64,000 nt of DNA. It comes from Chlamydiota bacterium. GTDB lineage: Bacteria > Chlamydiota > Chlamydiia > Chlamydiales > Parachlamydiaceae. Both the position numbers and the translations under genes were made by a program. The DNA is taken from the NCBI GenBank assembly GCA_013289325.1, contig JABDAE010000002.1, forward strand, positions 1,199-65,198, read 5' to 3'. Positions 1 through 64,000 of the stretch are shown here, piece by piece. Under the pieces are notes generated by a model. That model worked only from the letters and a program-made list of their open reading frames with translations. It ran no database searches and was not told the origin of the DNA. Positions within the stretch are counted from its first letter, which is position 1. Each line of letters opens with the position of its first letter.

Positions 1-546
1 GGGAAGATGTGTCCTCTGCCTAACCATTTCAGCCAAATCGTCATCAAATGTACTTAGAAGACCGTTCATATTCTCTACATCACCAAAAGAGTTCAATATT
101 TGATGATCTCTTTCCATTTGCCTGATTGCGGCATTTTCTGGGTTTAAAATCCATAATTTCGTTTGAATAGCGAGATTGATTTGAGGACAAACAAAACCGA
201 TAGCTGAAAAAAGAGCCCCTACTGTACAGGCAAAAATGCGCGCAATTCTTAACTTCAGATCTCTTGGCCCAAAGAGATGCTCCGCAACCTTTTGGGCCGT
301 ATTTCCCTCTTTGGCCATTACCCTTGCCACTGTCCAAGGAATTAAAGTCACAAGATTTACAGCCAAATATCCCACATTTTCAATGGCAGCGCCAACTTGC
401 GCAATGGCTCCAAAAGCCGTCTGCATACGCGCTTTAAATTGATTTGCTGCGCCTTTTTTTGCTAAATTTTCTTCCACTTGAATAAAGAGCTTTTCCAAAT
501 TTGCATTTGGTCCATAACTTTGTATTTTATTTAATCCATCAAACAT
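1..546 (-). CDS. Hypothetical membrane protein, N-terminal part only (gene continues left of window); paralog of 788..2215
   Basis: Own translation of the minus strand from the ATG at 546-544 gives MFDGLNKIQSYGPNANLEKLFIQVEENLA...AQKVAEHLFGPRDLKLRIARIFACTVGALFSAIGFVCPQINL. It is open in frame to position 1. It aligns with SYGPSANVESLYVKVEKRLA...AQKVANALWGPRDLGKKILGIFTSAIGALSSVFGVLCPKTNL of the neighbour. It is absent from the ORF track because it is truncated. Confidence 0.7.
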   Translation of the reverse strand, partial: MFDGLNKIQSYGPNANLEKLFIQVEENLAKKGAANQFKARMQTAFGAIAQVGAAIENVGYLAVNLVTLIPWTVARVMAKEGNTAQKVAEHLFGPRDLKLRIARIFACTVGALFSAIGFVCPQINLAIQTKLWILNPENAAIRQMERDHQILNSFGDVENMNGLLSTFDDDLAEMVRQRTHLP

Positions 547-720
547 AAAAACCTATTTTAGTAACATATCATATATAAAACATGGATACTAGCACACTTC
601 TATTTTTATAAAAAGCAAAATCGATCTCCGTTTGTAAGCTCTATCGCTGGGGAAGCAGCGATAGAACACAATAAAATGCACGCGTAAACATGTTAACGAA
701 AATGAAAAAAGGCAAAATGC

Positions 721-757
721 AAAAAAGCCTTATCGCAAATTTATTTGCGATAAGGCT
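721..757 (-). terminator. Rho-independent terminator downstream of 788..2215
   Basis: Near-perfect hairpin agccttatcgcaaat / atttgcgataaggct (726-757). On the minus strand it is followed by a T-run (A-run 721-726 on plus). It lies about 30 nt after the stop codon. Confidence 0.7.
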
Positions 758-787
758 TTAAAATACCCTTAAGGAAGTATTATTCGC

Positions 788-2215
788 TTAAGTGGTTGGA
801 ACAGTTAAAGGAGAACCAACGCCTGCAGCACGGGCGGCATCTCTTACACCAGGAGCTGGGGATCCAGCACGAGCTGCTCTACCACCTCCCCCTCTAGGAC
901 TTTGCGCACCAGAGGCAGCGCCCATAGCAGGAATAGAGCCATGAGAACCACCGGCACCAAGAGAAGCTTTACCTTGATCCTCATCAGAATTTGAAACAGG
1001 TGGAACTACAGGATCTGGAAATGCAACAGCTGTCAAAGCTGCCATTCTCACCCTGTCTTCCTGCGCTTTGGTAAGAACCTTGAGAGTTTCTTCTCTTGCA
1101 GTTTTAGCCTTAGTTTGCGCCTCAGTCCTTGCGGATGTAACCACAAGCCTTTCACGGTCCGTTAGATCTGGGCTTACGGCTTTTGCTAAGGCTTCATCAG
1201 CTTTTGTCCATGCCTTGAGTGCTTTTTCATCGGCTTTTTGCGCCTTGGTTAGGACCGCTTCTACTTGCTTGTCATACTGTGCAATTAATGCTTTCGCCTT
1301 TTCTACTTGTCTCTCTAACTTCACAACTTCTGCAAATTGTCCTTTTGTCGTTGTTCTCAATGCATTTTTCATCTTCAATACATTTTTCGTATCCTTAAGG
1401 GAAACTGGATTATCACCAAGTTGTTTATCATAAGCTGTGAATAACTCTGTTATTTTCGCACGAGATCCGACAAAGGCCACATCTATTGCTTCTAATTGAT
1501 CCAGCAATTTCTTTGGAAAGTGCGATTTGTCGAGACCTTGTTGAAAATGCGATATAGGGCCATACGCTCTCTCGCAAATAGCTTGACGGCCGGCTAATTG
1601 ATCGCGCCAAATATGATCGAGATCAATTTGTCTATTGGCAACCGCTGCACTATTCATTGAGCTATCCCCGTACCTAGGGTAATCGTCTATGTTCACGTTG
1701 GCAAGTTTTTCTTGCACTTTGAGGTTAGTCTTTGGACAAAGGACGCCAAAAACGGAAGAAAGTGCGCCGATAGCGGAGGTAAAGATACCCAAAATTTTCT
1801 TGCCGAGATCGCGTGGACCCCATAGAGCGTTTGCAACTTTTTGCGCCTGCTCGTTATCATTTTCTCCCTTCTTTCTCGCAATCGATTGTGGGAGTGCAGT
1901 AAAAAGACTTCCTATGGCATACACTGCATTTTCAACAGTCGCTGCCACCTGCACACCTGCGCCAAGTACTGTAAGTCCGCGCGCTGTCACCTGATTGATA
2001 AAGCCACCCACTGCTAATCTCTTTTCTACTTTCACGTAAAGAGATTCTACATTTGCGCTCGGTCCATAGCTCATGATTTTGCGACCAAAGGCCACTGTCT
2101 TATCTAGCCTGCTATCGATTACAGGACTTGATCCAAATCCACCCATTGCTTCGTGTACACTACCAGTAGCTGCTAAACTTGCTGCAGCTCCCATACCACC
2201 TAACTCGCTTGCCAT
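788..2215 (-). CDS. Hypothetical membrane protein, Inc-like (bilobed hydrophobic domain plus coiled-coil-like region)
   Basis: 475-aa ORF with two adjacent hydrophobic segments (LTVLGAGVQVAATVENAVYAIGSLFTAL and ILGIFTSAIGALSSVFGVLCP). It also has a long A/K/E-rich helical region and a G/A/P-rich C-terminal tail. The function call is by analogy to chlamydial inclusion membrane proteins only. Confidence 0.55.
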   Translation of the reverse strand: MASELGGMGAAASLAATGSVHEAMGGFGSSPVIDSRLDKTVAFGRKIMSYGPSANVESLYVKVEKRLAVGGFINQVTARGLTVLGAGVQVAATVENAVYAIGSLFTALPQSIARKKGENDNEQAQKVANALWGPRDLGKKILGIFTSAIGALSSVFGVLCPKTNLKVQEKLANVNIDDYPRYGDSSMNSAAVANRQIDLDHIWRDQLAGRQAICERAYGPISHFQQGLDKSHFPKKLLDQLEAIDVAFVGSRAKITELFTAYDKQLGDNPVSLKDTKNVLKMKNALRTTTKGQFAEVVKLERQVEKAKALIAQYDKQVEAVLTKAQKADEKALKAWTKADEALAKAVSPDLTDRERLVVTSARTEAQTKAKTAREETLKVLTKAQEDRVRMAALTAVAFPDPVVPPVSNSDEDQGKASLGAGGSHGSIPAMGAASGAQSPRGGGGRAARAGSPAPGVRDAARAAGVGSPLTVPTT

Positions 2216-2327
2216 AACTTAACTCCTTTTTTATTTCATAAAAAACACGAATTTGTAAACCAAAACAACAAGTTATCAAGATCACAAATTAATGTCAACA
2301 CGTTTTGTTTTCATAAGATACACTATC

Positions 2328-3677
2328 TTAAAGAATTGTGGCTGCAAGTGCAGCGAGTTGCGATCGCTCTGTCTTTTCAAGGAACACATGTCCATAAATT
2401 TTGTGATCGGAAAACTTACCGATCGCATATGTTAAGCCGTTTGAGTCTTTATCAAGATAAGGGTTGTCAATTTGAGTTGGATCTCCTGTTAAGATCACCT
2501 TTGTCCCATCACCTGCCCTTGAAATAATCGTCTTGACCTCATGCGGCGTTAAATTTTGCGCCTCATCGATGATGATATACATCTTAGGCAGCGATCTACC
2601 TCTAATGTAAGTCACAGCTTCCATTTCGATCTTCTTGCTCTCCATCACCCAACGAAGCGTCTCATGGGCTTCATTACCGGATGAATTGCATAAAAACTCT
2701 AAGTTATCATAAATCGGCTGCATCCAGTTAAATAGCTTTTCTTCCTTTGTTCCAGGCAAATACCCAATATCTCTTCCTAAAGGGATCACTGGACGGCTGA
2801 CTAAAATGCGCGAGTATAGCCCCTCATCAAAGACTTTGCGAAGGCCGCAGGCAAGAGCTAGCAACGTCTTTCCAGTTCCCGCCTGCCCAATTAAGGTTGC
2901 AAGTTTAATGTCGTCGCGAAGCAGTAAGTCAATAGCGCAGCGCTGCTCGACGTTGCGAGGTTTTACCCCCCATATGTTTGGCACTTTAAGAAGCGGCTCA
3001 ACCACTGCCTTATCGCCATCATATTTACCAACTGCTGATGAGTGCTCAGCTGACGTCACAATGCAGTACTCATTGGGGCGAAAGTCTTGCTTTGGAGGCG
3101 TTAGGACATTATCTTTATAGAAAAGATCTATCTCGTGTTTACTCGCCTCAATCCTTCGAATCCCCTTATAAATGGAGTCGTAGGCAAATTTAAGATTTTG
3201 GTAGTCTTGCGCCACCAGCCCAACAGCTTCTGCCTTAATCCTTGCGGCAAAATCTTTGGACACAAAGACCACATCGTCCCCTTTTTCATGCAGGAGAAAC
3301 GCTGCCATGATGATGCGGTTATCGTTTACTTCAAGGGTGAAGTTATAGGGAAAATCTGTCTTTATCTCTAGCTGAACGCGGACCGTTGTCCCTTCTTTAA
3401 TCGTAACGCCATGATGTAAATCCCCTTTGCCTTCTTTACTAAATGTATCGAGCATTCTAAAAATGGCGCGCGAATTTTTTCCAAGATCGCTTGGCAGGCG
3501 CTTCATCTTATCTAGTTCTTCGAGCACTGTAACGGGAATGACCACATGATGGCGCCCAAACTTTAAAAGTGATTCAGGATCATAGAGGAGAACGTTGGTG
3601 TCTAAAACAAATGTCTTTTTTTTCACTGGCAATTCCTTATACGGTAAGAGATAAATTTTTTGATAATCTTGGATCAT
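2328..3677 (-). CDS. phoH: PhoH2-type protein (N-terminal PIN domain fused to PhoH-like ATPase)
   Basis: N-terminal FVLDTNVLLYDP PIN signature. Walker A GQAGTGKT and Walker B-like IIIDEAQN. 449 aa. Confidence 0.85.
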   Translation of the reverse strand: MIQDYQKIYLLPYKELPVKKKTFVLDTNVLLYDPESLLKFGRHHVVIPVTVLEELDKMKRLPSDLGKNSRAIFRMLDTFSKEGKGDLHHGVTIKEGTTVRVQLEIKTDFPYNFTLEVNDNRIIMAAFLLHEKGDDVVFVSKDFAARIKAEAVGLVAQDYQNLKFAYDSIYKGIRRIEASKHEIDLFYKDNVLTPPKQDFRPNEYCIVTSAEHSSAVGKYDGDKAVVEPLLKVPNIWGVKPRNVEQRCAIDLLLRDDIKLATLIGQAGTGKTLLALACGLRKVFDEGLYSRILVSRPVIPLGRDIGYLPGTKEEKLFNWMQPIYDNLEFLCNSSGNEAHETLRWVMESKKIEMEAVTYIRGRSLPKMYIIIDEAQNLTPHEVKTIISRAGDGTKVILTGDPTQIDNPYLDKDSNGLTYAIGKFSDHKIYGHVFLEKTERSQLAALAATIL

Positions 3678-3844
3678 ACACAGATCAAAAAAAAGCGCAA
3701 AGTATTTATTAGATCACTTGCATAAGGTTTATTTCTTAGCACTCGCAGGGTTTATTTGCTAATTTTTACATAAAAATGATTGACCTAAATGAAATTTTTT
3801 GTTAGACTTACACTCAAATTAACGACTGCAAGGAGGATTTGATA

Positions 3845-4657
3845 ATGAAAATTACCCCTAAAATATTTCATCTACCCCCATACCTTTCAACTGCTTGGTC
3901 CGATGTTCGCGCGATCTACCATAAAGATGGAATGCTCACGATCTTGCTTTTAAACGGCCACTCCATTGAAATTCCCAAAATTGACGATGAGATCAAACAA
4001 CAAATTTTTTCTGCCCACGCAAGCTTTTTACAGGAAAAACAAGAGGTTAAACCCTTGCCTTTACCTAACATCAAAAGTCAGCTCAGCCTGCCCTTTCAGG
4101 TTTTTCACTTAAAAACTCCTTTAGATATTCCCCCTCATATCGCAGTTGATAGCTTATTAGCAGAGATCATGAACCACACACCTCCGACAATGAGAATGCA
4201 ACTTGACTCCATGGAAACAATTGCAAATAGCATGCAACACAATCCAAAACAAGCCAACACACCGGATATTCCGCAAGAAATTCTTCACAAAATCGCCCAA
4301 GTGGCAAAAATTGTGGTATCAAATGACATCGAATCTATCCCTCCTCCAGAGCCCCACTGCAATTGTCCTCACTGTCAAATTGCGCGCGTCATTCATAAAG
4401 ATACTAAATATACAGAAGAGAGTGAAGGCCTTACTGCAAAAGAAGAGCTACCCTCTCAAAATGCGCCCTCTCAAGACTTAACTCTTCAAGGTATTTGGGA
4501 GATTCAAGAACTTGGCAAAGAGACGTATACTGTAAAAAGCAGATCAAATCCTAGCGAGACATATAGCGTAACACTTAAGGGTAGCCTTGGCAATACCTTT
4601 GGCTGCACATGTGGACAATTTGGATGCGAGCACCTCATCGCAGTCCTTAAAAGCTAA
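3845..4657 (+). CDS. SWIM zinc-finger domain protein
   Basis: C-terminal CTCGQFGCEHLIAV matches the CxCxnCxH SWIM motif. AGGAGG at 3831-3836 lies 8 nt before the ATG at 3845; the track start TTG 3839 is less likely. Confidence 0.6.
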   Translation: MKITPKIFHLPPYLSTAWSDVRAIYHKDGMLTILLLNGHSIEIPKIDDEIKQQIFSAHASFLQEKQEVKPLPLPNIKSQLSLPFQVFHLKTPLDIPPHIAVDSLLAEIMNHTPPTMRMQLDSMETIANSMQHNPKQANTPDIPQEILHKIAQVAKIVVSNDIESIPPPEPHCNCPHCQIARVIHKDTKYTEESEGLTAKEELPSQNAPSQDLTLQGIWEIQELGKETYTVKSRSNPSETYSVTLKGSLGNTFGCTCGQFGCEHLIAVLKS

Positions 4658-4663
4658 AGCTTT

Positions 4664-6502
4664 ATGCCTGATCCAATCGATGTAATAAAAGTTTATAAAG
4701 AGCTTTATGACGTCGTCATTCCCGATCTTGACTATTACATCAGGCAAATCGATTGCCGCGATGGATGCCCTGTCAATACAGATCCAAGAGGTTACATGAT
4801 CGCGCTTCACGCGGGTAACTTCTTAGAAGGGTATAAAATCGCAAGAGGGCCAAACCCGTTTGCCTCCGTCTGCGGTGTCATCTGCGGCGCTCCTTGCGAG
4901 CTTAGCTGTCGCCGCGATAGAGTGGATAAAACCCTCACCATAAGAGCCCAAAAAAGGTATCTTGACGAATGGTTTGGTCTCGATAAAAACGCCCACATAA
5001 AATCGCTTGAGATGAGCTATGCAAGGGGTTCTACTCACCCCAAACCAAATGGCCTTAAGATCGCGTGCATAGGGGCAGGCGTTGCCTCCTTAACAGCTGC
5101 GCACGATTTACTTCGCTTAGGGTATAGTGTCGATGTGTATGAGATGATGCCAAAACCAGGTGGCATGCTCACCTACGGCGTTCCCTCCTATCGCCTTAAA
5201 AACGATGTCGTCTTTAACGAATGCTACGCCATTGAATATCTTGGCGCCAAGATGATCTACAATGTCAAAATCGGGAGAGATCTCACCTTAACAGAACTAC
5301 AAAAGCAATACGATGCAATCTTCATTGGCGTTGGCCTTTGGAAATCGCGCGCTCTTCCCATTCCAGGAGCCGATGCCCCCGATATCATCAAGGGAATTGA
5401 TTACTTAAGGGTCAAGTGCGTTGACGGAGAGTGGAAAATTGGGGAAAACTTAGTCGTCGTTGGCGGCGGCAACGTCGCCTACGACGTCGCGCGCACTTCT
5501 ATTCGCAATGGGGCAAAAAAAATCACCATGGTGTGTCTTGAGACGCGCGATGAGCAGACAGCTGATGAATTTGAAATTGAAGATGGCGTTGAAGAGGGAA
5601 TCGAGATGATTAACCGCGTTGCGCCAATTGAAGTTCAAAGGGATCCATTAGGAAAAGTCACTGGACTTAAAGTGCAAGAGATCTACTCGCTATTCGATTA
5701 TAACGGCAGATTTTCCCCGCAGGTAATTCCAAATACTGAGTATGTCATCCCCTGCGATACAATTGCCCTTGCCATTGGACAGGCCATGGATGAATCTATC
5801 TTCGACGGGTGGGATCAAAAAGATAAATTCATCCTCGATCGCGGCATCATTAAGACAGAGCGAGGAACGGGCAGAACAAGTGTAAAAAATGTCTACGCAG
5901 GAGGCGATGCCGCCTTTGGTCCGGCTCTTTTTATTACCGGTATACGCCACGGACAAGAGGCTGCAAGAGCAATCGATGAGGATCTTCTTTCGACAAAACC
6001 CTACCGCGAATATGTCGGAGAGTTTACCGAAATATCCCCTATGCGCGATAAGACATATCTTAAAACGCCCTGGAAGCTTCCCACCATGCAGTCCCCTGAA
6101 AAAAGAGTGCAAAATTACGATCTGGTCGAAAATAATTACACAGACCAAGAAGCCCACGATCAAGCTAATCGCTGCCTGCAATGCCACGTCAGCCCTGTTT
6201 TTGACGGATCTCTTTGCATCAAATGCAACGGATGTGTCGACGTTTGCCCTTGCAATTGCTTATCCCTTGTCTCGTTAAGTAAGATTAATCTCGACTACGG
6301 CGAAGGGAATATGCGGCGCGCTGTCGATAATTTTTATGGAATCAATTCCCACGAGATGAGCGATGAAGAGTTGATTTCCATGGGAAGCGTCATGTTAAAA
6401 GATGAAGATCTTTGCATCAGGTGCGGCCTTTGCGCAGAAAAATGCCCCACGCAAGCTGTCACAATGGATGCGATGAATTACTCCTTTAGATGGATTGGAT
6501 AA
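4664..6502 (+). CDS. GltD-like NAD(P)H-dependent FAD oxidoreductase with Fe-S clusters (glutamate synthase small-subunit family) fused to a 2x[4Fe-4S] ferredoxin domain
   Basis: N-terminal Cys cluster CGVICGAPCELSC. Dinucleotide-binding motifs ACIGAGVASLTAAHDL and VVVGGGNVAYDVA. C-terminal CIKCNGCVDVCP and CIRCGLCAEKCP. Confidence 0.75.
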   Translation: MPDPIDVIKVYKELYDVVIPDLDYYIRQIDCRDGCPVNTDPRGYMIALHAGNFLEGYKIARGPNPFASVCGVICGAPCELSCRRDRVDKTLTIRAQKRYLDEWFGLDKNAHIKSLEMSYARGSTHPKPNGLKIACIGAGVASLTAAHDLLRLGYSVDVYEMMPKPGGMLTYGVPSYRLKNDVVFNECYAIEYLGAKMIYNVKIGRDLTLTELQKQYDAIFIGVGLWKSRALPIPGADAPDIIKGIDYLRVKCVDGEWKIGENLVVVGGGNVAYDVARTSIRNGAKKITMVCLETRDEQTADEFEIEDGVEEGIEMINRVAPIEVQRDPLGKVTGLKVQEIYSLFDYNGRFSPQVIPNTEYVIPCDTIALAIGQAMDESIFDGWDQKDKFILDRGIIKTERGTGRTSVKNVYAGGDAAFGPALFITGIRHGQEAARAIDEDLLSTKPYREYVGEFTEISPMRDKTYLKTPWKLPTMQSPEKRVQNYDLVENNYTDQEAHDQANRCLQCHVSPVFDGSLCIKCNGCVDVCPCNCLSLVSLSKINLDYGEGNMRRAVDNFYGINSHEMSDEELISMGSVMLKDEDLCIRCGLCAEKCPTQAVTMDAMNYSFRWIG

Positions 6503-7749
6503 ATAAAATCGACAATAGGTCTTAAGTCGCTTATGCTTGCAAATTCTTTTTGTTGGCATCTCATCATTTCTCTTAATGCAGTGCTTTCTTGAATTCTTAT
6601 AACTAATTTCCCTATTTGTGATTCATCCTTGCAGATTAAAGCGATATTTTGACTCTCATAAAACTTGGCATTTCTTTCTTCGTGTCCTCCATAGACATCG
6701 AGTAAAATCATCGGCACCCCAATGGCAGCGGCTTCACAAGGAGAAAGCCCTCCTGATTTGGTGATGTATAGATCAGATGATTTAATAAAGCCAAAAAGTT
6801 CATCTTGAGGCGTTAAACTTATTTGATAGCGACAAGTGGCTGCATCGTAATTTTTGTGAAACAATACACGCAAAAAAACACCTTGGGCGTTATAACGCTC
6901 CACAACTCTTTTAAGTGCCTTGCTATGCTCTTCATTCTTGCCACAAACTGCGATGATTTGAATGGGTTTCTCTTTCACAAAGCTAACAATGCTTTCAACG
7001 ATTTTGGGAAAATTGCCAATCCCTTCAGATCCCGAGGCAAGCGTTATGGTATATAGATTTGGATTTAGCTTACGCTCAAGTAAAAAACCTTCCCGATCGA
7101 TTGGATCCTTAACCGTCGAAGAGACTGGCATTCCCGTCACTGCCAATTGGCTGTCTAAAACACCTGCATTGAGATACGCATTTTGCAACGCGGGATGCGG
7201 TAAAAACGTCATGTCAAGCTGCTTGGCTACCTTAGGAAACACATCGACCAACATGTCTGTTAAAATAAAGGCAATTTTTTGACTTTGCAGCATCCCATTT
7301 AAACGGGCAAATGCAAGCGATGCTGCCGTTAGCTCATGCGCTACTATCACATGGGTAAAGCCTTTCTCTTCGATATAAGTCACTAAATGCTTCACATTGA
7401 CATAATGGGCAATTTGATCAAGAGATTGATTGCCCTTTCGCATCAAATCCTCATACGCTTTTGTAACAAGATCTGGGCTATTTTTAACTGCTGTCCAGTA
7501 TATAGTCGAGCGCGACTTATTTTTTAATGGGGAGCTAAAATCTTCCGCGTTCTTTATCACAACCTCTGCCTTGCTATCGGCGTTTAAAATCGCATTTTTT
7601 GCCGATTCACTCGCCGCTTTATGCCCACCTCCAATTGTAGAAGAAAGAATCAGCACACCTGGCCTTTGTACTTCTACATCATGGGATACAGCCTTTTGCA
7701 AAGCCACCGCCATCAAAATGATGAGGAAAATTAATGTGTTTTTTTTCAT
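6478..7749 (-). CDS. GT28-like glycosyltransferase (MGDG synthase / diacylglycerol glycosyltransferase family), signal peptide
   Basis: N-terminal hydrophobic leader. ILSSTIGGGHKAASE motif typical of the MGDG-synthase N-domain. C-terminal GT-B motif KSGGLSPCEAAAIGVPMILL. Confidence 0.6.
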   Translation of the reverse strand: MKKNTLIFLIILMAVALQKAVSHDVEVQRPGVLILSSTIGGGHKAASESAKNAILNADSKAEVVIKNAEDFSSPLKNKSRSTIYWTAVKNSPDLVTKAYEDLMRKGNQSLDQIAHYVNVKHLVTYIEEKGFTHVIVAHELTAASLAFARLNGMLQSQKIAFILTDMLVDVFPKVAKQLDMTFLPHPALQNAYLNAGVLDSQLAVTGMPVSSTVKDPIDREGFLLERKLNPNLYTITLASGSEGIGNFPKIVESIVSFVKEKPIQIIAVCGKNEEHSKALKRVVERYNAQGVFLRVLFHKNYDAATCRYQISLTPQDELFGFIKSSDLYITKSGGLSPCEAAAIGVPMILLDVYGGHEERNAKFYESQNIALICKDESQIGKLVIRIQESTALREMMRCQQKEFASISDLRPIVDFIYPIHLKE

Positions 7750-7820
7750 GAGCTCTTACCTTGACATTTTTGCTTGGTTTACACTATACATAATTAACGT
7801 TTTGTTTTAAAAGAGGTCTA

Positions 7821-7964
7821 ATGTATTGGTGTTTGATGAGCTCCCTTCTTTTTGGAATCGCAGGTGTTGTCGTCTACATCTTTTATTTGCGCAACGGGCA
7901 ATTTGATGACCCAGAAGATGTCAAGTATCAGCTTTTTCGAAATGATGATAATGATGTAAAATAA
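7821..7964 (+). CDS. ccoS: CcoS/FixS-like small membrane protein (47 aa), not in ORF track
   Basis: AAGAGG at 7811-7816 precedes the ATG at 7821. Translation: MYWCLMSSLLFGIAGVVVYIFYLRNGQFDDPEDVKYQLFRNDDNDVK. It has one TM helix followed by the GQFDD motif characteristic of CcoS/FixS. The stop lies 4 nt before the Rieske start. Confidence 0.6.
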   Translation: MYWCLMSSLLFGIAGVVVYIFYLRNGQFDDPEDVKYQLFRNDDNDVK

Positions 7965-7968
7965 AAAA

Positions 7969-8481
7969 ATGCCAAAATACCGAAATTCACTTAATACAAA
8001 AGAAAACGATAGCGACCCCGCCATCTCAAGACGCTCCTTTTTAGCCATTATGGGAATGGGAGCTTGTCTTGGCGGCGCCTTTAGCCTCACGGGTGCATCT
8101 CTTCTTGGATTCCTCTATCCAAATGCGATGAAAATCCCACCCAGCATCTTTTCTTTGGGAAGGCCTGAGGAGCTCTTAAGCCGCGATGGCAAGTTCTTTA
8201 ATCCAAAGCAAAAAGTATTTATCGAAACAAAAGATGGGAAAGTAAGAGTGCAAACAGCCGTCTGCACGCATTTAGGATGCACAGTAAATATGGTCGATAC
8301 CGGCTACGCCTGCCCATGCCATGGCTCAACCTATGACCAATATGGAAAAAATACAGGAGGCCCCGCCCCCTTCCCCTTAGTCTATTTTGCTATTTTTAAG
8401 GGTGCATCTGGCGATATCATGGTCGATAAAAATAAGACCTCCTTAGACTGGAATGCCGCTTGGTACTCTCCTTTGGCTTAA
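7969..8481 (+). CDS. petA: Rieske [2Fe-2S] subunit of a cytochrome bc-type complex
   Basis: Tat-like SRRSFLAIMG leader. Cluster ligands CTHLGC...CPCHGS. Confidence 0.9.
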   Translation: MPKYRNSLNTKENDSDPAISRRSFLAIMGMGACLGGAFSLTGASLLGFLYPNAMKIPPSIFSLGRPEELLSRDGKFFNPKQKVFIETKDGKVRVQTAVCTHLGCTVNMVDTGYACPCHGSTYDQYGKNTGGPAPFPLVYFAIFKGASGDIMVDKNKTSLDWNAAWYSPLA

Positions 8482-8552
8482 TTTTCTTTTCTTGTATCTA
8501 AGAGAAGAGATATGCTAAAAATAATTTAATCTTTTACCAATAGAATACTTTA

Positions 8553-9878
8553 ATGGCGACATTTAAAGGAGTGCCGAGAGAATCTTGGCGAACGTACCTA
8601 AAAAACCTTCCAAGACTGATTTTAAAGTCGATTTTTCGACACGGATACCCAAACAACGACGTCGATAGATCAGAAATCGTCTTTAAAAACTTTTTTCTCC
8701 ACTTTCACCCCGTCAAATGCCACAAAAACTCACTTGACCCATTTTACACCCTAGGCCTTGGCGCTATCACGACGAGCTTATTTTTGCTTCTCTCCTTCAC
8801 AGGCGTTGTATTGATGTTTTACTATGTCCCGGCAGAAGATAGAGCCTATGAGATCATGAAGGATTGGCAAGACACAACACCTTTTGCAATGATGTTTCGC
8901 AATATGCATCGCTGGAGCGCCCACATGATGGTCCTCTTCGTGTTTTTGCATATGTCACGCGTCTTTTATACAGGCTCATATAAGGGCGAGCGCCGCTTTA
9001 ACTGGGTCATCGGCATCATCCTCATGGTCTTAACACTCCTTCTCTCTTTTACAGGTTATCTTCTCCCTTGGGATCAACTCGCCTTTTGGGCCATTACGGT
9101 GGGTAGTAACATCGCAGGATATGCGCCGAGCATTCCCGGCTTTGAATACAATGTCAATCGCGTCATGCTGCTTGCCTCCACAAACGTTGGTCAAGATGCG
9201 CTCATCCGCTTTTATGTCTTGCATGTCGCCTTTTTACCCCTTCTTGCAGGCACCTTAATCGGCGTGCACTTTTGGCGCATCAGAAAAGATGGAGGGCTCT
9301 CCCGTCCACCTGATAGAATCCGGCCAGATCCCATTAGAGTGGTCCAGCGCTCAGATACAAAAGAGACTTTTGCGCCAGGTGTAAAAAGAACGTATGGCTT
9401 AATGGAGCTTGTTAAAGGCTCATGCCCAACGGTCAATAAGGGGCCGTACAACTTTGTCTTCACCTGGCCAAATCTCTTAAGAGCTGAACTTGTGGCATTC
9501 CTTTTGACCACAGCGCTAATCCTTTGTTTATCCTTTATCGACGCCCCTCTTGAGGAGCCTGCCAACCCAAGCAAGCCCACAAACCCCTCAAAAGCGCCAT
9601 GGTACTTCTTAGGGCTACAAGAAATGGTTGCCTATAACGCCTTTTGGGGCGGCGTCGGCATTCCGGCGATCATTGTCCTCGGCCTTATGGCAATTCCATA
9701 CCTAGATAGAAATCCCAAAGGAGAAGGGCATTGGTTCCATAAAAGCCGCTACCTTGCTATTTTTCTTTATACGACGTTTATGCTTTGGCAAGGGATCCTC
9801 GTAATTATCGGCACTTATTTTCGCGGCGCCAACTGGGGTTGGATGTGGCCTTGGACTGAAAACTTTGCAAGGCATTAA
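8553..9878 (+). CDS. petB: Cytochrome b (full-length, b6 plus subunit IV equivalent)
   Basis: 441 aa and polytopic. FRNMHRWSAHMMVLFVFLHMSRVFYTG and PWDQLAFWA motifs typical of cytochrome b. Confidence 0.9.
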   Translation: MATFKGVPRESWRTYLKNLPRLILKSIFRHGYPNNDVDRSEIVFKNFFLHFHPVKCHKNSLDPFYTLGLGAITTSLFLLLSFTGVVLMFYYVPAEDRAYEIMKDWQDTTPFAMMFRNMHRWSAHMMVLFVFLHMSRVFYTGSYKGERRFNWVIGIILMVLTLLLSFTGYLLPWDQLAFWAITVGSNIAGYAPSIPGFEYNVNRVMLLASTNVGQDALIRFYVLHVAFLPLLAGTLIGVHFWRIRKDGGLSRPPDRIRPDPIRVVQRSDTKETFAPGVKRTYGLMELVKGSCPTVNKGPYNFVFTWPNLLRAELVAFLLTTALILCLSFIDAPLEEPANPSKPTNPSKAPWYFLGLQEMVAYNAFWGGVGIPAIIVLGLMAIPYLDRNPKGEGHWFHKSRYLAIFLYTTFMLWQGILVIIGTYFRGANWGWMWPWTENFARH

Positions 9879-9883
9879 TTTTC

Positions 9884-12800
9884 ATGCGCGCATCTGATAG
9901 ATATCAAATTGCTTTAATCGCTCTTGGCATTGTCGTCACGTTGTTGTTGTCGGTTTTCTTTTACCGCGAAATATTCCCGGAATATAAACTCTATCAAAAT
10001 GACTACATAGCGCTTGAGCAGTTTCGCTCCACATACACCCATGAAGCTTTGCCAGGTTTTAAAACAGGAGTCAAACAACTCGTCTTTGAAAGAGAAGATA
10101 AAGGCCCTGCCAAAATCGATCGCTGCACCTCTTGTCATGTAGCACTTGAACTTCCCCACTTCTCACCTACAACCCTTGCAAAAGATCCAAACGGCAATAT
10201 TATTAAAGATCAAGCGGGCGCTCCCCTACAAGTTCCAAATGAAAATTATGTCTTTAAAAAGCTGCAGGATCAAATTGCGCTTCTTGAAGATAAAAGTGTA
10301 AATCAAAGATTGGAGCAACAAGGGTTAACGTCCGAGTTAAAGGATCGACAAAAACAAGCGGACATATTTAAAAGTTTAATGACAGCAAAAGTTAATGGCC
10401 TTGAATATAATGTCGAAACAGTTCTCAAAATGCACCCATTGATTGGCAACGAAACGCGCCCCTTTGAATTCCACCCCATTGAAGAATATGGCTGTACATC
10501 GTGCCATAGCGGCAATGGGCGAGCTCTTACGACCAATAAAGCCCATGGACCTGTCTTTGATGGCTTTTATGAAGCTGAATTTACCGGCCATAAAAAAGAA
10601 TTTACCGAAAAAGATCCCGATAACGACCCTCAATTTGCAAAAATTTTTAACCATAAGCCAGGTGATGACCTGCTTTTCCAAACAACTCCCATTTTAGTCG
10701 GAAGCTTAATCCAAGCCAAATGTGTGCAGTGTCACATACCAAAAACCCAAGATGAAGCAAAAAACCATGATGATGCAAAAGAGCAAAACATCTCGTTTAA
10801 TGTCGACACCCTCACCAAAGATTTTCAGCGAGGAAAAGAGCTTTTCATTGCGCAAGGCTGCTACGCATGCCATCGCATTGCAAAATTTTCACGCGGTGGA
10901 ATAGGTCCAGATCTGACTCACTCAGGCGATAGCTATCCTTGGTTTTTGAAGAGCAAACTCGTCTCTCCACAAGCCGATCTTAAGACATCGACCATGCCTA
11001 ACTATAAGCTCGATACACGCGAACTTGAAGATCTTATGACCTTTTTGCTAGCGCAAAAAGGGGCTACCAAAGCCGAGTCTGACGTGGAGTATAAAATCGC
11101 CGTCCAAAGGTGGGAAAATACAAAAGAAGGCCTTGAAAAACCACTCAATCCACAAGAACTCTTCAACCTTGAAAAAGGGATGACAATCTTTGCTACGGAA
11201 GGGTGCGCAGCTTGCCATCGTTTGAAGGGGTTTGAATCCGACATCGGCTTTGCTAAAGAAAAAGAGGCAAATGCCTCTTTTGAGGCCCTTTATCAAGAGC
11301 ATGAGTGGTTTCAAAAACTATTTCCAGAAGAGACGCTTGGTTCTTCCATTGTCTCTACCCTCGAAACACATGCCGATGAAATCGATAAGCGCATCGTGAG
11401 CAATGTCAGGCAAGGAAGCTTGTTAGAAAAAATCGAAAAGAACTTTCCAGATCTTATCGAATCATTTTACTCTAATTTTCGCTACGCCTCAAGAGCCAAA
11501 GATCATTACTTCCAAATGGAAATAGGAAAAGCAAAAGAGGGCAATGAAAAGCAATCTCTTTTAAATGCACATGCGGCATGGAAGGAAAAAGTCCATCGCA
11601 TCCTCATGATGTACATCCAAGAGTATGGCTATGGCAGATTGATCGGTCCAAAGCCGAATTGGTCCGGCATTTATAGAACCGATGAGTGGCTGATGGAGCA
11701 TTTCAAAAATCCATCCAGCCATCAGCCAAGATCGATCATGCCGGTATTTCCGTTCGATGAATCAAAATTCTTGAGTTTAACCTTCATGCTCAATGCTATC
11801 GGCAAGAAAAATAAAGACGCTATCGCCTTGATCTTTGAAAAAAATGGGTTTGACCCAGAACTTGCCTACATGATCCACTGCGCCGATTGCCATGGCCATT
11901 ATCTGCAGGGCAATGGGCCAATTGCTGAGTGGATATATCCGATCCCCAAAAACCTTCGCAACGCCAATTTTCTTCGCAACTTGACCAAAGAAAATGCAAT
12001 CGTCTCGATTACGCATGGAGTAAAAGGCACTCCAATGCCACCATGGGGGGAAAATGCAAAAGCGACAGGAGTAAATGATCATGACGGAGTCTTAAATCAT
12101 GAACAAATCAAAAAACTCGTCGATTGGCTTTTTTCTTTTATTCCCAGTGAAAATGCGACCGCAGGGGCTAAAGAGGTTTTGAAATGGAATTATACGGCAA
12201 AAGACGTCATTGAAGAGCTAAGTCTTGAGGGGGCCACTCTTAAAGGGGACACTAAAATACCTTTTGATGAGGATTATAAAGAAAGCACCTTTTTTAACGC
12301 CATAGCTGACGGACAAACTTACATCAAACAAGAGTACTATACAGAAGGAAATATCGAAGCTGGCAAGATGTTTTTCGAATTAAATTGCGCTGTTTGTCAC
12401 GGCAGCGACGCCGATGGAGCCGGAGCTCGGGCCTCCATCATGGTCGATGCCAAGCCGCGTATGCTCACGAATTTGGATTGGCTACATACGCGCGATGACT
12501 TAAGACTGCTTCGCTCCATCAAGTATGGCGTAGCAGGCACCGCAATGACCCCGTGGGGCGACTTTACAAGCTCATTGCAGCGCCTGCAACTCGTCATTTT
12601 TATCAGATCTTTAACTCTTGACAAGCTTGCAAAAGATGCCCTTAATCAAAAAATCTATAGCGCCTTCATCGAACTTCAAAATAAATTAAACGAAATGCGC
12701 TATAAAGAATATCAAGCGATTTCAACCCTTTACCAAAAACAAGAAGATATTAACACGCAGCTAAAACAAGTAGAAAAGATGGCAGGTGTTGATTCAAAAG

Positions 12801-13195
12801 GAGTAGAAAATGCCCTATCTCTTTATCAAAAGATGCTAAGTACCAGCGCAAAGCTTCGGCAAAGGCAGGCGCTCGACTTAAAATTTGTCGATCTTAAAAA
12901 ACAAATCGATAGTGAAAAAGAGCGCTTTTTAAAAGTAGGACAAGAGATCCTCAATAACGGTTTAAAGGATAGCCCAATCTTTACCCTATTTCTTGAGATG
13001 ATTGACAATTCACGCCCAACTGTAGAAGTAGAAAATGACACCCCCTCTTTCAGTGCCACAAAAACTAAACAAGCAACTGAAATCCAAAATAAAATCATTG
13101 CTGCCTTAACTCAGCTAATTGATGACACCAAAAAAGATGAGAGCGCAAAAAAGACTTCCTACAGTAAGCTACGAGAAAGCGTTAAAGGGCTGTAG
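9884..13195 (+). CDS. Membrane-anchored multihaem cytochrome c (seven CxxCH motifs) with long C-terminal coiled-coil-like tail
   Basis: N-terminal TM helix. CxxCH motifs: CTSCH twice, CVQCH, CYACH, CAACH, CADCH, CAVCH. The last ~270 aa are K/E/Q-rich. It starts 6 nt after cytochrome b. Confidence 0.8.
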   Translation: MRASDRYQIALIALGIVVTLLLSVFFYREIFPEYKLYQNDYIALEQFRSTYTHEALPGFKTGVKQLVFEREDKGPAKIDRCTSCHVALELPHFSPTTLAKDPNGNIIKDQAGAPLQVPNENYVFKKLQDQIALLEDKSVNQRLEQQGLTSELKDRQKQADIFKSLMTAKVNGLEYNVETVLKMHPLIGNETRPFEFHPIEEYGCTSCHSGNGRALTTNKAHGPVFDGFYEAEFTGHKKEFTEKDPDNDPQFAKIFNHKPGDDLLFQTTPILVGSLIQAKCVQCHIPKTQDEAKNHDDAKEQNISFNVDTLTKDFQRGKELFIAQGCYACHRIAKFSRGGIGPDLTHSGDSYPWFLKSKLVSPQADLKTSTMPNYKLDTRELEDLMTFLLAQKGATKAESDVEYKIAVQRWENTKEGLEKPLNPQELFNLEKGMTIFATEGCAACHRLKGFESDIGFAKEKEANASFEALYQEHEWFQKLFPEETLGSSIVSTLETHADEIDKRIVSNVRQGSLLEKIEKNFPDLIESFYSNFRYASRAKDHYFQMEIGKAKEGNEKQSLLNAHAAWKEKVHRILMMYIQEYGYGRLIGPKPNWSGIYRTDEWLMEHFKNPSSHQPRSIMPVFPFDESKFLSLTFMLNAIGKKNKDAIALIFEKNGFDPELAYMIHCADCHGHYLQGNGPIAEWIYPIPKNLRNANFLRNLTKENAIVSITHGVKGTPMPPWGENAKATGVNDHDGVLNHEQIKKLVDWLFSFIPSENATAGAKEVLKWNYTAKDVIEELSLEGATLKGDTKIPFDEDYKESTFFNAIADGQTYIKQEYYTEGNIEAGKMFFELNCAVCHGSDADGAGARASIMVDAKPRMLTNLDWLHTRDDLRLLRSIKYGVAGTAMTPWGDFTSSLQRLQLVIFIRSLTLDKLAKDALNQKIYSAFIELQNKLNEMRYKEYQAISTLYQKQEDINTQLKQVEKMAGVDSKGVENALSLYQKMLSTSAKLRQRQALDLKFVDLKKQIDSEKERFLKVGQEILNNGLKDSPIFTLFLEMIDNSRPTVEVENDTPSFSATKTKQATEIQNKIIAALTQLIDDTKKDESAKKTSYSKLRESVKGL

Positions 13196-13216
13196 CGTAA
13201 TTTAAGCAAGAAGCTT

Positions 13217-14197
13217 TTAGGCATAATGGAGTTTCAATGTTCCACTTTGAATCTCCTGAAGAGTCTTGCGATTCGCGTGGACTCTAGTCTCTGATGGAGG
13301 ATGAGAACTAAACAACTGAATCCCTTTTTTCACAAGGCTTGCCTTGCCTCCACTTTCGCCTTTTTCCATGGCCACAAATTTTTTTTGAAGCCATACCGAA
13401 GCCAAAGGGTTATATCCGGCTGAATGCGCAAGGAGCATTCCATATTTATCAGCTTCAAATTCGTTGCATCGACTATGGGATTGTATAAACAAATGGGAGG
13501 CAAGTGAGCACGCTACATCAATTCCTTTGCCAAGAGCTTCTTTTGCGTGTTTATTTACCTTTGTTTGTGGACAAGTATTATCATCTTGTGTGGCTCTTCG
13601 TTTAAATAACAAGTGAGGCAAGACAGTACTTGTTATTTTTCCTGCACAAAATGTCAAAATTTTTAGCTGCATCTTCATCGCCCCATGCCCTGCTGCAGCA
13701 TGGATAATTTCATGTCCCATGACCGCAGCAATTTTATCCTCAAATGTGATGTCAGGAAATTCTCTATCAAAATCCGAAGGTTCTTCAAGTGCTTGAATCA
13801 TGGCTGTTGTGATCACGGTAAATCCGCCGGGAAGACAATAGGCGTTTGTGGTGTCATCATCATGCAGCACTCTCACCTGATAGGTGATATTTTTTCGCTG
13901 CACTTGTGCTACAAGATTATCGAATACAGTTGATACTTGAGTATTCCATGTTGCATTAGTGCACATTTGCTCTTTTGGACAAACACTATCGTAGCTTACT
14001 TTACCTACTAGCCTCTCAACTGCAGTGGGAATGAGTCTGATTTGTCTTTTCTCTGTAATTGGATTTTTGGGCAGCACTAAATTATAAATCTTGATCGCTA
14101 AATTGCGAATTTTTATCCCCACATGTTGCATCCCTTTATAGGGACGGCTATTTACAACCTGCTTGACAATGCATGGACTAAAGCTACCTATTTTCAT
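13217..14197 (-). CDS. M48-family zinc metallopeptidase
   Basis: HEIIHAAAGH (HExxH) motif with a downstream E (EFEADKYG), typical of the M48/HtpX-like fold. Confidence 0.7.
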   Translation of the reverse strand: MKIGSFSPCIVKQVVNSRPYKGMQHVGIKIRNLAIKIYNLVLPKNPITEKRQIRLIPTAVERLVGKVSYDSVCPKEQMCTNATWNTQVSTVFDNLVAQVQRKNITYQVRVLHDDDTTNAYCLPGGFTVITTAMIQALEEPSDFDREFPDITFEDKIAAVMGHEIIHAAAGHGAMKMQLKILTFCAGKITSTVLPHLLFKRRATQDDNTCPQTKVNKHAKEALGKGIDVACSLASHLFIQSHSRCNEFEADKYGMLLAHSAGYNPLASVWLQKKFVAMEKGESGGKASLVKKGIQLFSSHPPSETRVHANRKTLQEIQSGTLKLHYA

Positions 14198-14280
14198 CTC
14201 TACCCCTCTTTTTTTTCTCGCTCTCTTTTATTTTCCGGAAGTATGAATCTCTTTTGTTAAGATTTGATAAACTGCTTAAA

Positions 14281-14443
14281 CCTAAATCCGGCAGTTGGAG
14301 ACGGCAACTTAACGCAATCTCTTGAACCAGAATCATTTGCAATGGGGTGGTCCTTCACCCTCTGGGAATGTCCCACCCCATTGCAAAGTGATTCTAATTC
14401 AAGATCTTGCATTAATTTGCCATCTCGAACTGCCGGATCTAGG
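14281..14443 (-). mobile_element. 163-bp palindromic MITE-like element, copy 1 (intergenic; TSD TTAAA)
   Basis: Runs cctaaatccggcag...ctgccggatctagg. The 5-mer ttaaa occurs at 14276-14280 and 14444-14448. The strand given is the one carrying the ETAVRD reading mode. Confidence 0.9.
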
Positions 14444-14501
14444 TTAAAAAAATTATGCAAGAGGTTCTTTAATAGCGCTTTGACTTAATTGATGATACGC
14501 C

Positions 14502-14942
14502 TTAATATTTTTGACAGTATTTTTTCACCCTACTCACAGTATCTAAGATCTTCGGGGTGTTTAAGAATACACTCTTATATATCTCTGAAAGGTCCTCCAA
14601 AAGATATTCATGAGCAATTGCATTTCTTGTTTCTCTAATTTTTGAAAAAATTTCAGCACTTTCTATAATCCCAAGCTTCTCTGCTCGATTGATACTATCT
14701 CGAACGGTCTCTTGCGGTTCATAATCGAGTTGGTTGATAAGTCGAAAAATTTTTCTTATGAGCAGATCGCTTAACCGTGCAAAACGACTGGTTAAAGCCT
14801 CTAAGTGTATGAGTTCTAAAAATGAGTACTCCTTTTTTAGTCCTATAGATTGACACTTCAAAAACGTTTCAGAGAGAACATCTGATGCATGGTTTAAAGC
14901 TTTAAGTTCCTTCATTAGGAGTTTTTTTTCATTCTCAGTCAC
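14502..14942 (-). CDS. hepT: HEPN-domain toxin (HepT/DUF86-like)
   Basis: Rx4H motif in ETRNAIAHEY. Overlaps the upstream nucleotidyltransferase gene by 4 nt. Confidence 0.8.
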   Translation of the reverse strand: MTENEKKLLMKELKALNHASDVLSETFLKCQSIGLKKEYSFLELIHLEALTSRFARLSDLLIRKIFRLINQLDYEPQETVRDSINRAEKLGIIESAEIFSKIRETRNAIAHEYLLEDLSEIYKSVFLNTPKILDTVSRVKKYCQKY

Positions 14943-15220
14943 AAAGCAATCCCCTCTTCGAGTGCAATTTTTACAAATGGATCCGAGTCGTCTTTTGCGA
15001 TCGTAATATCGATCCGCTGCTCTTCAATCTGTTTAAAAATTTCTGTCTTGATTGCGGCTTTATCTAAAAAGGTTAAAAAATTTGAAAAAATTAACAAGTC
15101 GATATCCCCACCTTTTTTTTCATCATGCACTCTAGAGCCAAAAAGAAAAATTTGAGCATTTGGATCCAGTCTATGAACAGCTGACTTGATAATTAAAACT
15201 TCATCTTTCTTAAGTCGCAT
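14939..15220 (-). CDS. mntA: Minimal nucleotidyltransferase antitoxin (MntA-like)
   Basis: GSRVHDEKKGGDIDLLI (GSx..DxD) motif. The ATG at 15220 is preceded by GGAGGAGG; the track start at 15241 is a TTG. Confidence 0.8.
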   Translation of the reverse strand: MRLKKDEVLIIKSAVHRLDPNAQIFLFGSRVHDEKKGGDIDLLIFSNFLTFLDKAAIKTEIFKQIEEQRIDITIAKDDSDPFVKIALEEGIAL

Positions 15221-15283
15221 TTGCCTCCTCCTCTCCACCAAATAAATTTAGCAAGTTATGAATTCTTTAAGCAATCATAAATA

Positions 15284-15302
15284 CGAAACTGCCGGATCTA
15301 GG
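15284..15302 (-). repeat. Solo terminus of the 163-bp element (19 nt) plus the same flank as copy 1
   Basis: cgaaactgccggatctagg+ttaaaa (15284-15308) versus cgaactgccggatctagg+ttaaaa (14426-14449). Confidence 0.8.
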
Positions 15303-16283
15303 TTAAAACACCCAGCCTATATTGACAGCAGCGCCAACATCGTTTCTTGTTTGCTTGCCAAATAAGTGTTGATAAAGAGGCACCTGTATCCCTCCTTGTA
15401 TAAAGAAACGCTTGATCGTCGCAAACGTTAAAGAAGGGGTGACATAGATGACATTGCCACCTGAATTGTGATCTGTCTTTCCATCGATCCGATTTCTATC
15501 TGCCAAGGTCCCACTTCCTTCAATGAGCCAGCTAAGGTACCAATCGTCACTGCTTACAATCATCCTTCCAATACCCCCTTGATAAAGAAATTGGCTTCCA
15601 AATCTTGTGCCTTGATTAGAGCCGTTCCATATCCCCCCTGTAGAGGCAAAGTAATACCAATCAAATGTCATGCGATTATAGGTAAATCCAAGAAAGCAGC
15701 TGCATTGTCCATCTCCTGTTGGTGGGCTTTTCTTGGTAGAACCCGTTGGGAATGTCACATTAGCCACAACGCTTGCCTCATCGGAGCTGTCTTTTTTATT
15801 TTTTGTATAAAAGCCATACTCGACCTGAAGAAGTAAGTCTTGTATGCCGCTGCTATGGTCTTCACCTTGGCGGAGTTTCACGGCATCGGGCGCTGCAAAA
15901 AATAGGGAAAAGGTATCGGTCACCCCATACACAAAAGTGGGATTGATAATAGCTGCGTATTGTTTATGTCCTTTGATATAGCTTCCGACTAAAATTGCCT
16001 GCAGCTGCCCTTTGTCGACAAAATTTTGGCCAAAAGCAATAAGAGGGCCTGGCTGCTGGGAAGTGGGAAAGGCTAAAAACCCAATTTTTAAAGGCTCATC
16101 ATCTTTCTTTTCTTCTTGATCTTTCTTATCTTCCTCTTTTTTGGAATCACTTGAGTCTATTGAACCGTCCTTTTGACATTTGTCCCCATCCTCAATAGCC
16201 TCAAGATTAAAATGTTGCCAAGCAAAAAAAGTTGTCAAAAAAACAAGTGCTCGTACATATTTGGCAGGTAAATGCATTGTCAT
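15303..16283 (-). CDS. Putative outer-membrane beta-barrel protein
   Basis: Signal-like N-terminus and an acidic/Lys low-complexity linker. Alternating beta-strand pattern. C-terminal ...NIGWVF with terminal Phe. The specific family is not resolved. Confidence 0.45.
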   Translation of the reverse strand: MTMHLPAKYVRALVFLTTFFAWQHFNLEAIEDGDKCQKDGSIDSSDSKKEEDKKDQEEKKDDEPLKIGFLAFPTSQQPGPLIAFGQNFVDKGQLQAILVGSYIKGHKQYAAIINPTFVYGVTDTFSLFFAAPDAVKLRQGEDHSSGIQDLLLQVEYGFYTKNKKDSSDEASVVANVTFPTGSTKKSPPTGDGQCSCFLGFTYNRMTFDWYYFASTGGIWNGSNQGTRFGSQFLYQGGIGRMIVSSDDWYLSWLIEGSGTLADRNRIDGKTDHNSGGNVIYVTPSLTFATIKRFFIQGGIQVPLYQHLFGKQTRNDVGAAVNIGWVF

Positions 16284-17506
16284 TGACCTTTTTTTGTAAC
16301 AATAGAAGTCACTGTTTTATCGTTTCCACCCATGCTGATCAACATCCCAAATTCAGATTTCATGGCCACTTGATTGGATGCAACGCCAATTGATTGATGA
16401 AGAAGATCGACGAGTTGACGCACGCCTGTCGCCCCCGTCGGATGGCCAAAGCCGATTAATCCCCCAGATAAATTGGTCGGGATTTTGCCTTGCGCCCTAG
16501 TATTTCCCTCGATGATAAACTCTGCAGCTTTTCCTTTTTCTGCAAATCCTATCGCCTCAAGAGAAAGAAGCGCTGTAATCGTAAAGCAATCGTGCACCTC
16601 TAAAAGTGCAAGATCATCTTTTGTGATCTTAGCCTCTTGCAAGGCCTTTTGGACTGCATTTGCGGTATTTGAAAGCGATGATGTATCTAATGGGCCTTGC
16701 GTTATATCTGATTCTGATTCCCCAATTCCGACAATTTCAACAGCGTCCTTTAATGGAATGCCGCAAGCACTTAAGCCGTCTATTGAGGCGATAATTAATG
16801 AGGCGGCCCCATCGGAAACTTTTGAGCAATCAAAATGGTTGAGATGGGAAACAAATGTATAAGGATTTGGCGGCGTCATTCCAACTGCAAAAAGATCTGC
16901 TTTTTTATTCTCAAACTCTTGCGCTTTTGGATTTTTCCGCGCATTGAGAATGGCCTGCTCGTACCACTTGGCCATGGCAATTCTTGCATTTTTTTCCCCA
17001 TAGCGCTCAAAATAAGCCTTTGCGCGCTCCGAAAATATACTTGGAAAAAGGTGGGCTGCTCCCTTTTTTCTTTCCCCTGCATAATACGCAGCTCCTGCCA
17101 AGACATCTGCCCCATAGATTGGCTTCAAGGTATTTTGCATCTCAAATCCCGCGACAAAGACAGCGTCGGCGCATTCGGCTAACACACTTTTAACAGCGGT
17201 TGTAATGGCCTTTCCCCCGGTTCCGCACGCCCCTTCAACTCCTATACAAGACTTTCCTTCTAACTCTTTCACCATAAATGGCAAAAAGCCTGGCAAATTT
17301 GCCTGATTGATAAACCTGGCAGACATAAAACTGCCGATGACACCCTCATCAATTGCGTTTGTTTTTAGATGTGATAAGGTCCCTTTAGCCGTTTCTTTTA
17401 AATACTCTTCAAAAGATCGATTGGGCCCTTTCACATTAAATTCACTTCTACCAGGCCCAGAGAATATGGTTGTATTCCCGGCTGCCGCATAAACTTTCTT
17501 ACGCAT
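16280..17506 (-). CDS. Thiolase-like protein (SCP-x / acetyl-CoA acetyltransferase family)
   Basis: 408 aa. GVEGACGTGG active-site Cys region. C-terminal GLIGFGHPTGATG thiolase signature. Confidence 0.75.
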   Translation of the reverse strand: MRKKVYAAAGNTTIFSGPGRSEFNVKGPNRSFEEYLKETAKGTLSHLKTNAIDEGVIGSFMSARFINQANLPGFLPFMVKELEGKSCIGVEGACGTGGKAITTAVKSVLAECADAVFVAGFEMQNTLKPIYGADVLAGAAYYAGERKKGAAHLFPSIFSERAKAYFERYGEKNARIAMAKWYEQAILNARKNPKAQEFENKKADLFAVGMTPPNPYTFVSHLNHFDCSKVSDGAASLIIASIDGLSACGIPLKDAVEIVGIGESESDITQGPLDTSSLSNTANAVQKALQEAKITKDDLALLEVHDCFTITALLSLEAIGFAEKGKAAEFIIEGNTRAQGKIPTNLSGGLIGFGHPTGATGVRQLVDLLHQSIGVASNQVAMKSEFGMLISMGGNDKTVTSIVTKKGQ

Positions 17507-18710
17507 TGCCTATCCTTTCTTTAAGAGAAAACTCTGCAACTCCATATAAATGATAAAAACCGTGCATCAAGACCAAGCTCACATCGCTTAAAGCTTTTGC
17601 CACTTTGCTATCGACAAGTCCTTTTGCAATTTGCAGCGATTGCTCTAAAAATTGCTGAGCGATTGCGGCCTCTTGCCCCTTAAGAGATGAAAAATGGAGC
17701 TTTAATTTCTCGTTTCGCTCTTCTTGCACCATTTTGGAAGCGGACTTCCAATTAAGATCGCAAGATGCTCTATCTACAACTGTTAAATCCACTTGTCCGA
17801 TTATTTTTAAGTTCTTCACCATCGCATCAAAGAGGTGTGCCTCGCTTGGTAAAAAGCGGCTCATCACTTTTGCAATATGGCAGCATACATCTATGCCTAC
17901 ATAACGGATAAGTTCAAAGATCCCCATCGGACGCACTAAGGCCTCTTTAGTGACGCAATTGATAAGCTTGACTGCCTTTTCTAAGGGCATTTCTTTACAG
18001 AGTTCCATTGCCATGTGGCAAGCGAAAGCGATTTCTCTGATGAAATGACCATTGCCGATAAAACCTGCGACATCTTCGGACTCAACGACTGTCTTCTTCC
18101 ATACTTTGGCAAGGTGAAAAGCTAAGGAACAAAGGGTTGGGTCTGTTCCTTTGGGGATGATAATCTCAAGCAGCTTTTGCACAGCTGGTGGATTGTAAAA
18201 GTGATAGCCGATGAGGCGATTGCCAATTGTCGATTCCCTTTGTAAAAATCCAATTGGGATAGAGGAGGTATTTGTAAAAAAATACGCTTGTCCCTTTGTC
18301 ACGTCAAAGACGTCTTTTAAAATCTGAAGCTTTTCATTTACATCTTCGATGATCGCTTCAAAGACCATGGATGCGCCGTTTAAGTCAGCAATAGACCGCG
18401 TACAAAAGACCCTATCTATCGCATCTTGAAGGAGTGTATCGATCATCTCCTTATTGCTCACTAAATCTTGTCTGTCGGCATAAAACGCGCGAACGGCTTC
18501 GATGTTTTTCTCTAAGTGTTTGAGCAAGTGTTCTCTTAAGTAACGCCTTAAATCGTAAAAAGCGCTTTGCTTGAGATCTTGCAACATCAAAATCGAAGAG
18601 GGAACAAACGCCATTTCACATAGAAGCAGTAGAGCAATCCCCTTTCCCATCTTTCCCGCAGCTCCTAGTACTGCTACCTTCGACCAAGGAATAGCGATCT
18701 CGTTTTTCAT
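17499..18710 (-). CDS. 3-hydroxyacyl-CoA dehydrogenase family protein
   Basis: VAVLGAAGKMGKGIA NAD-binding loop. GYHFYNPPAVQKLLEII motif. Confidence 0.75.
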   Translation of the reverse strand: MKNEIAIPWSKVAVLGAAGKMGKGIALLLLCEMAFVPSSILMLQDLKQSAFYDLRRYLREHLLKHLEKNIEAVRAFYADRQDLVSNKEMIDTLLQDAIDRVFCTRSIADLNGASMVFEAIIEDVNEKLQILKDVFDVTKGQAYFFTNTSSIPIGFLQRESTIGNRLIGYHFYNPPAVQKLLEIIIPKGTDPTLCSLAFHLAKVWKKTVVESEDVAGFIGNGHFIREIAFACHMAMELCKEMPLEKAVKLINCVTKEALVRPMGIFELIRYVGIDVCCHIAKVMSRFLPSEAHLFDAMVKNLKIIGQVDLTVVDRASCDLNWKSASKMVQEERNEKLKLHFSSLKGQEAAIAQQFLEQSLQIAKGLVDSKVAKALSDVSLVLMHGFYHLYGVAEFSLKERIGNA

Positions 18711-19462
18711 TTTAAAAACCTCTTAAACCCTTCGATCCGCCCTGGGGAATTAAAACACTCCACAAATAGATTTCTCTCAAGATCTAAACCCACATCAAGG
18801 GGCATTTCAGCGCCATCGTTAATCGCTTGCTTTGCCTTGGCAATCGCCAATTCTGAATGACAAGTCAAAGATTGCAAATAATGGCTACACTCTTGAATAA
18901 GATTTGCCTTATCGCATAGACGATTGGCGATATGAAGTTCTAATGCTTTTTTTCCATCGATGGTTTTTCCCGAGATAATCAGCTCTTTTGCAAGGCGTGT
19001 TCCGACAGTTCTAAGCAGTCTTTGCGTGCCCCCAAAGCCCGGGATAATCCCTAAGCTGACTTCCGGAAAGCCAAATTTGGCCTCATGCGATGCGAAAATA
19101 TAATCACAGGCAAGCGCCATCTCAAAGCCCCCTCCCAATGCATATCCCTGCACAGCAGCACATGTTAAAAATGAGGCACTCTCCAATGCATCTGCCACCT
19201 CTTGGCCAAGTGAACAAAACTGCAAGATTTCATGATTGCTCATCGTCGACATCTCTTTGATGTCGGCACCTGCAATAAATGCCTTATCCCCATCGCCTGT
19301 TAAAATGAGCGCTTGGTAGCGTTTATCCAGTTCGACTTGATGTAGATAAGTGAGCAGCTCTTGCAGCACTTCTTGATTCAAGGCATTTAACTGTGCCGCT
19401 CGCGATATCTTCACAACTGCAATGTTCCCTTGAGATTCAACCGTCAAATATTTCATTTTCAT
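18707..19462 (-). CDS. Enoyl-CoA hydratase (crotonase family)
   Basis: FIAGADIKEM, GYALGGGFEMALACD and PEVSLGIIPGFGGTQRL motifs. Confidence 0.9.
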   Translation of the reverse strand: MKMKYLTVESQGNIAVVKISRAAQLNALNQEVLQELLTYLHQVELDKRYQALILTGDGDKAFIAGADIKEMSTMSNHEILQFCSLGQEVADALESASFLTCAAVQGYALGGGFEMALACDYIFASHEAKFGFPEVSLGIIPGFGGTQRLLRTVGTRLAKELIISGKTIDGKKALELHIANRLCDKANLIQECSHYLQSLTCHSELAIAKAKQAINDGAEMPLDVGLDLERNLFVECFNSPGRIEGFKRFLK

Positions 19463-19688
19463 CGCCTTTCCACTAGAGATTTTTCAATGACCTTTATATA
19501 TCAATTAATTGAAAGGAAGGCTAGGAATTTTTAATAACAGCAACTTCACAATTGGTAATGCCACGAGGATTCCCCCAACAGGAAGTTCCAATAGCGTCAA
19601 CTTAATAGTTACACAAATGATGTTTAATAGAATAGACATTCAATAATAAATCGTGTAAAATAAAAAAAATCATAACAAAACAAAAAAT

Positions 19689-20663
19689 ATGACGTGGAAA
19701 GGATTTTCTTTTGCATTAGCTGCCTGCATGTTGTGGGGATTAATTTTTATTATTCCTCCCTCTTTGAAGGGATTTGCCCCCTTGGAAATCGCATTAGGCA
19801 GGCACGGCGTCTATGGCCTTATCTCCTGCTCTATTTTTCTACTGACGGGCCGCAAATCGATACGAAAGCATCCTCTTCATGTATACGGTAAAGCCCTTTT
19901 ATTTTCTTTAATTTGCAATATCGTCTACTACAGCTGCGTTGTGATGGGCACACTCTACGCTTCTCCATCCATTACAGCCCTCATTTTGGGAACAAGTCCT
20001 GTGCTTATCTCATTTTATGGAAACTGGATGAAGAGGGAATGCAGCTTTAAAAGTCTTATTATTCCCTCCCTCTTGATATTAGCAGGGCTTGTCCTCATCA
20101 ATGTCCCCGTTTTTTCAGACAAAGAGATCGCCTTAGATAAACCTTTTTACCTCCTTGGCGTTATCGCCGCATTTACAGCGCTGATTGCATGGAGTTGGTA
20201 TGTCGTGGTCAATTCCTTATTTCTTAAAAGTAATCCAACTGTCAGCTCCCAAGATTGGTCGACATTGATTGGAGTTGCCACTTTTTTTTGGGTTTTGATT
20301 GTAGGTGGGTGTTATGAAGGATGGCTAGGAGAAGCTGGGTGGAGCAAATTTTTAGAGCCTTCGCAAAGTCTTGCGATATTTGTCGCAGGGTGCGCTGTTC
20401 TTGGCATATTTTGCTCTTGGATCGGGGCGTTTTTATGGAATAAAGCCTCCTCTATTCTTCCCGTCTCTCTTGCAGGAGAGCTAACAGTTTTTGAAACTAT
20501 TTTCGGCCTTCTTTATTTTTATCTGCTTGAAATGAGGATGCCGCCAATGCTAGAGCTTATGGGCATTGCTCTAATTCTTTCTGCCATTCTTTACGGGATC
20601 AATGCCTTTGCGCTTCAAACCCCTCCGACAGAATTGAGCGGGAAGTTAGGGTCTGTTAAATAA
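19689..20663 (+). CDS. EamA/DMT-family transporter
   Basis: About 10 predicted TM helices in two repeated halves. 324 aa. Confidence 0.7.
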   Translation: MTWKGFSFALAACMLWGLIFIIPPSLKGFAPLEIALGRHGVYGLISCSIFLLTGRKSIRKHPLHVYGKALLFSLICNIVYYSCVVMGTLYASPSITALILGTSPVLISFYGNWMKRECSFKSLIIPSLLILAGLVLINVPVFSDKEIALDKPFYLLGVIAAFTALIAWSWYVVVNSLFLKSNPTVSSQDWSTLIGVATFFWVLIVGGCYEGWLGEAGWSKFLEPSQSLAIFVAGCAVLGIFCSWIGAFLWNKASSILPVSLAGELTVFETIFGLLYFYLLEMRMPPMLELMGIALILSAILYGINAFALQTPPTELSGKLGSVK

Positions 20664-20671
20664 ATTTTTTC

Positions 20672-20700
20672 TTGAAAAAGTAATATGACCATGTTAATAT
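20672..20700 (+). promoter_or_regulatory. Sigma70-like promoter of vapBC-1 with direct repeats TAATATGAC
   Basis: TTGAAA (20672-20677), 17-nt spacer, TAATAT (20695-20700). The 9-mer taatatgac occurs twice (20681-20689 and 20695-20703). Confidence 0.45.
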
Positions 20701-20722
20701 GACTATATACGGAGGTAGCGTT

Positions 20723-20953
20723 ATGGATAAAACTATTCAAGCTGGAAAATTTAAAGCTGAGTGCCTGAAGATAATGGATGAAGTCCAAAATTCAGGAAGA
20801 AGTATCGTCATTACAAAAAGGCGGGTACCCATTGCGCGTTTATGCCCCATAAAGAAAAAACATCGATCACTGTTTGGAATTATGCGCGGTATGATCCACA
20901 TTCAAGGGGATTTGATTGAGCCAATCGGAGAAGATTGGGATGCCAATAGTTAA
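20723..20953 (+). CDS. Phd/YefM-type antitoxin (VapB-1)
   Basis: GGAGG lies 7 nt before the ATG at 20723. MDKTIQAGKFKAECLKIMDEV... is typical of Phd/YefM N-termini. Overlaps the PIN gene. Confidence 0.7.
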   Translation: MDKTIQAGKFKAECLKIMDEVQNSGRSIVITKRRVPIARLCPIKKKHRSLFGIMRGMIHIQGDLIEPIGEDWDANS

Positions 20954-21392
20954 CCATTTACAGCAACATAAACTATTACTTGATACGCATATCTGGATCT
21001 GGCTTATTGAAGGAGATTCTAGATTATCACAAGAATTGTGTCACGCAATCGACCGCTGTCAAAATAGGGATGGGATTTTGATTTCTGCAATTTCAATTTG
21101 GGAAGTAGGAATGCTCGTTCAAAAAAAGAAGATATCGATTGAAACAGATTGTTTAGACTGGATTCAAATGGCTTTAGGTCAGCCCGGCGTAAGTCTTGTG
21201 CCAATCTCGCCCCGTATTGCAGTTCAAAGCACTCGTTTGCCAGGCGAGTTGCATGCAGATCCTGCAGATCGCATTTTGGTTGCGACTGCGTACGAGGAGA
21301 ATGCCACTCTTGTCACATGCGATGAAAAACTGATCCATTATGGCCACAATTACTTGGTATCAGTGCACGATCCTAGAAGGAATGTAAAATGA
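20940..21392 (+). CDS. vapC: PIN-domain toxin VapC-1
   Basis: LLLDTHIWIWL N-terminal acidic PIN motif. ILVATA...TLVTCD C-terminal motif. The stop overlaps the tsaD start (ATGA). Confidence 0.8.
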   Translation: MPIVNHLQQHKLLLDTHIWIWLIEGDSRLSQELCHAIDRCQNRDGILISAISIWEVGMLVQKKKISIETDCLDWIQMALGQPGVSLVPISPRIAVQSTRLPGELHADPADRILVATAYEENATLVTCDEKLIHYGHNYLVSVHDPRRNVK

Positions 21393-22420
21393 TCGTCCTT
21401 GGCATTGAATCGACCTGCGATGAAACAAGTATCTCGATCGTAAAAGATGGCAAGGAGATCTTGTCAAACGTCGTCACATCGCAAATCGATCTTCATGCTG
21501 AATATGGGGGGGTTGTCCCGGAGCTTTGCTGCCGCCGCCATGTCGATGTGATCATACCCGTCTTAAATCAGTGCTTAAAAGAGGCAGGTCTCACTTTAAA
21601 AGAGATCGACCTCATCGCTGTCGCATATGGACCGGGGCTAATCGGCGCTCTTCTCATCGGGCTTACGGCCGCAAAAACTCTTTCTTTGGCCATGCAAAAA
21701 CCCTTTATTGGGGTCAATCATATTGAAGCCCACCTTTATGCCGCCATCATGAGAGAGCCCATTTGTCCCCCATTTCCAAGCCTTGGGGTAGTTCTTTCAG
21801 GTGGACATACGTCGATCGTCCTCATGAAGGGCATTTGCGAATACTATTTAATTTCAGAGACTGTCGATGATGCAATTGGAGAGGCCTTTGATAAGGTCGC
21901 CAAGATGCTGAATCTCCCCTATCCAGGAGGACCCAAAGTTGAAGAACTTGCGTTAAAGGGGGACCCTAAAAAATTTGCCCTAAAGGCGGGCTTCGTCAAG
22001 GAGCGCCCCTTAAACTTTTCCTTTAGCGGCCTAAAGACTGCCGTCTTGTACCTGCTTAACGGACAAGACCAAAAGGGGCAAAAGCCTTTAGAGAGAAGTG
22101 AGCAAAATATCTGCGATCTTTGCGCTTCCTTTCAAAGAGCTGCCTTTGACGATGTAATCGATAAGGTTTTAAGCGCTGCAAGATCCTTTAACTGCCAAAC
22201 GCTTATCTTTGGCGGCGGAGTGACGAACAATCAAGCGCTTAAGAATAAGTTGCAAGAGCGCGCAATAGGGTATACTCTACTTTTCCCATCTAAAGGCTTA
22301 AGTCTTGATAATGCCGCCATGATTGCAGGTCTTGGCTACCACTCCTATATACAAAAAGGGCAAGCCGACTCCCTTGATCTAAAACCTAAAACTAGAATCC
22401 CATTTAAACCTTATGAGTAA
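21389..22420 (+). CDS. tsaD: tRNA N6-adenosine threonylcarbamoyltransferase TsaD
   Basis: GIESTCDETSISIV, GVNHIEAHL, LSGGHT and GGGVTNNQAL motifs. Confidence 0.95.
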   Translation: MIVLGIESTCDETSISIVKDGKEILSNVVTSQIDLHAEYGGVVPELCCRRHVDVIIPVLNQCLKEAGLTLKEIDLIAVAYGPGLIGALLIGLTAAKTLSLAMQKPFIGVNHIEAHLYAAIMREPICPPFPSLGVVLSGGHTSIVLMKGICEYYLISETVDDAIGEAFDKVAKMLNLPYPGGPKVEELALKGDPKKFALKAGFVKERPLNFSFSGLKTAVLYLLNGQDQKGQKPLERSEQNICDLCASFQRAAFDDVIDKVLSAARSFNCQTLIFGGGVTNNQALKNKLQERAIGYTLLFPSKGLSLDNAAMIAGLGYHSYIQKGQADSLDLKPKTRIPFKPYE

Positions 22421-23096
22421 AACGATTGCGGCCTTTGACTTTGATGGCACGATCACAACATGCGATTCATTAAGGGAATTTCTTTTTTTTAGCTTGGGAA
22501 GAAGAAAAGCGCTTTTAAAGTTGACCTTACTTCTTCCTTTTCTTATCGCATTCCTTTTAAAGATAATCCCAAGGCAAAAGGTCAAAGAGAAGGTGTTAAC
22601 CACCTTTTTTAAGGGAGTCTCTAGAGAAAAGATCACCCACTTGGGGCAAGCTTTTGCTACTTCTTCTGCAATGAATAAGATTCTTAGGGAAGAGGTTCTA
22701 CAGCGCTTGCAATTTCATAAAGAGCAAGGACATCGATGTATTTTAATCAGCGCCTCAATCGACCCTTACCTTGTCCCTTGGGGCAAGCTGGTAGGCTTTG
22801 ATGATGTCCTTTGTTCAACGCTTGAAATTTCGCCGCAAGACATGGTGACAGGCAAACTGCAAGGGGCCAATTGCTGGGGTCCAGAAAAAGTTGTCCGCCT
22901 TAAGAATTTACTAGGAGGTGAAATAGATCGCTATACTATACACGCCTATGGCGATAGCCGAGGAGATAAGGAATTACTAGACATGGCTAATTACCCCACC
23001 TTTTTTATTTCCAATAATCTGATCGGTATGATAAAATCCTCACTTTATAACCGTACGAGGATGTCATGGCAAAAAAACGTGAAAACATTAAGATGA
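22413..23096 (+). CDS. HAD-IB family hydrolase (phosphoserine phosphatase-like)
   Basis: [10 protein letters not shown] motif I. ILISAS motif [13 protein letters not shown] motif IV. Confidence 0.75.
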
Positions 23097-23242
23097 AGAG
23101 CTCTGAAAGCGCATTTCATTATTATACAGAAAAAAATAAAACAAATACACCCGATCGCCTTACGCGCAAAAAATTTGACCCTGTCGTGCGCAAACACGTA
23201 GACTTTAAAGAATCTAAGTAATTTAAAAGACACTTCAAATAG

Positions 23243-25504
23243 ATGTTCGAACTTTCAGTTGCTTTTAAATACCTTATTCCGAGGTGGAAGCAACTTTCTG
23301 TTTCAATTATCAGTTTGGTGTCTATTTTAATCATCGCGCTCGTCGTCTGGCTCATTGTCGTCTTTTTCTCTGTGAAAGATGGCCTTGAAAATAGTTGGGT
23401 AGATAAGATTATCGCCTTAACTGCCCCCATTCGCATGACTCCCACTCATAAGTACTATACTTCCTATTACTACCTTGTCGATGGAATTAGTGAAAGCTCT
23501 AACTATGCGTTGAAGTCCATTGGCGAAAAGCTGCAAAGCAAACACGGCAAAGATCCCTACAATCCTGAAGTCGATGAAGAGATTCCAAAAGAGTGGAGCG
23601 CTAAAGATAGTCAGACGGATGGGGAACTAAAAGATCTCGTCCAAGAGGCTAAAAAAATCATTTTAGCGACCCCTTCTGCTAAAAATCCAGTTGTAAGTCC
23701 ATTTGAAACGACGATGGCAAATGTAAGGCTTCGCTTGCTAAGGCATGTAGATGGCAACAAAGAGCACTCTCAACAGTTTCTCGATCAGGTGGCCTATATC
23801 GGCACCTTCGATAGTGAAAGTAAAACACTTGCCAAGGCGCTTCTTCCCCCAACATCTGCTGACTATCTTAACCTCATACAAATGCAGGCCGTGCTCTCTG
23901 ACAATCTCATTGAAGACAATCCGGACGGCTTTCACCGGGTTGAACCAAATGAGCTTAAACAACGACTTTCAGACCTATTTCAATCAATCGATATCCAATC
24001 CTTAACTCTTCCTCCTCAAGGATGGCGCATTCTGCCCTCTTACTTACCCAAAGGGGCCTCTTTAAAAGTTGCCATCATTGCTAATCGAATTATCCTAGAA
24101 ACGGCAGTTCGAGATGCTAAATTGGCGCAAGATCTTGAATTAGAATCACTTTGCAATGGGGTGGGACATTCCCAAATGGTGAAGGACCACCCCATTGCAA
24201 ATGATTCTGGTTCAAGAGATTGTGTCAAGTTAGCGTCTCCAACTGCCGTTTCTAGGATTATCATCCCACAAAATGCTAAAGACCTTAAAGGCGTTCTTGA
24301 TCAACTCAACAAAAATGTAAAAACGCCTATCGCTATCGAAGGGATTTTACATGTAGAAGAAAACTTAAAGCTTTTAACTCTTGAAAATAAAGAAATTCCC
24401 CTCTTGCCATCGGCAGAATTTATTTTAAAGTCGATTACCCCCTTTAATGCCATTATCGATAAAGACTCTTTTCTACATGCAAGTAGACCACAAGACATTG
24501 CCTTTCAGCTTAAGGACCAAATTCAAGGATATGCCTTTAATGCAACGGCTTCACTTCGCAAATTTGGTATAGGCAAGGTAGTGACTTTAAATGCCACATC
24601 CCTCAAGTTTCTTGCAGAGTCAAGTCATGGAACATCCCTTAATCTCCCAGAAAACCATGGCTTTGGAGAGTCTATCTTACTTCCCAAAGGATTTAAAGAT
24701 GCCGGCGTCTTGATTGGCGATCTCGGTTATATTGCCTACCACTCCCTTACTCCAAGCAGTGTGCAAGAGATGCGCGTACCCGTTTCAGTCGTTGGGTTTT
24801 ATGACCCGGGGATCATGCCAATTGGGGGCAAATACATCTTAGCCTTAAAAGATTTAGTCTCTATGGTAGGAGGAGCGGCCTTAAGCGAGCAGGTGCCCTT
24901 ATCAAGTGGTCTTAACATCCGCTTTGATAATAGCAAAGACGCTAAAAAAATTAAAAAAGAGCTGCAAGATGCCTTTGAAAAGGTGGGGATCTTAAACTAT
25001 TGGAATATTCAAACCTATCAAGAGTATGAATTTTCAAAAGATCTCATCGAGCAGCTGCAAAGCGAGAAAAATCTCTTTAGCGTCATTTCTCTTGTGATCA
25101 TCATCGTTGCCTGCTCCAATATCATCTCAATGCTCTTTATCCTGGTCAACGATAAAAAACTTGAAATCGGCATCTTGCGCTCTATGGGAGCCTCCTCCAA
25201 AAGCATTGCGATCATCTTTGGATTTTGCGGCATGGTAATGGGGGGAATCGGTAGTCTAATCGGCATTTTTGCCTCCGTTCTCACATTGCATTATCTAAAC
25301 GACCTTGTCGCCTTCATTGGCAAAATGCAAGGGCACGATCTCTTTAACCCGATGTTTTACGGCTCGACACTGCCAAGCGAATTAAGCCTTGAGGCATTAG
25401 GCTTTGTCGTCATCACCACAGCTTTTATTTCTCTTATCGCAGGGGTCGTTCCGGCCACAAAGGCAAGCGCTATGCGCCCCTCTGCAATCCTAAAGGCAGA
25501 ATAA
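23243..25504 (+). CDS. LolC/E-like (FtsX/MacB-type) ABC transporter permease with enlarged periplasmic domain and an in-frame 163-bp element
   Basis: N-terminal TM helix. C-terminal FtsX domain (LVNDKKLEIGILRSMGASSKSI plus 3 TM helices). Followed by a LolD-like ATPase. 753 aa. Confidence 0.75.
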   Translation: MFELSVAFKYLIPRWKQLSVSIISLVSILIIALVVWLIVVFFSVKDGLENSWVDKIIALTAPIRMTPTHKYYTSYYYLVDGISESSNYALKSIGEKLQSKHGKDPYNPEVDEEIPKEWSAKDSQTDGELKDLVQEAKKIILATPSAKNPVVSPFETTMANVRLRLLRHVDGNKEHSQQFLDQVAYIGTFDSESKTLAKALLPPTSADYLNLIQMQAVLSDNLIEDNPDGFHRVEPNELKQRLSDLFQSIDIQSLTLPPQGWRILPSYLPKGASLKVAIIANRIILETAVRDAKLAQDLELESLCNGVGHSQMVKDHPIANDSGSRDCVKLASPTAVSRIIIPQNAKDLKGVLDQLNKNVKTPIAIEGILHVEENLKLLTLENKEIPLLPSAEFILKSITPFNAIIDKDSFLHASRPQDIAFQLKDQIQGYAFNATASLRKFGIGKVVTLNATSLKFLAESSHGTSLNLPENHGFGESILLPKGFKDAGVLIGDLGYIAYHSLTPSSVQEMRVPVSVVGFYDPGIMPIGGKYILALKDLVSMVGGAALSEQVPLSSGLNIRFDNSKDAKKIKKELQDAFEKVGILNYWNIQTYQEYEFSKDLIEQLQSEKNLFSVISLVIIIVACSNIISMLFILVNDKKLEIGILRSMGASSKSIAIIFGFCGMVMGGIGSLIGIFASVLTLHYLNDLVAFIGKMQGHDLFNPMFYGSTLPSELSLEALGFVVITTAFISLIAGVVPATKASAMRPSAILKAE
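24094..24256 (+). mobile_element. 163-bp element, copy 2 (in frame inside LolC/E-like CDS; TSD ATTAT)
   Basis: attat occurs at 24089-24093 and 24257-24261. Read as LETAVRDAKLAQDLELESLCNGVGHSQMVKDHPIANDSGSRDCVKLASPTAVSR. Confidence 0.9.
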
Positions 25505-25508
25505 TCAT

Positions 25509-26219
25509 ATGACTCATGAAGCGCGTAAAAGTATTCTAGAATGCAAAGGGATAAAGAAAAATTTCTATTCTCCTCTTAAGATTGAAATTTTAAAGGAAAT
25601 TAATCTCACCATCCATCAGGGGGAAACAATTGCCATCATGGGTCGCTCAGGGCAAGGCAAAAGCACCCTTTTACAGCTCCTTGGCACCCTTGACACCTCT
25701 TGCAAGGGGACATTATCAATCGATGGCATGCTCGTCAATTTTTTCAATAAAAGCCACATCAGAAATCAAAAGCTTGGATTCATTTTTCAATCGTTTTATC
25801 TATTGGAAGAATATTCAGCCCTTGACAATGTATTAATGCCAGCAAAGATTGCAAGAAAGGCTTGTCATGTGAACTCTTCTGCCTATAAACGCGCGTGCGA
25901 TCTCTTAGACCACGTTGGCCTATCCGAAAGGCGCCATTTCAACACAAAGCTTCTTTCCGGAGGAGAAAAGCAGCGCGTGGCCATCGCAAGAGCGCTTTGC
26001 AACGATCCTAAAATCATTTTGGCTGATGAGCCTTCTGGCAATCTCGATAAGGAGACATCAGCCCAAATCCACGATTTGCTCTTAAATCTTGCAAAAAATG
26101 AAAATAAAACGCTGATCGTCGTGACCCACGACCCAGCCCTTGCAGCTCTTTGCGATAAGACATTACGCCTTCAAGATGGCCTAATTTCTTGCGAAACTTT
26201 ACCGGAGTTTACGATTTAG
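25509..26219 (+). CDS. lolD: LolD-like ABC transporter ATP-binding protein
   Basis: Walker A GRSGQGKST. Signature LSGGEKQRVAIARAL. Walker B ILADEPSGNLD. Confidence 0.9.
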   Translation: MTHEARKSILECKGIKKNFYSPLKIEILKEINLTIHQGETIAIMGRSGQGKSTLLQLLGTLDTSCKGTLSIDGMLVNFFNKSHIRNQKLGFIFQSFYLLEEYSALDNVLMPAKIARKACHVNSSAYKRACDLLDHVGLSERRHFNTKLLSGGEKQRVAIARALCNDPKIILADEPSGNLDKETSAQIHDLLLNLAKNENKTLIVVTHDPALAALCDKTLRLQDGLISCETLPEFTI

Positions 26220-26380
26220 GAAATGCCAGAAACAGCCGTTGGAGACAACAACTATGATCTTAGCTAATTACTTAGTGTTTTTTTTTCTATCGCTTTCTTT
26301 CATTTTTACAATACCTCCTAGATGAGAACGTATGCTCTCTTAACGATTGCTTTAATCAACTCCTTCACCTCTTGCAAGCG

Positions 26381-26568
26381 TATACCGAATAGCCAACCTG
26401 CATATATACTCGGGCCACCTGAATCCTGGAAAATTTGACAAGGAGGCGGCGCAAGTTTTTGTGTCTGGAACAAGCGACCATTGCCATAGGCAATGGTCTC
26501 TCGCTCCAGACCAAAAAATGACGCCGCCTTCTTGCTAAAATTCCAATTCTTGAAACACGTTCGGTATA
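26381..26568. ncRNA. Candidate structured RNA (rod-like 188-nt imperfect hairpin); class and strand unknown
   Basis: Closing stem tataccgaa (26381-26389) / ttcggtata (26560-26568). Inner stem caaggaggcggcg (26439-26451) / cgccgccttcttg (26522-26534). tctgga/tccaga stem. Apical gaccattgcc-ata-ggcaatggtc. Lies in a 360-bp convergent intergenic gap. Confidence 0.25.
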
Positions 26569-26581
26569 AATAATTTTTGTA

Positions 26582-27493
26582 TCAGGCCCGAAACGCTTGA
26601 TTTTCGGCACCATTTTCATCTCTTGGCGCAGGAGGACAAGGATTATCGTCAATTTTGAGTGTGACTTTGATCGCATGATGGTCGCTTAAATTGCGAGGAA
26701 ATTGCACGACCTCGGCCGTGTGCTGAATTCTATGAGGTGTATGCCCCTGACTAAAGAAGACATAGTCGATTTTACCTAAGAGATGGGTATTCTGCCCTGA
26801 AGGGCCCAAATCTTTAAAAGACCTTTGCGACAAATCCAACATTGTTTTCAATTCAGGATAAGAGAGGAGGTTTCCCTCCCTTTGGGTTTCATAGATATTA
26901 AAATCGCCGCAAAGAATAACATGTGCTGCACGATCCACCTTTTCGCTAATGAAAGCGACTAGTGCGGTGAGCTGCTTCATTTGGTCTTGCCGCGTTAATC
27001 CCAAATGCAGACTTATCACCCAAAAAGTATGTCCTTTTTTTTGAAATTGTGCACAAACTGCAGAGCGCTCTTCTTGGTTTGTCTCATGTCTGCCTAATTT
27101 CAATCTTTCAACTATAGGAGCGTTAAATTTTGAAAAAATTGTGTTACCATACTTCCCATGTCCATCTTCAATATCTTCTCGATACGGAGGATCAATATTA
27201 CATGCATTAGAAAACCATCCCACTTGCCCCACCTGCCACTCCCCACCTAACCGACCCAATATTTCCCTATCTGTGTATAGCCCAAATGAACGACGGAGGT
27301 TTCTGTCAACTTCTTGCAGAGCGAGCACCTCTATTTCTCTAGCATTTTGCAATATGTGAGTGGCAATGCCACGTAACACTGCCGTCACCTTTGTAACAGT
27401 TGCCTCTTGCTTGGTTTCTCTTAAATATCCCGTACCTCCTCGCCAGATATTTAAAGTCATTACGCTAAACGTAGTATCAGTAGTAGCAGCCAT
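26582..27493 (-). CDS. Endonuclease/exonuclease/phosphatase (EEP) family protein
   Basis: VMTLNIWRGG N-terminal motif. LQEVD, ILCGDFN and LSDHHAI C-terminal motifs. Confidence 0.75.
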   Translation of the reverse strand: MAATTDTTFSVMTLNIWRGGTGYLRETKQEATVTKVTAVLRGIATHILQNAREIEVLALQEVDRNLRRSFGLYTDREILGRLGGEWQVGQVGWFSNACNIDPPYREDIEDGHGKYGNTIFSKFNAPIVERLKLGRHETNQEERSAVCAQFQKKGHTFWVISLHLGLTRQDQMKQLTALVAFISEKVDRAAHVILCGDFNIYETQREGNLLSYPELKTMLDLSQRSFKDLGPSGQNTHLLGKIDYVFFSQGHTPHRIQHTAEVVQFPRNLSDHHAIKVTLKIDDNPCPPAPRDENGAENQAFRA

Positions 27494-27568
27494 AAAAACA
27501 CTCCTGTATAAAGGTGTTTATACTGAAAAGCCCCCTTTTTTGCAAGAAAGGAGAGTTCTGTTTAACAA

Positions 27569-28519
27569 TCAGCATATTATACCGAAAGTGCTCAAAAAGT
27601 TGCTTGTTAAAACCCCGTATCTTAAGCCTTTAGTAGAAATAATCACTTCATGAAATCCCAAAACTTCCATGGCTCTTGAAAGTATCAATCCGCCTGCAAG
27701 CATCACGTCGGCGCGCTCATCTTCCATCCCCACCATCAATTTTCTCTCTGCAATCGATTTGCATTTTAACTCTTCTACTAAACGATGAACATCTCCTTGA
27801 TGCAACGTGAACCCATCAATTTTCTTTGGATCATATTCTTGCATCCCTAAGTGTAACATGGCAAGAGTCACGGCAGTTCCAGCAACTGCAACAAAAGTAT
27901 TTTGGTTGGAAATTACAGATTTTACAGAATATAAAGTCAAATCAATTTCAGATTGACACCTCAAAAATTCCTCTTCCGTAACCGGATCGCTTTTAAAAAA
28001 ACGCTCTGTCATTTTCACAGAACCAACGCGTAGACTTTCCCCATGTTTTGCATCAGCAATTTCAGTACTTCCTCCCCCAATATCAATCACTACCATTTTG
28101 GAAATATCCATTCCTGGAAGCGCTGCCCCCATAAATGTGGCAAAGGCTTCTTGTTCTTCCGATAATATTTGAAATTTAAACCCGATTGTCTCTTCAATTT
28201 TCTTAAAAAATTCGACCGCATTTACCGCATCTCTTGCCTGCGCCGTTCCCACAGCAATCACATCAGAAGGATTGATCTCAAACTTTTTAACAACTTCTGC
28301 ATAGCCTTTTAAACAATTAAGAGTGCGCTCCATAGCTTTTGGAACAAATTGTTTATTTTGATCCACCTCTTGTCCAAGGTCTTGTCCAAGGCGAACAATA
28401 TTAGATTCATCGTGGAGAGCTTCTCTTGCGCCATTCTCAAGTAAGCTCCCCTGCACCAAAAGTAAGCAAGAATTTGTTCCCAAATCTATTGAGGCAATAT
28501 TTCGCAATTGTTTCATCAA
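27569..28519 (-). CDS. Ppx/GppA-family phosphatase
   Basis: ASIDLGTNSCLLLV and VIDIGGGSTE ASKHA-fold phosphate motifs. 316 aa. Confidence 0.85.
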   Translation of the reverse strand: MMKQLRNIASIDLGTNSCLLLVQGSLLENGAREALHDESNIVRLGQDLGQEVDQNKQFVPKAMERTLNCLKGYAEVVKKFEINPSDVIAVGTAQARDAVNAVEFFKKIEETIGFKFQILSEEQEAFATFMGAALPGMDISKMVVIDIGGGSTEIADAKHGESLRVGSVKMTERFFKSDPVTEEEFLRCQSEIDLTLYSVKSVISNQNTFVAVAGTAVTLAMLHLGMQEYDPKKIDGFTLHQGDVHRLVEELKCKSIAERKLMVGMEDERADVMLAGGLILSRAMEVLGFHEVIISTKGLRYGVLTSNFLSTFGIIC

Positions 28520-28559
28520 ACTTTTCTTAAATTTTTGGATTTATTTTCGAGGACTCTTA

Positions 28560-28814
28560 CTACTTTTTATAAACAGTGCCTCGGTTGTCGACATCGATGA
28601 CTAAAACCAGCAGTTCCTTATCTTTTATGCGGTAAATAATACGATAATTCCCAGCTCTAGCCCGATAAGCGTCTCTTCCTGTTAATTTAATAGTTCCTTC
28701 CATTCTTGGATTATTGGCAAGATCCTTTATCTTATCCCGAATAGCTAACAAATCATGTCTTGGAATTTTTTTCAGCGCTTTTTCAAGATCAATTTCGTAC
28801 TCAATTTTATACAT
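28560..28814 (-). CDS. RelE/ParE-family toxin
   Basis: 84 aa. ...LTGRDAYRARAGNYRIIYRIKDKELLVLVIDVDNR is typical of RelE/ParE. Overlaps the upstream antitoxin by 8 nt. Confidence 0.8.
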   Translation of the reverse strand: MYKIEYEIDLEKALKKIPRHDLLAIRDKIKDLANNPRMEGTIKLTGRDAYRARAGNYRIIYRIKDKELLVLVIDVDNRGTVYKK

Positions 28815-29073
28815 CTAGATCAAGTTTTTTCATAAGTTCTTCATGAGAAATAGTCTTAAAACCATTTTTTTTATGGCGTTCTAACGCAAGATCATAAGCT
28901 GTACAATCCTCTTGCATCTCCAAGTCTTCCAAAAACCGTAAGGCTTTAGCTGATACAAATCCACCTACAACTTTTCCGTGATGCGTCACAGCAATGCGCC
29001 CATCCGCAAACCTTGCTTGTCCAACATATTCAGAAAGATGCTTTCTAAATTCAACAAAACTCACTTTTTGCAT
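28807..29073 (-). CDS. Phd/YefM-type antitoxin
   Basis: 88 aa. MQKVSFVEFRKHLSEYVGQA...IAVTHHGKVVGGFVS pattern. Confidence 0.75.
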   Translation of the reverse strand: MQKVSFVEFRKHLSEYVGQARFADGRIAVTHHGKVVGGFVSAKALRFLEDLEMQEDCTAYDLALERHKKNGFKTISHEELMKKLDLDV

Positions 29074-29152
29074 ATTATTCTCCCTCTACATAATAAGTGT
29101 AACATATGTACATTTATTAATCAAAAGTTTTACAAGAGGTCTATTATGGGAT

Positions 29153-30493
29153 TTATTTTCTGCGAAGTTGCAAAGCAAACACTGCAAAGAACGCCATAAA
29201 AAGCGCGCCCCCTACCCATTTGTTCCTAAATAATTGCTTTACTTTAAAGTAGCTGCGTTCATTTACAGCTTCTTCTGCATAAATGGGAATAGGACTTAAG
29301 TACTTTTCTCCATCTCGATAAAGGATCACACTGCCCACTTTTTGCCCTTTGACAATTGGAAGCTTTAACCCCTCTGCCCAGTGCATCGCGCATTTTACTT
29401 TAGGCTCTTCTGCCGGGTAATATTGAATGATAAGAGGCTCTTCTGTATACGTTGTAAGAGGTTTTTCAGCGTCCGGGATAGCCAGAGTAAATGTTTGCTT
29501 ACCTTTTGCAAGGAGCTCTTTTTGTACCTTCGGCTGACTAAAGGCTATTTCAAACATCTTCTTAGCGTCTAAAAACATCTCTTTGCGATCTCTTGACTTT
29601 AGTAACACAGCAATAAGGGTGCGATCTTTATCCCTTGCCGCTGCGACAACGGTGCTTCCGGCAAGTGAATAATAGCCCGTCTTAACGCCAATTGCTTTTG
29701 GATAATAGCAAGGACCTTTTCTCAATAGCTTATTTGTCTGTATCATCATGTAGGCAGCTTGCTTGTTAGTCTTAGGGCGCATATAACGCACTGTCGATAC
29801 AATTTCGCAAAATGTTTTGTTTTTAAGCGCCTCTTTAGCGATGATTGCCATGTCGTAGGCTGTCGTGGTTTGATTTGGATGGTGTAATCCGTGCGGATTC
29901 ATGAGTGTCGTGTTGTTTGCACCAAGCGCCTTAATGTAGGCGTTCATCTCTTCCATAAATTGCGGAATCGATCCAGAGATTTGTTTAGCGATAATATTGG
30001 CCGCATCATCGCCTGAAGCGAGCATCATCCCGTACAAAAGATCGCGAAAAGATAACTCCTCCCCTTTTTTTACCCCTATATGGCTGCCATCCGGAATAAG
30101 CAAATAGGCAGGAAGCGTATAATTAGAGCGTCTAAGGACTGCTTCCGTAACAGTCCCTATGCATTCTTGATCAGCGACACATATCGTATCTAATTGATCT
30201 TGCGCCTTTTGTAAGGCATATAGCGCCGTTGGAACCTTGGTAATGCTCGCCGGATAATGGGGATCGTGGGGCTTTTTTTCATACAGGATAGCGCCCGTAT
30301 CCGCGTTTATCAATATAGCAGATTCAGCGCTCACTGAAAGGTTTAATTTCTCTGCAGAAAGGCAAAAGGGGATAAAGAGAAAAAAAATTAGACTTCTTTC
30401 AAAACTTGCTTTGCTTGGCAATTTTACCAAGCAAATGAAGTTTTGAAAGAAGTCTATTAAGTCTAATAAAAGCGCTTGCAAAGAATTACTCAC
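29153..30493 (-). CDS. dacC: D-alanyl-D-alanine carboxypeptidase (PBP5/6 family)
   Basis: SITK (SxxK), SGDDAAN (SxN-like) and KTGY (KTG) motifs. Confidence 0.85.
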   Translation of the reverse strand: MSNSLQALLLDLIDFFQNFICLVKLPSKASFERSLIFFLFIPFCLSAEKLNLSVSAESAILINADTGAILYEKKPHDPHYPASITKVPTALYALQKAQDQLDTICVADQECIGTVTEAVLRRSNYTLPAYLLIPDGSHIGVKKGEELSFRDLLYGMMLASGDDAANIIAKQISGSIPQFMEEMNAYIKALGANNTTLMNPHGLHHPNQTTTAYDMAIIAKEALKNKTFCEIVSTVRYMRPKTNKQAAYMMIQTNKLLRKGPCYYPKAIGVKTGYYSLAGSTVVAAARDKDRTLIAVLLKSRDRKEMFLDAKKMFEIAFSQPKVQKELLAKGKQTFTLAIPDAEKPLTTYTEEPLIIQYYPAEEPKVKCAMHWAEGLKLPIVKGQKVGSVILYRDGEKYLSPIPIYAEEAVNERSYFKVKQLFRNKWVGGALFMAFFAVFALQLRRK

Positions 30494-30551
30494 CGTATCG
30501 TTTCCTACCAGTGTACAAAAAAAACAGAATTTTCACCCTATTTTTTTGCAA

Positions 30552-31892
30552 TTAACAGCATTTTACAGTTGGCAGCTCATCCCAAGAGGTGGTAAATCCT
30601 GAAGATCTCTTCTCTGAACGCGCTTGCCAAGGCCCTTCACAGCTATTTTTTTCTTTAGACATCACCTTACTCATTGCTTGATTCATCGCTTGATTCATCT
30701 CTTGATTCATCTCTTGATTCATCTCTTGATTCATCATGGCCGCATAAAAAACGGTATTTTTTCCTAGGCGGCGGTTAATCTCGTCAAAGGTTTGTTGCAC
30801 CCTTTTTCGATGATCATTAGAATGATCGTTAAAGAAGGTTATCTCTACATTCGACTCTAAAATCAGTCCAAGAAGAACAATACCACATTTTCTATATTGA
30901 CTTTCCGGTTTATATAACCCTTTTAAACACTTCTTTGCAGCGCTCATCACCTCTGGCGTCTCATTCGTCGGATTAATAAATGGCACTGAAAGGCCATATG
31001 CCTCCCCTTGCCTTGCCTCTTGCACAAATACGTAAGCTGCAGAAGCAAGCAAATGCTCCCTTCGCATCCTCACACAAGCCGTATTCACATAACAGCAAAG
31101 CGCTTGAGAAAGCTCTGCAAAAGAGTCCACATATTTGCCAAACGAGCGCGAGCAAGTGATGGTCTTTTTTGGCTGCGCAGCTGCAAGCTCAAAGCACTTT
31201 ATCCCCCTTAACTCCCAAAGCGTTTTTTCCGCCATGCAACCTATTTTACGGCCAATCATGGCAGGATTTGCACAAGACAAATCCCAGGCAGAATTAATTC
31301 CCATTCTATTTAACTTAACGCGCGTCGCCCCTCCAATCCCCCAAACTTCTTGAACTGGGATTTTTTTAAGCCTTTCTTTGGCCTCTTCCTTAATCAGCTC
31401 GCAAATGCCTACCGATTCAGTTTTGGCGATATAGCTTGCAAGTTTTGCAAGGGTCTTTGTCTTTGCAAGGCCAATGGATACAGGAATTCCCACCCATTGC
31501 TTGATTAACGCGCGCACATGGCGACTTTCAGCCATCAAATCGGACACACTCATCTCTTTAGAGTAGTGCAAAAAGGCTTCATCGATTGAATAAATTTCCA
31601 TATCTTCTGCCAAGCTTTTTAAAGAGCGCATCACCCGGTTAGATAGGTCTCCATAAAGGGAAAAATTCGATGAGTAGACCTCAACGCGGTGGTAGGTGCA
31701 AAAATCTTTAATCTTAAAATAGGGCTCCCCCATTTTGATCCCAAGGGCTTTCGCCTCTTGGGACCTTGCAATCACGCACCCGTCATTATTAGACAAAATA
31801 ACGACAGCAAGCTTTTCTAATCGCGGATTAAAGAGCCGCTCACAAGAGACGAAAAAGTTATTGCAATCGATAAGAGCAAAGTATCCCGTCAT
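30552..31892 (-). CDS. umuC: Y-family DNA polymerase V catalytic subunit UmuC, with C-terminal tetrapeptide repeat tract
   Basis: MTGYFALIDCNNFFVSCERLFNP...SIDEAF motifs. Overlaps umuD by 4 nt. Confidence 0.9.
   Translation of the reverse strand: MTGYFALIDCNNFFVSCERLFNPRLEKLAVVILSNNDGCVIARSQEAKALGIKMGEPYFKIKDFCTYHRVEVYSSNFSLYGDLSNRVMRSLKSLAEDMEIYSIDEAFLHYSKEMSVSDLMAESRHVRALIKQWVGIPVSIGLAKTKTLAKLASYIAKTESVGICELIKEEAKERLKKIPVQEVWGIGGATRVKLNRMGINSAWDLSCANPAMIGRKIGCMAEKTLWELRGIKCFELAAAQPKKTITCSRSFGKYVDSFAELSQALCCYVNTACVRMRREHLLASAAYVFVQEARQGEAYGLSVPFINPTNETPEVMSAAKKCLKGLYKPESQYRKCGIVLLGLILESNVEITFFNDHSNDHRKRVQQTFDEINRRLGKNTVFYAAMMNQEMNQEMNQEMNQAMNQAMSKVMSKEKNSCEGPWQARSEKRSSGFTTSWDELPTVKCC
30671..30735 (-). 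repeat. In-frame 12-bp tandem repeat (about 5.4 units) inside umuC
   Basis: Units tcat[tc][gt]cttgat at 30671, 30683, 30695, 30707 and 30719. They encode MNQEMNQEMNQEMNQAMNQAM. Confidence 0.9.
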
Positions 31893-32491
31893 TTATGTAA
31901 GGCATGGATCACATTTGTCACAACGCCCCAAATGCGAAAGTCCATTTCCTCTTTGACCTCTAAAATGGGATAGGCTCCATTTTCAGGCACCAAAAATACT
32001 TTCTTTCCCTTCGTTTGCAATCTTTTTACAGTAAGCTCCGCATTGACTGCTGCAATCACAATCTTGCCGTTGCTAGGGGTGAGGCTCCGATCGACCACTA
32101 AAATATCCCCATTATGAATCCCCGCATTGATCATCGAATCCCCCGACACTTTTAGAAAAAATGTCGCCGCCGGATGCTTAATCAATAGCTCATTTAGATC
32201 AAGCTCTGCGTCCACATCATCTTCTGCAGGCGATGGAAATCCGGCAGAAACTGCTGTCTGATAGAGCGGTATTTTATAACATCTATTTTCCACATACCGC
32301 ATCACGCGGTCCACATCGCTAATCGGGATGCGGATCGGACGGCTCGGCTCCCTAAAGCGCCCACTTCCGACCGGCCTTCCAGCTCCCGGCCTTCTTCCCC
32401 CTTGCCTTGACTTTTGTGTTTCCGTCTTTTGCGATCCCGCCATTTCGTCTTCAAATGCTCCCTCATCTATGAACTGTACAATTTCTCCCAT
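31889..32491 (-). CDS. umuD: UmuD-like S24 peptidase with ~60-aa basic N-terminal extension
   Basis: SAGFPSPAEDD cleavage-site region (A-G). SGDSM nucleophile. TVKRL lysine. GGAGGG lies 5 nt before the ATG at 32491, so the track start at 32578 is probably too long. Confidence 0.85.
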   Translation of the reverse strand: MGEIVQFIDEGAFEDEMAGSQKTETQKSRQGGRRPGAGRPVGSGRFREPSRPIRIPISDVDRVMRYVENRCYKIPLYQTAVSAGFPSPAEDDVDAELDLNELLIKHPAATFFLKVSGDSMINAGIHNGDILVVDRSLTPSNGKIVIAAVNAELTVKRLQTKGKKVFLVPENGAYPILEVKEEMDFRIWGVVTNVIHALHK

Positions 32492-32549
32492 AACGTCCCT
32501 CCTTATGCTGATTTTAGGTCCTTTTTTGATAATTGTACATAAATCAAAT

Positions 32550-33575
32550 TTAAAGGAAAGGACAATTTTTTTGATCATTGATAATCATCGACACCTCATC
32601 TACGACTAAAATTGGCCCTGCCCACCTTACTTTTTTAGGTGATATTGAAACCTTAAAATAGCCAAGACGATCAACCATCATCGAAAAGGAAGAGGAAGAC
32701 CTAATCAAACAATCAAATTTCATCATACAGAAGAAATCCTCTATCACTGAGCTTTTATAATTGTGGTGATTTTTTTTTGATTCGAAAACAATATTGTCCT
32801 TACTTACCATTTTCTTGTATCGCTCTTTGATATTTTCTGGATTTGGATCATCTGTAAAAATATACACATACAACGGAGCGTCTCTATACAGATCGGATAA
32901 TCGCTTAATCTGATCGATATAAAATTGATCGGGTGGAAATTTAGTGGGATGAAAAATATCATCATAATATCCTATCGCGGGTGGTGGTAAGCCTTTAACT
33001 TCCTCAATTTGCTCTGGCGTATACTCTTGTTGAGATAAAAGCGGGTAATCAAAGCCGCCACCTTTCCTGACGTGAACTGCCACTGTGATTCTATCAGTTG
33101 GTAATTCCATCCCCGTTATTTTACCTTTGGGTGAAATCATCCTCCGCATATGCTCAGTAAACTCAACGCTATTTTGTTTTGTGGCTTGAGGAAATTTAAT
33201 AGGTTCCCCAAAAGTCACCTGATATAATGTAGGAGCCTCATTCTCCACAAGAAATTCGGCCGCCGGCAGGATTTTATGAAACTTACATAACAAATCCGGG
33301 GAATATCGCAATTCCAGCCAATCCAACATCAATTGATCCGAATACTCAAATGGCTGATATAAAAATGGCAAATCCGCTAACCAGGCTAAATATTTTGCAT
33401 CGTAGTACAACAACAACTGATCTCCAAATCGACCTCCATAGGCTTGAGTCACTACCGCACTAGGATATTTTATGTCTGCACAGGCCCCTCCATGAATCAT
33501 CATTGGAATTAATATCATCAGAAAAATCTTATACATGATACCTCGTATTAGTGACTCGATAGGATAACCTTCCAC
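32550..33575 (-). CDS. Hypothetical secreted protein with weak GT11 (fucosyltransferase)-like motifs
   Basis: Signal-like N-terminus. AVHVRKGGGFDY, IFTDDP and IRSSSSFSMM loosely resemble GT11 motifs HxRRGDY / FSDD / SNSTFSWW. Confidence 0.35.
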   Translation of the reverse strand: MEGYPIESLIRGIMYKIFLMILIPMMIHGGACADIKYPSAVVTQAYGGRFGDQLLLYYDAKYLAWLADLPFLYQPFEYSDQLMLDWLELRYSPDLLCKFHKILPAAEFLVENEAPTLYQVTFGEPIKFPQATKQNSVEFTEHMRRMISPKGKITGMELPTDRITVAVHVRKGGGFDYPLLSQQEYTPEQIEEVKGLPPPAIGYYDDIFHPTKFPPDQFYIDQIKRLSDLYRDAPLYVYIFTDDPNPENIKERYKKMVSKDNIVFESKKNHHNYKSSVIEDFFCMMKFDCLIRSSSSFSMMVDRLGYFKVSISPKKVRWAGPILVVDEVSMIINDQKNCPFL

Positions 33576-33640
33576 TTAAGAATATCGTGGCGATGCAGCC
33601 TTATAGTACGCGTATTGTCGAAAAATAGAAAAGAAGAAAA

Positions 33641-33686
33641 TTGGACAGAAATTTCGCTTGATGCTATAATGACTAGTGTGACTAGT
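33641..33686 (+). promoter_or_regulatory. Promoter and operator of vapBC-2
   Basis: TTGGAC (33641-33646), 18-nt spacer ending in TGC (TGn = extended -10), TATAAT (33665-33670). Directly followed by two TGACTAGT repeats (33670-33677 and 33679-33686), each containing the ACTAGT palindrome. Confidence 0.5.
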
Positions 33687-33701
33687 TATATGGAGGAACA
33701 A

Positions 33702-33950
33702 ATGTCTACCTGGCCTTTACAACAAGCCAAAGCAAGATTAAGCGAACTTGTTCAGGAATGTGCAATCGAGCCTCAACTTATTTCATTAAGAGGAAAAGAA
33801 CGTGTTATCGTGATGTCAATAGAAGATTATGAAAAAATAATACGTCAAAAAGGGGATTTAGTTACCTTTATGCAAAACTCTCCTCTTATGGGGCTAGAAG
33901 AGCTAGATTTTGAAAGAGATAAATCTTTGTCAAGAGAGGTAAAATTCTGA
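33702..33950 (+). CDS. Phd/YefM-type antitoxin (VapB-2)
   Basis: GGAGG at 33692-33696. MSTWPLQQAKARLSELVQEC... Confidence 0.75.
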   Translation: MSTWPLQQAKARLSELVQECAIEPQLISLRGKERVIVMSIEDYEKIIRQKGDLVTFMQNSPLMGLEELDFERDKSLSREVKF

Positions 33951-34360
33951 TCTATTTACTAGATACAAATGTGATTTCAGAAACAATAAAGCAACAGCCG
34001 AACACGCAAGTTGTTTCCTGGCTAAAAAGTGTTCCAAATCATCATCTTGGAATAAGCGCGTTAACGCTTGGAGAAATTCGCAAAGGGGCTGAGAAGCTAA
34101 CAGATTCAAGAAATAAAACAAAAATAGTACAATGGCTGGAAATTGATTTAGTCGAATGGTTTGCCAACCGAATCGTCACAATTGATGCACGTGTTGCCGA
34201 TAAATGGGGATACCTATGCGCAGAAAATCCTCGTTCACTACCCGCTGTTGATTGTCTTCTTGCGGCCTCTGCCCTTTCACATGGACTGACCCTCGTGACA
34301 CGAAATTCAAAGGATTTTGAAATGATTAAAGGCCTTGAACTGTTAAACCCATGGCTTTAA
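33947..34360 (+). CDS. vapC: PIN-domain toxin VapC-2 (start codon uncertain)
   Basis: The frame is open from 33923. It reads (L)IYLLDTNVISE... with the conserved first Asp at 33962-33964. The only ATG/GTG/TTG in frame is the GTG at 33971, downstream of that Asp. ...LVTRNSKDF C-terminal PIN motif. Confidence 0.7.
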   Translation: MIYLLDTNVISETIKQQPNTQVVSWLKSVPNHHLGISALTLGEIRKGAEKLTDSRNKTKIVQWLEIDLVEWFANRIVTIDARVADKWGYLCAENPRSLPAVDCLLAASALSHGLTLVTRNSKDFEMIKGLELLNPWL

Positions 34361-34375
34361 CCTAGAAACGGCAGT
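34361..34375 (+). repeat. Solo 15-nt terminus of the 163-bp element
   Basis: cctagaaacggcagt lies immediately after the vapC-2 stop codon and 20 nt from the tRNA-Ser 3' end. Confidence 0.6.
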
Positions 34376-34394
34376 GTAGAATAGCTTGATAGAT

Positions 34395-34481
34395 TGGAAG
34401 AGGTGAGATTCGAACTCACGTCACCATTGCTAGTGAATCTGTTTTCGAGACAGACGCATTCGGCCACTCTGCCACTCTTCC
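34395..34481 (-). tRNA. tRNA-Ser (anticodon CGA), long variable arm, no encoded CCA
   Basis: Reverse complement: GGAAGAGTGGCAGAGTGGCCGAATGCGTCTGTCTCGAAAACAGATTCACTAGCAATGGTGACGTGAGTTCGAATCTCACCTCTTCCA. Acceptor GGAAGAG/CTCTTCC. Anticodon stem TCTGT/ACAGA with loop CTCGAAA. T-arm GTGAG-TTCGAAT-CTCAC. Confidence 0.85.
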
Positions 34482-34619
34482 CGACTTCTACCTCCTGCTT
34501 CCACACCACCATTTTTCTGCCGCCACAGATCAACACGAAAGGAAGCATCCAAACGCATCCATACCCACAGGTTGTAGGCATGGACGCGAGATGAAAAATA
34601 CAAAGGGATTGTATATCAT

Positions 34620-34782
34620 CCTAAAAACGGCAGTTGGAGACGCTAACTTGACACAATCTCTTGAACCAGAATCATTTGCAGTGGGGCGGTCCTTCACCAA
34701 TCGGGAATGTCCCGCCCCACTGCAAAGTGATTCTAATTCAAGATCTTGCGCCAATTTAGCATCTCGAACTGCCGTTTCTAGG
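34620..34782 (-). mobile_element. 163-bp element, copy 3 (intergenic; TSD ATCAT)
   Basis: atcat occurs at 34615-34619 and 34783-34787. Confidence 0.9.
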
Positions 34783-34793
34783 ATCATTTAGCT

Positions 34794-35003
34794 TTAGCTA
34801 AAAAACTGAAACAAACTCGCAACTGTTTTACTAGGCGCAGGTGTTGTTGTTGCGACTTTTTCTTTCAGCATGACGAATAGTCCGCTGAAAAATGCCACAA
34901 CTTGATCCGCCCACGACACCAATATTTTAAAGGCGTCCGGAAAAAACGACCAAATTAGATAAAATAAGATACCAAATACAAAAAAGTTTATGATAAAACG
35001 CAT
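34794..35003 (-). CDS. Small hypothetical membrane protein (69 aa)
   Basis: AAGGAGAG RBS lies 6 nt before the ATG at 35003. Two hydrophobic helices (FIINFFVFGILFYLIWSFF and VVAFFSGLFVML). Confidence 0.45.
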   Translation of the reverse strand: MRFIINFFVFGILFYLIWSFFPDAFKILVSWADQVVAFFSGLFVMLKEKVATTTPAPSKTVASLFQFFS

Positions 35004-35146
35004 TGTTAACTCTCCTTTCGAGTACGTCAATTCCCGCTAGACATATCACCTGAAATCAGGTATATACTGCAGGATTGTTTTGGATATATTTTTACCCTAT
35101 CACACGCCATAAATTAAAGAAACATTTTTAAAGGATACCTTAGCTA

Positions 35147-36223
35147 ATGGAAACAAGTTTTAACGAGCTTTTTGAGAATAAAACTGTTCTCATTACAGGA
35201 GGAACCGGATTTTTGGGGCAGCATCTCATTAAATCGATACTCCCCTTCAACCCCCACAGCATTCGCGTTTTTAGCCGCGACGAAGTCAAACACCATTTAC
35301 TCTTAAAGCAATTTCAAGGCACGAATAAACTCCGCCCTCTAATAGGCGATGTAAGAGACTATCAAAGACTTAAAAAAGCCTGTGAAGAAGCTCATATCGT
35401 TATTCACGCAGCCGCCTTAAAGCGCCTTGATCTTATTGAATATAATGTCGATGAGTGCATTAAAACAAATGTGATGGGCACTATGAACGTGGTACAATCT
35501 TGCCTTGAATGCAACGTAGAAAAGGCCGTATTCGTCTCATCGGATAAAGCATGCTCACCTGCAAATACTTACGGGGCATCAAAATTTATGGGGGAGAGGA
35601 TCTTTACCGAATCAAATCACTCCAAAGGGGCAAAAAAAACCCTTTTTACTTCTGTTCGATATGGCAATGTCTTAGAAAGCACAGGCTCTGTCATTCCCTT
35701 TTTTCAAGGACAAATCAAAGCGCATCACCACATACCTTTAACAGATTCTAGAATGACTCGCTTTATCATCCACAAGACTCAAGCTGCAAAGCTCATATTT
35801 GATGCGTTGAAATACGCTATAGGAGGCGAGATCTTTGTGCCTCACCTTCCCTCATTTAAAATCGTAGACATCATCGAGGCGCTGCAAGAGGGTTCTCAAG
35901 ATAAGTGCCCAATCGACATCGTCGGCTTAAGGCCTGGCGAAAAAATACACGAAATCCTAATCAATCACACCGAAATCCCAAGAACATGTCGGTTTAAAGA
36001 TCTATATGTCATAGCCCCTTGCCTAGAACAAGCTTTCATCGAACAAGCTTTCATCGAGCAAAGTTTAGAGAAAAAGCAAAGGGGCTGCAAAAGCCCCCAA
36101 TACATTTTAGAAGGGATCCCGCTTGAAAAAACCATGGACGAATATAGCTCTAAAGATCATGTCCTTTCAAAAGAAGAGGTCAAAAAAAACCTTACTGCTC
36201 TTTTGGAGGATTCTCATCCGTAA
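35147..36223 (+). CDS. UDP-N-acetylglucosamine 4,6-dehydratase-like SDR (PseB/FlaA1/CapD family)
   Basis: [14 protein letters not shown] Rossmann loop. YGASK catalytic YxxxK. RYGNV motif. Contains a 15-bp tandem duplication at 36026-36055 ([12 protein letters not shown]). Confidence 0.8.
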
Positions 36224-36437
36224 AAGAAGGCGGGACAAATTTCTCATCACTACCGGCAATCGATTTACCAAAGGTGCGCTCTACAAGGTTTGGCAGCAAG
36301 GGAGCATTGATCCACTTAGCTGCAAACTTGCGCTTTCCCCCTGAATACTTCGATGTCTCTTTTTGCAGACAGCAAGCCTTATATTTTTTTCCGGAACCAC
36401 AAGGGCAAGGGTCGTTGCGACCAATTTTTTGATCCAT
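36192..36437 (-). CDS. SEC-C motif ([13 protein letters not shown]) small protein
   Basis: [36 protein letters not shown]. The ATG lies 1 nt after the stop of the upstream 1552-aa ORF. Confidence 0.7.
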
Positions 36438-36438
36438 T

Positions 36439-39400
36439 TTATCCTCCTTTCGAATCGATTTTACGAAGAGAATAGGTCGGCTTCCAAATCGTTCCTTGAA
36501 CTGACACCGTAAACAATTCAGCAAGCTTAAAGATAAGATTGTATTGCTTCATCTTCACGGCAAGATTTAAGTTGCCATCAAAATCAAGGTACGAAGGCCC
36601 AGCTCCATTGCGAAGGGCAAACTTAGATACCTTCTTTTTACTATACATATCTTTAAAGCGCTTTAAAACAACCTTTTCGTCTTCGATAAAAAAATCTATG
36701 TTTCCGCACACAGGCGTAAGTACATCTAAATCTAACCCAATGCGGGTTAAAATTTCAGCAGGAATTGCAAAAATCGTGTGCTTAAGTCCCATCTTTGGGG
36801 GATTGCTAAAAGATAGACTTCCCTTTCCTGAAAAACTTTTTCGCTCTCCTAAAATCCCTGTCAAATCATGGATATCCATCCGCTCGACAACAAGCGATCT
36901 GGACTGATAGGGAGTTTTTCCCGAAATTTTGCGCAAAAGAGCTGGCCTAAAATTGGTGACCTCAAGACTTGGGACCATGACCCCCTTGGCTTTGGAGGCA
37001 AAGGCAAGTGTTGGCAGTGCGACTGTCAAAGAAGGATCGATCAGCTGCAATCTCTTTAAAGTCGTCAAATCAGAAGAGTGGTCAAGATCTGCAAAAAAGT
37101 GTGAAAATGTATATCCCAAAAAGGTAAATTCACTTCCAAATAACGTCCCTTGAAACGTCAACCGATCAGCCCATTCTTTTGTATCATCTTTATCAATATT
37201 CAACTCCCCTTCAAGGGAATAGCCTTTGCCAATGCCATAGTTTGTAAGAGCCTCTGCAATTGATGGCTCAAATAAATTTTTTGCTTTTGTAAAATCTAAC
37301 TCCACATGGCCGATCATTTTTAAACTATTATCTTCAAGTGGCTTTTGGAAATTTTGCGCTAAATTGCAGCATATGCCGTGTAACTTCCCTCTAATCTCTT
37401 CGATGTAATAGCCATGATTTGGATCTACTTTCCACTTCAATGCAAGAGAATCAGGATAGGCTCCTTCTACTTTAAGAGGCTGCAAAGTCAGTTGTCCTGA
37501 CTCTAAATTTTTGAATGCTGAATGCATCGATAACTGCACCACTTCTTTTCCAATTGTATATAACGTCGATGCCTTAATTGCCGATGGGGTATACTCAAAA
37601 GCAAAATCTTTTAAAGGGTATTCTTTATCTAAAAAGCGATAAATATCGTCTTTTAAGGATACACGCATACTAGGACCTAACGCGCTGTACGTAAGAAACA
37701 CCTCTCCTTCCACATTCCCACTTTGTTTAAGGTGTTTTAACTGATTTTCTGCAAAGGAAGGCAAAAGGGAAGGAAATTTCTGCTTAAAAGTATTCACCAA
37801 CCAAGGTAACTGAGATGAAGGTAAATTAAACGATAAGCCTTCCACAATGAATGTATCGCGAGGCAAATCCCCTTTAATCCGCTGCAAATGCAAATCGATA
37901 AGGCGCGCTCCATCTACAATAGAATGAATCGATGTCGCCATATTTTTAATATTTACGCCAGATTCTAAATCATATTGAAAGGAAATATCCGATATATCGT
38001 TTAAAGCAAAGTCTTTGATGCGAGCTCCTTTAAGCGAACCCTTGCCATGCACCTCAACGCTTAATCCTTTAGGCAGCGTGGGATCCACTTTTATCTGTAT
38101 ATCGCCAACAGCATGAAATTTTCCTTCTAAAGATTGCACTTTCTCTTTGCCAAACTCTTTTAAATCCACTTCCAAAAGGTTGACTTTTGCATCGACCACC
38201 ATTTTTTTTAAGTCATAGCGCCCTTCCATTCCAAAAAGTAACGTATTCCCAAATCTGCCGCCAAGAAACTGAATATCTAAAGTATCGTCTTTTCGTTGTA
38301 CGTCAAGTGCAAGCGAGATCTCGTCTAATTGAAGTTGACCGACACTCCAAAGATTGCCTTTTTTCTTTCCCGTTAGAATAAATTGATCGCACTCGTGCGA
38401 TAAGATCCTAAGTCTTTCACCTGCAATATAGTATAAAAACAAGTCGTCTTTATCGCTATAATCAAGAACTGCCTTAAACCCCCCTTGCGCATAGGGAAGA
38501 TCATTAAAAGTCTTCATAATACTTTTTGGAAGATAAAATAATCCAGTTCTTCCGAGCCTTTGCAAATCTTTCAAAAGAGAGTGCAATTTAAAATCAAATT
38601 CTAGATGAAAATCTTTCAATTGACAAAGATCAGTCATGGAAAGGGAAAAATCAGTCGGATATGCCTTGCCAAAGTGGGAAAGACTCTTATCAAGAGAAAC
38701 TTCAATATAAGACCCGTCTTGACTTAACACTTGTTTAGTACTGCCGACAGCCCTTAAAATATTTCGGTCTTTATTGCCTACCCAAACATCAAACTCCATG
38801 ACATTGTTTTCAAAGTCAGAAAAATAGAGCTGCTCGCTTCCAATCGCATATTCTTCCATTTGATCTTTAGCGCCTACTAAAAGTGTGCCTTGCAAATCGG
38901 TAAAATCCAAAGTGTTTGCCAAGTGGTCGTACTGAAAATTCATCGACACCTCTTGCAAGGCAATATCTGCTACCTTGCTCGTCAAAAAGCCATCGGTGAT
39001 TGCCCCTTCACAAAGGGCCTCAAAATCATAGTCTTCTTTCCAAAAACGCATTTTGAGATACCCACCTTTAGGAGAAAAGTCTACATTGCCTTCTAATGGG
39101 ATCTTGGACAAAAAAAGAGGCTTTGGAAAATGTAAAAAGATATCTTGCACCTGTGAAAGCTTACCTTGCATCGTTTTGGCGCTAATGTCGAATGCAAAAA
39201 CACCATCTCCTGGCTTACTCCAATCTGCATGTAGCGCTCCATCAGAAAAAAATATCCCGTTACAGCATGCCTCTACATTCGATAAATGAGCATGCCCATC
39301 TGTCACTTTTAACAAGGCGTAAATGTCTGTAAATAAAAGACCTGTTGCCTTCTCAAAGTAGGTGCCATTAATAATTGCGTACCCTGCATTTGTCCTTCCC

Positions 39401-41097
39401 GTCTCAAAATCAAGTGAAAAGGTCCCTTTAAATCTTGTTGGAGAGGTGGGCTCTTCACCGCTTATGCTTTTTAATTCACACGTCAGATATTGATTTTCGA
39501 GTACCATATCGCGCGCGTCATACTTAACATCACATCCTTTCTCATTAAAAGTCCCCTGAACTTCTCCAATGCCACTTAAAAACAACTCATCTCTTGTAAA
39601 CATCAGAGGAGATAAATATTTTCTTAAGACTAAGTGATCGATCTTAAACCAACCGTCAAATGGACTTTTAGATACCCCCTCCTCTTTCTCCGTATTAAGA
39701 TTGATGTGGACACCAAATGGGATCTTGACCCCTTCCCCACATTCTGATGAAAGTAAAACCTCTCCATTTACGCGAAATTCAGCATCGTGTTTATTGACCT
39801 TTCCAAACAGCATTATTTGATCGCCCCCAAAATTTTGAGCAATCGCCCTTCGATTCTCATTGGGTAAATAGGGTAAAAGTCCTTTGAGAGCTCCCTCAAA
39901 ATTAAAACTAGCAGAGGGTCCAGTTCCCGTTCCATCGAGTTGAATGTTACCTTTAACGCCTGCAATATCCCCATACGCGATCGATTTTTGTAAAATGCCA
40001 CCGCGTACCTTAAGCGCTGTCTTGATATTTTTGATTTGCAAAAGGTTTTCTTCCGCCTCTTTCTTTACAGCATTCCCATTCAACGTAATCGTCCCTAAAA
40101 GGATGTCTAAATCGGCGTTCAAAGTTGTTAAAGGTTTTTCTGCTAGGACGTCTAAAATGAAGTTATCAATTGAAAGTCCCGGAATTTCCGCAAGGGCCCC
40201 ATAAAGTGGATAAGAAATAAGGAGATCTTTTGCAAAGAGTTTGCCTTCTGCAACCGGAGAGCTATCTTTTGCAAATCTTGCCTTCATTGTACCGTCGATA
40301 GACCCTCTTAAAATCTCGCAAGGCAAACTATCAGGAGAAATCGCTTCTAATATATCTCCTAAAGAAGAAAGAGGAGTCTCTTTAAAATTGCATTCGAGTA
40401 AAAAAGAAGGGGTCTGAAGATGGGTATTTTCTGAAAAAGTCAATGCAATCTCAAGGGAAGCTAAAATGCGACTTTTAAGCCAAACCTGTAATGAAGTTAA
40501 AGATGAAGTAGATTCCACTTGGAATTGAAAAGGGGGAACCGGCTTCCCATTTTTTGGATGAAAAAACATCTGTCCATTTGGAATGCTGACATTGGCATTG
40601 ACATGGAATAAACTGCTACTTGTGCCAAAGTTTAAGCGCTTTAAAAGCTTTTTCAACTCTTTTGCCCCATCCCCGACATCAACTTTAAGATCGGTAAAAA
40701 AAGCTAAAACCCCAAGTTTACGAGCTGAAAAGAGAACATTTGCCCGCATAGAAACCTTTTCAGCCTGTAAAGAAAAGCCCCCCTTTTCCAAAGATTTTAC
40801 CGATGTTAAAGCCGGGTGATCAAACACCCAATTCCCATCTTCGACTTTGATCCCTTTATAAGAAAGCGTGCTATTTAAAAAAAGGCGGCAGTAGATTTTG
40901 CAGCTATTTTGTACCAAGGAAGACGCGATGTTGTCTTGCCAATACCAACCAATAGCAGCAGTTATCAAGAGAAAAAAAATAATGATTAAACGGCGCTTTG
41001 GCATCAAAAAAATTACCTTAAAGAGTAGACTTCTTGCAAGTTGTCTAGTTAATTTTGCTTGATTTGTCCTTTTCACGCAACTTTTAATCCTATTCAA
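36439..41097 (-). CDS. Giant membrane-anchored protein, TamB/AsmA-like (tentative)
   Basis: 1552 aa with a single N-terminal TM helix ([17 protein letters not shown]) and beta-rich composition throughout. The family assignment rests on size and architecture only. Confidence 0.45.
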
Positions 41098-41171
41098 AAA
41101 TAGATGGTTTTGTTTACATTGACAATATTAAACAAAAATTGTTAAGATTAAATCTCTAATTATTATTTGGT

Positions 41172-42479
41172 ATGAGACAGTTTTCTGTTCAAAAATCGAG
41201 TTTAAAAGGAGTCATAACAGCTCCTCCCTCTAAATCGCATACCTTGCGCGCGATTCTTTTTGCCTCTTTAGCCAACGGAAAAAGCACGATCTATAATTAC
41301 CTTCAATCGCCCGATACTACAGCCATGATTGAAAGCTGTAGATTATTTGGTGCAAGCCTTAACATATTCCCAACATATCTTGTCATCAATGGTACAGGCG
41401 GAAAAATTGAGCACATAAACCTAAAAAGTGTGATCGATGCGGGTAACTCAGGCATTGTACTGCGTTTTTGTGCAAGTGTGGGAGCTTTAGCTACTACCCC
41501 CTTTATCGTGACAGGCGATCATTCCATTTGCCACCAAAGAAGGATGCAACCGCTCATCGATGGATTAACGCAGCTTGGCGCCTTGGCCATTTCCATGCAA
41601 GGCGATGGCTTTGCGCCTCTTACGATCCAAGGCCCTATTACAGGAGGTGTCGCTTGCATCGACGGAGAGGATTCACAACACGTTTCAGCTCTATTAATTG
41701 CCGCCGCCTTTGCAAATGAGCCCATTGAAATCAAAGTTAATCACCCAGGAGAAAAACCTTGGGTAGCGCTGACACTAGATTGGTTTGATCGCCTCGGTAT
41801 CCCTTACGAAAACAAAGACTTCACCCATTATCGCATAAAGGGAAATAGCCTCTATAATGGATTTGAATATCATGTTCCAGGAGATTTTAGCTCGGCGGCA
41901 TTTCCAATTGCTGCCGCAATCGTCACCAAGTCCAATCTCACCATCCAAAACCTTGACGTATCAGATGTTCAAGGAGATAAAGAGATCATCCCCATTTTGC
42001 AAAAGATGGGGGGTGCAATTGAAATCGACACTTCCACAAAAAGCGTCCGTGTCTTTGGAGAAAACCCGCTCGTAGGCATGCCGATTGACATTAACAATTG
42101 CATTGACGCCATTACGATCTTAGCTGTTATCGCCTGCTTTGCAAAAGGAGAAACTCTGCTTTATAACGGCGCTGTTGCCAAACATAAAGAATGCAACAGA
42201 ATCAAAAGCATTGCCTTTGAGCTTAGTAAAATGGGGGCAAAGATTCAAGAGACTGAAGATGGGCTCCGTATTCAATGTTCAGCTCTTTATGGAGCAAAAG
42301 TTCACTCACATCAAGATCATCGGATGGCAATGTCATTATGCGTAGCAGGCCTTACAGCTGAAGGAACCACTCACATTTCTTCTATTGAATGCGTCGCCAA
42401 GACCTTTGCCACCTTTCATGAGGACTTTAAGGCAATTGGCGCCATAATCAAAGAAACGGCTGTTCGAGATGGCAAGTAA
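41172..42479 (+). CDS. aroA: 3-phosphoshikimate 1-carboxyvinyltransferase (EPSP synthase); last 8 codons and stop derive from a repeat remnant
   Basis: APPSKSHTLRAILFASLA, DAGNSGIVLRF and HQDHRMAMSL motifs. The C-terminus ...IKETAVRDGK* is element-derived. Confidence 0.95.
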   Translation: MRQFSVQKSSLKGVITAPPSKSHTLRAILFASLANGKSTIYNYLQSPDTTAMIESCRLFGASLNIFPTYLVINGTGGKIEHINLKSVIDAGNSGIVLRFCASVGALATTPFIVTGDHSICHQRRMQPLIDGLTQLGALAISMQGDGFAPLTIQGPITGGVACIDGEDSQHVSALLIAAAFANEPIEIKVNHPGEKPWVALTLDWFDRLGIPYENKDFTHYRIKGNSLYNGFEYHVPGDFSSAAFPIAAAIVTKSNLTIQNLDVSDVQGDKEIIPILQKMGGAIEIDTSTKSVRVFGENPLVGMPIDINNCIDAITILAVIACFAKGETLLYNGAVAKHKECNRIKSIAFELSKMGAKIQETEDGLRIQCSALYGAKVHSHQDHRMAMSLCVAGLTAEGTTHISSIECVAKTFATFHEDFKAIGAIIKETAVRDGK

Positions 42480-42491
42480 TAGACATCTTGC
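42446..42491 (+). repeat. Degenerate partial copy (TSD-like ATAAT plus first ~41 nt) of the 163-bp element
   Basis: ataatcaaagaaacggctgttcgagatggcaagtaatagacatcttgc versus ataatcctagaaacggcagttcgagatggcaaattaatgcaagatcttg at 42492-42540. Confidence 0.75.
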
Positions 42492-42496
42492 ATAAT

Positions 42497-42659
42497 CCTA
42501 GAAACGGCAGTTCGAGATGGCAAATTAATGCAAGATCTTGAATTAGAATCACTTTGCAATGGGGTGGGACATTCCCAAAGGGTGTTGGACCACCCCATTG
42601 CAAATGATTCTGGTTCAAGATCTTGCATTAATTTGCCATCTCGAACTGCCGGATTTAGG
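42497..42659. mobile_element. 163-bp element, copy 4 (intergenic, chimeric; outer ~29 bp of stem perfectly base-paired from position 16 inward; TSD ATAAT)
   Basis: ataat occurs at 42492-42496 and 42660-42664. Left arm ...ttcgagatggcaaattaatgcaagatcttgaa. Right arm ttcaagatcttgcattaatttgccatctcgaa... Confidence 0.9.
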
Positions 42660-42701
42660 ATAATCGGCAATGCCGCATTCCTCAGCACGCAAAGGCGCCC
42701 T

Positions 42702-43211
42702 TTAAGTCTTGACGTACATCCCACTATACTGCTCTCGAAGGGACGTATTCCTGGAATCGATATAGAAGATCATGTCCTTTTTAAGTAGTTGCTCATACCG
42801 CTCAAACACCTGGTCTGTCGATTGAATCACAGGACCTAGAAGACCTGTACAGTGGAAAATCTGGTCGGCAGCCAAAGCAATGGCGACATGCGAGATGAGG
42901 TTTGGCAGCTCTCGCCGTTTTAGGAAAAGCAGATCTCCTGTTTTAAGCTCGGCAGCATCGATAATGTGCAAGTCCCAATGAGATAGGCTCATTAGACGAG
43001 GCATATCTCCAATCCAGGCACGAGGAAGGTTGATCTGAAAGACCTTTTGCATAAGGTAATGAACCGCCGTCACACAATCGGTTTTTGCAGGAGCCTCTTT
43101 GAGTGATACCGTGCGTTGATAAGAAGAGCATTTCAACTCAGATACCGCGACATTTAAAACCTTTTGATCAACGGGTAAATCACGAGAAAAACGGAGGACT
43201 GCAACTGTCAT
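42702..43211 (-). CDS. NlpC/P60-like (C40) cysteine peptidase domain protein
   Basis: Cys in DCVTAVHYL and His in ISHVAIAL, with GDLLFL between them, as in NlpC/P60. Confidence 0.55.
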   Translation of the reverse strand: MTVAVLRFSRDLPVDQKVLNVAVSELKCSSYQRTVSLKEAPAKTDCVTAVHYLMQKVFQINLPRAWIGDMPRLMSLSHWDLHIIDAAELKTGDLLFLKRRELPNLISHVAIALAADQIFHCTGLLGPVIQSTDQVFERYEQLLKKDMIFYIDSRNTSLREQYSGMYVKT

Positions 43212-44587
43212 CTAACCTCTTGCTTTCTTGCTAAAGGCTTTAACAACAACACTCCTGCAGTAGAAACCCCTAGGATCACTAGGGGCAGGGCGGCTGTCCA
43301 TGTGAGGCCGGTTTGAACCACGAGAAAGGTCGCAACGGCGGGCATGGGGGCACCGAAAAACTTAGATCCAAAAGTGGAGGCCAGGCTTCCGATGAGAAAC
43401 CGGTGGTGGGTGGGAAGGTGCTCAAGTTTCCAGGCGTGATAGGGAGCAGCGAGGGCAACGCCGAAGGTAACAAAGAGGAGACGGACCATAGCGGCATGTC
43501 CCCAGGAAGCGTTGTCCAGGGATGCGAAAAGAGGGATGGCAAAAAAGGCTGTGAGCAAAGCCGCGGTGGCCATCAGCTTTTCTTGGGAGATCCAACGACA
43601 AAGGAAGCCGAAGCCGAGCAAGAGGAAAAAGTCGATCCAGAGCAGATGAGTGTTGAAGAGAAGAACATCGGCTCTGGAAAGGTCGGTGATTTTAGGAAGG
43701 AAGCCATTGAGAAAAACTGTCACGAGAAAATAGTTAGCATATGAAAATCCTGAAACGATCGAAATGCGAAAGATAAGATGTTTGTTCTCCCAGAGGATTT
43801 TCCAAGAAAAGGGGGCAGGTTTGAACTCGGGAGATTCTTCCGCATGGTACCGGAAGAAGAGACCAAACAGGCCTGCAGCGGCTCCAAGCCAAAAGAGGAG
43901 CCTCCAGTGGTTTTCGCCAAACTGACTGGCTAGAGCTGAGGCCAAAAAGATCCCAAGGATTCCAGAGGCATCGTAGAGGGCGCTCATCCACGGCCGTTTT
44001 TCCAAAGCAGTGTGTTCCAGGAGGTAGAGGGCAGCTCCTTTTTCTTCTCCTGCTGCAAAAAATCCCTGGAAGAGACGACAAAAGGCCAGCACAATCCAAG
44101 CATTCTGCGTAAGAGGCAAACACCCCATGGCAGACGTCGATAGTGCCATTCCAATGAGGCTATTGATCAACGCCGGTTTTCTTCCCCATCGATCTCCCAC
44201 CCATCCCCAAAAGAGGGCTCCGAGCGGCTTTGCTAGTACCCTAAGGGGAAGAAGAGCAAAGATCAAAAAAAGAGCCTCCATTCCCTCTTTTCCTGGGAAA
44301 AGAATGGGGGCCAAAAAAGGAGCCATCCACCCAAAAAGCGAAGAGTCGTAGTGGTTAAGAACATTGCCAATCAGGGCGCCAGCCTGGCTTGCGCTCAAGC
44401 GATGACGTAAAGAAACTTTTCCCACACTCCCTCCGCTAGTATGACCTAGATCAGGTTCTAAGGGTTGGTCGTAGTGACCTTTCAGCCCACAATTGAGGGC
44501 ACCCCTGGTGAACGAGTACGATTTTAACGAACCACCTCTTGATTTGTCAAGACAGATAAAATCCTTGCGAAAAATCTTCCTTAGCAA
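43208..44587 (-). CDS. MFS transporter (metabolite:H+ symporter / ProP-like); start codon uncertain
   Basis: 12-TM pattern. GWVGDRWGRKPAL (MFS motif A). Noticeably G+C-rich. The first ~55 aa of the track ORF are not transporter-like; a GTG after GGAGGGAG near 44422 is an alternative start. Confidence 0.75.
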   Translation of the reverse strand: MLRKIFRKDFICLDKSRGGSLKSYSFTRGALNCGLKGHYDQPLEPDLGHTSGGSVGKVSLRHRLSASQAGALIGNVLNHYDSSLFGWMAPFLAPILFPGKEGMEALFLIFALLPLRVLAKPLGALFWGWVGDRWGRKPALINSLIGMALSTSAMGCLPLTQNAWIVLAFCRLFQGFFAAGEEKGAALYLLEHTALEKRPWMSALYDASGILGIFLASALASQFGENHWRLLFWLGAAAGLFGLFFRYHAEESPEFKPAPFSWKILWENKHLIFRISIVSGFSYANYFLVTVFLNGFLPKITDLSRADVLLFNTHLLWIDFFLLLGFGFLCRWISQEKLMATAALLTAFFAIPLFASLDNASWGHAAMVRLLFVTFGVALAAPYHAWKLEHLPTHHRFLIGSLASTFGSKFFGAPMPAVATFLVVQTGLTWTAALPLVILGVSTAGVLLLKPLARKQEVR

Positions 44588-44623
44588 TAAACTCTTAGCA
44601 TTTTATTATCACAATTATAGATA

Positions 44624-47600
44624 ATGCCTATCTCTCAACTGAACGCTGTCGTTGCAGGCACTATACCGCTTTTACCTATTCATCATAGCTATTTCCTCGA
44701 CCCTACAGAACAATCCTCTACATTGAAATCTACTCTCAAAGCTGCACTGATCGGCAGTGCAACGTTGGTTGGAGGCGCAATTGGTATTTATTATGCCAGT
44801 AGATTTTTTGGTAGTAGTAATGCAATCGCCGTGCAAAAAGTGGAAAAACTAGACATAGACATTTCCCTTCCACATAACATACAAAGCAGAGCATTACCTA
44901 TATTGCAGATGGATTTGATTAAGGATCGGGTGATGGACATTAATAAAGGTGAAAAATTCAGTCTCCAGGTTGATGGCAAACAATATTGTCAAGACGCATA
45001 CCTTGTTTCTTATTCTTCACCAAACCCCTTTCCCCCTTGGGTGGCTTTCTCTTTCCCAATTTCTACTTTTTATATACCGGGCCCCCCATCTGGCATCTCT
45101 ATTAAGGGTAATTTTGCTTTTGTCGCCGCTAGAAATGCGGGTCTTCAAATTGTTGATATCTCCAATATCTATAAACCTATTCTTATTAGTAATTTTTCTA
45201 CTTCCGGTTCTGCGCGGGGGGTTAGCGTTTTTGGCAATTTAGCGTTCGTTGCAGCTGATGATCAGGGAGTGCAGGTTGTCAATATCGAAACTGTATCTAA
45301 GCCTTATTTTGCTGGTAAGTTTTCCTTTTCTCCTTCAGCAAGGGGGGTTTGTGTGGCTGGCAATTTTGCCTTTATAGCCGCTTTTGAGAAGGGACTTCTA
45401 ATTGTGAACATCTCGAATATATCTCAGCCATATCTTGTGAGTAGCTACCCTTCTGTGATTGCTCTAGGTGTCTACGTTGTTGGAAATCTGGCTTATGCGG
45501 GAGATTATACCGGAGTGAAAATCATCAATATTGCGAACATATCCAACCCGACTCTTGCGGGTCAAATTCTTACTAGTGGTTATATAAACAATGACTTTGT
45601 TATAAATAATTTTGCTTATCTTGTCGGAGCCAGTGGACTTCAAATTTTTAATCTTTCTGATAAAAACAACCCATATCTTGCTGCTAAGCTTTCTATCCAA
45701 GGGATTGCCCTAGGAGTTGCTGTCATCAATAATTTCGCAATTGTTGCTGCTAGAGAGGCTGGGCTGCAAATTATCAATCTCAGTCAACTCGCTATTTCCG
45801 CTTTTAGCACTAAAATTGACCAATCTATTATTAATCTTAATATTGTATGTTCTAACAAAATATACTCTGATTCTTTTTTACTTTCTTTTTCAAAACCACC
45901 ACAAAAAAAAACGACTTCTCTCACTGATTTATCTATGATGCCCTTTGCAGATCTTTCCTTCTATTTTAAAGGAGATTCTTTTTTCACTAGCGCCATCACC
46001 CCGTTTTTATCTCTAAGTGCCTCCTTGACTAATGGTCTCCCGCTTCCTTCTTGGATTCGATTTTCAATAAAACCTCAACGAATCTCTACCTTTAATCTCG
46101 TCGCATTTGCAAACAATATGGTAAAGATTGAAAACACTTTATTTATTGCAGCCTCTGGTCAAGGATTTCTTATTATTGACGTTACAAACCCTGAAAATCC
46201 AAATAAAATTGGAAGTATTTTAACAACAAATACACAAGACATTGCAATTGTGAATAACACAGCTTTTGTAGCAAGTGACGCACCAACAGCCCAATTTAAT
46301 TGGCCTGGTTTGCGAATTGTTAATATCTCTAATAAAGCTCTCCCAACTATTTTAGGAGCGTATCCAATAGCAGGAGGAGCATTTGGTGTAGCTGTATTCA
46401 ATGATACAGCATACGTAATAGATCATGTAATTGGCTTACAAATTCTTAACGTTAAGAATAAAACCAATCCTTCTTTCATCGGGAGTTGTAAAATACCTGG
46501 AATAGGACTTGGACTCTCTGGAACAGCTCTTTTTACTAGAGTTTATTTAATTAATAACGTTGTCTTTACGACTGATTCAAGCAACAATTTTTACACCATT
46601 GACGTTAGTAATAAATCAAACCCGTTTTTAATTCAAAATACCACGCTCCCACCCTACTCAAAAAAAGCATCCGGTGCTTCATTTCAGGACAATATGGTCT
46701 TTATCCCTTATCAAGACCAAGGATTACTTATTTTTGATACTAGTAACGAAACCAACCCCTTGTTACTTGGTTTGTTTCCAACAAATTATCGAATACACTC
46801 CTCGGCCGTTTCAGGTAAGTTTGCCTACCTGGGCAGTAGCATTGTTGATATCATCGATCTAGACAATTGGGCATTTACCGGTCAACCCACACCCGCCGAT
46901 GCTGGTAATTACCCCATCAAACTCACTGCAAAAGACTCCATCGGCAACACTGCCTTTGACTCATTCACTATCCGAGTCGAAGGCCCACCCTTCCGACAAC
47001 ACCCTTTGCCTGATGTATTTATCAAAACTAGAGTCTCATTCACCTATTTTGTCAATGAGGATACTTTCAAAGATCCAAATAACGATCCTTTAACCTACAG
47101 CGCATCTTTAGCAAATGGTAACCACCTGCTTCCCGAATGGCTATCTTTTAATCCAGTGGCACAGGCTTTTTTAGGGACTCCTGAAAAACCAGATGCTGGC
47201 ACTTTAAATATTATCGTCTCTGCAAAGGATGCACTTTTTCCACCTATCCAAGCACCATTTAACCTACACATTATCCACGAAAATAAAGCCCCGATTCTGC
47301 TCAACCAAATTCCTACCCAAATTGCTTTCGTCAATCAACCCTTTGCCTACTCTGTTCCAACCAATACTTTTTTTGACGAGGACAACGATCCTTTAAGCTA
47401 TACCACCTCCTTACTCCCTAACTGGCTTACATTCAATCAAGCCACCTTTAAAGGGACCCCGCTCGTCCAAGATGCGAATTTATATGCTACCCGCCAACTC
47501 GAAATCACATTCATCGCAAGTGATGGACAATACACCGCCTCGTCTAGTTTTGGCATTGCTATCAACGGCAGGCCTCCTCAAGTGTTAAATCAAATTTCTT

Positions 47601-48472
47601 CGCAAATTGCCCGAGTGAATCAACCCTTTAATTTCGTTGCCCCCTCCACTACTTTTAACGATATCGACGGAAAATTCACCTATTCCGCTTCATATAGTGA
47701 TGGGCAGCCGCTCACAAATTGGTTAACATTTGATCCAGTAAGTCGTGCGTTCAAAGGCACCCCCGGACCCGGTGACACCGACGTCTACACCGATCGACGC
47801 CTCGAAATTTCTCTAAAAGCAAATGACGGAACAAACTCTGCGACAACTAATTTTGTCATTGCCGTCAATGGAAAATCCTATGTCGAATGGGGCGTGACCA
47901 TTGGAGCGCCGCTGCTCAGTGCTGCCACAACAATTTACGCCCTTTATCGAAAACGTGCCTATCTTTTGAATCACTGGAATGAGAAAAAATATACAAAGAC
48001 ATCACAAACCTTGGCTGTTGGCGAAGAGTTTTCTTATATTTTTTCCTGTAACCATCGAAGTATCCGCAAAGTTGTTGTAAAGGGGCTTTATCAAGAACAC
48101 TGGTTTGGCACAAAGATATTCAATGCCTTAGATAGATCTTTGCTTTGCTGTAGACGCGATATGAAAGAATGGATACCCGTACCAAACGACATTCCGTCTT
48201 GGTTAAAATTTAATGCCAACTCGGGCACGATTAGTTCCCAAAACGGCGGACCTGAAGAGATGGATATAGGGTTGATTCGCGTTCAAGCTATTGGTAATGA
48301 CGAAGTGATTTTAGAGCAGTTTGATATTGAGGTGGTCGAAATAGCAGCTCCAAATCCTGTATTTTCGGCAGAAAGTCAGGCATTTGCTACAGCAGACCAG
48401 AGTGTATCGGAAGGGTATTGGGAGCCAACGGATTTGGGAGCAGGAGTTGTCGCTATGAGGAATTTGGTGTAA
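44624..48472 (+). CDS. Giant surface protein: 12 LVIVD repeats (two beta-propellers), cadherin-like (CADG/He_PIG) domains, a TM helix and a tail
   Basis: GLQIVDISN, GVQVVNIET, GLLIVNISN, GVKIINIAN, GLQIFNLSD, GLQIINLSQ, then GFLIIDVTN, GLRIVNISN, GLQILNVKN, FYTIDVSN, GLLIFDTSN and IVDIIDLDN. Three NDPL(T/S)Y...WL(S/T)F(N/D) cadherin-like units. TM helix WGVTIGAPLLSAATTIYALY followed by RKR. Confidence 0.7.
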   Translation: MPISQLNAVVAGTIPLLPIHHSYFLDPTEQSSTLKSTLKAALIGSATLVGGAIGIYYASRFFGSSNAIAVQKVEKLDIDISLPHNIQSRALPILQMDLIKDRVMDINKGEKFSLQVDGKQYCQDAYLVSYSSPNPFPPWVAFSFPISTFYIPGPPSGISIKGNFAFVAARNAGLQIVDISNIYKPILISNFSTSGSARGVSVFGNLAFVAADDQGVQVVNIETVSKPYFAGKFSFSPSARGVCVAGNFAFIAAFEKGLLIVNISNISQPYLVSSYPSVIALGVYVVGNLAYAGDYTGVKIINIANISNPTLAGQILTSGYINNDFVINNFAYLVGASGLQIFNLSDKNNPYLAAKLSIQGIALGVAVINNFAIVAAREAGLQIINLSQLAISAFSTKIDQSIINLNIVCSNKIYSDSFLLSFSKPPQKKTTSLTDLSMMPFADLSFYFKGDSFFTSAITPFLSLSASLTNGLPLPSWIRFSIKPQRISTFNLVAFANNMVKIENTLFIAASGQGFLIIDVTNPENPNKIGSILTTNTQDIAIVNNTAFVASDAPTAQFNWPGLRIVNISNKALPTILGAYPIAGGAFGVAVFNDTAYVIDHVIGLQILNVKNKTNPSFIGSCKIPGIGLGLSGTALFTRVYLINNVVFTTDSSNNFYTIDVSNKSNPFLIQNTTLPPYSKKASGASFQDNMVFIPYQDQGLLIFDTSNETNPLLLGLFPTNYRIHSSAVSGKFAYLGSSIVDIIDLDNWAFTGQPTPADAGNYPIKLTAKDSIGNTAFDSFTIRVEGPPFRQHPLPDVFIKTRVSFTYFVNEDTFKDPNNDPLTYSASLANGNHLLPEWLSFNPVAQAFLGTPEKPDAGTLNIIVSAKDALFPPIQAPFNLHIIHENKAPILLNQIPTQIAFVNQPFAYSVPTNTFFDEDNDPLSYTTSLLPNWLTFNQATFKGTPLVQDANLYATRQLEITFIASDGQYTASSSFGIAINGRPPQVLNQISSQIARVNQPFNFVAPSTTFNDIDGKFTYSASYSDGQPLTNWLTFDPVSRAFKGTPGPGDTDVYTDRRLEISLKANDGTNSATTNFVIAVNGKSYVEWGVTIGAPLLSAATTIYALYRKRAYLLNHWNEKKYTKTSQTLAVGEEFSYIFSCNHRSIRKVVVKGLYQEHWFGTKIFNALDRSLLCCRRDMKEWIPVPNDIPSWLKFNANSGTISSQNGGPEEMDIGLIRVQAIGNDEVILEQFDIEVVEIAAPNPVFSAESQAFATADQSVSEGYWEPTDLGAGVVAMRNLV

Positions 48473-48481
48473 AAGCGAAGT

Positions 48482-51400
48482 CTATTCAAGAAGATGTCTA
48501 ATATACGCTTTGTCCTCAAAAGCCCTGCTATATAGCTCTTGCACGACCCTTTTTCGTCTTGAGGGAGCATTCAATAAAGCGACGACATTTGGGTACTTAT
48601 CTGCTTCCACTAAACGCGCAATGGCAAGGCAGACACCTCGGCTTGCAGGTGCAAATGCTTGCAATTCAAGAAGCCATCGCACCAGATTTTCATCTCCTCC
48701 AATTGCCGCATTTCGCAAGATAAAGAGATGATGGAGATAAGGAATACGGGAATTATTTGAATAATACAAACTCACAACTGAATATACCCCATGAAGCGCT
48801 CCTCTTTTTGCTAAATCATACTGCAAATCCCCTTTGCAGCTAGAAAGGGAAGTCAGATAAATGACAATGTCTTGATAACCTCTTACGGCAGCTGCTTGTG
48901 CAGCTTTTTCTAGCGCGCTATCGGATATGCCTATTTCCGAAATATTTAACCATTTCCTTTGCTCGGCAAAGTGGAGAATGACAGATAGCTTGTTGCGGCA
49001 CGCGGCCACATAAATGGCAAGCGTTCGCCATTTGTCTACCCCATCAGAAGTTATTTCTGCGCCCCAATTGACTAAGAGATCAAGAGATTCTAATGGAACT
49101 TGCGGCTCTTTTATCGCGATCTCAATGGCTTTAGCAATGGCTTCATCCCTTTTATCGTCTGAAAACAGATCTGAGGCAAGAAGAGCCTGTACTGCATGGA
49201 CCTTATTTACCTGAGTAGCACTGTTTAAGCAGCCTTGAAGCTCTTTTTGAGTGATATCAGGACCGCCTTTATGAAGAATTTCTTCTGTAAGAGACGAGGC
49301 TACATGGATATGTCCATTGCTTAAGGCAAGGAGACGATATTTGTTTAACCTAGAAACGGCAGTTGCAGACACTAACTTGACACAATCTATTGAACCAGAA
49401 TCATTTGCAGTGGGGCGGTCCAACACCCTTTGGGAATGTCCCGCCTCACGGCAAAGTGATTCTAATTCAAGATCTTGTGCTAATTTTGCATCTGGAACTG
49501 CCGTTTTTAGGTTTAACCCATCGGCTTGCATGAAACTAAACAGTTTTTGTAAAGTCAAGATCAGCCCTTCTTTTGCACATACTTCCATGACAAAATCCAA
49601 ATAGTCATTTTGCAGATTTCTATCTATCTTATATTTGCCGGCATCTATTAATACCTCTATCGCACTTATCTGTTGATTTGCTCCAGCTTCTTCTATCGCC
49701 TTTTTTAAATCATCCAAGGTAAGCCATAAGGTAAGTACTCCTTGTAAGAGCGAGATATCTCCTGTTTTAGCGGCAAGACAAAGCAGCTCTTGAGGTGTTG
49801 ATTTAACAAAAGAGATCAAACGTTGTAGTGTTTTAGGATATTTCCCTTTTAATGCGAGGAAAATGAGCGTTTGTCCATCGAGGTGGCTCTTAAATTTCTT
49901 TAAGATAATATCGAGAATTGCCATCTCTTGGTCTGTAGGTACTTCAAGAGTTATGATCCTCTCAAGCTCTGATTGACAGTGTGAAAGAGATAAGACGTAC
50001 TCGGCTAATATAGCGCAAATGGCTGCTCTGTTGTTTGCAGCATCGTTGTTTACAGTATCTAAGAGAGTCCAAAGAAACTCTAACGACGGAAAGCATCCAC
50101 TAAATACTTCAGTAATGAGTGCGTATTTTGCAAGCTGCTTTGCAATAGTGATAAATTCGATATAATTTTCGACTTCTCTTTGCTTTTGATCGACATTTAG
50201 ACTGATGGCCTCTTTGGGATGCAAGAGGTCATTAAGTAGACGATTATTGCCTATCTTAACGCAAGAATACAGGGCCATTTTCACGTTCTCATTTGAAAGA
50301 CATTGTGGGAGTATTTTAAAAGTGGTTTTTTTCGATATAGCACCTATATAAGCATCCCAATCCTTACTTACGAGATTTCTTCCCTCTATAAGGGCTTCAA
50401 AACACCAAAAAGAGTTTTCTTCAATTGAAAGAAAAGTAGCCGTATCAAGGCAGTCCTCTGAAAGCTTTTTGTGTCTTCTAATGAATCCTATCGATACAAA
50501 ATCTCTTTTTATGACAAGCTCTTGCAAAAGTTTTTCTAAATCCTCTATAGAGAATAAAAGGGTGATATCGCGTAAAGTATTTTTGTTTACGCTCTCATCG
50601 CTTGTCAAAATCTCTGCCCACTTCTCCATGGAAGGGGGACAGCATTTAAATACCATAAGCTGCAACTCTTGAGGTTTACCTGCATACTTTAGCACAATTT
50701 GGTTCCAAATCGCCGCAGTTAGAGGAAATTTTTGCAAAAAGCGAGTAAGCATATCAAAGGCTTCTTTTTCAAGCGCCGCATCAACGACAAGCCAATGCCC
50801 TTCTGCAGTGAGTTGAATCTCACTTTCTAAAACGAGCTCCAATACATCAACAGATTGCGTCTCCATCAAATGGCAAAGAAGTGCTTGATCATCCTCATTA
50901 ATTGGCTTTTTCATCCCCTTTTTCATGTCTTGAAAAAGAAGCTCTTTAAGTATTATTGGGCATCTGGAATCAATTGCGACTTTTTTGGCTAAAGTGCTTT
51001 CCAAATGAGGCAACAGTTGGGATAGCCATTGGGTTAACTGTTTGTCTGTCCTCTCTTTTTCTGCTAGAGTAAAAATCTCTCCTAAAATCATTTCAGCTTT
51101 GGGATTTTTTCCTATTTGAGCAGCGAAAACATAAAAAATATGATGCAGCTTAGCATCTTTAATAGTGAGGCTCATCATTTTATGTATCGCCTCATGAGAG
51201 GGAGGCCGCATTGTAAAGGCAACGCTTGTGGTCTTTAAATCGCAGCCGAGCTGAACAATTGTGAAAAAATCTTGATCGATGTTTGCCTTGTCGCTTTCTT
51301 TATAAAAGGGATACCGCAGCAAAGCTAAAAGAAAATCATGGTTTACACCATGATCGCTTGCTACTTGCAAAAGGTCATCTTGCGTTTCCTTTGTTTGAGG

Positions 51401-51880
51401 TGTCTTGCAATGGTCAAGAACCTTTAAAATGTTGTCAAAACGCCTTGCCCTAATTGCCAATGCAATCTTTTCTTTGATGGGATTGTAAAAGTGAGTTTTC
51501 CCATTGATATTACCAATTAGCCCTGGTGCTCCCCTTAAAGAGGTAATTTTGTATTGGCAAATAGGGCAATCAAAAGCGATATTTTCGCCACCTGTAGTAA
51601 TGCCGGCAAGCTCTTTTGCGCATTTTTTATGCATACCATGAAGGATCGCACGCTGGATTGCATCATGACCATGCCCAGACATCAATTGTTTTTTTGTTTT
51701 GTCAGAATCGGAAGGTTTTACATGGACAAGAATCGCACTATCTTTAACCCCAGCTCTCATCTCTTTGCGGCACACTGGGCAATCCCCAAGACTGCCGACT
51801 GCATTAGTCACAAGGAACATTTCTGCAGGATTTCTATCAATTATTAAAGGTGTTAAAGGTGTACCAACAGCACTGCTCAT
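48482..51880 (-). CDS. Eukaryote-like RING-type zinc-finger plus ankyrin-like repeat protein (candidate effector) with an in-frame 163-bp element
   Basis: N-terminal CPVC-x33-HGH-x11-HKKC-x17-CPIC cross-brace-like pattern. C-terminal helical repeats of the type AAVRGYQDIVIYL and AAIGGDENLVRWLLE. 1132 aa. Confidence 0.5.
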   Translation of the reverse strand: MSSAVGTPLTPLIIDRNPAEMFLVTNAVGSLGDCPVCRKEMRAGVKDSAILVHVKPSDSDKTKKQLMSGHGHDAIQRAILHGMHKKCAKELAGITTGGENIAFDCPICQYKITSLRGAPGLIGNINGKTHFYNPIKEKIALAIRARRFDNILKVLDHCKTPQTKETQDDLLQVASDHGVNHDFLLALLRYPFYKESDKANIDQDFFTIVQLGCDLKTTSVAFTMRPPSHEAIHKMMSLTIKDAKLHHIFYVFAAQIGKNPKAEMILGEIFTLAEKERTDKQLTQWLSQLLPHLESTLAKKVAIDSRCPIILKELLFQDMKKGMKKPINEDDQALLCHLMETQSVDVLELVLESEIQLTAEGHWLVVDAALEKEAFDMLTRFLQKFPLTAAIWNQIVLKYAGKPQELQLMVFKCCPPSMEKWAEILTSDESVNKNTLRDITLLFSIEDLEKLLQELVIKRDFVSIGFIRRHKKLSEDCLDTATFLSIEENSFWCFEALIEGRNLVSKDWDAYIGAISKKTTFKILPQCLSNENVKMALYSCVKIGNNRLLNDLLHPKEAISLNVDQKQREVENYIEFITIAKQLAKYALITEVFSGCFPSLEFLWTLLDTVNNDAANNRAAICAILAEYVLSLSHCQSELERIITLEVPTDQEMAILDIILKKFKSHLDGQTLIFLALKGKYPKTLQRLISFVKSTPQELLCLAAKTGDISLLQGVLTLWLTLDDLKKAIEEAGANQQISAIEVLIDAGKYKIDRNLQNDYLDFVMEVCAKEGLILTLQKLFSFMQADGLNLKTAVPDAKLAQDLELESLCREAGHSQRVLDRPTANDSGSIDCVKLVSATAVSRLNKYRLLALSNGHIHVASSLTEEILHKGGPDITQKELQGCLNSATQVNKVHAVQALLASDLFSDDKRDEAIAKAIEIAIKEPQVPLESLDLLVNWGAEITSDGVDKWRTLAIYVAACRNKLSVILHFAEQRKWLNISEIGISDSALEKAAQAAAVRGYQDIVIYLTSLSSCKGDLQYDLAKRGALHGVYSVVSLYYSNNSRIPYLHHLFILRNAAIGGDENLVRWLLELQAFAPASRGVCLAIARLVEADKYPNVVALLNAPSRRKRVVQELYSRAFEDKAYIRHLLE
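49349..49511 (-). mobile_element. 163-bp element, copy 5 (in frame inside RING/ankyrin CDS; TSD TTTAA on plus strand)
   Basis: tttaa occurs at 49344-49348 and 49512-49516. Read on the minus strand as LKTAVPDAKLAQDLELESLCREAGHSQRVLDRPTANDSGSIDCVKLVSATAVSR. Confidence 0.9.
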
Positions 51881-52028
51881 TTAAGCTTACCTCAGTTTAT
51901 GATTACTTATTGTTTTGTATCGCGATGTTATACAACAGAAATTTTTACTAGTCAACAGCTTGATCATTTAAAAATAAAAATTAACAAAGTTTTATTTTAT
52001 TCTTTTACTATTAATAATTTGAATTAAA

Positions 52029-52577
52029 TTATACCATAGCACTTTCAAGCTTTGATAAAGCCAATTGAAGCGCCTGAGATAGCCATGGAGTGTAGCGCTC
52101 CTGATGCAAAGATAAATCTTTGATTAAATCTTCTGGAGAAATCCAGCTATAAGAGGCAACTTCCAAAGGATTAATCGCAATCGGTTGGGATTCATCAACC
52201 CAACCGAAAAATACATGGTCAAATTCATGTTCGATCAGTCCTTCCGGCAAGCTTGCCCGGTAAATAAAAGAGCCTGCAAAAGTCAGTTCGGTGCAAAACC
52301 CCATCTCCTCCTTCAGGCGGCGCAAAGCTGCCTGAGGCAGCGGTTCTTGATGGCGCGGATGGCTGCAACAAGTATTTGTCCAAAGACCTGCGGCGTGATA
52401 TTTATTTAAGGCCCTTTGTTGCAATAAAAGCTCGAGATAGCCATGGCGCCTTCTAAAGATGCAAATTGAAAAAGCGCGATGAAGAAGCCCCTTTTGGTGA
52501 GCAACCAATTTCTCTTCTAGACCTATTTCCCTATCGCTCTCATCAACTAACACGACACTTTCTTGAATATTCTCCAT
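52029..52577 (-). CDS. idi: Isopentenyl-diphosphate delta-isomerase, type 1 (Nudix fold)
   Basis: LLHRAFSICIF...LLQQRALNKYHAAGLWTNTCCSHP...EHEFDHVF motifs. Confidence 0.9.
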   Translation of the reverse strand: MENIQESVVLVDESDREIGLEEKLVAHQKGLLHRAFSICIFRRRHGYLELLLQQRALNKYHAAGLWTNTCCSHPRHQEPLPQAALRRLKEEMGFCTELTFAGSFIYRASLPEGLIEHEFDHVFFGWVDESQPIAINPLEVASYSWISPEDLIKDLSLHQERYTPWLSQALQLALSKLESAMV

Positions 52578-52631
52578 ACAACCTCGTATTTTACACTATG
52601 AGTATAATACAACAGTGCATATAATTGCAGC

Positions 52632-53669
52632 ATGAACCTAACAACAGCAAATATTCCGATGAAAACTGTGGGTCCGATTAAAATCATCGGGCATCAAGTT
52701 TGCGATCTTGTGCAAGTGCCCCTTGCCACGTATGAATCACCCGTTTGGCCATCAGTTGCAAGAGGCGCTAAAGTGTCGATGCAAGCGGGTGGGATCTTTG
52801 CAATCGCCCTTTCCCAACAAATGACGCGCTCGATCATTTTAGCCGGAAAAGATGCCTTAATTGCTGCAGCGCATAGCCAAAAAATTCAAAGCGATGAAGA
52901 AACCATAAAGGCAGTGATCAAAACGACAAGTCGCTTTGCCAACTTAAAATCGATGCATATCGAACAAGTGGGCCCGCTGCTTTATATCAGAATTTCCATT
53001 ACATCAGGCGATGCCTCTGGACACAACATGGTCACAAAGGCAGCGGATGCCGTTATTTCTTATTTGCTAGAAAAGCATGAAGCACTTGAATATGTCTCCC
53101 TTTCAGGCAATTACTGCACAGATAAAAAAGCCTCTGCCGTCAATGGGATTTTAGGAAGAGGAATTTCCGTTGTGGCAGACATCAAGATCGATCGACACAT
53201 TTGCGCCTCAATACTTAGAACAACTCCTGAAAAGATTGTGGACCTCAACATCAAAAAAAATTTCATCGGCTCATCGCTTGCGGGAAGCATTCGCTCATCG
53301 AATGCGCACTTTGCCAATATTTTACTCGCTATCTATCTTGCCACGGGGCAAGACGCTGCCAATATCATTGAAGGATCGCAAGGAATAACCTTTGCCGAAA
53401 TGCAAGAAGATGACCTCTACTTTTCAGTTAGCCTTCCCAATATCATCTTAGGTGCTGTCGGCAGTGGAAAAGATCTTGGATTTACCCACGATAATTTAAC
53501 TGAATTGGGATGTACGGGAGAAAAAGAGGCAGGCACTCATGCCAGACGCCTTGCGATCATCACAGCTGCCGCAGTGCTTTGCGGAGAGCTATCACTACTT
53601 GCTGCGCTCACTAATCCAAAAGAGCTGATGCGCAGCCACCAACTCATCGAAAGAAAGCAAAAAGGATAA
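52632..53669 (+). CDS. hmgr: HMG-CoA reductase, class I type, short bacterial form
   Basis: VPLATYESPVWPSVARGAK, DASGHNMVTK, SGNYCTDKKASAVNGILGRG (class-I signature) and LMRSHQL with the catalytic His region. Confidence 0.85.
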   Translation: MNLTTANIPMKTVGPIKIIGHQVCDLVQVPLATYESPVWPSVARGAKVSMQAGGIFAIALSQQMTRSIILAGKDALIAAAHSQKIQSDEETIKAVIKTTSRFANLKSMHIEQVGPLLYIRISITSGDASGHNMVTKAADAVISYLLEKHEALEYVSLSGNYCTDKKASAVNGILGRGISVVADIKIDRHICASILRTTPEKIVDLNIKKNFIGSSLAGSIRSSNAHFANILLAIYLATGQDAANIIEGSQGITFAEMQEDDLYFSVSLPNIILGAVGSGKDLGFTHDNLTELGCTGEKEAGTHARRLAIITAAAVLCGELSLLAALTNPKELMRSHQLIERKQKG

Positions 53670-53675
53670 AAACAC

Positions 53676-54848
53676 ATGCCAAAAATTGGAATCGATGCCA
53701 TCCACTTTTTTAGTTCTGCCTACTATCTAGATCTAAAGACCCTTGCAGAAAAACGCTCAATTGATGTCAGTAAATATAATGAAAGCCTTGGCCAATATAA
53801 AATGGCAATTGCAGCGCCAGATGAAGATATCGTGACACTTGGCGCAAATGCAGCATTTCCCCTTCTCAATGAAGAAAATATCTCTGAAATCGACACCCTT
53901 CTTTTTGCAACAGAGTCTGGGATCGATCAATCTAAAAGCGCTGGCGTCTTTGTCCACGATTTACTTAAACTTCCAAAGACATGCCGCGTGCTAGAACTTA
54001 AGCAAGCCTGCTACAGCGCAACGGGAGCTATCCAAATGGCCCTTGGGATGATTGCGCATCAACCTAAAAGAAAAATCTTGATCATCGCAGCAGATATCGC
54101 CAAGTATGGCCTTAAAACGCCTGGAGAGTCTTCGCAAGGATGCGGCGCCATTGCCATGCTACTTACCCAAAACCCAAAACTTATGGCCATTGAAAGTGGC
54201 AGCGGGATCCACACAGAAAGTGTGATGGACTTTTGGAGACCAAATTATTTAGAAGAGGCGCTTGTCAATGGGATGTATTCAAGCAAGCTTTATATGAGCA
54301 GCTTAGAGTCCTGCTGGCAATCTTATGTGCAAAATACAGCTCGCACCTTTGATGATCATAGCTTCTTTTGCTACCACGCTCCCCTTCCCCGCCTCGTTGA
54401 AAAATCACACTCACGCCTTGCAAAACAGAGTAAAAAGCCATTAGATAATCAAGAAGAGCTTAAAAAGCAAGTAGAAGACTCCTTGGTATACGGCAGAGAA
54501 ATAGGCAATAGCTACGCAGCATCGCTTTATATCGGCCTTGCCTCTTTGCTCGACAAGGCAAAAAGTAATTTAGATAACGCTCGCGTAGGATTTTATAGCT
54601 ACGGTTCAGGACTTGTCTCAGAATTTTTTAGCGGCGTCATAGAGTCAAATTATAAACAACATTTGCATTCAATTGCGCATCAAAAGATGATCGATGAAAG
54701 AAAAGAGCTCTCATACGATGAATATGAGGACTTTTACCTCTTTCGCCTGCCAAAAGATGGAAGTGCATTAAAGCTGCCGCGCCACCAAAAGGGGCTCTTT
54801 CGCCTTGCAGCCGTACAAGACCATAAGCGCATATACGAAAAGCTGTAA
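53676..54848 (+). CDS. mvaS: HMG-CoA synthase
   Basis: IGIDAIHFF start. ATESGIDQSKS. LKQACYSATGA active-site Cys. YHAP and GNSYAASLY motifs. Confidence 0.9.
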   Translation: MPKIGIDAIHFFSSAYYLDLKTLAEKRSIDVSKYNESLGQYKMAIAAPDEDIVTLGANAAFPLLNEENISEIDTLLFATESGIDQSKSAGVFVHDLLKLPKTCRVLELKQACYSATGAIQMALGMIAHQPKRKILIIAADIAKYGLKTPGESSQGCGAIAMLLTQNPKLMAIESGSGIHTESVMDFWRPNYLEEALVNGMYSSKLYMSSLESCWQSYVQNTARTFDDHSFFCYHAPLPRLVEKSHSRLAKQSKKPLDNQEELKKQVEDSLVYGREIGNSYAASLYIGLASLLDKAKSNLDNARVGFYSYGSGLVSEFFSGVIESNYKQHLHSIAHQKMIDERKELSYDEYEDFYLFRLPKDGSALKLPRHQKGLFRLAAVQDHKRIYEKL

Positions 54849-55861
54849 TGGTCACAGTCAAGACACCCGCTAAACTCATTCTTTCGGGCGAGCATGCAGT
54901 CCTTTATAACCAAACAGCCTTAGCTGTCTCTATCGATCGATTTGTCACATCCACAATAGATCATAGTGATAACCTTTGCTTATTTCATTGCGAAACACTT
55001 AAAGCAAAAGAACAAGCATCCATTAATGCGCTCCTTAAGCTAAAAGATGACACCTTGCATCGACACCAAGAATTCTTGGACAAAAAACGCCCCATTGAAA
55101 CAGTCTTAAGGCGCCCCATTGACTTAATGCAAATTGCCTGCATCGATGCTTTAGTAAATGGCGCACTAAAGGATTGTAAAGGAATAATGCTAGACCTTAC
55201 CTCCACGATCCCAATGGGGCTTGGGGCAGGCTCTTCAGCTGCCGTCATTATCAACATTTTATTTGGAATCTTTACTCTATTAAAAACTCCTATATCGCAA
55301 GAAGCCATTTTACAGCTGGCCATAAAGCTTGAAAACTTACAACATGGCACATCAAGTGGCCTTGACTTAACCACATGTCTTTATGGAGGCTTAGTTTATT
55401 TTAAACAAGGTCATCTCTTAAGGCAAAAAGCACCTTCTCTTTCTCTTTTTTTAATCGATGCAAGCGCACCTTCCTCTTCTACCGGAATGGCAGTCAAGCA
55501 CGTCTTAGCATTTAAAGAAGATATTGCCCTTTGGAAGGCTTTTGAAGAGATTACCTTATCGATGGAAAAAGCCATCGCATCAAACGACATTAAGACAACG
55601 CGCCTCCTTATCAATGAAAATCACGCTCTTTTACAAAGAATTGGCGTTGTGCCAAAAAAAGTGCAAGATTTTATTAAAGAGCTGCACACCTTAAACATTG
55701 CCGCCAAGATAAGTGGAGCTGGCGCAGTTGGAAAAGACGCTAATGGAGGCGCCATCTTAGCCATCACAGAAGATGAAGAGGCTTTAAACGCGATTGCAAA
55801 TCGATATGACTATTGCGTAAAAAAAGTGATATGCTGCAACCTAGGGACGCAGATTATATGA
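54848..55861 (+). CDS. mvk: Mevalonate kinase (GHMP family)
   Basis: KLILSGEHAVLY and PMGLGAGSSAAV GHMP motifs. KISGAGAVG C-terminal motif. Confidence 0.8.
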   Translation: MVTVKTPAKLILSGEHAVLYNQTALAVSIDRFVTSTIDHSDNLCLFHCETLKAKEQASINALLKLKDDTLHRHQEFLDKKRPIETVLRRPIDLMQIACIDALVNGALKDCKGIMLDLTSTIPMGLGAGSSAAVIINILFGIFTLLKTPISQEAILQLAIKLENLQHGTSSGLDLTTCLYGGLVYFKQGHLLRQKAPSLSLFLIDASAPSSSTGMAVKHVLAFKEDIALWKAFEEITLSMEKAIASNDIKTTRLLINENHALLQRIGVVPKKVQDFIKELHTLNIAAKISGAGAVGKDANGGAILAITEDEEALNAIANRYDYCVKKVICCNLGTQII

Positions 55862-56820
55862 AAAATGATGTCTGCTGCCCTCATGTAATCTGCAGCGCTC
55901 GTGTAATCTGCAGTGCACCTGGAACGCTTATGCTAATGGGTGAGCATGCTGTTCTTTATCAACGATCAGCACTCACTGCTGCAATCGATCAAAGAGTAAG
56001 AGTCAGCATCACTTTAAGAGATGACGACTACATCGAAATTAGCTCTAGCACCCTTGGAAATTTCAAAACGCATTTAAGCGATTTACAGCCTTGTAAACCC
56101 TTTGAATTTGTCACTACAGCACTTACTCATAGCAAAATGAAAAAGGGCCTCACATGTCAAATTGAGTCTCAATGCTCCCACCAAATGGGGCTAGGAACTT
56201 CTGCTGCCGTTACTGTTGCATCGGTTGCTGCCCTTGCGAAAATAATGGGGGAAACAATTGATCTTTATACAGTTTTTAAACGCGCATTGGCAGTGATCAG
56301 GCAAGTACAGGGCCAAGGATCTGGCGCTGACGTCGCTGCAAGTACATATGGAGGCGTTGTGAAATACACCTGCAAAGACATTCCATCAATTGAAAAACTT
56401 AAAAATATTCCCTCACTTGCTTGCGTCTTTTCCGGCTATAAGATGGCGACAAAAGAGGTGATCGCGCTTGTAAAGTCTCGCTACGAGCAAGACAAAACGA
56501 CTTATGAAGCCATCTTTACTGCAATAGATGATTTAGTCCTAAAAGCAGCTATTGCCATTGAGCAAGAAGACTTACCCTTACTTGGTATTTTGTTTAATCG
56601 GCAACAAACGCTTATGCAGGCGCTTGAAGTAAGCGATAGCCATCTTGACTTTTTGATCGCCACACTTCGCGCGCAAAAAGGGATATTAGGAGCAAAAATT
56701 TCAGGATCTGGGCTTGGAGATTGTGTGATTGGGTTATGGGACCCCAAAGAAAAATCCCCCCTACCTCTAGAAAATGAAATTAAAGTAGAGATCTCACCGC
56801 AAGGACTATTGTATGAATAA
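55858..56820 (+). CDS. GHMP kinase, probable phosphomevalonate kinase
   Basis: ATG at 55858 overlaps the mvk stop (ATGA). APGTLMLMGEHAVLY, GLGTSAAVTVA and KISGSGLGD motifs. The assignment as PMK is by operon position. An 18-bp tandem duplication lies at 55882-55917. Confidence 0.6.
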   Translation: MKNDVCCPHVICSARVICSAPGTLMLMGEHAVLYQRSALTAAIDQRVRVSITLRDDDYIEISSSTLGNFKTHLSDLQPCKPFEFVTTALTHSKMKKGLTCQIESQCSHQMGLGTSAAVTVASVAALAKIMGETIDLYTVFKRALAVIRQVQGQGSGADVAASTYGGVVKYTCKDIPSIEKLKNIPSLACVFSGYKMATKEVIALVKSRYEQDKTTYEAIFTAIDDLVLKAAIAIEQEDLPLLGILFNRQQTLMQALEVSDSHLDFLIATLRAQKGILGAKISGSGLGDCVIGLWDPKEKSPLPLENEIKVEISPQGLLYE

Positions 56821-57826
56821 GCAAGGTGTAGTAAGAGAAATTCTTAAAGGCTGCCACCCCAATCCTAAAGAGGTGGGCAAGGCCTTTGCCCCAAGCAATA
56901 TTGCCCTTTGCAAATATTGGGGGAAAAGGGATGCGCTTCTCAATCTACCCTTAACATCAAGCCTTTCGATCTCCTTAAAAGACGCCGGCACAACGACAAA
57001 GGTTCAATCTTCAAGCGTAAACGAAGATAAAATCATATTTGCTGGGGAAAGACTGCCCAATGATTGCCCCTTTGCTAAAAAGACTATTGAATTTATCAAT
57101 CTATTCCGCCCTTCAAAAGACTTTTGCTTTAAGATCACAACAAAGAACAATATCCCAACAGCAGCAGGACTTGCTTCATCTGCAAGTGCCTTTGCCTCAT
57201 TGGTTTTAGCTCTAAACGATTTTTTTCAATACAACCTAAGTAGGCAAGAGCTATCGATCCTGGCAAGACTTGGCAGCGGCAGTGCCTCTCGCTCCCTTTG
57301 GCATGGCTTTGTGGAATGGCACGCGGGCAGCCGCCCAGACGGAATGGACTCATTTGGCACTCCCCTTCCAACAGTTTGGCAATCCCTTTGCATTGGCCTT
57401 CTTATCTTTGATACAAAGCCAAAATCGATCAGTTCAAGAGATGCGATGCAACGCACGAAAGAAACTTCTCAGCTTTATAAGAAATGGGAAGAAGAAGTTG
57501 CAAAGGACCTTTGGCAAATTAAAGAGGCTATACGTACCTTAGATTTTCACCTGCTCGGCAAAACAGCTCAAGATAATGCCCTAAAAATGCACGCGACCAT
57601 GCAAGATGCAAGTCCTCCCATCGACTATTGCAGCCATGAAACATACGCAGCAAGAGAGCAGATTAAAAAGTATCAAGAAGAGGGGCTGCCTATCTACTTT
57701 ACACAAGATGCGGGCCCAAATCTTAAAATCCTTTTCGAAGAAAAGGACATATCCCCCATCATTGAAAAGTTTGGGAATATCAAGATCATTAAGCCGTTTT
57801 CGGTACTCTACGGAACAACATCGTAG
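56813..57826 (+). CDS. mvaD: Diphosphomevalonate decarboxylase
   Basis: APSNIALCKYWGKRD, PTAAGLASSASAFASL and GSGSASRS motifs. Confidence 0.9.
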   Translation: MNKQGVVREILKGCHPNPKEVGKAFAPSNIALCKYWGKRDALLNLPLTSSLSISLKDAGTTTKVQSSSVNEDKIIFAGERLPNDCPFAKKTIEFINLFRPSKDFCFKITTKNNIPTAAGLASSASAFASLVLALNDFFQYNLSRQELSILARLGSGSASRSLWHGFVEWHAGSRPDGMDSFGTPLPTVWQSLCIGLLIFDTKPKSISSRDAMQRTKETSQLYKKWEEEVAKDLWQIKEAIRTLDFHLLGKTAQDNALKMHATMQDASPPIDYCSHETYAAREQIKKYQEEGLPIYFTQDAGPNLKILFEEKDISPIIEKFGNIKIIKPFSVLYGTTS

Positions 57827-57942
57827 GTTGTTAGTCATAAAATACCTCGATCTTTTTGGATATTGTTCTCATTTTTTTGTTCTTGAAAGAGGAGAGTATG
57901 CTGAAAACTTTAATTACGCAAGAGGTCTATTATAAAAAAAAT

Positions 57943-57971
57943 TTGCTTAAAAAGTAATACTGTATTACCAT
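57943..57971 (+). promoter_or_regulatory. Promoter of mazEF-like operon with palindromic operator
   Basis: TTGCTT (57943-57948), 17-nt spacer, TACCAT (57966-57971). The palindrome GTAATACTGTATTAC (57954-57968) spans the spacer and -10. Confidence 0.45.
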
Positions 57972-57989
57972 GTTCATTGAGGTAAATGT

Positions 57990-58262
57990 ATGAAAACAAG
58001 CCACAAAAGCAAAGCCACGGTTCGCGTAAGGGGTCGATATACAGTTCGCTTAACTGCCAAATATCAGGCTACCATACCCAGAGAAATTAGAAAACAGCTC
58101 CATCTTGTCGCTGGAGATGAAATTGTCTATGAATTATTGCCAGATGATACTGTGATTGTGCGAAAATCATCTCCATTAGATATCCATTATTATCATGCGC
58201 TACACCCAACGCTCAGTGAATGGGAGGCTGAAGATGATGAACAAGCCTATAAAAACTTATGA
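57990..58262 (+). CDS. AbrB/MazE/SpoVT-type antitoxin
   Basis: LTAKYQATIPREIRKQLHLVAGDEIVYEL swapped-hairpin motif. GAGGT RBS lies 6 nt upstream. Confidence 0.8.
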   Translation: MKTSHKSKATVRVRGRYTVRLTAKYQATIPREIRKQLHLVAGDEIVYELLPDDTVIVRKSSPLDIHYYHALHPTLSEWEAEDDEQAYKNL

Positions 58263-58596
58263 ACGATACGAGGTTGTAAAAGTCCCTTTCCCTTTTACAG
58301 ATTCAAAAACATCAAAAGTTAGGCCTGCTCTTATTCTATCATCTGCTAAAACTTTTAACTCAAAAGTTGGTTTGAGTATCATGATTATGATCACTTCGAT
58401 GAAAGAATCCAAAGATTTGTGGGCTTCGGATCTCATTATTGATGATCTCAAGGCCGCAGGTCTACCAGTTCCGTCCATTATCCGCTTTAAACTTTTTACT
58501 CTTGACGATCGCCTTATTATTGGACCCCTTGGCATACTCGCAGAACGCGATTGTAAGAAAATGAAAGATAAACTTACTGAAATACTAATTTTATAA
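58234..58596 (+). CDS. MazF/PemK-family toxin
   Basis: YEVVKVPFPFTDSKTSKVRPALILSS pattern. GGGAGG lies 6 nt before the ATG at 58234. Overlaps the antitoxin 3' end. Confidence 0.75.
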   Translation: MMNKPIKTYERYEVVKVPFPFTDSKTSKVRPALILSSAKTFNSKVGLSIMIMITSMKESKDLWASDLIIDDLKAAGLPVPSIIRFKLFTLDDRLIIGPLGILAERDCKKMKDKLTEILIL

Positions 58597-58635
58597 TTTT
58601 TTCAAGGGCGGTGAAGCCGTTTAATGGATTAGATA

Positions 58636-59736
58636 ATGGCAAGTAATACATTCGGCAACTTATTTAAGATCACGACATGGGGTGAGTCTCACGGCAAAGC
58701 GATTGGCGTTGTCATTGACGGCTGCCCGGCAGGCCTTCACATCAATGAAGATGAGATCAATCAGCTTTTGAGGCTAAGAGCGCCGGGAAGGTCTCCTCAC
58801 ACATCGCCAAGAAAAGAGAGCGACCTTGCAGAGATCTTATCCGGCGTATATGAAGGACAAACGACTGGCGCCCCAATTTCGATCATCATCTACAATCAAG
58901 ACAAAGATTCAAGCAAATATGAGCCGATAAAAGACTTGTTAAGACCTGGACATGCCAACTATACATATCTCAGTAAATATGGGATCTTCGACTTTAGAGG
59001 CGGTGGAAGAGCGTCTGCAAGAGAAACCGCTTGCCGAGTTGCAGCAAGCGCTATTGCCAAAAAACTTCTCCATCACAATGGGATAGCAATTACTGCTTAT
59101 GTTGTACAAATTGGGGATGTACAGGCAAAAATCGATGAGAAAGAGATAGAAGAGATTAGCTTAAAAACATACCAAGACGTCAATTTTTGCCCGGACCCCA
59201 CCGCATCCTCTAAAATGAGTGCCTTGATTGCACAATCGATGGAGCAAAAAGACACATTAGGAGGCGTTGTAGAATTTATTGTAAGGAATGTTCCAGCAGG
59301 ACTTGGCGATCCCGTCTACCAAAAACTTGAGGCAAGACTTGCCGATGCGATGCTTTCAATCCCTGCAGCAAAGGGGTTTGAAATCGGATCCGGATTTAAA
59401 TCAGCCTCAATGCAAGGCTCAATACATAATGATCTTTTTACCTTCGAAGGTGCCCAAGTCAAAACCGAAACTAACTTTTCTGGAGGCACATTAGGAGGCA
59501 TTTCAAACGGCATGCCCCTCATCGGAAAAGTGGCCTTTAAACCAACTTCGAGTATCATGAAAAAGCAAAAGACCTTGACAGTTACAAACGAGAAGGCCGA
59601 TATCGAGTTGCCGCAAGGGTCAAGACACGACCCGTGCGTTGCTATTCGCGCTGTTCCGGTCGTTGAGGCAATGGCCGCTTTAGTTCTTGTCGATGCATTG
59701 CTGCTCAATAGATTAGCGAGGCTATCTTGGAACTGA
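58636..59736 (+). CDS. aroC: Chorismate synthase
   Basis: FGNLFKITTWGESHG, RPGHANYTY and GGGRASARET motifs. Confidence 0.95.
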   Translation: MASNTFGNLFKITTWGESHGKAIGVVIDGCPAGLHINEDEINQLLRLRAPGRSPHTSPRKESDLAEILSGVYEGQTTGAPISIIIYNQDKDSSKYEPIKDLLRPGHANYTYLSKYGIFDFRGGGRASARETACRVAASAIAKKLLHHNGIAITAYVVQIGDVQAKIDEKEIEEISLKTYQDVNFCPDPTASSKMSALIAQSMEQKDTLGGVVEFIVRNVPAGLGDPVYQKLEARLADAMLSIPAAKGFEIGSGFKSASMQGSIHNDLFTFEGAQVKTETNFSGGTLGGISNGMPLIGKVAFKPTSSIMKKQKTLTVTNEKADIELPQGSRHDPCVAIRAVPVVEAMAALVLVDALLLNRLARLSWN

Positions 59737-60860
59737 CGTTAACGACAAAACAAGAAAGAGTCTCAAATATTACTATCTACCCTTCATTGTTACAAGATTT
59801 CAACTGCCTAAAAGACGCGCTCTCATCGCTTGATAAATCAAAACCAATTGCCATCATCACAGATTCCAACGTCGAAAAACTCTACGGAAGATCTTTGCAA
59901 GAAAATTTACTTTCTTTGAATTTTAAGACCCATATATTTCACTTTCCAGCAGGAGAAACGAGTAAAACAAGGGCCACAAAAGAAAGCATCGAAAATCAGA
60001 TGCTAGAAAATGGCCTTACGGCAGATCTTTATATCTTTGCACTTGGGGGCGGCGTTGTCACAGACATTGCGGGCTATATCGCCGCAACTTTTTGCCGGGG
60101 TGTCCCTTTAATTGCGATTCCCACATCTTTGACCGGCATGATCGATGCCTCCATAGGCGGCAAGAACGGGATCAGTGTGCCGCAAGGAAAAAACTTAATC
60201 GGCACCATCTATCAACCTAAAATGATCTTAATCGATTTATCGCTCCTTAACACCCTTTCAAAAAAAGAGCTGCGAAATGGGGCCATAGAAATGGTCAAGC
60301 ACGGCCTCGTGGCAGATCGCGCCCACTTTGACTACCTTGAAACTCATGCAGATCAAATCCTTGCATTAACCCCATCGACACTTAAAAAAGCTGTTTATGA
60401 TAGCTGCCAAATCAAGGTAAAAATCGTAGAAAGCGATGAAATAGGTGTTGGGCAAAGGCATCTTCTCAATTTTGGCCATACAATCGGACATGCATTAGAA
60501 AAACTAACCCATTACACAATGTCGCATGGAGAGGCCGTTGCCATCGGTATCCTTGTCGAAAGTTATTTAGCGTGTCTTTTAAACTACCTAAAACCCTCTT
60601 GTTTTGAAAGAATTAAAGCCATTTTTAACAAATATCAACTTCCCCTCTCTCTTCCCTACAAAATTCCAATCGACGAAATGTTAAACGCCATGGCGCTTGA
60701 TAAAAAGACGTTAAATGGAGAAAGGCGCTTTGTAATCCTTCAAGACATTGGCCATGCCAGCTCCTTTGAAGGCAAATTTTGTACCCCTGTCGACTTATCT
60801 CTTATAAAAAATGCCCTATCGTGGATGAATAGTGATATTACATTCGGCTATTTAAGATGA
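59727..60860 (+). CDS. aroB: 3-dehydroquinate synthase
   Basis: ALGGGVVTDIAGYIAATFCRGVPLIAIPTSL, NFGHTIGHALE and HGEAVAIG motifs. Confidence 0.9.
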   Translation: MELTLTTKQERVSNITIYPSLLQDFNCLKDALSSLDKSKPIAIITDSNVEKLYGRSLQENLLSLNFKTHIFHFPAGETSKTRATKESIENQMLENGLTADLYIFALGGGVVTDIAGYIAATFCRGVPLIAIPTSLTGMIDASIGGKNGISVPQGKNLIGTIYQPKMILIDLSLLNTLSKKELRNGAIEMVKHGLVADRAHFDYLETHADQILALTPSTLKKAVYDSCQIKVKIVESDEIGVGQRHLLNFGHTIGHALEKLTHYTMSHGEAVAIGILVESYLACLLNYLKPSCFERIKAIFNKYQLPLSLPYKIPIDEMLNAMALDKKTLNGERRFVILQDIGHASSFEGKFCTPVDLSLIKNALSWMNSDITFGYLR

Positions 60861-62620
60861 TTTGCGCCGTCATTAAGGTAGAAAATTACTTAAGTGCCTA
60901 TCAAGAGATTCGTGAGGCAGCCTTAACAGCTGAGATGATTGAGCTTAGACTCGACTATCTTCTTCATCTCGACTTTTCAGAAATTAAGCGCTTAAGAGAA
61001 GAGTGCAAGGTGGCCGTCATCATCACTTTGCGAAGCAATAAAGAAGGGGGACATTATAAAGGATCTGAAAAGACAAGACTTAAAATGCTATTAAAGCTTG
61101 CTGCTTTAAATCCCGATTATCTAGACATCGAACACCATGTATCAAAGCCATTCATTAAGGCAATTGCAAATAAACACCCCACAATTGGCATCATCATCTC
61201 CTATCACAATTTTACAAATATGCCAAAGAATCTAAACAAAATCTATAAGGCTTTGCAAAGACATAAAGCACATTATTACAAAATTGCCGCCACAGCAAAA
61301 TCATCTCTTGATGCGCTAAGGCTTCTTTGTTTTTCCAAATCTAAAAATCCAAATCTCATTGCAGTTAGCATGGGATCAATTGGACAATTTGGCCGCATCA
61401 TCGCTCATCATATGGGATCTCCCATCACCTACGCTATCCTCAGTGAAGAAAAAAAGACAGCTCCTGGACAGCTTACGATAGAGGAGCTGACCAAGCAGTA
61501 TCGCTACAGCTCTTTTAATAGCATATATGCTTTAATCGGAGATCCAATAGATTTAAGCATAAGCCACATCACCCATAATCAAACATTTGAAAAATTAGGG
61601 CTCTTTGCAGTCTATATTAAAATTGCCCTAAAAGAAAATGAGATAAAGACATTTTTAACATATGTCAAAAAACTCCCTTTCAAAGGCTTAAGCGTGACAA
61701 TGCCTTTAAAAGAGGCTATCATCCCCTATTTAGATGAGATCGATGACGAGGCAAAAGCGATTGGCGCAATCAACACGCTTGTCATTCAAAATCACAAAAT
61801 CATCGGATTTAATACAGATGGAAAAGGGGCTCTTGATGCCATCCAGCAATCCTTTAACCTAGAAACGGCAGTTCGAGACGCTAAATTGGCGCAAGATCTT
61901 GAATTAGAATCACTTTGCAGTGGGGCGGGACATTCCCAAGTGGCGAAGGACCGCCTCACTGCAAATGATTCTGGTTCAAGAGATTGTGTCAAGTTAGCGT
62001 CTCCAACTGACGTTTTTAGGTTTAATACTTCAAGTACCCTAAACAAGCGCATACTCGTATTAGGCGGCGGAGGAGCTGCTAAGGCGATCATGTATGAAGC
62101 AAAAAAAAGAGGCGCTGTTGTTTATACGATGTTGCGCGATCCCCTTAAAGCAAAAGAGCTGCAAAGCAAATACGGCTATGCAGCTTTCGCATTTAACCTA
62201 GAAACGGCAGTTCGAGATGGCAAATTAATGCAAGATCTTGAATTAGAATCACTTTGCAATGGGGTGGGACATTCCCAAATGGTGAAGGACCACCCCATTG
62301 CAAATGATTCTGGTTCAAGAGATTGCGTTAAGTTGCCGTCTCCAACTGCCGTTTCTAGGTTTAATGACCCCAATATAGACATTGTCGTCAATTGCACGCC
62401 GGTAGATTTTGAAGAATTTGCGCCTCAAATGCAAACAGCAATCGATGCGATGATTGAAAATAAAGCCCTTTTCATGGACATTAAAACGAAACCAAAAGAC
62501 TCAATTCTTCTGACAAAAGCCAAAACAAATGGCTGCCCTATTGTCTATGGCCATCAGATGTTTGCATTGCAGGCGGCGCTGCAATTTAAACTTTGGACTA
62601 AGAGTTCAACTACTCCGTGA
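60857..62620 (+). CDS. aroDE: Bifunctional 3-dehydroquinate dehydratase (type I) / shikimate dehydrogenase, carrying two in-frame 163-bp elements
   Basis: N-terminal AroD-like half (MIELRLDYL...YHNF). C-terminal AroE motifs SVTMPLK, NTDGKG, VLGGGGAAKAI and VNCTPV. 587 aa = 475 + 2x56. Confidence 0.9.
   Translation: MICAVIKVENYLSAYQEIREAALTAEMIELRLDYLLHLDFSEIKRLREECKVAVIITLRSNKEGGHYKGSEKTRLKMLLKLAALNPDYLDIEHHVSKPFIKAIANKHPTIGIIISYHNFTNMPKNLNKIYKALQRHKAHYYKIAATAKSSLDALRLLCFSKSKNPNLIAVSMGSIGQFGRIIAHHMGSPITYAILSEEKKTAPGQLTIEELTKQYRYSSFNSIYALIGDPIDLSISHITHNQTFEKLGLFAVYIKIALKENEIKTFLTYVKKLPFKGLSVTMPLKEAIIPYLDEIDDEAKAIGAINTLVIQNHKIIGFNTDGKGALDAIQQSFNLETAVRDAKLAQDLELESLCSGAGHSQVAKDRLTANDSGSRDCVKLASPTDVFRFNTSSTLNKRILVLGGGGAAKAIMYEAKKRGAVVYTMLRDPLKAKELQSKYGYAAFAFNLETAVRDGKLMQDLELESLCNGVGHSQMVKDHPIANDSGSRDCVKLPSPTAVSRFNDPNIDIVVNCTPVDFEEFAPQMQTAIDAMIENKALFMDIKTKPKDSILLTKAKTNGCPIVYGHQMFALQAALQFKLWTKSSTTP
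61858..62020 (+). mobile_element. 163-bp element, copy 6 (in frame in AroE domain; TSD TTTAA)
   Basis: tttaa occurs at 61853-61857 and 62021-62025. Confidence 0.9.
62197..62359 (+). mobile_element. 163-bp element, copy 7 (in frame in AroE domain; TSD TTTAA)
   Basis: tttaa occurs at 62192-62196 and 62360-62364. Confidence 0.9.
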
Positions 62621-62692
62621 ACGCGTACCTTAGTGCGTCGGGTATTACAAGAAGTCTATTGTCTGCGGAAATCCTTTTTAGAGCAATTGTTG

Positions 62693-63559
62693 CTAAAAAG
62701 TTTTCATTTCTTGAACAAAGTGGCAAAACATCTCTTTTGTCCAAGAGTTAATTGCTTCTAGATCGGGTGCAAAGGGGCGAATATCATTACGAACACTTTC
62801 TAAGTCAATCGATTCAATTTTATCCAACATCATTTGATCAAATATTTCTCTGGTTAACCACTTCTCTTGGGGGAGAAATCCAGAGTTATGTAAATGAATA
62901 GAGAGCCTTTGAAGATTTAATGAAGTCCCTTTTCGAACAAACCACAACCAATCATACCAGTCCCGTCCTTTGACCCTCTTTTTCCATTCTCGAAATAGGA
63001 GAGCATGCATTTTACCTGCAAAGATGTCTTCTAAAATCACTATTTTAATTCCCACTAACGCGGGAGCTTTAAGAAAGTGGATATCGGTCCGATAAGCTGG
63101 GGCAGGATCGGTATCCACTTCAACTTTAATTTTCAATGTCGTTTCATAGTGAAATCCCTTCACAAGGTTTTTTGGGATCCCAATTTTGATCAATTCGTTA
63201 AGAGTATTGGTCTTTATAAATGCAGATTGAACAGGCGTTTGCAAGACTTTGTTTTTAGTCTCTACCGTAACATCAAAACCATACGACTCTAATTCATTTC
63301 GGATACATGAGTTATATTCACTAAGAGAAAAGTCTTTATGAGAAAAGAGTAATGTAAAGTCTAGATCTTCAGAAAAACGATCTAACCCATGCAGTATGCG
63401 AAGAGCCGTCCCCCCGTAAAATGCAGCATGTTCAAAAAAATGTCCTCTCCATAACCCTACTAAGGCAACCTCTTGTAAAATTTCTTTAAGAGCCCTTTCA
63501 TACTCCATCCTAGTTTCACATTTGTAGTGTTTGAGCATGGCTTGAATTGCCTGATTCAT
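62693..63559 (-). CDS. abiEii: Nucleotidyltransferase AbiEii/AbiGii-family toxin
   Basis: FYGGTALRILHGLDRFSEDLDF motif. 288 aa. 4-nt overlap with the upstream gene. Confidence 0.8.
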   Translation of the reverse strand: MNQAIQAMLKHYKCETRMEYERALKEILQEVALVGLWRGHFFEHAAFYGGTALRILHGLDRFSEDLDFTLLFSHKDFSLSEYNSCIRNELESYGFDVTVETKNKVLQTPVQSAFIKTNTLNELIKIGIPKNLVKGFHYETTLKIKVEVDTDPAPAYRTDIHFLKAPALVGIKIVILEDIFAGKMHALLFREWKKRVKGRDWYDWLWFVRKGTSLNLQRLSIHLHNSGFLPQEKWLTREIFDQMMLDKIESIDLESVRNDIRPFAPDLEAINSWTKEMFCHFVQEMKTF

Positions 63560-64000
63560 TTTCGACTCCTTATCCAGTCTATTAAGATTGATAAAACAGG
63601 ACTGCCACCTGCTTTCAAGACATCCGTTAAAATCCTTAAGTGAAATTTTTCAACAGCATTTTCCTCTAAACGCAGATCACAAAAGAGGAGATCTTCAAGC
63701 TCATTTGTTGAGTCGATCTTGAAATTGCGATGATAAAATAAGTCTGCAATCGCTTTTTCGGGTGTGGCGATCAAAAATGCATTGCCATCCATTTCAAGCC
63801 AAGTGTAACCAAGTGAAAAAATAGAAATTGGCATCACGGCATAAGAAAAACTTCCTAAAGGGGTGTGATATTGTTTGTTTCGCTTTGTTGTAACACTTGT
63901 GATTTCATTGACAAATTCGGGAATCAATCCATAAAAGGCCAGGGCATATTCTAAGGACACATATGAAGGCCCATAAATTTGGTTGGCAAGCACCTCAAGG
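63556..64000 (-). CDS. abiEi: AbiEi-family antitoxin (C-terminal part; N-terminus beyond window)
   Basis: ...LANQIYGPSYVSLEYALAFYGLIPE is typical of AbiEi. The frame stays open to the window edge. Confidence 0.7.
   Translation of the reverse strand, partial: LEVLANQIYGPSYVSLEYALAFYGLIPEFVNEITSVTTKRNKQYHTPLGSFSYAVMPISIFSLGYTWLEMDGNAFLIATPEKAIADLFYHRNFKIDSTNELEDLLFCDLRLEENAVEKFHLRILTDVLKAGGSPVLSILIDWIRSRK

Follow-up and report, generated by a model that had tools for sequence, protein, structure and literature searches.

A 163-bp palindromic element of a chlamydia-like bacterium, probably a MITE related to IS1380-type insertion sequences, lies in frame within genes

How does a palindrome of 163 bp come to stand seven times in a short stretch of a bacterial genome, four times inside long open reading frames (ORFs) that it leaves open, and what kind of element is it? 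The DNA considered here, referred to as the window, is a 64-kb stretch (64,000 nt) from a Chlamydiota bacterium. A preliminary description, made from this sequence by itself, had placed seven full copies in it, and over the whole window their positions are borne out, each copy being exactly 163 bp long and flanked, as had also been claimed, by a perfect 5-bp direct repeat that cannot be extended in any of the seven cases. In coordinate order these 5-mers are TTAAA, ATTAT, ATCAT, ATAAT, TTTAA, TTTAA, and TTTAA. An 18-mer conserved in the element occurs seven times, against 0.14 occurrences expected by chance. The ends of the element, CCTAGAAACGGCAGTT... and ...AACTGCCGTTTCTAGG, are inverted copies of each other; the terminal motif CTGCCG, which had been given for every copy, holds for all except the copy that starts at 61858, which ends CTGACG.... 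An eighth full copy was not found by a profile search of the window, which has one decayed partial copy at ∼42452-42494.

The copy at 14281-14443 (minus strand, target site duplication TTAAA at 14276-14280 and 14444-14448) is intergenic, flanked by an M48 peptidase ORF (13217-14197, minus strand) and a HepT-like ORF (14502-14942, minus strand); it carries the ATCC/GGAT terminal variant on both ends, and its "A" strand is the minus strand, i.e., the direction of both neighboring genes. The copy at 34620-34782 (minus strand, duplication ATCAT) is likewise intergenic, 139 nt from tRNA-Ser(CGA) (34395-34481, minus strand). The copy at 42497-42659 (plus strand, duplication ATAAT) lies between two convergent genes, aroA on the plus strand and an NlpC/P60 ORF (42702-43211, minus strand), and is a chimera: it has a different terminal variant at each end, and its right arm has been made a near-exact complement of the left, so that its 63-nt arms are 89% complementary. 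An independent Logan assembly (L002) stops 23 nt inside this copy. The decayed partial copy consists of a left arm only (42452-42494, plus strand), with the full 42497 copy nested inside it; its local alignment score is 45, compared with a maximum of 30 among 2917 control windows, and it provides the final nine codons (KETAVRDGK) and the stop of aroA, the gene for EPSP synthase (41172-42479). Outside the window, at least 26 further contigs, apparently from the same draft genome, contain small ORFs in which a copy is read through. A peptide search yielded only small ORFs and missed the long host proteins, although P0032 was in the database; because known host proteins were missed, its results are unusable as a census. 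Among the matches listed by a gapped-pattern scan, L001 is a chance match.

The remaining four full copies (24094, 49349, 61858, and 62197) lie within long ORFs and are read in the LETAVRD... mode, as had been described; the ORFs have 753, 1132, and 587 aa, and all four copies begin in codon phase 2 of the host ORF. An FtsX-like permease gene (23243-25504, plus strand, 753 aa) contains the copy at 24094-24256 (plus strand, duplication ATTAT), in frame and in phase 2, which adds 56 aa (residues ∼284-339) to the large domain that separates the hydrophobic segment at the N terminus of the permease from the FtsX domain at its C terminus; without the insert the protein has 697 aa, and its homologues have ∼700 aa. 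The gene of an ankyrin-repeat protein with paired Cys motifs (48482-51880, minus strand, 1132 aa) contains the copy at 49349-49511 (minus strand, duplication TTTAA), also in frame. Finally, an aroD-aroE fusion gene (60857-62620, plus strand, 587 aa, or 475 aa when both elements and one copy of each duplication are removed) contains two in-frame copies with the duplication TTTAA: one at 61858-62020 (plus strand), directly before the Gly-rich NADP-binding loop, and one at 62197-62359 (plus strand), in a variable loop of the Rossmann domain. The best named protein homologues are Parachlamydiaceae MAG proteins, at ∼45% identity.

Frame 2 was said to be free of stops on both strands, and this is so in 7/7 copies; frames 1 and 3 are closed, as claimed, while the distance given for their stops, within 27 nt, does not hold, since the first stop of frame 1 falls at codon 9 or 15, depending on the copy. 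Substitutions private to single copies are mostly nonsynonymous, with nonsynonymous to synonymous counts of 11:3 for the genic copies and 9:1 for the intergenic ones, and these counts appear to show that purifying selection on the inserted peptide is absent. Two genic copies, 24094 and 62197, are free of private substitutions, which suggests that the element has been active recently. The most diverged one, at 49349, has nine, and both of its frame 2 readings are open nonetheless.

Finding the same peptide in several unrelated proteins might bring to mind an ancient protein module or a low-complexity insert, and not mobile DNA. Copies from unrelated genes and from intergenic DNA, however, are 86-96% identical as DNA, every copy has its 5-bp duplication, the termini are common to insertion sequences (ISs) that encode transposases, and the 54-codon frames of the element have no match in Pfam. 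Moreover, in orthologues with 43-51% protein identity, the 56-aa segments are absent from 17/17 AroDE proteins and from 9/9 permeases. A protein module has, in our opinion, practically no chance of being correct and is already refuted; the lack of the segments in these orthologues, together with the nested copies, would be compatible with mobility. A functional-domain reading of the peptide was also considered and discarded, because orthologues lack the segment and the nonsynonymous to synonymous ratios look neutral.

The same data raise the question of whether the four host ORFs are still genes, for they could have been inactivated and seem intact only through a chance stop-free frame, the inserts being damage that has not yet decayed. 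The lack of purifying selection on the peptide is compatible with this, as is the youth of two of the genic copies, and one enzyme carries two 56-aa inserts in its NADP-binding domain, where AlphaFold gives neither insert a confident structure (pLDDT <50). In the same prediction, however, the host parts of AroDE have pLDDT >90 and the strands that flank the inserts are intact, so that the models suggest that the fold is kept, with both inserts as low-confidence loops. In addition, the host parts are full length and conserve the family-invariant residues; aroA and aroC, the rest of the shikimate pathway, are intact nearby; all four genic copies occupy the sole permissive phase; and the host frame is open in the oldest genic copy (49349) as well as around a metagenomic in-frame copy in truA (L034), whose target duplication has decayed. 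We hold inactivation to be very unlikely. If the genes are functional hosts of a tolerated mobile element, the element would be retained in their mRNA, the insert would be translated, and the host proteins would keep their function.

What family, then, could such a mobile element belong to? No transposase had been seen in the window, and in agreement with this tblastn finds no IS1380-like one there. The terminal 16-22 nt of the element, however, are identical to the ends of ISs of 1.63-1.69 kb from metagenomes and from a Polaromonas plasmid. When metagenomes were scanned for the terminal 21-mer, 50 loci came up, and the full-length elements among them measure 1634-1689 bp, have identical 16-nt inverted ends, and contain one ORF of 513-545 aa. 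Counting the 1630-bp copy on the Polaromonas plasmid, which has the same ends, the full-length ISs that share the termini are those of L009, L012, L014, L039, L048, and L049, all with a single long ORF and with ends that start CCTAAA or CCTAGA. Their transposase ORFs match the Pfam family DDE_Tnp_1_4 (PF13701) with 78.8 bits, against a threshold of 34.7. Among the NCBIfam models they match the IS1380 model NF033539 best, along its whole length and with an E value of 4e-40, but with 138 and 128 bits, below the curated cut-off of 180. In tblastn alignments that cover 72-81% of the query, their identity to transposases annotated as IS1380 family is 24-26%. Judged from these matches, the transposases are best regarded as distant members of the IS1380 family. 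Elements of this family, as catalogued in ISfinder, are ∼1.6-2 kb long. In one of them, ISEcp1, the left end is CCTAGATTCTACGT and the target duplications are AT-rich and 5 bp long (PMC6061673); the ISs related to our element resemble it in their ends, in their 5-bp AT-rich duplications, and in having a single DDE transposase ORF. The 163-bp element differs from ISEcp1 and its kin in that it encodes no transposase, and both of its ends resemble the left end of the IS. The missing autonomous partner would accordingly belong to this family, to judge from full-length ISs with the same termini and distant IS1380-type transposases. All of these ISs were recovered on contigs of ∼60% GC, and hence come from other phyla; tblastn detected no autonomous partner with these ends in the window or at any low-GC metagenome locus. 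We infer that the element is mobilized in trans, by a partner IS that this genome would contain.

The metagenomes also broaden the view of the target site. The A/T-rich 5-bp duplication seen in the window recurs in 18 further metagenome elements, with the consensus WTNAW, and all 25 elements with matched duplications, namely these 18 and the seven window copies (a set of MITEs, miniature elements lacking a transposase gene, plus one full IS, L049), have T as the second and A as the fourth base of the 5-mer. The constraint on length that had been proposed stands for this sub-lineage, where 163 bp is fixed, and does not extend to sister types of MITE, whose ends are the same but whose lengths range from 68 to 211 bp. 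Related copies on other low-GC metagenome contigs, at 70-80% identity, are still 163 bp long with frames that are mostly open, whereas random substitution to 70-80% identity leaves both frames open in 4-6% of trials. One of them is the in-frame copy in truA; the leader peptide of a pseudopilin (P0025) is a further case of in-frame insertion.

These observations are probably accounted for by a MITE: the 163-bp repeat would descend from the left end of an IS of the IS1380 type, and its insertion into genes would be tolerated in one frame. It has the features of a MITE, i.e., a length of 163 bp, well within the limit of ∼500 bp for such elements, no transposase gene, terminal inverted repeats, a constant 5-bp target site duplication, and dispersed copies, and all parts of the earlier proposal of a MITE-like element that tolerates in-frame insertion, in parallel to the Rickettsia palindromic elements (RPEs), hold. 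In mechanistic terms, a DDE transposase provided in trans would bind the ∼21-bp terminal inverted repeat CCTARAWMCGGCAGTTSGAGA, and insertion would take place at W-T-N-A-W sites, with those 5 bp duplicated. In the low-GC, chlamydia-like sub-lineage, one in three genic insertions would then be harmless to the reading frame, owing to three properties: the element and its duplication together make 168 bp, or 56 codons; the body is a near full-length palindrome, so that the sequence is nearly the same in either orientation; and frame 2 is free of stops either way round. Insertions in the other two phases, which would presumably be lost, meet a stop at once, either the TAG of CCTAG or one at codon 9-15. 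The surviving inserts would be those in loops and variable regions, where they add 56 aa of a hydrophilic, apparently unstructured, and neutrally evolving peptide.

One set of observations goes beyond this mechanism. The whole element folds as a hairpin, with 63-73 predicted pairs, and within coding regions the sense-strand hairpins have predicted energies of -108 to -126 kcal/mol, the weakest hairpin being that of the 49349 copy, at -82.7 kcal/mol. Among 13 copies, 19 of the 64 hairpin pairs display compensatory double changes, and to judge from these the hairpin is maintained. The mismatches between the arms are asymmetric: on one strand they comprise 65 G·T cells (17 columns) compared with seven A·C cells (six columns), and this G·T strand folds more stably than the opposite one by 6-31 kcal/mol, typically 12-24. 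Wherever the direction of transcription is clear, in 9/9 copies, the G·T strand is also the sense one. Neither this asymmetry nor the co-orientation with transcription is predicted by the transposon model, and a strong sense-strand hairpin within a coding region could impede translation or draw RNase III.

These features can be seen as signs of an RNA-level module, in which selection acts on the sense-strand hairpin as an RNase III site or as an mRNA-stability or terminator-like element; in the extreme form, the element would be an intervening sequence that is cut from the transcript, with transposition as its means of spread only. Hairpins that are active in RNA are a classic feature of MITEs (PMC3184786). 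Yet, recent changes, found in single copies, yield G·T and A·C mismatches at roughly the same frequency, so that the asymmetry resides in the inherited master sequence; compensatory changes can also arise by homogenization of the arms at the DNA level, as the 42497 chimera illustrates; the orientation bias may just as well arise because the hydrophilic A-mode peptide is tolerated better than the B-mode one, rich in Trp, Phe, and Cys; and the element matches no Rfam family. We consider such a module improbable and, in any case, an extra layer on the MITE model and not a complete alternative to it, and it is still less probable that the palindrome is selected as a sense-strand RNA hairpin and not merely tolerated. 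If it were, a mobile element would have placed the same structured RNA module of ∼70 bp in and between dozens of genes of an intracellular bacterium, and with it a shared point of post-transcriptional control or processing, such as RNase III cleavage or removal of the insert.

Returning to the MITE reading, the closest parallel is that of the RPEs. These were described by Ogata et al. (2000, 2002) and, as summarized in PMC10969869 and PMC3184786, are palindromes of ∼105-150 bp with an open frame, found in frame in unrelated housekeeping genes, and tolerance is thought to result from positions compatible with the protein fold. Our element shares with them the palindrome with an open frame, the in-frame position in unrelated genes, and an intracellular-type bacterium as host, a resemblance of design only. 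It differs in that its host is chlamydia-like, while RPEs belong to Alphaproteobacteria, and in that both of its orientations are stop-free and genes contain just one of them. In addition, its terminal inverted repeats are clear, its 5-bp WTNAW duplication is constant, and its termini are shared with transposase-encoding ISs. To our knowledge, none of these last three features has been established for RPEs, and we would not class the element among them.

Correia/NEMIS, ERIC/IRU, BOX, and RUP elements are similar in being small, with terminal inverted repeats, target site duplications, and a long RNA stem-loop, and in their occasional in-frame fusion to ORFs or extension of gene 3'-ends (PMC3184786, PMC10969869), for which the tail of aroA (42452-42479) is the example in our family. 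They are mainly intergenic, whereas 4/7 full copies of our element lie inside genes, and in its length and frames it appears tuned for genic insertion. Two further comparisons led nowhere: IMU/ISSod9 was dropped as a known IS1380-derived MITE, ISSod9 occurring only in papers on Tn3-derived elements, and the repeats of the Cardinium MITE paper and of the Waddlia genome paper are unrelated to this element. As in-frame MITE fusions have already been described, and are termed "not unusual" (PMC10969869, PMC3184786), there is precedent for this kind of phenomenon; what is new is the host phylum and the identifiable transposon family, in-frame fusion being known from RPEs and other MITEs.

For genome annotation, the consequence is that such elements create spurious small ORFs, add 56 aa to real proteins, and fragment assemblies at repeat boundaries. 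As far as we know, the protein-coding palindromes of Rickettsia have long been regarded as a near-unique oddity, with an unknown means of spread. An independent, chlamydia-like case now brings a probable mechanism with it, in the form of defined inverted ends, a fixed 5-bp WTNAW duplication, and relatives with an IS1380-type transposase, and it opens to experiment both the spread of in-frame selfish palindromes and the tolerance of proteins to them.

All seven 163-bp copies of the element claimed in the preliminary description (named here by their start coordinates 14281, 24094, 34620, 42497, 49349, 61858 and 62197) were found at exactly the positions given there, and each is bordered by the perfect 5-bp direct repeat ascribed to it, none of which can be extended. 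The GC content of the window is 42%, and a conserved 18-mer from the element is present 7 times in it where 0.14 would be expected. A profile search of the window, with a profile made from 13 copies, returned no further full copies and one decayed partial copy, a left arm at about 42452-42494, from which aroA takes its last nine codons (KETAVRDGK) and its stop codon and within which the full copy 42497 is nested. The ends are less uniform than first described, as copy 61858 terminates in CTGACG and not CTGCCG. Frame 2 is free of stops on both strands in 7/7 copies and frames 1 and 3 are closed in all seven, both as claimed; the detail that these stops fall within the first 27 nt does not hold for every copy, the first frame-1 stop lying at codon 9 or 15 depending on the copy.

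The whole element is a palindrome over nearly its full length. The RNA of its A strand, i.e., the strand reading LETAVRD... in frame 2, is predicted to form one hairpin with 63-73 pairs, with energies of -83 to -126 kcal/mol and z-scores of -11 to -23. There are two sub-families, which differ at paired positions of the two arms, individual copies being mosaics of both; in copy 42497, the right arm has been converted to the complement of its own left arm. The hairpin is maintained, with two-sided changes that preserve pairing in 19 of the 64 consensus pairs; DNA-level homogenisation of the arms (compare copy 42497) could contribute to these paired changes. Only two terminal forms, CCTARAAACGG and CCTARATCCGG (AA or TC at positions 7-8), were seen in window copies 14281 and 42497 and in the outside loci L003-L052; both are present among the MITE copies of this genome and among full-length insertion sequences (ISs) of high-GC organisms, and copy 42497 carries one form at one end and the other at the opposite end. 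On the B strand, the complement, sub-family I copies have a promoter-like site, TTGACA-16-AATCAT, with 10/12 matches (61965-61992 on the minus strand and equivalent positions), which in genic copies would drive transcription antisense to the host gene.

The four copies claimed to lie inside long ORFs do so, and all begin in codon phase 2. One is in frame within an FtsX-like permease (23243-25504), one within a 1132-aa ankyrin-repeat protein (48482-51880), and two within an AroD-AroE fusion, AroDE (60857-62620). Deleting the element together with one copy of the 5-mer leaves unbroken proteins of 697, 1076 and 475 aa, respectively; AroDE homologues are 470-540 aa long. In the orthologue alignment that had been proposed as a check, both 56-aa segments are missing from 17/17 aligned AroDE orthologues (45-51% identity); one of them directly precedes the Gly-rich NADP loop, and the second occupies a variable Rossmann-domain loop. 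AlphaFold2 models the host parts of AroDE with pLDDT >90 and residues 335-394 and 447-497 with pLDDT <50, the flanking strands being intact. Likewise, the segment is absent from nine homologues of the permease (~700 aa, 43-48% identity), with the exception of P0162, where the aligner put a 4-residue stretch at this place, and HMMER broke each of the best 150 permease matches into at least two stretches. The closest named AroDE homologues are Parachlamydiaceae MAG proteins with only ~45% identity, and we infer a chlamydia-like host.

Gene insertions extend beyond the window. P0025, a protein from another contig of apparently the same genome, has an element copy within a pseudopilin leader peptide, and metagenome locus L034 has a diverged copy, its target duplication already decayed, in a gene for a pseudouridine synthase of the truA type (PF01416). 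In addition, the small ORFs P0001, P0002 and P0023, on other contigs of apparently the same draft genome, run from one copy directly into a second, a sign of tandem or nested insertions in other parts of the genome. When substitutions were placed at random to match the divergence of L027 and L034 (54 and 42 changes), both frames stayed open in ~4-6% of trials; both are open in these two loci, one is still open in L031, and none is in the 164-bp copies of L036. This indicates that stops have been selected against at the level of the family. The inserted peptide itself looks neutral and is not a functional domain, because private substitutions have nonsynonymous to synonymous counts of 11:3 in genic and 9:1 in intergenic copies.

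The two strands are not equivalent. Arm mismatches on the A strand comprise 65 G·T cells (17 columns) versus 7 A·C cells (6 columns), and the G·T excess sits in old shared positions, not in recent single-copy changes. The A-strand fold is more stable than that of the B strand by 6-31 kcal/mol, typically 12-24, and selection for an RNA hairpin on the sense strand is a possible cause of the asymmetry. Transcription, where its local direction is clear, has the A strand as sense strand in 9/9 cases (the four genic copies, 14281, L034, L006, L038 and L027); a hydrophobic B-mode peptide that is less well tolerated and an insertion mechanism with an orientation bias are further possible causes.

As to the origin of the element, its ends, CCTAGA...TCTAGG, and its AT-rich 5-bp duplication resemble those of ISEcp1; the left end of ISEcp1 is CCTAGATTCTACGT and its direct repeats are AT-rich and 5 bp long (PMC6061673). 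The terminal 21-mer, used to scan metagenomes, retrieved 50 loci, which form three groups. The first consists of full-length elements (1634-1689 bp), each with a single ORF of 513-545 aa between inverted ends that are identical over 16 nt (L009, L014, L039, L048 and L049, the last with a perfect TTGAA duplication; L012 and L015 are truncated where their contigs end). The second contains further MITE types of 68-211 bp with ends as in the 163-bp element, among them a 151-bp type at eight loci of ~57-65% GC (L003, L010, L013, L016, L018, L022, L030 and L035), with the 17-nt ends common to the group and 5-bp duplications, internally non-palindromic and devoid of an open frame, and types of 139, 166 and 176 bp. 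The third is the 163-bp palindromic type, found solely in the low-GC loci L006, L027, L031, L034, L036, L038 and L052; L008 holds a 211-bp variant of it. The two L036 copies (2308-2471 and 3261-3424, 164 bp each) are flanked by sequences reverse-complementary to one another, and therefore reflect a more extensive inverted duplication or an assembly artefact of the fold-back kind, not two independent insertions. Many MITE lineages, spread over several phyla, seem to derive from this IS group.

The transposases of the full-length ISs score above the Pfam DDE_Tnp_1_4 threshold. Among NCBIfam models they match that of IS1380 best, across its entire length (E 4e-40), but with a score below the curated cut-off. 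By tblastn, they share 24-26% identity with annotated IS1380-family genes, versus 44% with a gene labelled just "transposase" on a plasmid of Polaromonas sp. P1-6 (CP087967.1). This gene is part of a 1630-bp element (336-1965) that shares the termini of the group, its ends being CCTATTTTCGGCAGTTAG and CCTAGAAACGGCAGTTAG and its flanks TTTAA and TTAAA, and that provides a representative of the IS group from a cultured organism. Among the 25 elements with matched duplications, the target 5-mer conforms to W-T-N-A-W, its second base being T and its fourth A without exception. Both ends of the 163-bp element run on like the IS left end (...GTTSGAGAYG), a likeness partly biased by a search pattern derived from that end, and IS right ends diverge past nt 16.

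The best explanation is a MITE that an IS1380-type DDE transposase moves in trans; its autonomous partner would carry an ORF like the L012 or L009 transposase bounded by CCTARAWMCGGCAG. With a net insertion of 168 bp and a frame 2 that is stop-free either way round in this lineage, one genic insertion in three would therefore preserve the host frame, and those in the remaining two phases would cause immediate termination and presumably be purged. In agreement with the claim that the window has no transposase, no partner IS was detected there, nor was one with these ends in any low-GC locus. Two genic copies and L006 have zero private substitutions, which suggests that the element has been active recently, and hence that a live partner may exist somewhere in the genome.

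Some insertions lie at or near a 17-nt motif, TAGACMTCTTGCATAAT, which occurs 6 times in the window with at most 3 mismatches (0.5 expected), mostly directly after gene ends: 3710-3726(+), 14452-14468(-), 29127-29143(-), 42480-42496(+), 43039-43055(+) and 57913-57929(-). Copy 14281 is 8 nt away from one occurrence, and copies 42497 and L006 are each inserted at the ATAAT of one; in L006, the motif (1328-1344) is one arm of a 19-bp hairpin, apparently downstream of a tRNA gene. It may serve as a promoter or terminator, mark an insertion hot spot, or be what is left of an old element.

Other features of the window deserve mention. Since ORF 43208-44587 (minus strand), as listed mechanically, overlaps a TPP riboswitch (44410-44516, minus strand, 67 bits) at its 5' end, its true start codon is probably downstream of the aptamer. 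The 1282-aa ORF 44624-48472, with a weak match, below the cut-off, to the choice-of-anchor B family, includes a 74-nt direct repeat (47298-47371 and 47583-47656, 70% identity, 285-nt spacing) that suggests repeats within the protein. ORF 52632-53669 matches HMG-CoA reductase strongly, yet below the cut-off, and ORF 16280-17506 is thiolase-like (the adjoining ORF 15303-16283 was left out of the scan); together they suggest a putative mevalonate pathway. Two further ORFs, one cytochrome b-like (8553-9878) and one of 1103 aa bearing c-type cytochrome domains (9884-13195), make this a set that is unusual in a chlamydia-like genome.

In the literature searched, whose incomplete coverage makes this weak evidence, we found no such element described for Chlamydiae and no IS1380-derived MITE. 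Intragenic MITEs fused in frame to host ORFs are "not unusual", the Rickettsia palindromic elements (RPEs) being the extreme case, and repeats can lengthen genes at their 3' ends (PMC10969869, PMC3184786). The pattern first read as MITE-like, in-frame and RPE-like is real and that interpretation is supported, the likeness to RPEs being the in-frame fusion of the element with genes. The element thus belongs to an already known kind, MITEs that fuse in frame with genes; what makes it notable is the new phylum, its tie to an IS1380-type group of transposons, and a strand and orientation asymmetry that is as yet unexplained.

Follow-up and report, generated by a model that had tools for sequence, protein, structure and literature searches.

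A solo MITE terminus that abuts the stop codon of an outer-membrane beta-barrel-like protein gene, and that together with the end of a nearby full-length MITE brackets an mntA-hepT-like gene pair, is on balance best read as the relic of a separate insertion into a TTAAA site containing that stop codon. The near-identity of the two bracketing junctions had been taken to mean that the gene pair entered, or can leave, by recombination at the element terminus; the evidence points to an ordinary explanation, built on a narrow target preference and a small set of terminal variants. The window, i.e. the entire 64,000-nt stretch that was analyzed, contains the following features that bear on this question:

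13217..14197, minus strand: M48 peptidase gene, which starts 84 nt away from copy 1 (ORF list and profile search)
14276..14280: TTAAA, left target-site duplication of copy 1 (S1); the flanking 5-mers are identical in 167/190 full copies
14281..14443, plus strand: MITE copy 1, a full 163-nt palindrome of the GGATT + GGATC end subfamily (nhmmer match over model positions 1-163, 186 bits)
14444..14448: TTAAA, right target-site duplication of copy 1 (S2), followed by an A run (sequence)
14450..14474, plus strand: weak resemblance to MITE arm positions 26-47 (local score 23, empirical p ~0.015)
14502..14942, minus strand: HEPN/HepT-like toxin gene, 146 aa, RNAIAHEY (Rx4HxY) (PF01934 23.1 bits; NF047751 22 bits)
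14939..15220, minus strand: MNT/MntA-like nucleotidyltransferase antitoxin gene, 93 aa from ATG (PF01909 32 bits; PDB 1no5 HI0073)
15221..15283, minus strand: 63-nt mntA upstream region (MITE similarity score 17, p 0.32; no consensus promoter)
15284..15302, plus strand: solo right terminus, the exact 16 nt plus CGA with an extra A (nhmmer and exact-match search)
15303..15307: TTAAA flank of the solo terminus (S3), holding the barrel stop codon (sequence)
15303..16283, minus strand: outer-membrane beta-barrel-like protein gene, 326 aa, ending ...GWVF (homologues at <=51% identity, few with PF13557)
34361..34376, minus strand: second solo terminus, left-end type, with the vapC stop in its outer TTTAA flank and tRNA-Ser on its inner side

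The junction at 14426-14449, CGAACTGCCGGATCTAGGTTAAAA, comprises the end of MITE copy 1, its target-site duplication and one A. It recurs at 15284-15308 as CGAAACTGCCGGATCTAGGTTAAAA, with 24/25 identity and one additional A; the resulting CGAAACTGCCG form is found nowhere else in the genome. The first-pass annotation had reported both this recurrence and its abutment on the barrel gene, and both observations are borne out: the sequence and coordinates are correct, and the stop codon (15303-15305) lies inside the TTAAA adjoining the solo terminus. The exact 16-nt terminus AACTGCCGGATCTAGG is present at both 14428-14443 and 15287-15302, the latter matching at 16/16 positions with its canonical TTAAA flank directly following. 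Both right ends are of the GGATC variant, and the same TTAAA 5-mer stands at all three sites (14276, 14444 and 15303). Between 14449 and 15283 there is no left terminus; in the flanks of the cassette, nhmmer recovers only the 16-nt end and a non-significant match.

The 834 nt separating the junctions (14450-15283) hold just two ORFs, both on the minus strand, so that the description of this interval as containing only mntA-hepT stands. The further claim that the pair brings its own promoter is not borne out by a scan of 14150-15400, which found neither a sigma-70-like site on the minus strand nor a terminator; the pair may be transcribed by read-through from the barrel operon. The mntA ORF spans 14939-15241 on the minus strand, with a likely ATG start at 15220 and an alternative TTG at 15241, and overlaps hepT by 4 nt (14939-14942). 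Judging from the translations, the predicted toxin contains RNAIAHEY (Rx4HxY) and the predicted antitoxin FGSRVHDEKKGGDIDL (the GSx(n)DxD motif), and the overlapping HEPN/MNT arrangement carries the motifs that mark the HepT/MntA type VII system. In that system the toxin is an RNase that is neutralised by AMPylation. The antitoxin scores above the Pfam cut-off for NTP_transf_2 (PF01909, 32.1 bits vs 21), while the HepT-like PF01934 match falls just below its own (23.1 bits vs 23.5) and the NCBIfam cut-offs are missed (NF047751, 22.1 bits vs 60; NF047752, 21.8 bits vs 60). Against the PDB, the MntA-like protein matches 1no5 HI0073 with an E of 2e-5, and the hepT product found no match in the same kind of search. 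The cassette DNA is single-copy in the genome and 6-8 points lower in G+C than its neighbors, which is compatible with a later acquisition. Paralogous mntA-hepT cassettes on contigs C60 and C75 have no element ends nearby, and in MITE-bearing relatives the homologues lack bracketing termini.

The element itself is a 163-nt palindrome with about 187-190 full copies and ~100 truncated ends genome-wide, the length being exactly 163 nt in 146/192 paired copies. It has terminal inverted repeats but no coding capacity, and its ends read CCTAG/AAACGGCAGTT ... AACTGCCG...TAGG. Insertion duplicates 5 bp of the pattern WTNAW, the 5-mers on both sides being identical in 167/190 copies; a 3-bp TNA duplication with an extra terminal-repeat base was considered and rejected, the corresponding 3-bp identity being 177/190. 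TTAAA is the target in 34/190 full copies (18%), and the sixth base is A in 28%. GGATC is a minority variant, accounting for 8% of ends; among 50 such ends, TTAAA follows in nine and TTAAAA in four, two of the latter being at unrelated loci. A literature search found no published description of a Parachlamydiaceae MITE. The terminal repeat is common to a truncated transposase locus, where the ORF (C28:20240-21385) ends 30 nt from a terminus at C28:20192, and a full IS of 1813 bp with CCTAAAAACGGC ends is present in a relative (L032 in G060). Its transposase matches PF13701 with 64 bits (cut-off 34.7), and its best NCBIfam match is NF033539 at 134 bits (cut-off 180). On these profile matches the MITE family is IS1380-related by prediction, with a cognate IS1380-like IS sharing its terminal repeats. 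The assembly yielded no intact member of this transposase family.

With a target preference this narrow and so few end variants, look-alike junctions are common. The 22-mer of the junction (16+6 nt) is also found at two unrelated loci, C63:2465 and C20:25928, and two random element ends share an identical 22-mer with p = 0.0094. As there are 45 same-orientation terminus pairs within 1.5 kb, 0.42 identical pairs are expected across the genome and two are observed, the other being only a partial tandem MITE on C124. The recurrence is therefore not clearly beyond chance at genome scale. For this junction pair taken by itself, the coincidence amounts to ~0.4-0.9% if the ends are independent and to ~5% if the second copy arose by a local hop. 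The first-pass annotation had reasoned that an independent insertion would carry its own duplication, and that the flank is here duplicated too. This argument is weak, since what is shared is the preferred 5-bp target of the element (34/190) plus a single A. The per-pair value of p = 0.009 provides a calibrated null for claims about this MITE family, and the catalog of ~30 solo ends and 10 abutted pairs a yardstick for similar ones.

Solo termini of 11-30 nt with canonical flanks are indeed an ordinary feature of this genome, with about 30 others found (32 at <=30 nt). Seven of the 32 abut the stop codon of the outer gene, as at the barrel gene. That most of a second copy had been lost was the alternative offered in the first-pass annotation, and because solo termini and decayed tandem partners are so common, it fits the data better than cassette recombination. 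Under the relic reading, a second copy of the 163-nt IS1380-related MITE would have inserted at a WTNAW site, namely the TTAAA with the TAA stop of the barrel gene, and a later deletion would have taken the remainder of this copy along with its left duplication, leaving 19 nt (15284-15302). Copy 1 would have arisen from an insertion of its own, perhaps as a local hop within the same GGATC subfamily, at another TTAAA that lies 58 nt downstream of hepT. The MNT/HEPN pair would then be a resident between the two target sites with no mechanistic tie to the element, and the 24-nt junction identity would follow from the few terminal variants, the very narrow target preference and a chance A. We infer both the deletion and the order of these events. 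In favor of this reading, the extra A makes the solo end non-identical to that of copy 1, the cassette is single-copy and its C60 and C75 paralogs lack termini. Against it stand the three identical TTAAA 5-mers, the minority GGATC variant at both right ends, the weakly arm-like stretch right after the inner TTAAA (p ~0.015), and the lower G+C of the cassette.

The first two of these points would be accounted for without coincidence by a history in which a single ancestral TTAAA, situated between the barrel gene and the M48 gene, took two tandem elements, either because the target duplication was used again or because they were a sister dimer, a proposal that we consider rather unlikely. Here, positions 1-144 of the second element would have been replaced or interrupted by the 834-bp cassette, e.g. 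as filler DNA from repair of an unstable abutted-palindrome junction, with the distal 19 nt surviving; or the second element would itself have been a cargo-carrying derivative. Genome-wide, 10 end pairs abut at a spacing of exactly 5 nt, with no other spacing from 0-60 nt, and one partner is truncated in 8/10. In four of these (C1, C77, C141, C47) the truncated piece is a same-polarity end copying the variant of its full neighbor, rare or unique variants included; thus, local duplication of a terminus with its target duplication does occur. The empty site as one would reconstruct it (barrel stop, TTAAA, 78 nt, M48 start) would also have tidy operon spacing, which counts against the relic reading, since a single-site history predicts it. 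However, in 8/8 decayed tandem pairs the survivor is the end beside the shared 5-mer, with no foreign DNA, while at this locus it is the distal end that survives, 834 bp of non-element DNA intervenes, and the inner TTAAA has no left terminus after it. A rare replacement event is needed in addition. The stretch at 14450-14474 hints at a trace of the left arm of a second element: its Smith-Waterman local score of 23 has an empirical p of ~0.015 against 60-mers of the MITE-masked genome, but the similarity is non-significant by nhmmer (E = 5.3).

Spelled out, the earlier proposal would have the cassette enter as a small circle by Campbell-type recombination, homologous or site-specific, at the terminus plus flank, and exit likewise, with element ends acting as general landing pads. 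We regard this as very improbable, and none of the genome-wide tests run supports it. A 24/25-nt direct repeat does bracket exactly the cassette, whose G+C lies below that of the surroundings, and any such repeat permits a low-frequency 834-bp deletion that would restore a simple MITE insertion. Yet no recombinase ORF is found in 13.2-16.3 kb, in or beside the cassette. A length of 24 nt is at the lower limit for RecA-dependent exchange, and the repeat is imperfect. A site-specific system would pair a recombinase with the same attachment sequence around several cassettes, and neither is seen: the only other close identical pair is the partial tandem MITE, the genome has no second cassette with such brackets, and these are missing likewise from the paralogs and from the homologues of MITE-bearing relatives. 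The idea of landing pads for accessory genes also finds no echo in the genome-wide list, as the 32 solo termini lie mostly beside housekeeping genes. Among 12 toxin-antitoxin loci, three lie within 300 nt of a terminus against a background of 9.8%, a non-significant enrichment (p ~0.1), and the idea arose from two of these three cases in the first place; termini do not bracket the PIN loci. The second of these cases, vapBC-2 (a Phd/YefM gene and a PIN gene), does end on a solo terminus, with its TAA inside TTTAA and CCTAGAAACGGCAGT following directly at 34361-34375. The parallel drawn with mntA-hepT fails, since vapBC sits on the outer, target side of its terminus, like the barrel gene here, and this opposite geometry speaks against the recombination proposal.

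If ends did capture and release cassettes, they would offer a route of gene flux in environmental chlamydiae, which are intracellular with few obvious vectors, and would give an abundant MITE a part in spreading toxin-antitoxin systems. Gain of the cassette at the junction would lead one to expect a relative in which copy 1 is joined straight to TTAAAACACCC, with the cassette absent. An empty or ancestral site was not found, because the barrel and M48 genes lack close, syntenic homologues: barrel-protein homologues in 40 relatives are at <=46% identity and not syntenic, nothing above 51% identity was recovered among 5.8 billion sequences, the exact-protein look-up returned no other contig, and no close orthologue of the M48 gene was found.

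The outer pair of TTAAA 5-mers (14276-14280 and 15303-15307) raises the further prospect, which we rate as quite improbable, that a 1022-bp stretch, beginning with the left terminus at 14281 and ending with the solo right terminus at 15302, was mobilised as a single non-autonomous unit, a trans-acting IS1380-type transposase having passed over the inner right end in favor of the outer. The terminal repeat shared with the IS1380-like IS, both the truncated locus and the full 1.8-kb element in the relative, is consistent with this. By analogy, ISEcp1 of the IS1380 family would provide a precedent, as it uses alternative right ends to mobilise adjacent DNA, leaving 5-bp duplications (PMC10100714). 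Against such a unit, the outer duplication could equally be copy 1's own plus a 14-18% coincidence, a chance match of the inner TTAAA is still required, the single-copy cassette gives no sign of movement, and the assembly yielded no intact transposase of the family. A composite-transposon signal is also absent genome-wide, the outer 5-mers matching in 16/135 left-right terminus pairs vs 13.6% expected. It is similarly improbable, if slightly less so, that the TTAAA-flanked array of MITE, TTAAA, mntA-hepT and solo end is a functional non-autonomous cargo transposon that spreads the toxin-antitoxin pair when an IS1380-type transposase skips the inner end. Were this so, the 24-nt repeats would also permit precise loss of the cassette, and scattered solo ends in chlamydial genomes would be latent capture points for neighboring genes.

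Among known systems, the gene pair resembles MntA-HepT type VII (HI0073/HI0074; Shewanella SO_3165/SO_3166) in its antitoxin-then-toxin order, 4-nt overlap, and shared MNT GS...DxD and HEPN Rx4HxY motifs, its top database matches being MntA, HepT and HI0073. It differs in being distant (22 bits vs the NCBIfam equivalog cut-off of 60) and is best called a putative toxin-antitoxin pair. The MITE is comparable to Rickettsia palindromic elements and other hairpin MITEs as a high-copy, fixed-length palindrome at gene ends and inside genes, from which it is set apart by clear terminal repeats, the 5-bp target duplication and an IS1380-like IS as its cognate. ISEcp1 units (PMC10100714) share an IS1380-type transposase (predicted in the present case), the 5-bp target duplication and the order left end, element, right end, genes, second right end between the same 5-mer flanks. 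Here, in contrast, there is no transposase in cis, a 163-nt MITE serves as the left module, the outer end is a true terminus and not a weak surrogate, and there is no second copy. In the mobile insertion cassettes of the Bacillus cereus group, passenger genes are flanked by IS231-type ends (PMC3129680, PMC6542083); these likewise place transposase-free passenger genes between ends of one IS family, whereas only one side of the present cassette has an element end, and the second would have to come from the neighboring MITE. Finally, solo inverted repeats, along with partial IS and MITE copies, are recognised IS-related objects in ISfinder/ISsaga annotation (PMC3129680). The solo end has the same makeup, a terminal repeat with a target-type flank and no partner end, and is one of ~30; it differs in that a full copy sharing its end variant and 5-mer lies 834 bp away, and it is for this reason that it looks like a duplicated junction.

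The recurrence of a terminus-plus-flank junction on either side of the mntA-hepT gene pair, as reported in the first-pass annotation, proved exact on sequence check, with 24 of 25 positions shared by the two junctions. The second has one additional A, a form found nowhere else in the source genome, a draft of 2.92 Mb in 198 contigs with 40.9% G+C, of which the window is C2:1199-65198. The names of matching proteins put this genome among Parachlamydiaceae-like chlamydiae.

14426-14449, junction 1, at the end of element copy 1: CGAACTGCCGGATCTAGGTTAAAA
15284-15308, junction 2, at the end of the barrel gene: CGAAACTGCCGGATCTAGGTTAAAA

The 834 nt separating the junctions contain two overlapping ORFs on the minus strand. 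The downstream ORF (146 aa) contains an Rx4HxY motif (RNAIAHEY) and scores 23.1 bits against the Pfam HepT-like family (cut-off 23.5), while the upstream ORF (93 aa counted from the ATG) displays a GS...DID motif and matches NTP_transf_2 and the MNT protein HI0073 (PDB 1no5). Among NCBIfam families, the two ORFs match the HepT and MntA equivalogs best, yet far under their cut-offs; given these motifs and matches on the one hand and the low equivalog scores on the other, the cassette is predicted to be a distant MNT/HEPN (MntA/HepT-like) pair. A scan for a consensus promoter or terminator around the cassette found none. The thiolase, barrel, mntA, hepT and M48 peptidase genes share one strand, so that the separate promoter ascribed to the pair in the first-pass annotation is putative. 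The M48 (13217-14197) and barrel (15303-16283) genes both lack a close orthologue among 40 relatives, the best matches in these being ~45% over part of the protein for M48 and 46% for the barrel (51% for the latter in a large protein database). Hence, the whole interval is lineage-specific, and the toxin-antitoxin (TA) pair is not alone in that. No close relative was found in any collection searched.

The terminus is part of a 163-nt near-perfect palindrome (MITE) with arms of 63 nt. Of its 192 paired copies genome-wide, 146 have exactly this 163-nt length; full copies account for 373 of the 490 strict terminus matches. Direct repeats of 5 bp with the pattern WTNAW flank 167 of 190 copies (ATAAT 37, TTAAA 34, TTTAA 28, ATTAT 21), and the sixth flank base is A in 28%. 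End variants are few (GTTTC at 217 ends, GTTTT at 113, GGATC at 50, GGATT at 39), with GGATC, preceded by ATCTCGAA in 45 of 50 cases, being the right end of one subfamily. Within the same bacterial family, 11 of 46 genera have this MITE at 72-82% identity, without exception 163 nt long. An IS1380-like insertion sequence shares its outer 12-16 nt: at C28:20192-21390 (L019/L030), a 5'-truncated transposase ORF, which an IS66-like gene cuts off, stops 30 nt from a terminus with the same sequence as the outer 16 nt of the MITE. A relative (G060:C135; L032 207-2019) has a complete 1813-bp IS with the same ends, whose transposase of ~540 aa matches PF13701 above cut-off and has NF033539 as its best NCBIfam match, but below cut-off.

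That the flank is duplicated together with the terminus had been the key argument for recombination; this argument is weak, as what the two flanks have in common is one A added to the element's favoured target, TTAAA. TTAAA follows nine of the 50 GGATC ends and TTAAAA four, two of the latter at unrelated loci (C20 and C63). A random pair of termini with canonical flanks shares the same 16+6-mer with p = 0.0094. Terminus pairs of the same orientation number 45 within 1.5 kb and 80 within 3 kb, for which 0.42 and 0.75 coincidences are expected; two are observed, namely the window junctions and a partial tandem MITE on C124. The outer 5-mers of left-right terminus pairs match in 16 of 135 cases versus 13.6% expected. 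With outer 5-mers near expectation and 0.42-0.75 coincidences expected, one such junction pair in this genome is unremarkable, though for the minority variant concerned here the pairwise probability is only ~0.4-0.9%.

Partnerless termini number 83, contig edges excluded, and 32 of these retain at most 30 nt with canonical flanks. Several of the short ones are insertion-sequence fragment ends (C28, C96); the IS and the MITE share only ~16 nt, so that a relic of 16 nt may derive from an IS. At seven solo ends, as at the barrel gene and vapC, the terminus directly adjoins the outer gene's stop codon, since TAA or TGA is part of the target 5-mers. Six are read through by the adjacent long inner ORF, to which they give its C-terminus and stop codon (C8:27865, C23:1130, C41:9066, C80:3809, C148:4138, C10:19643), the stump-encoded protein ends being, for example, ...NCRF or ...LPFL. 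Solo ends are frequent, and most have ordinary genes beside them, including tilS-like, aldehyde dehydrogenase, dnaG, metG, sucC, phosphoketolase, ABC transporter and TatD genes; besides mntA-hepT and vapBC-2, there are a HipA-like gene at a distance of 329 nt, an XRE-family gene and two DUF4143 ATPases. Two further mntA-hepT cassettes (C60 and C75; 42-57% protein identity) have no terminus within kilobases, and the closest homologues in MITE-bearing relatives have none within 1.5 kb. PIN or MNT-HEPN loci lie within 300 nt of a terminus in 3 of 12 cases versus 9.8% of random 400-bp segments (binomial p ~0.1), and two of the three are the cases that prompted the comparison. Thus, the proposal that element ends act as recombination sites or landing pads for accessory cassettes is not supported and keeps only a low probability.

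The second cassette cited for that proposal, vapBC-2 (Phd/YefM plus PIN), does end on a solo terminus, but the parallel fails: its TA pair lies on the outer (target) side, with tRNA-Ser on the inner side, a geometry like that of the barrel gene and unlike that of mntA-hepT. The tRNA-Ser gene (34395-34481, minus strand) lies between a solo left terminus of 16 nt, at 19 nt from the tRNA 3' end, and a full MITE copy (34620-34782); the 5-mers flanking this bracket (34361-34782) differ (TTTAA versus ATCAT). In a relative of another genus (G065:C114; L029 1507-2356), a full 163-nt MITE lies 10 nt after hepT of a distant mntA-hepT pair, with no solo end there; its position echoes that of copy 1 and probably reflects insertion at stop-codon-containing 5-mers. 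At C61:9803-10018, a fragment of a PIN-domain gene contains an internal stop codon and a full MITE end, and so resembles a toxin gene that the element has disrupted.

Ten times in the genome, element ends abut with a gap of exactly 5 nt, the sole spacing seen between 0 and 60 nt:

C1:73554-73575, abutting pair
C8:27859, abutting pair
C27:14048, abutting pair
C30:15866, abutting pair
C36:19597, abutting pair
C47:7601, abutting pair
C77:7103, abutting pair
C94:4871, abutting pair
C97:2603, abutting pair
C141:3442, abutting pair

In eight of the ten, one partner is truncated to 11-77 nt, and in at least four (C1, C77, C141, C47) the stump reproduces the end of like polarity in its full neighbour, the C1 stump having a terminal variant unique in the genome and the C77 stump a rare one (49/52). 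The pattern points to tandem dimers, or to partial tandem duplication of the element together with its target duplication, and to later decay; a process duplicating terminus-plus-target junctions is real in this genome. Such a process lends some weight to two other histories of the window locus, both of which are allowed: a nested or dimer history at a single TTAAA site, and a 1022-bp unit like that of ISEcp1, which makes use of alternative right ends and generates duplications of 5 bp (PMC10100714). Consistent with either, the 5-mers at 14276, 14444 and 15303 are all TTAAA, deletion of the content from the first to the last would leave 78 nt between the M48 start and the barrel stop codon, a neat distance for an operon, and the cassette has 34-36% G+C versus 41-45% in its surroundings; a weak arm-like stretch also follows the inner TTAAA (p ~0.015, not significant by nhmmer). 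Against both, it is always the proximal end that survives in the decayed tandem pairs, and foreign DNA is never present in them, the cassette is single-copy, and no intact transposase or IS copy of the IS1380-like family was found in the source assembly.

Of greater value than the cassette story may be the rule for target choice, the abutting pairs in which a sister copy has decayed, and the parent element of IS1380-like type. For the locus itself, the most likely reading is that a further copy inserted independently into the TTAAA holding the barrel stop codon and later decayed to a solo inverted repeat; such solo repeats are recognised as a class among IS-related objects (PMC3129680).

Follow-up and report, generated by a model that had tools for sequence, protein, structure and literature searches.

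Two in-frame copies of an IS1380-like MITE in the aroDE gene of a chlamydial bacterium, probably retained as translated and tolerated loops

The RPEs of Rickettsia are hairpin-forming palindromic repeats of approximately 100–160 bp that occur in many dispersed copies, often within unrelated housekeeping genes and in frame with them, and the peptide that they add is judged compatible with the fold of the host protein (Ogata et al. 2000 Science 290:347; Ogata et al. 2002; PMC10969869). Intragenic copies are also described for ERIC, Correia/NEMIS, pneumococcal BOX and the Anabaena MITEs, which are short and non-autonomous, carry inverted repeats, fold into hairpins and at times give rise to in-frame fusions (PMC10969869). 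The 163-bp element described here resembles the RPEs in being palindromic and dispersed, in lying in frame in unrelated genes at fold-compatible sites, and in having an obligate intracellular host. The host lineages are unrelated, the present host being chlamydia-like by its best protein hits, and the two are likened by their features, not by their sequences; the element is accordingly classed as working like an RPE and not as a member of that group. To our knowledge, RPEs have no defined terminal inverted repeats (TIRs) or target-site duplications (TSDs) and no known transposase, whereas the present element has clear TIRs of 21 bp and a TSD of 5 bp, its full-length insertion sequence (IS) relatives can be identified, and its family, unlike the RPEs, spans MAGs of both Chlamydiales and Verrucomicrobiae. 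Intragenic copies are exceptional among ERIC, Correia/NEMIS, BOX and the Anabaena MITEs, but four of the seven copies detected here lie within long open reading frames (ORFs), and both size classes of the element, 163 and 91 bp, follow the rules of a multiple-of-three length and an open frame.

The gap of T4 gene 60 and the mitochondrial 'byps' of Magnusiomyces are hairpin-forming mobile inserts in coding sequence, flanked by matching codons. Such elements are shorter, can do without an open frame and a length divisible by three, and depend on a stop or stall signal behind the take-off codon, traits that were not seen at the inserts studied here.

The window, i.e. the whole analysed stretch of 64,000 nucleotides, carries the bifunctional gene aroDE with two copies of the element (Table 1). 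The genes aroC, aroB and aroDE overlap by a few bases and thus form an operon-like unit of three genes, in which the NCBIfam scores were 457 bits for chorismate synthase and 358 bits for AroB. The aroA gene of the window is likewise intact with a strong score.

Table 1. Coordinates in the window of the aro genes, the element copies and the duplications flanking the two aroDE inserts.
Feature	Position	Strand	Description
aroC + aroB	58636..60860	+	intact; few-base overlaps with each other and with aroDE
aroDE	60857..62620	+	bifunctional type I 3-dehydroquinate dehydratase / shikimate dehydrogenase; 587 aa including two 56-aa inserts
MITE copy 1	14281..14443	-	intergenic; TSD TTTAA; termini of CCTAGATCC / CCTAAATCC type
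MITE copy 2	24094..24256	+	in frame in 753-aa FtsX-like permease ORF (23243..25504); TSD ATTAT
MITE copy 3	34620..34782	-	intergenic; TSD ATGAT; 139 bp from tRNA-Ser (34395-34481)
MITE copy 4	42497..42659	+	directly 3' of aroA; TSD ATAAT
MITE copy 5	49349..49511	-	in frame in 1132-aa ankyrin-repeat ORF (48482..51880, minus strand); TSD TTAAA
MITE copy 6	61858..62020	+	163 bp, 'AKLAQ / SGAG' subtype; with one TSD copy = AroDE residues 335-390
MITE copy 7	62197..62359	+	163 bp, 'GKLMQ / NGVG' subtype; with one TSD copy = AroDE residues 448-503
Copy 6 TSD TTTAA	left 61853..61857, right 62021-62025		direct sequence reading
Copy 7 TSD TTTAA	left 62192..62196, right 62360-62364		direct sequence reading

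The element is a near-perfect palindrome over its whole length of 163 bp and has TIRs of about 21 bp (CCTARAWMCGGCAGTTSSAGA). The window contains 14 occurrences of its 20-nt terminus, where 0.01 would be expected, and seven copies were found there, none with a transposase gene. The TSDs are 5 bp long and follow the pattern WTNAW. The sequence-only reading had claimed that AroDE contains two copies of a dispersed element, inserted at TTTAA in the codon phase TTT-AA followed by C, and both points were confirmed by the number of copies and termini and by direct reading of the two inserts and their TSDs. Copy 6, bounded by CCTAG...CTAGG, reached an nhmmer score of 185.7 bits. Among the other copies, copy 2 is a mosaic of both subtypes, and in front of copy 4 lies a partial left end of 47 bp (42445-42491), from which aroA takes its last nine codons and stop. 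A shared orthologous insertion beside tRNA-Ser, the neighbour of copy 3, was rejected, as the other ATGAT copies have no tRNA.

Dozens of copies were found in other MAGs, and full-length ones were present in several of Chlamydiales and in three of Verrucomicrobiae. In a search of 1.84 billion proteins the encoded peptide was carried by 107 representative proteins, including a histidine kinase, a glyoxalase-II-like MBL, an S41 peptidase, a cyclase and a chorismate-binding enzyme, and the host protein of copy 5 was recovered again (as P0147). In another chlamydial MAG, in-frame copies were found in LipA, Lnt and a serpin, in both orientations. Neither the element nor in-frame MITEs of chlamydiae were found described in the literature searched.

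Frame 1 contained no stops in either orientation in all seven copies of the window, the intergenic ones included, and the other four frames had 2–6 stops each. Since the 163-bp element and one 5-bp TSD add up to 168 bp, a multiple of three, and exactly one frame per orientation is free of stops, an insertion in the suitable codon phase leaves the reading frame of the host unbroken. The 91-bp derivative keeps both rules, being 96 bp with its TSD and open in frame 1 both ways. An insertion in which the target pentamer begins at codon position 1 (TTT-AAC, Phe-Asn) would add 56 mildly hydrophilic residues, and for both aroDE inserts the 168 bp correspond to 56 codons, with GRAVY values of -0.38 and -0.44.

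The first 16 nt of the element (CCTAGAAACGGCAGTT) matched the right end of an IS of approximately 1.63 kb on a Polaromonas plasmid at 16 of 16 positions, and this IS is flanked by a 5-bp duplication, TTAAA. An IS of Hyphomicrobiaceae (locus L004) has a TIR similar to that of the element, and its transposase matched Pfam DDE_Tnp_1_4 above the cut-off and had IS1380 as its best NCBIfam match (E 3.9e-50), with 170.7 bits against a cut-off of 180 bits. In tblastn comparisons the related transposases were 22–26% identical to annotated IS1380 and ISEcp1 transposases, and the identity of about 22% to ISEcp1, together with the score just under the NCBIfam cut-off, indicates a related but distinct clade. 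The 80 relatives retrieved from metagenomes, and with them all full-length relatives, were in high-GC, non-chlamydial DNA; in 34 of the 80, paired ends with the same TIR motif were 1625–1690 bp apart, several with matching 5-bp TSDs. The end variants CCTAAAAACGGCAGTT, CCTAGATCCGGCAGTT and CCTAAATCCGGCAGTT were all seen at the ends of 1.6-kb metagenome ISs. The 5-bp duplications of the full-length ISs were TTAAA, TTGAT, ATTAT, TTGAG, CTGAA, TTGAA and ATCAG.

This match of TIRs and TSDs to full-length ISs identifies the element as a MITE of an IS1380-like clade. It shares with the IS1380 family (e.g. ISEcp1) the CCTAGA or CCTAAA tips and the AT-rich 5-bp TSDs, and the full-length ISs with its exact 16-nt tip encode a DDE_Tnp_1_4 / IS1380-like transposase. 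Unlike these ISs, the element has no transposase, and as a full-length palindrome it is more than two joined IS ends. A phmmer search with the transposase found no cognate transposase in the 64-kb window or in the 46 genome loci, except L004 itself. A putative DDE transposase acting in trans would insert the element at WTNAW pentamers, which would thereby be duplicated. An in-frame, coding-compatible MITE derived from IS1380 was not found in the literature searched.

In AroDE, insert 1 follows FNTDGKG...AIQQSFN and precedes KRILVLGGGGAAKAI, and insert 2 follows KYGYAAFAFN and precedes DPNIDIVVNCTPV. The junctions have the form F-N-LETAV...(F/S)R-F-N, and the sequence within the inserts is exemplified by DAKLAQDLELESLCSGAGHSQVAK. 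An independent assembly, a Logan contig from SRR8426800, crosses the left junction of copy 6 and ends 25 nt within the copy.

Copies 6 and 7 share their orientation, their TTTAA target and their codon phase and are separated by 176 bp, features that would suit the origin of one from the other by local duplication instead of a second transposition. However, 19 of their 163 positions differ, grouped in paired blocks specific to the subtypes, and each is closest to a remote copy of the window, copy 6 to copy 3 (6 differences) and copy 7 to copy 1 (7 differences), at distances of 27–48 kb. Furthermore, each has its own TSD and otherwise unrelated flanks, and before insertion the gene offered just five TTTAA sites in this phase, of which copies 6 and 7 occupy two. 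The subtype assignment effectively refutes a local duplication, to which next to no credence is given here. Because the copies belong to different subfamilies, they are identified as independent insertions, which is what the earlier reading had concluded.

The element folds as a hairpin of about 72 pairs, for which the predicted RNA energies were -108.2 kcal/mol in copy 6 (z -15.9) and -115.8 kcal/mol in copy 7 (z -18.9). Among 28 copies, 90.9% of the cells were paired and both-sided changes were present at 24 pairs. The paired and both-sided values were reached by none of 500 shuffles, and slid controls were 37–50% paired. This pattern of substitutions among the copies demonstrates that compensatory changes maintain the hairpin. 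The hairpin was stronger on the plus strand in 27 of the 28 copies, by means of G·U pairs, an asymmetry that fits selection on the single-stranded form. The scan for internal terminators and promoters gave counts equal to the shuffled expectation. In the mRNA of aroDE two hairpins of this size could hinder translation or attract RNase III, a point against the reading preferred below.

It is extremely unlikely that the inserts are absent from the mature protein, either because the hairpin is cut out of the mRNA, e.g. by RNase III cleavage and ligation, or because ribosomes jump from one of the duplicated TTT-AAY codons to the other, in the manner of T4 gene 60 or the mitochondrial 'byp' elements. 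Such removal would be favoured by the very stable hairpin in each insert and its maintenance by compensatory changes, by the plus-strand bias, and by the identical Phe-Asn codons that the TSD places on both sides. However, a footprint in multiples of three and a stop-free frame, present in all copies and in both orientations, would be needless if the segment were skipped, in-frame copies do occur in both orientations, and the would-be take-off codon is not followed by a stop codon. At the gathering threshold, the Rfam scan of the window returned a TPP riboswitch and tRNA only. With no intron family across the region and the element being a simple hairpin, a self-splicing group I or group II intron was rejected. 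An intein was rejected as well: no Hint or intein domain was matched in Pfam, and the insert begins with Leu and, at 56 aa, is far shorter than any intein. If removal or bypass were nevertheless true, AroDE and the other hosts would lack the 56 residues, and the element would correspond, on a bacterial chromosome, to the mitochondrial 'byp'.

The sequence-only reading had further stated that the AroE motifs are uninterrupted once the two units are removed. The protein remaining after removal, 475 aa with the rejoined junctions FN-TSS and FN-DPN (...AIQQSFNTSSTLNK), gave a single domain match of 600 bits to an HMM of 119 chlamydial-type orthologues; the native protein matched the same HMM in three pieces totalling 572 bits, with breaks exactly at the inserts. 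Of the three outcomes that it had named, namely tolerated loops, removal of the inserts and an inactive gene, the evidence gathered here favours the first. Neither insert was present in any of the 119 listed AroDE homologues (about 457–538 aa), and in an AF2 model built with the inserts both were placed between secondary-structure elements around a confident DHQase/SDH core.

The core of this model had block-mean pLDDT values of 84–98 (94–98 through residue 330), and Foldseek gave a target-normalised TM-score of 0.80 to the Arabidopsis DHQ-SDH structure 2O7S. Insert 1 was modelled between the helix 321-355 and the β-strand 398-402, in the linker before β1 of the Rossmann fold, and insert 2 between the β-strands 442-445 and 509-512, in the β3–β4 connection. 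The first approximately 20 residues of insert 1 were modelled as an extension of the helix, with pLDDT falling from about 77 to about 60. The inserts fell to pLDDT below 50 at residues 362-390 and 460-496, and as the alignment used by AF2 was empty of information for the inserts, their appearance as disordered loops partly reflects lack of data. The corresponding segments of the Arabidopsis protein are unaligned loops, and among the orthologues the insert sites are loops of variable length. With Pfam, AroDE matched DHquinase_I (161.6 bits), Shikimate_dh_N (87.9 bits) and part of SDH_C, and PF01488 was no longer detected.

The residues H117, K142, K285 and D321, probably catalytic judging from their motif context, are in columns invariant across 120 sequences, and the GGGGAAKA loop is present. 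Altogether 37 of the 38 columns invariant among orthologues are kept. AroDE is nevertheless the most divergent of the 120 homologues: it retains 85.9% of the columns conserved at a level of at least 90%, against a minimum of 90.1% and a mean of 96.5% in orthologues, it is substituted at the well-conserved sites Q17E (otherwise invariant), N426L (in the NRD motif after β2), G8V and P9E, and it is without about 16–20 C-terminal residues found in orthologues. The TGA at 62618 was considered as a nonsense mutation hiding the C-terminal helix and rejected, as reading through it does not extend the alignment to the orthologue HMM. No close relatives for an empty-site comparison were found in a collection of 5.8 billion proteins, the nearest AroDE being about 50% and the nearest AroC 72% identical. 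No record has the exact sequence of AroDE, and the search with AroC led to a Logan contig.

These features bear on the possibility, regarded here as unlikely but to be taken seriously, that AroDE lost its activity through the insertions or was already under relaxed selection when they occurred, the present gene being a young pseudogene still without stops or frameshifts. Aromatics would then come from the host, or another enzyme would be used, and in obligate intracellular bacteria the loss of biosynthetic genes is common. In addition to the low share of conserved columns, Q17E at its otherwise invariant site, the change in the NADP-site motif (N426L) and the missing C-terminal helix, such a reading is favoured by both inserts having hit one small domain, lost to Pfam as PF01488. 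However, AroC, which has no insert, shows the same outlier pattern (0.919 against a minimum of 0.928), and the relative excess distance was 1.35 in AroC and 1.24 in AroDE. As the uninterrupted AroC is equally outlying, the divergence is lineage-wide and not specific to AroDE, and gene-specific decay was rejected. Against inactivation are also the 587 codons that are still open in an AT-rich genome, the intact and strongly scoring aroC, aroB and aroA, the retained invariant residues and the position of both inserts in loops. That copy 6 has five private substitutions in comparison to the other copies of the window and the gene is still open points weakly in the same direction.

Selection at the protein level on co-opted inserts, whose 56-aa loops would serve as interaction surfaces or in regulation, would be compatible with the mildly hydrophilic peptide, the modelled helix extension at the start of insert 1 and the recurrence of the family in many proteins. 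However, four of the five private substitutions of copy 6 alter the amino acid, the intergenic copies encode the same peptide as the in-frame ones, the host proteins are functionally unrelated, and in the model the apical half of both inserts has pLDDT below 50; co-option is thus considered very unlikely.

The reading preferred here, and considered fairly probable, is that the two blocks are independent insertions of an IS1380-like MITE, kept as translated and tolerated loops in an enzyme that still works. It is favoured by the variable loops at both sites, the confident modelled core, the retained catalytic and invariant residues and the absence of acceleration in comparison to AroC, as well as by the occurrence of the same element in frame in many other intact enzymes. 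Both surviving copies occupy peripheral, variable-length loops of the NADP-binding Rossmann domain, from which the added residues can extrude and leave the core undisturbed. The inserts are presumably translated and AroDE presumably active, and, as in the RPEs of Rickettsia, the inserts are most likely tolerated, largely disordered loops.

The element inflates protein lengths, masks domains from profile searches, as with PF01488 in AroDE, and creates spurious small ORFs, and short-read assemblies break at its ends. Two loops of 56 residues in a single Rossmann domain of about 170 residues constitute a natural test of the tolerance of this fold to insertions. The visible TIRs, TSDs and IS relatives make the origin and movement of coding-compatible elements testable. 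Selfish DNA adapted to coding genes has so far been essentially confined to the RPEs of Rickettsia, and the present element, from another phylum of obligate intracellular bacteria, would add a second clear and independent example of such DNA made for life inside protein-coding genes.

Two near-identical blocks of 163 bp were found within aroDE, the gene of the bifunctional type I 3-dehydroquinate dehydratase/shikimate dehydrogenase. Both start with CCTAGAAACGGCAGTTCGAGA and have its inverted complement at the other end, and direct reading shows a TTTAA direct repeat on both sides of each; the block and one 5-bp repeat make 168 bp, that is 56 codons. The protein junctions are ...QQSFN-LETAVRDAKLAQ...DVFRFN-TSS... 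for insert 1 and ...AFAFN-LETAVRDGKLMQ...AVSRFN-DPN... for insert 2, with FN at all of them. The 20-nt terminus of the blocks occurs 14 times in the window (0.01 expected) and defines seven full copies of the element, those in aroDE being copies 6 and 7. Without both blocks AroDE has 475 aa and forms one single 600-bit domain against an orthologue HMM made from 119 homologues, whereas the native protein matches in three pieces with the breaks exactly at the blocks. Neither insert is present in any of the 119 homologues listed. A contig of the Logan assembly of SRR8426800 runs into copy 6 across its left junction and contains a substitution that marks this copy; it stops 25 nt into the copy, as expected of a repeat-induced assembly break.

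Copies 6 and 7 differ from each other at 19 of the 163 positions, the nearest relative of the former being copy 3 (6 differences) and that of the latter copy 1 (7 differences). Each has its own duplication, and the flanks are unrelated. A local duplication as their source was therefore excluded, and the sequence-only reading, which had noted two independent insertions of different subfamilies at TTTAA, with uninterrupted AroE motifs once both are removed, was confirmed in these details.

Coordinates of the features in the window and, with L-numbers, in loci of other genomes
Feature	Position	Strand	Remarks
aroDE ORF	60857..62620	+	587 aa
Element copies 6 and 7 in aroDE	61858-62020 and 62197-62359		two near-identical 163-bp blocks
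Element copy 2	24094-24256		
aroA with partial element left end	41172..42479		47-bp partial end within 42445-42660; protein ends ...GAII-KETAVRDGK-stop
ATAAT pentamers near aroA end	42445, 42492, 42660		
ORF called for MFS transporter	43208..44587	minus	
TPP riboswitch	44410-44516	minus	Rfam RF00059, 67 bits
Mevalonate pathway cluster	52632-57826		HMG-CoA reductase, HMG-CoA synthase, two GHMP kinases, diphosphomevalonate decarboxylase
PemK/MazF-like toxin	58195-58596		directly upstream of aroC
AbiEii nucleotidyltransferase toxin	62693-63559	opposite aroDE	directly downstream of aroDE
Full-length copies, three Verrucomicrobiae MAGs	L005:4204-4366, L034:7233-7394, L035:6913-7074		162-163 bp
91-bp derivative	L003:2896-2986, L040:6013-6103, L043:749-839		chlamydial MAG and bin labelled Acidobacteria

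A 5-bp duplication flanks every copy, in the window TTTAA (three copies), TTAAA, ATTAT, ATGAT and ATAAT, and the consensus over 28 copies from several genomes is WTNAW. A full insertion sequence (IS) was found in a Hyphomicrobiaceae locus (L004), where an ORF of 528 aa lies between CCTAAAACCAGCAGTTGGAG and its inverted copy. The ORF matched Pfam DDE_Tnp_1_4, and its best NCBIfam match was the IS1380 family (170.7 bits, slightly below the 180-bit cut-off). An IS on a Polaromonas plasmid has a transposase 46.6% identical to that of L004, a flanking 5-bp TTAAA duplication and a right end, CCTAGAAACGGCAGTT, identical to the element tip in 16 of 16 nt. Among 80 metagenome relatives of the transposase, 34 had paired ends 1625-1690 bp apart with the same CCTARAWMCGGCAGTT termini, several of them with matching 5-bp duplications; also the 'ATCC' terminus variant of window copies 1 and 4 was present among the metagenome IS ends. 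ISEcp1, the best-known IS1380 member, has the CCTAGA / CCTAAA tips in common with the element. Given the shared terminal inverted repeats (TIR), the 5-bp target-site duplications (TSD) and the IS1380-like relatives, the 163-bp element is almost certainly a non-autonomous miniature element (MITE) derived from an IS1380-like clade. No cognate transposase turned up in the window or the chlamydial DNA sampled. On the Polaromonas plasmid (L049; CP087967.1), a solitary extra terminus, CCTAGAAACGGCAGTTGAATG, lies at locus position 2405, ~360 bp past the right end of the full-length IS, and may belong to another, truncated element or serve as an alternative end.

The distribution scan for the MITE terminus, with one genome per species, detected many full-length copies in the Chlamydiales MAGs CAWHVD01, CAMAVL01, CAMAUB01 and JAYRNE01. 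The copies in the three Verrucomicrobiae MAGs, which have long contigs of up to 886 kb, imply either horizontal spread in the PVC group or mis-binning.

The footprint of the element (163 + 5 bp) is a multiple of three, and all seven window copies, the three intergenic ones included, have exactly one stop-free frame per orientation, the remaining four frames holding 2-6 stops each. In the 91-bp derivative 72 bp (24 codons) of the apex are missing; with the TSD it makes 96 bp, again a multiple of three, and frame 1 is open in both orientations. With the first base of a WTNAW target at codon position 1, the junction reads Phe/Leu/Ile/Met and then Asn/Ile, so that insertion creates no stop. Before the insertions aroDE had 70 WTNAW sites, 29 of them in phase, and two of its five in-phase TTTAA sites are the occupied ones. 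The element peptides are mildly hydrophilic (GRAVY -0.33 to -0.44 vs -0.08 for the AroDE core). Removal of the inserts at the RNA or translation level is highly improbable: an element that is taken out would need neither the conserved open frame nor the multiple-of-three footprint, and the AroDE inserts showed no signature of an intron or intein.

Four of the seven window copies lie inside long ORFs. When 1.84 billion representative proteins were searched for the 56-aa peptide, 107 matched at an E-value ≤ 0.001, and many of these are short ORFs that were called on intergenic copies. The peptide is also found within or next to recognised domains of genuine proteins: a histidine kinase, a metallo-β-lactamase / glyoxalase II, an S41 peptidase with PDZ, a cyclase, a chorismate-binding enzyme, an outer-membrane protein and FtsQ are among them. 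Further in-frame copies, from another chlamydial MAG, lie in lipoyl synthase and apolipoprotein N-acyltransferase (opposite orientation) and in a serpin (same orientation). In the window, aroA takes its stop and the nine codons before it from a partial copy, with the full copy 4 directly after; the three ATAAT pentamers there suggest repeated insertion at one target followed by internal deletion.

Copies 6 and 7 each fold end to end into a hairpin of ~72 pairs (-108.2 kcal/mol, z -15.9, and -115.8 kcal/mol, z -18.9, respectively). Over the 28 copies, standard pairs occupy 90.9% of the cells and both sides have changed in 24 of the 72 pairs; none of 500 shuffles reached these values, and slid controls were 37-50% paired. 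The subfamily differences recognised in the sequence-only reading (AKLAQ / GKLMQ, SGAG / NGVG) are paired changes of this kind in the stem, outer as well as inner. Copy 2 mixes the two types, with the outer stem of copy 6 (AKLAQ) and the inner stem of copy 7 (NGVG), so the subfamilies exchange stem modules, by assortment or recombination. There is also strand asymmetry in the hairpin: some eight stem positions are mostly U·G on the + strand, whose RNA is the more stable in 27 of the 28 copies (mean -106 vs -92 kcal/mol). The + strand is the mRNA sense in all four in-ORF window copies, and outside the window both orientations occur, about 9 to 3. A transposition requirement, an RNA-level effect and intrastrand correction are candidates for what keeps the pairing.

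In the AlphaFold2 model of AroDE, built with the 119 homologues, mean pLDDT was 86, with block means of 94-98 through residue 330 and 84-95 over the Rossmann strands and the C-terminal region, and the target-normalised TM-score against Arabidopsis DHQ-SDH (2O7S) was 0.80. Both inserts are placed between secondary-structure elements of a confidently modelled core: insert 1 (residues 335-390) after the last substrate-domain helix and before β1 (398-402), and insert 2 (448-503) between β3 (442-445) and β4 (509-512). In the apical parts of the inserts pLDDT falls below 50. The Arabidopsis segments at both positions are unaligned loops of ~12 residues, and both regions vary in length among orthologues. 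The best-supported reading is that a coding-compatible MITE inserted in frame twice, independently, and that both inserts would be translated as extruded loops tolerated by the enzyme. That they are translated and AroDE still functions is fairly probable. It retains 37 of the 38 orthologue-invariant columns, including H117 and K142 (dehydroquinase) and K285 and D321 (dehydrogenase motifs), presumably catalytic from their motif context, and the intact aroC and aroB overlap aroDE in an operon-like arrangement. Recent inactivation, the main rival, appears unlikely: AroDE is the most divergent of its homologue set (85.9% of well-conserved columns kept vs a minimum of 90.1%), carries N426L in the motif after β2 and lacks the last ~16-20 residues, but the uninterrupted AroC is equally an outlier of its own set (0.919 vs a minimum of 0.928; relative excess distance 1.35, vs 1.24 for AroDE), so the divergence reflects the lineage and not decay of aroDE. 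Read-through of the AroDE stop does not recover the C-terminal residues.

Toxin-antitoxin genes lie on both sides of the aro operon, and a MazE antitoxin is also listed beside the PemK/MazF-like toxin in the Logan annotation. The mevalonate cluster looks complete, and the best protein hits of the genome are Parachlamydiaceae; chlamydiae normally use the MEP route. The ORF called for the MFS transporter has the TPP riboswitch at its 5' end and overlaps it, so the true start is probably further downstream.

Ogata et al. reportedly described, in 2000 and 2002, Rickettsia palindromic elements (RPEs) inserted in frame and tolerated by host proteins. The present element resembles these as an in-frame palindromic repeat whose insert is, here putatively, translated and tolerated; unlike them it shows its descent from a transposon (TIR, TSD, IS relatives), is distributed across phyla and occurs in two size classes, both obeying the coding-compatibility rules. 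The searchable open-access literature yielded no account of the element or of any in-frame MITE in chlamydiae. As tolerance of in-frame palindromic elements has been described for Rickettsia (PMC10969869), the kind is not new; what is new is the family and the phylum. Pfam still detects the dehydroquinase and the substrate-binding domain of shikimate dehydrogenase in AroDE, whereas the NADP-binding domain PF01488, which is recorded for almost all of the 119 listed homologues, is undetected because the two inserts hide it from profile searches, an annotation hazard in genomes rich in the element.
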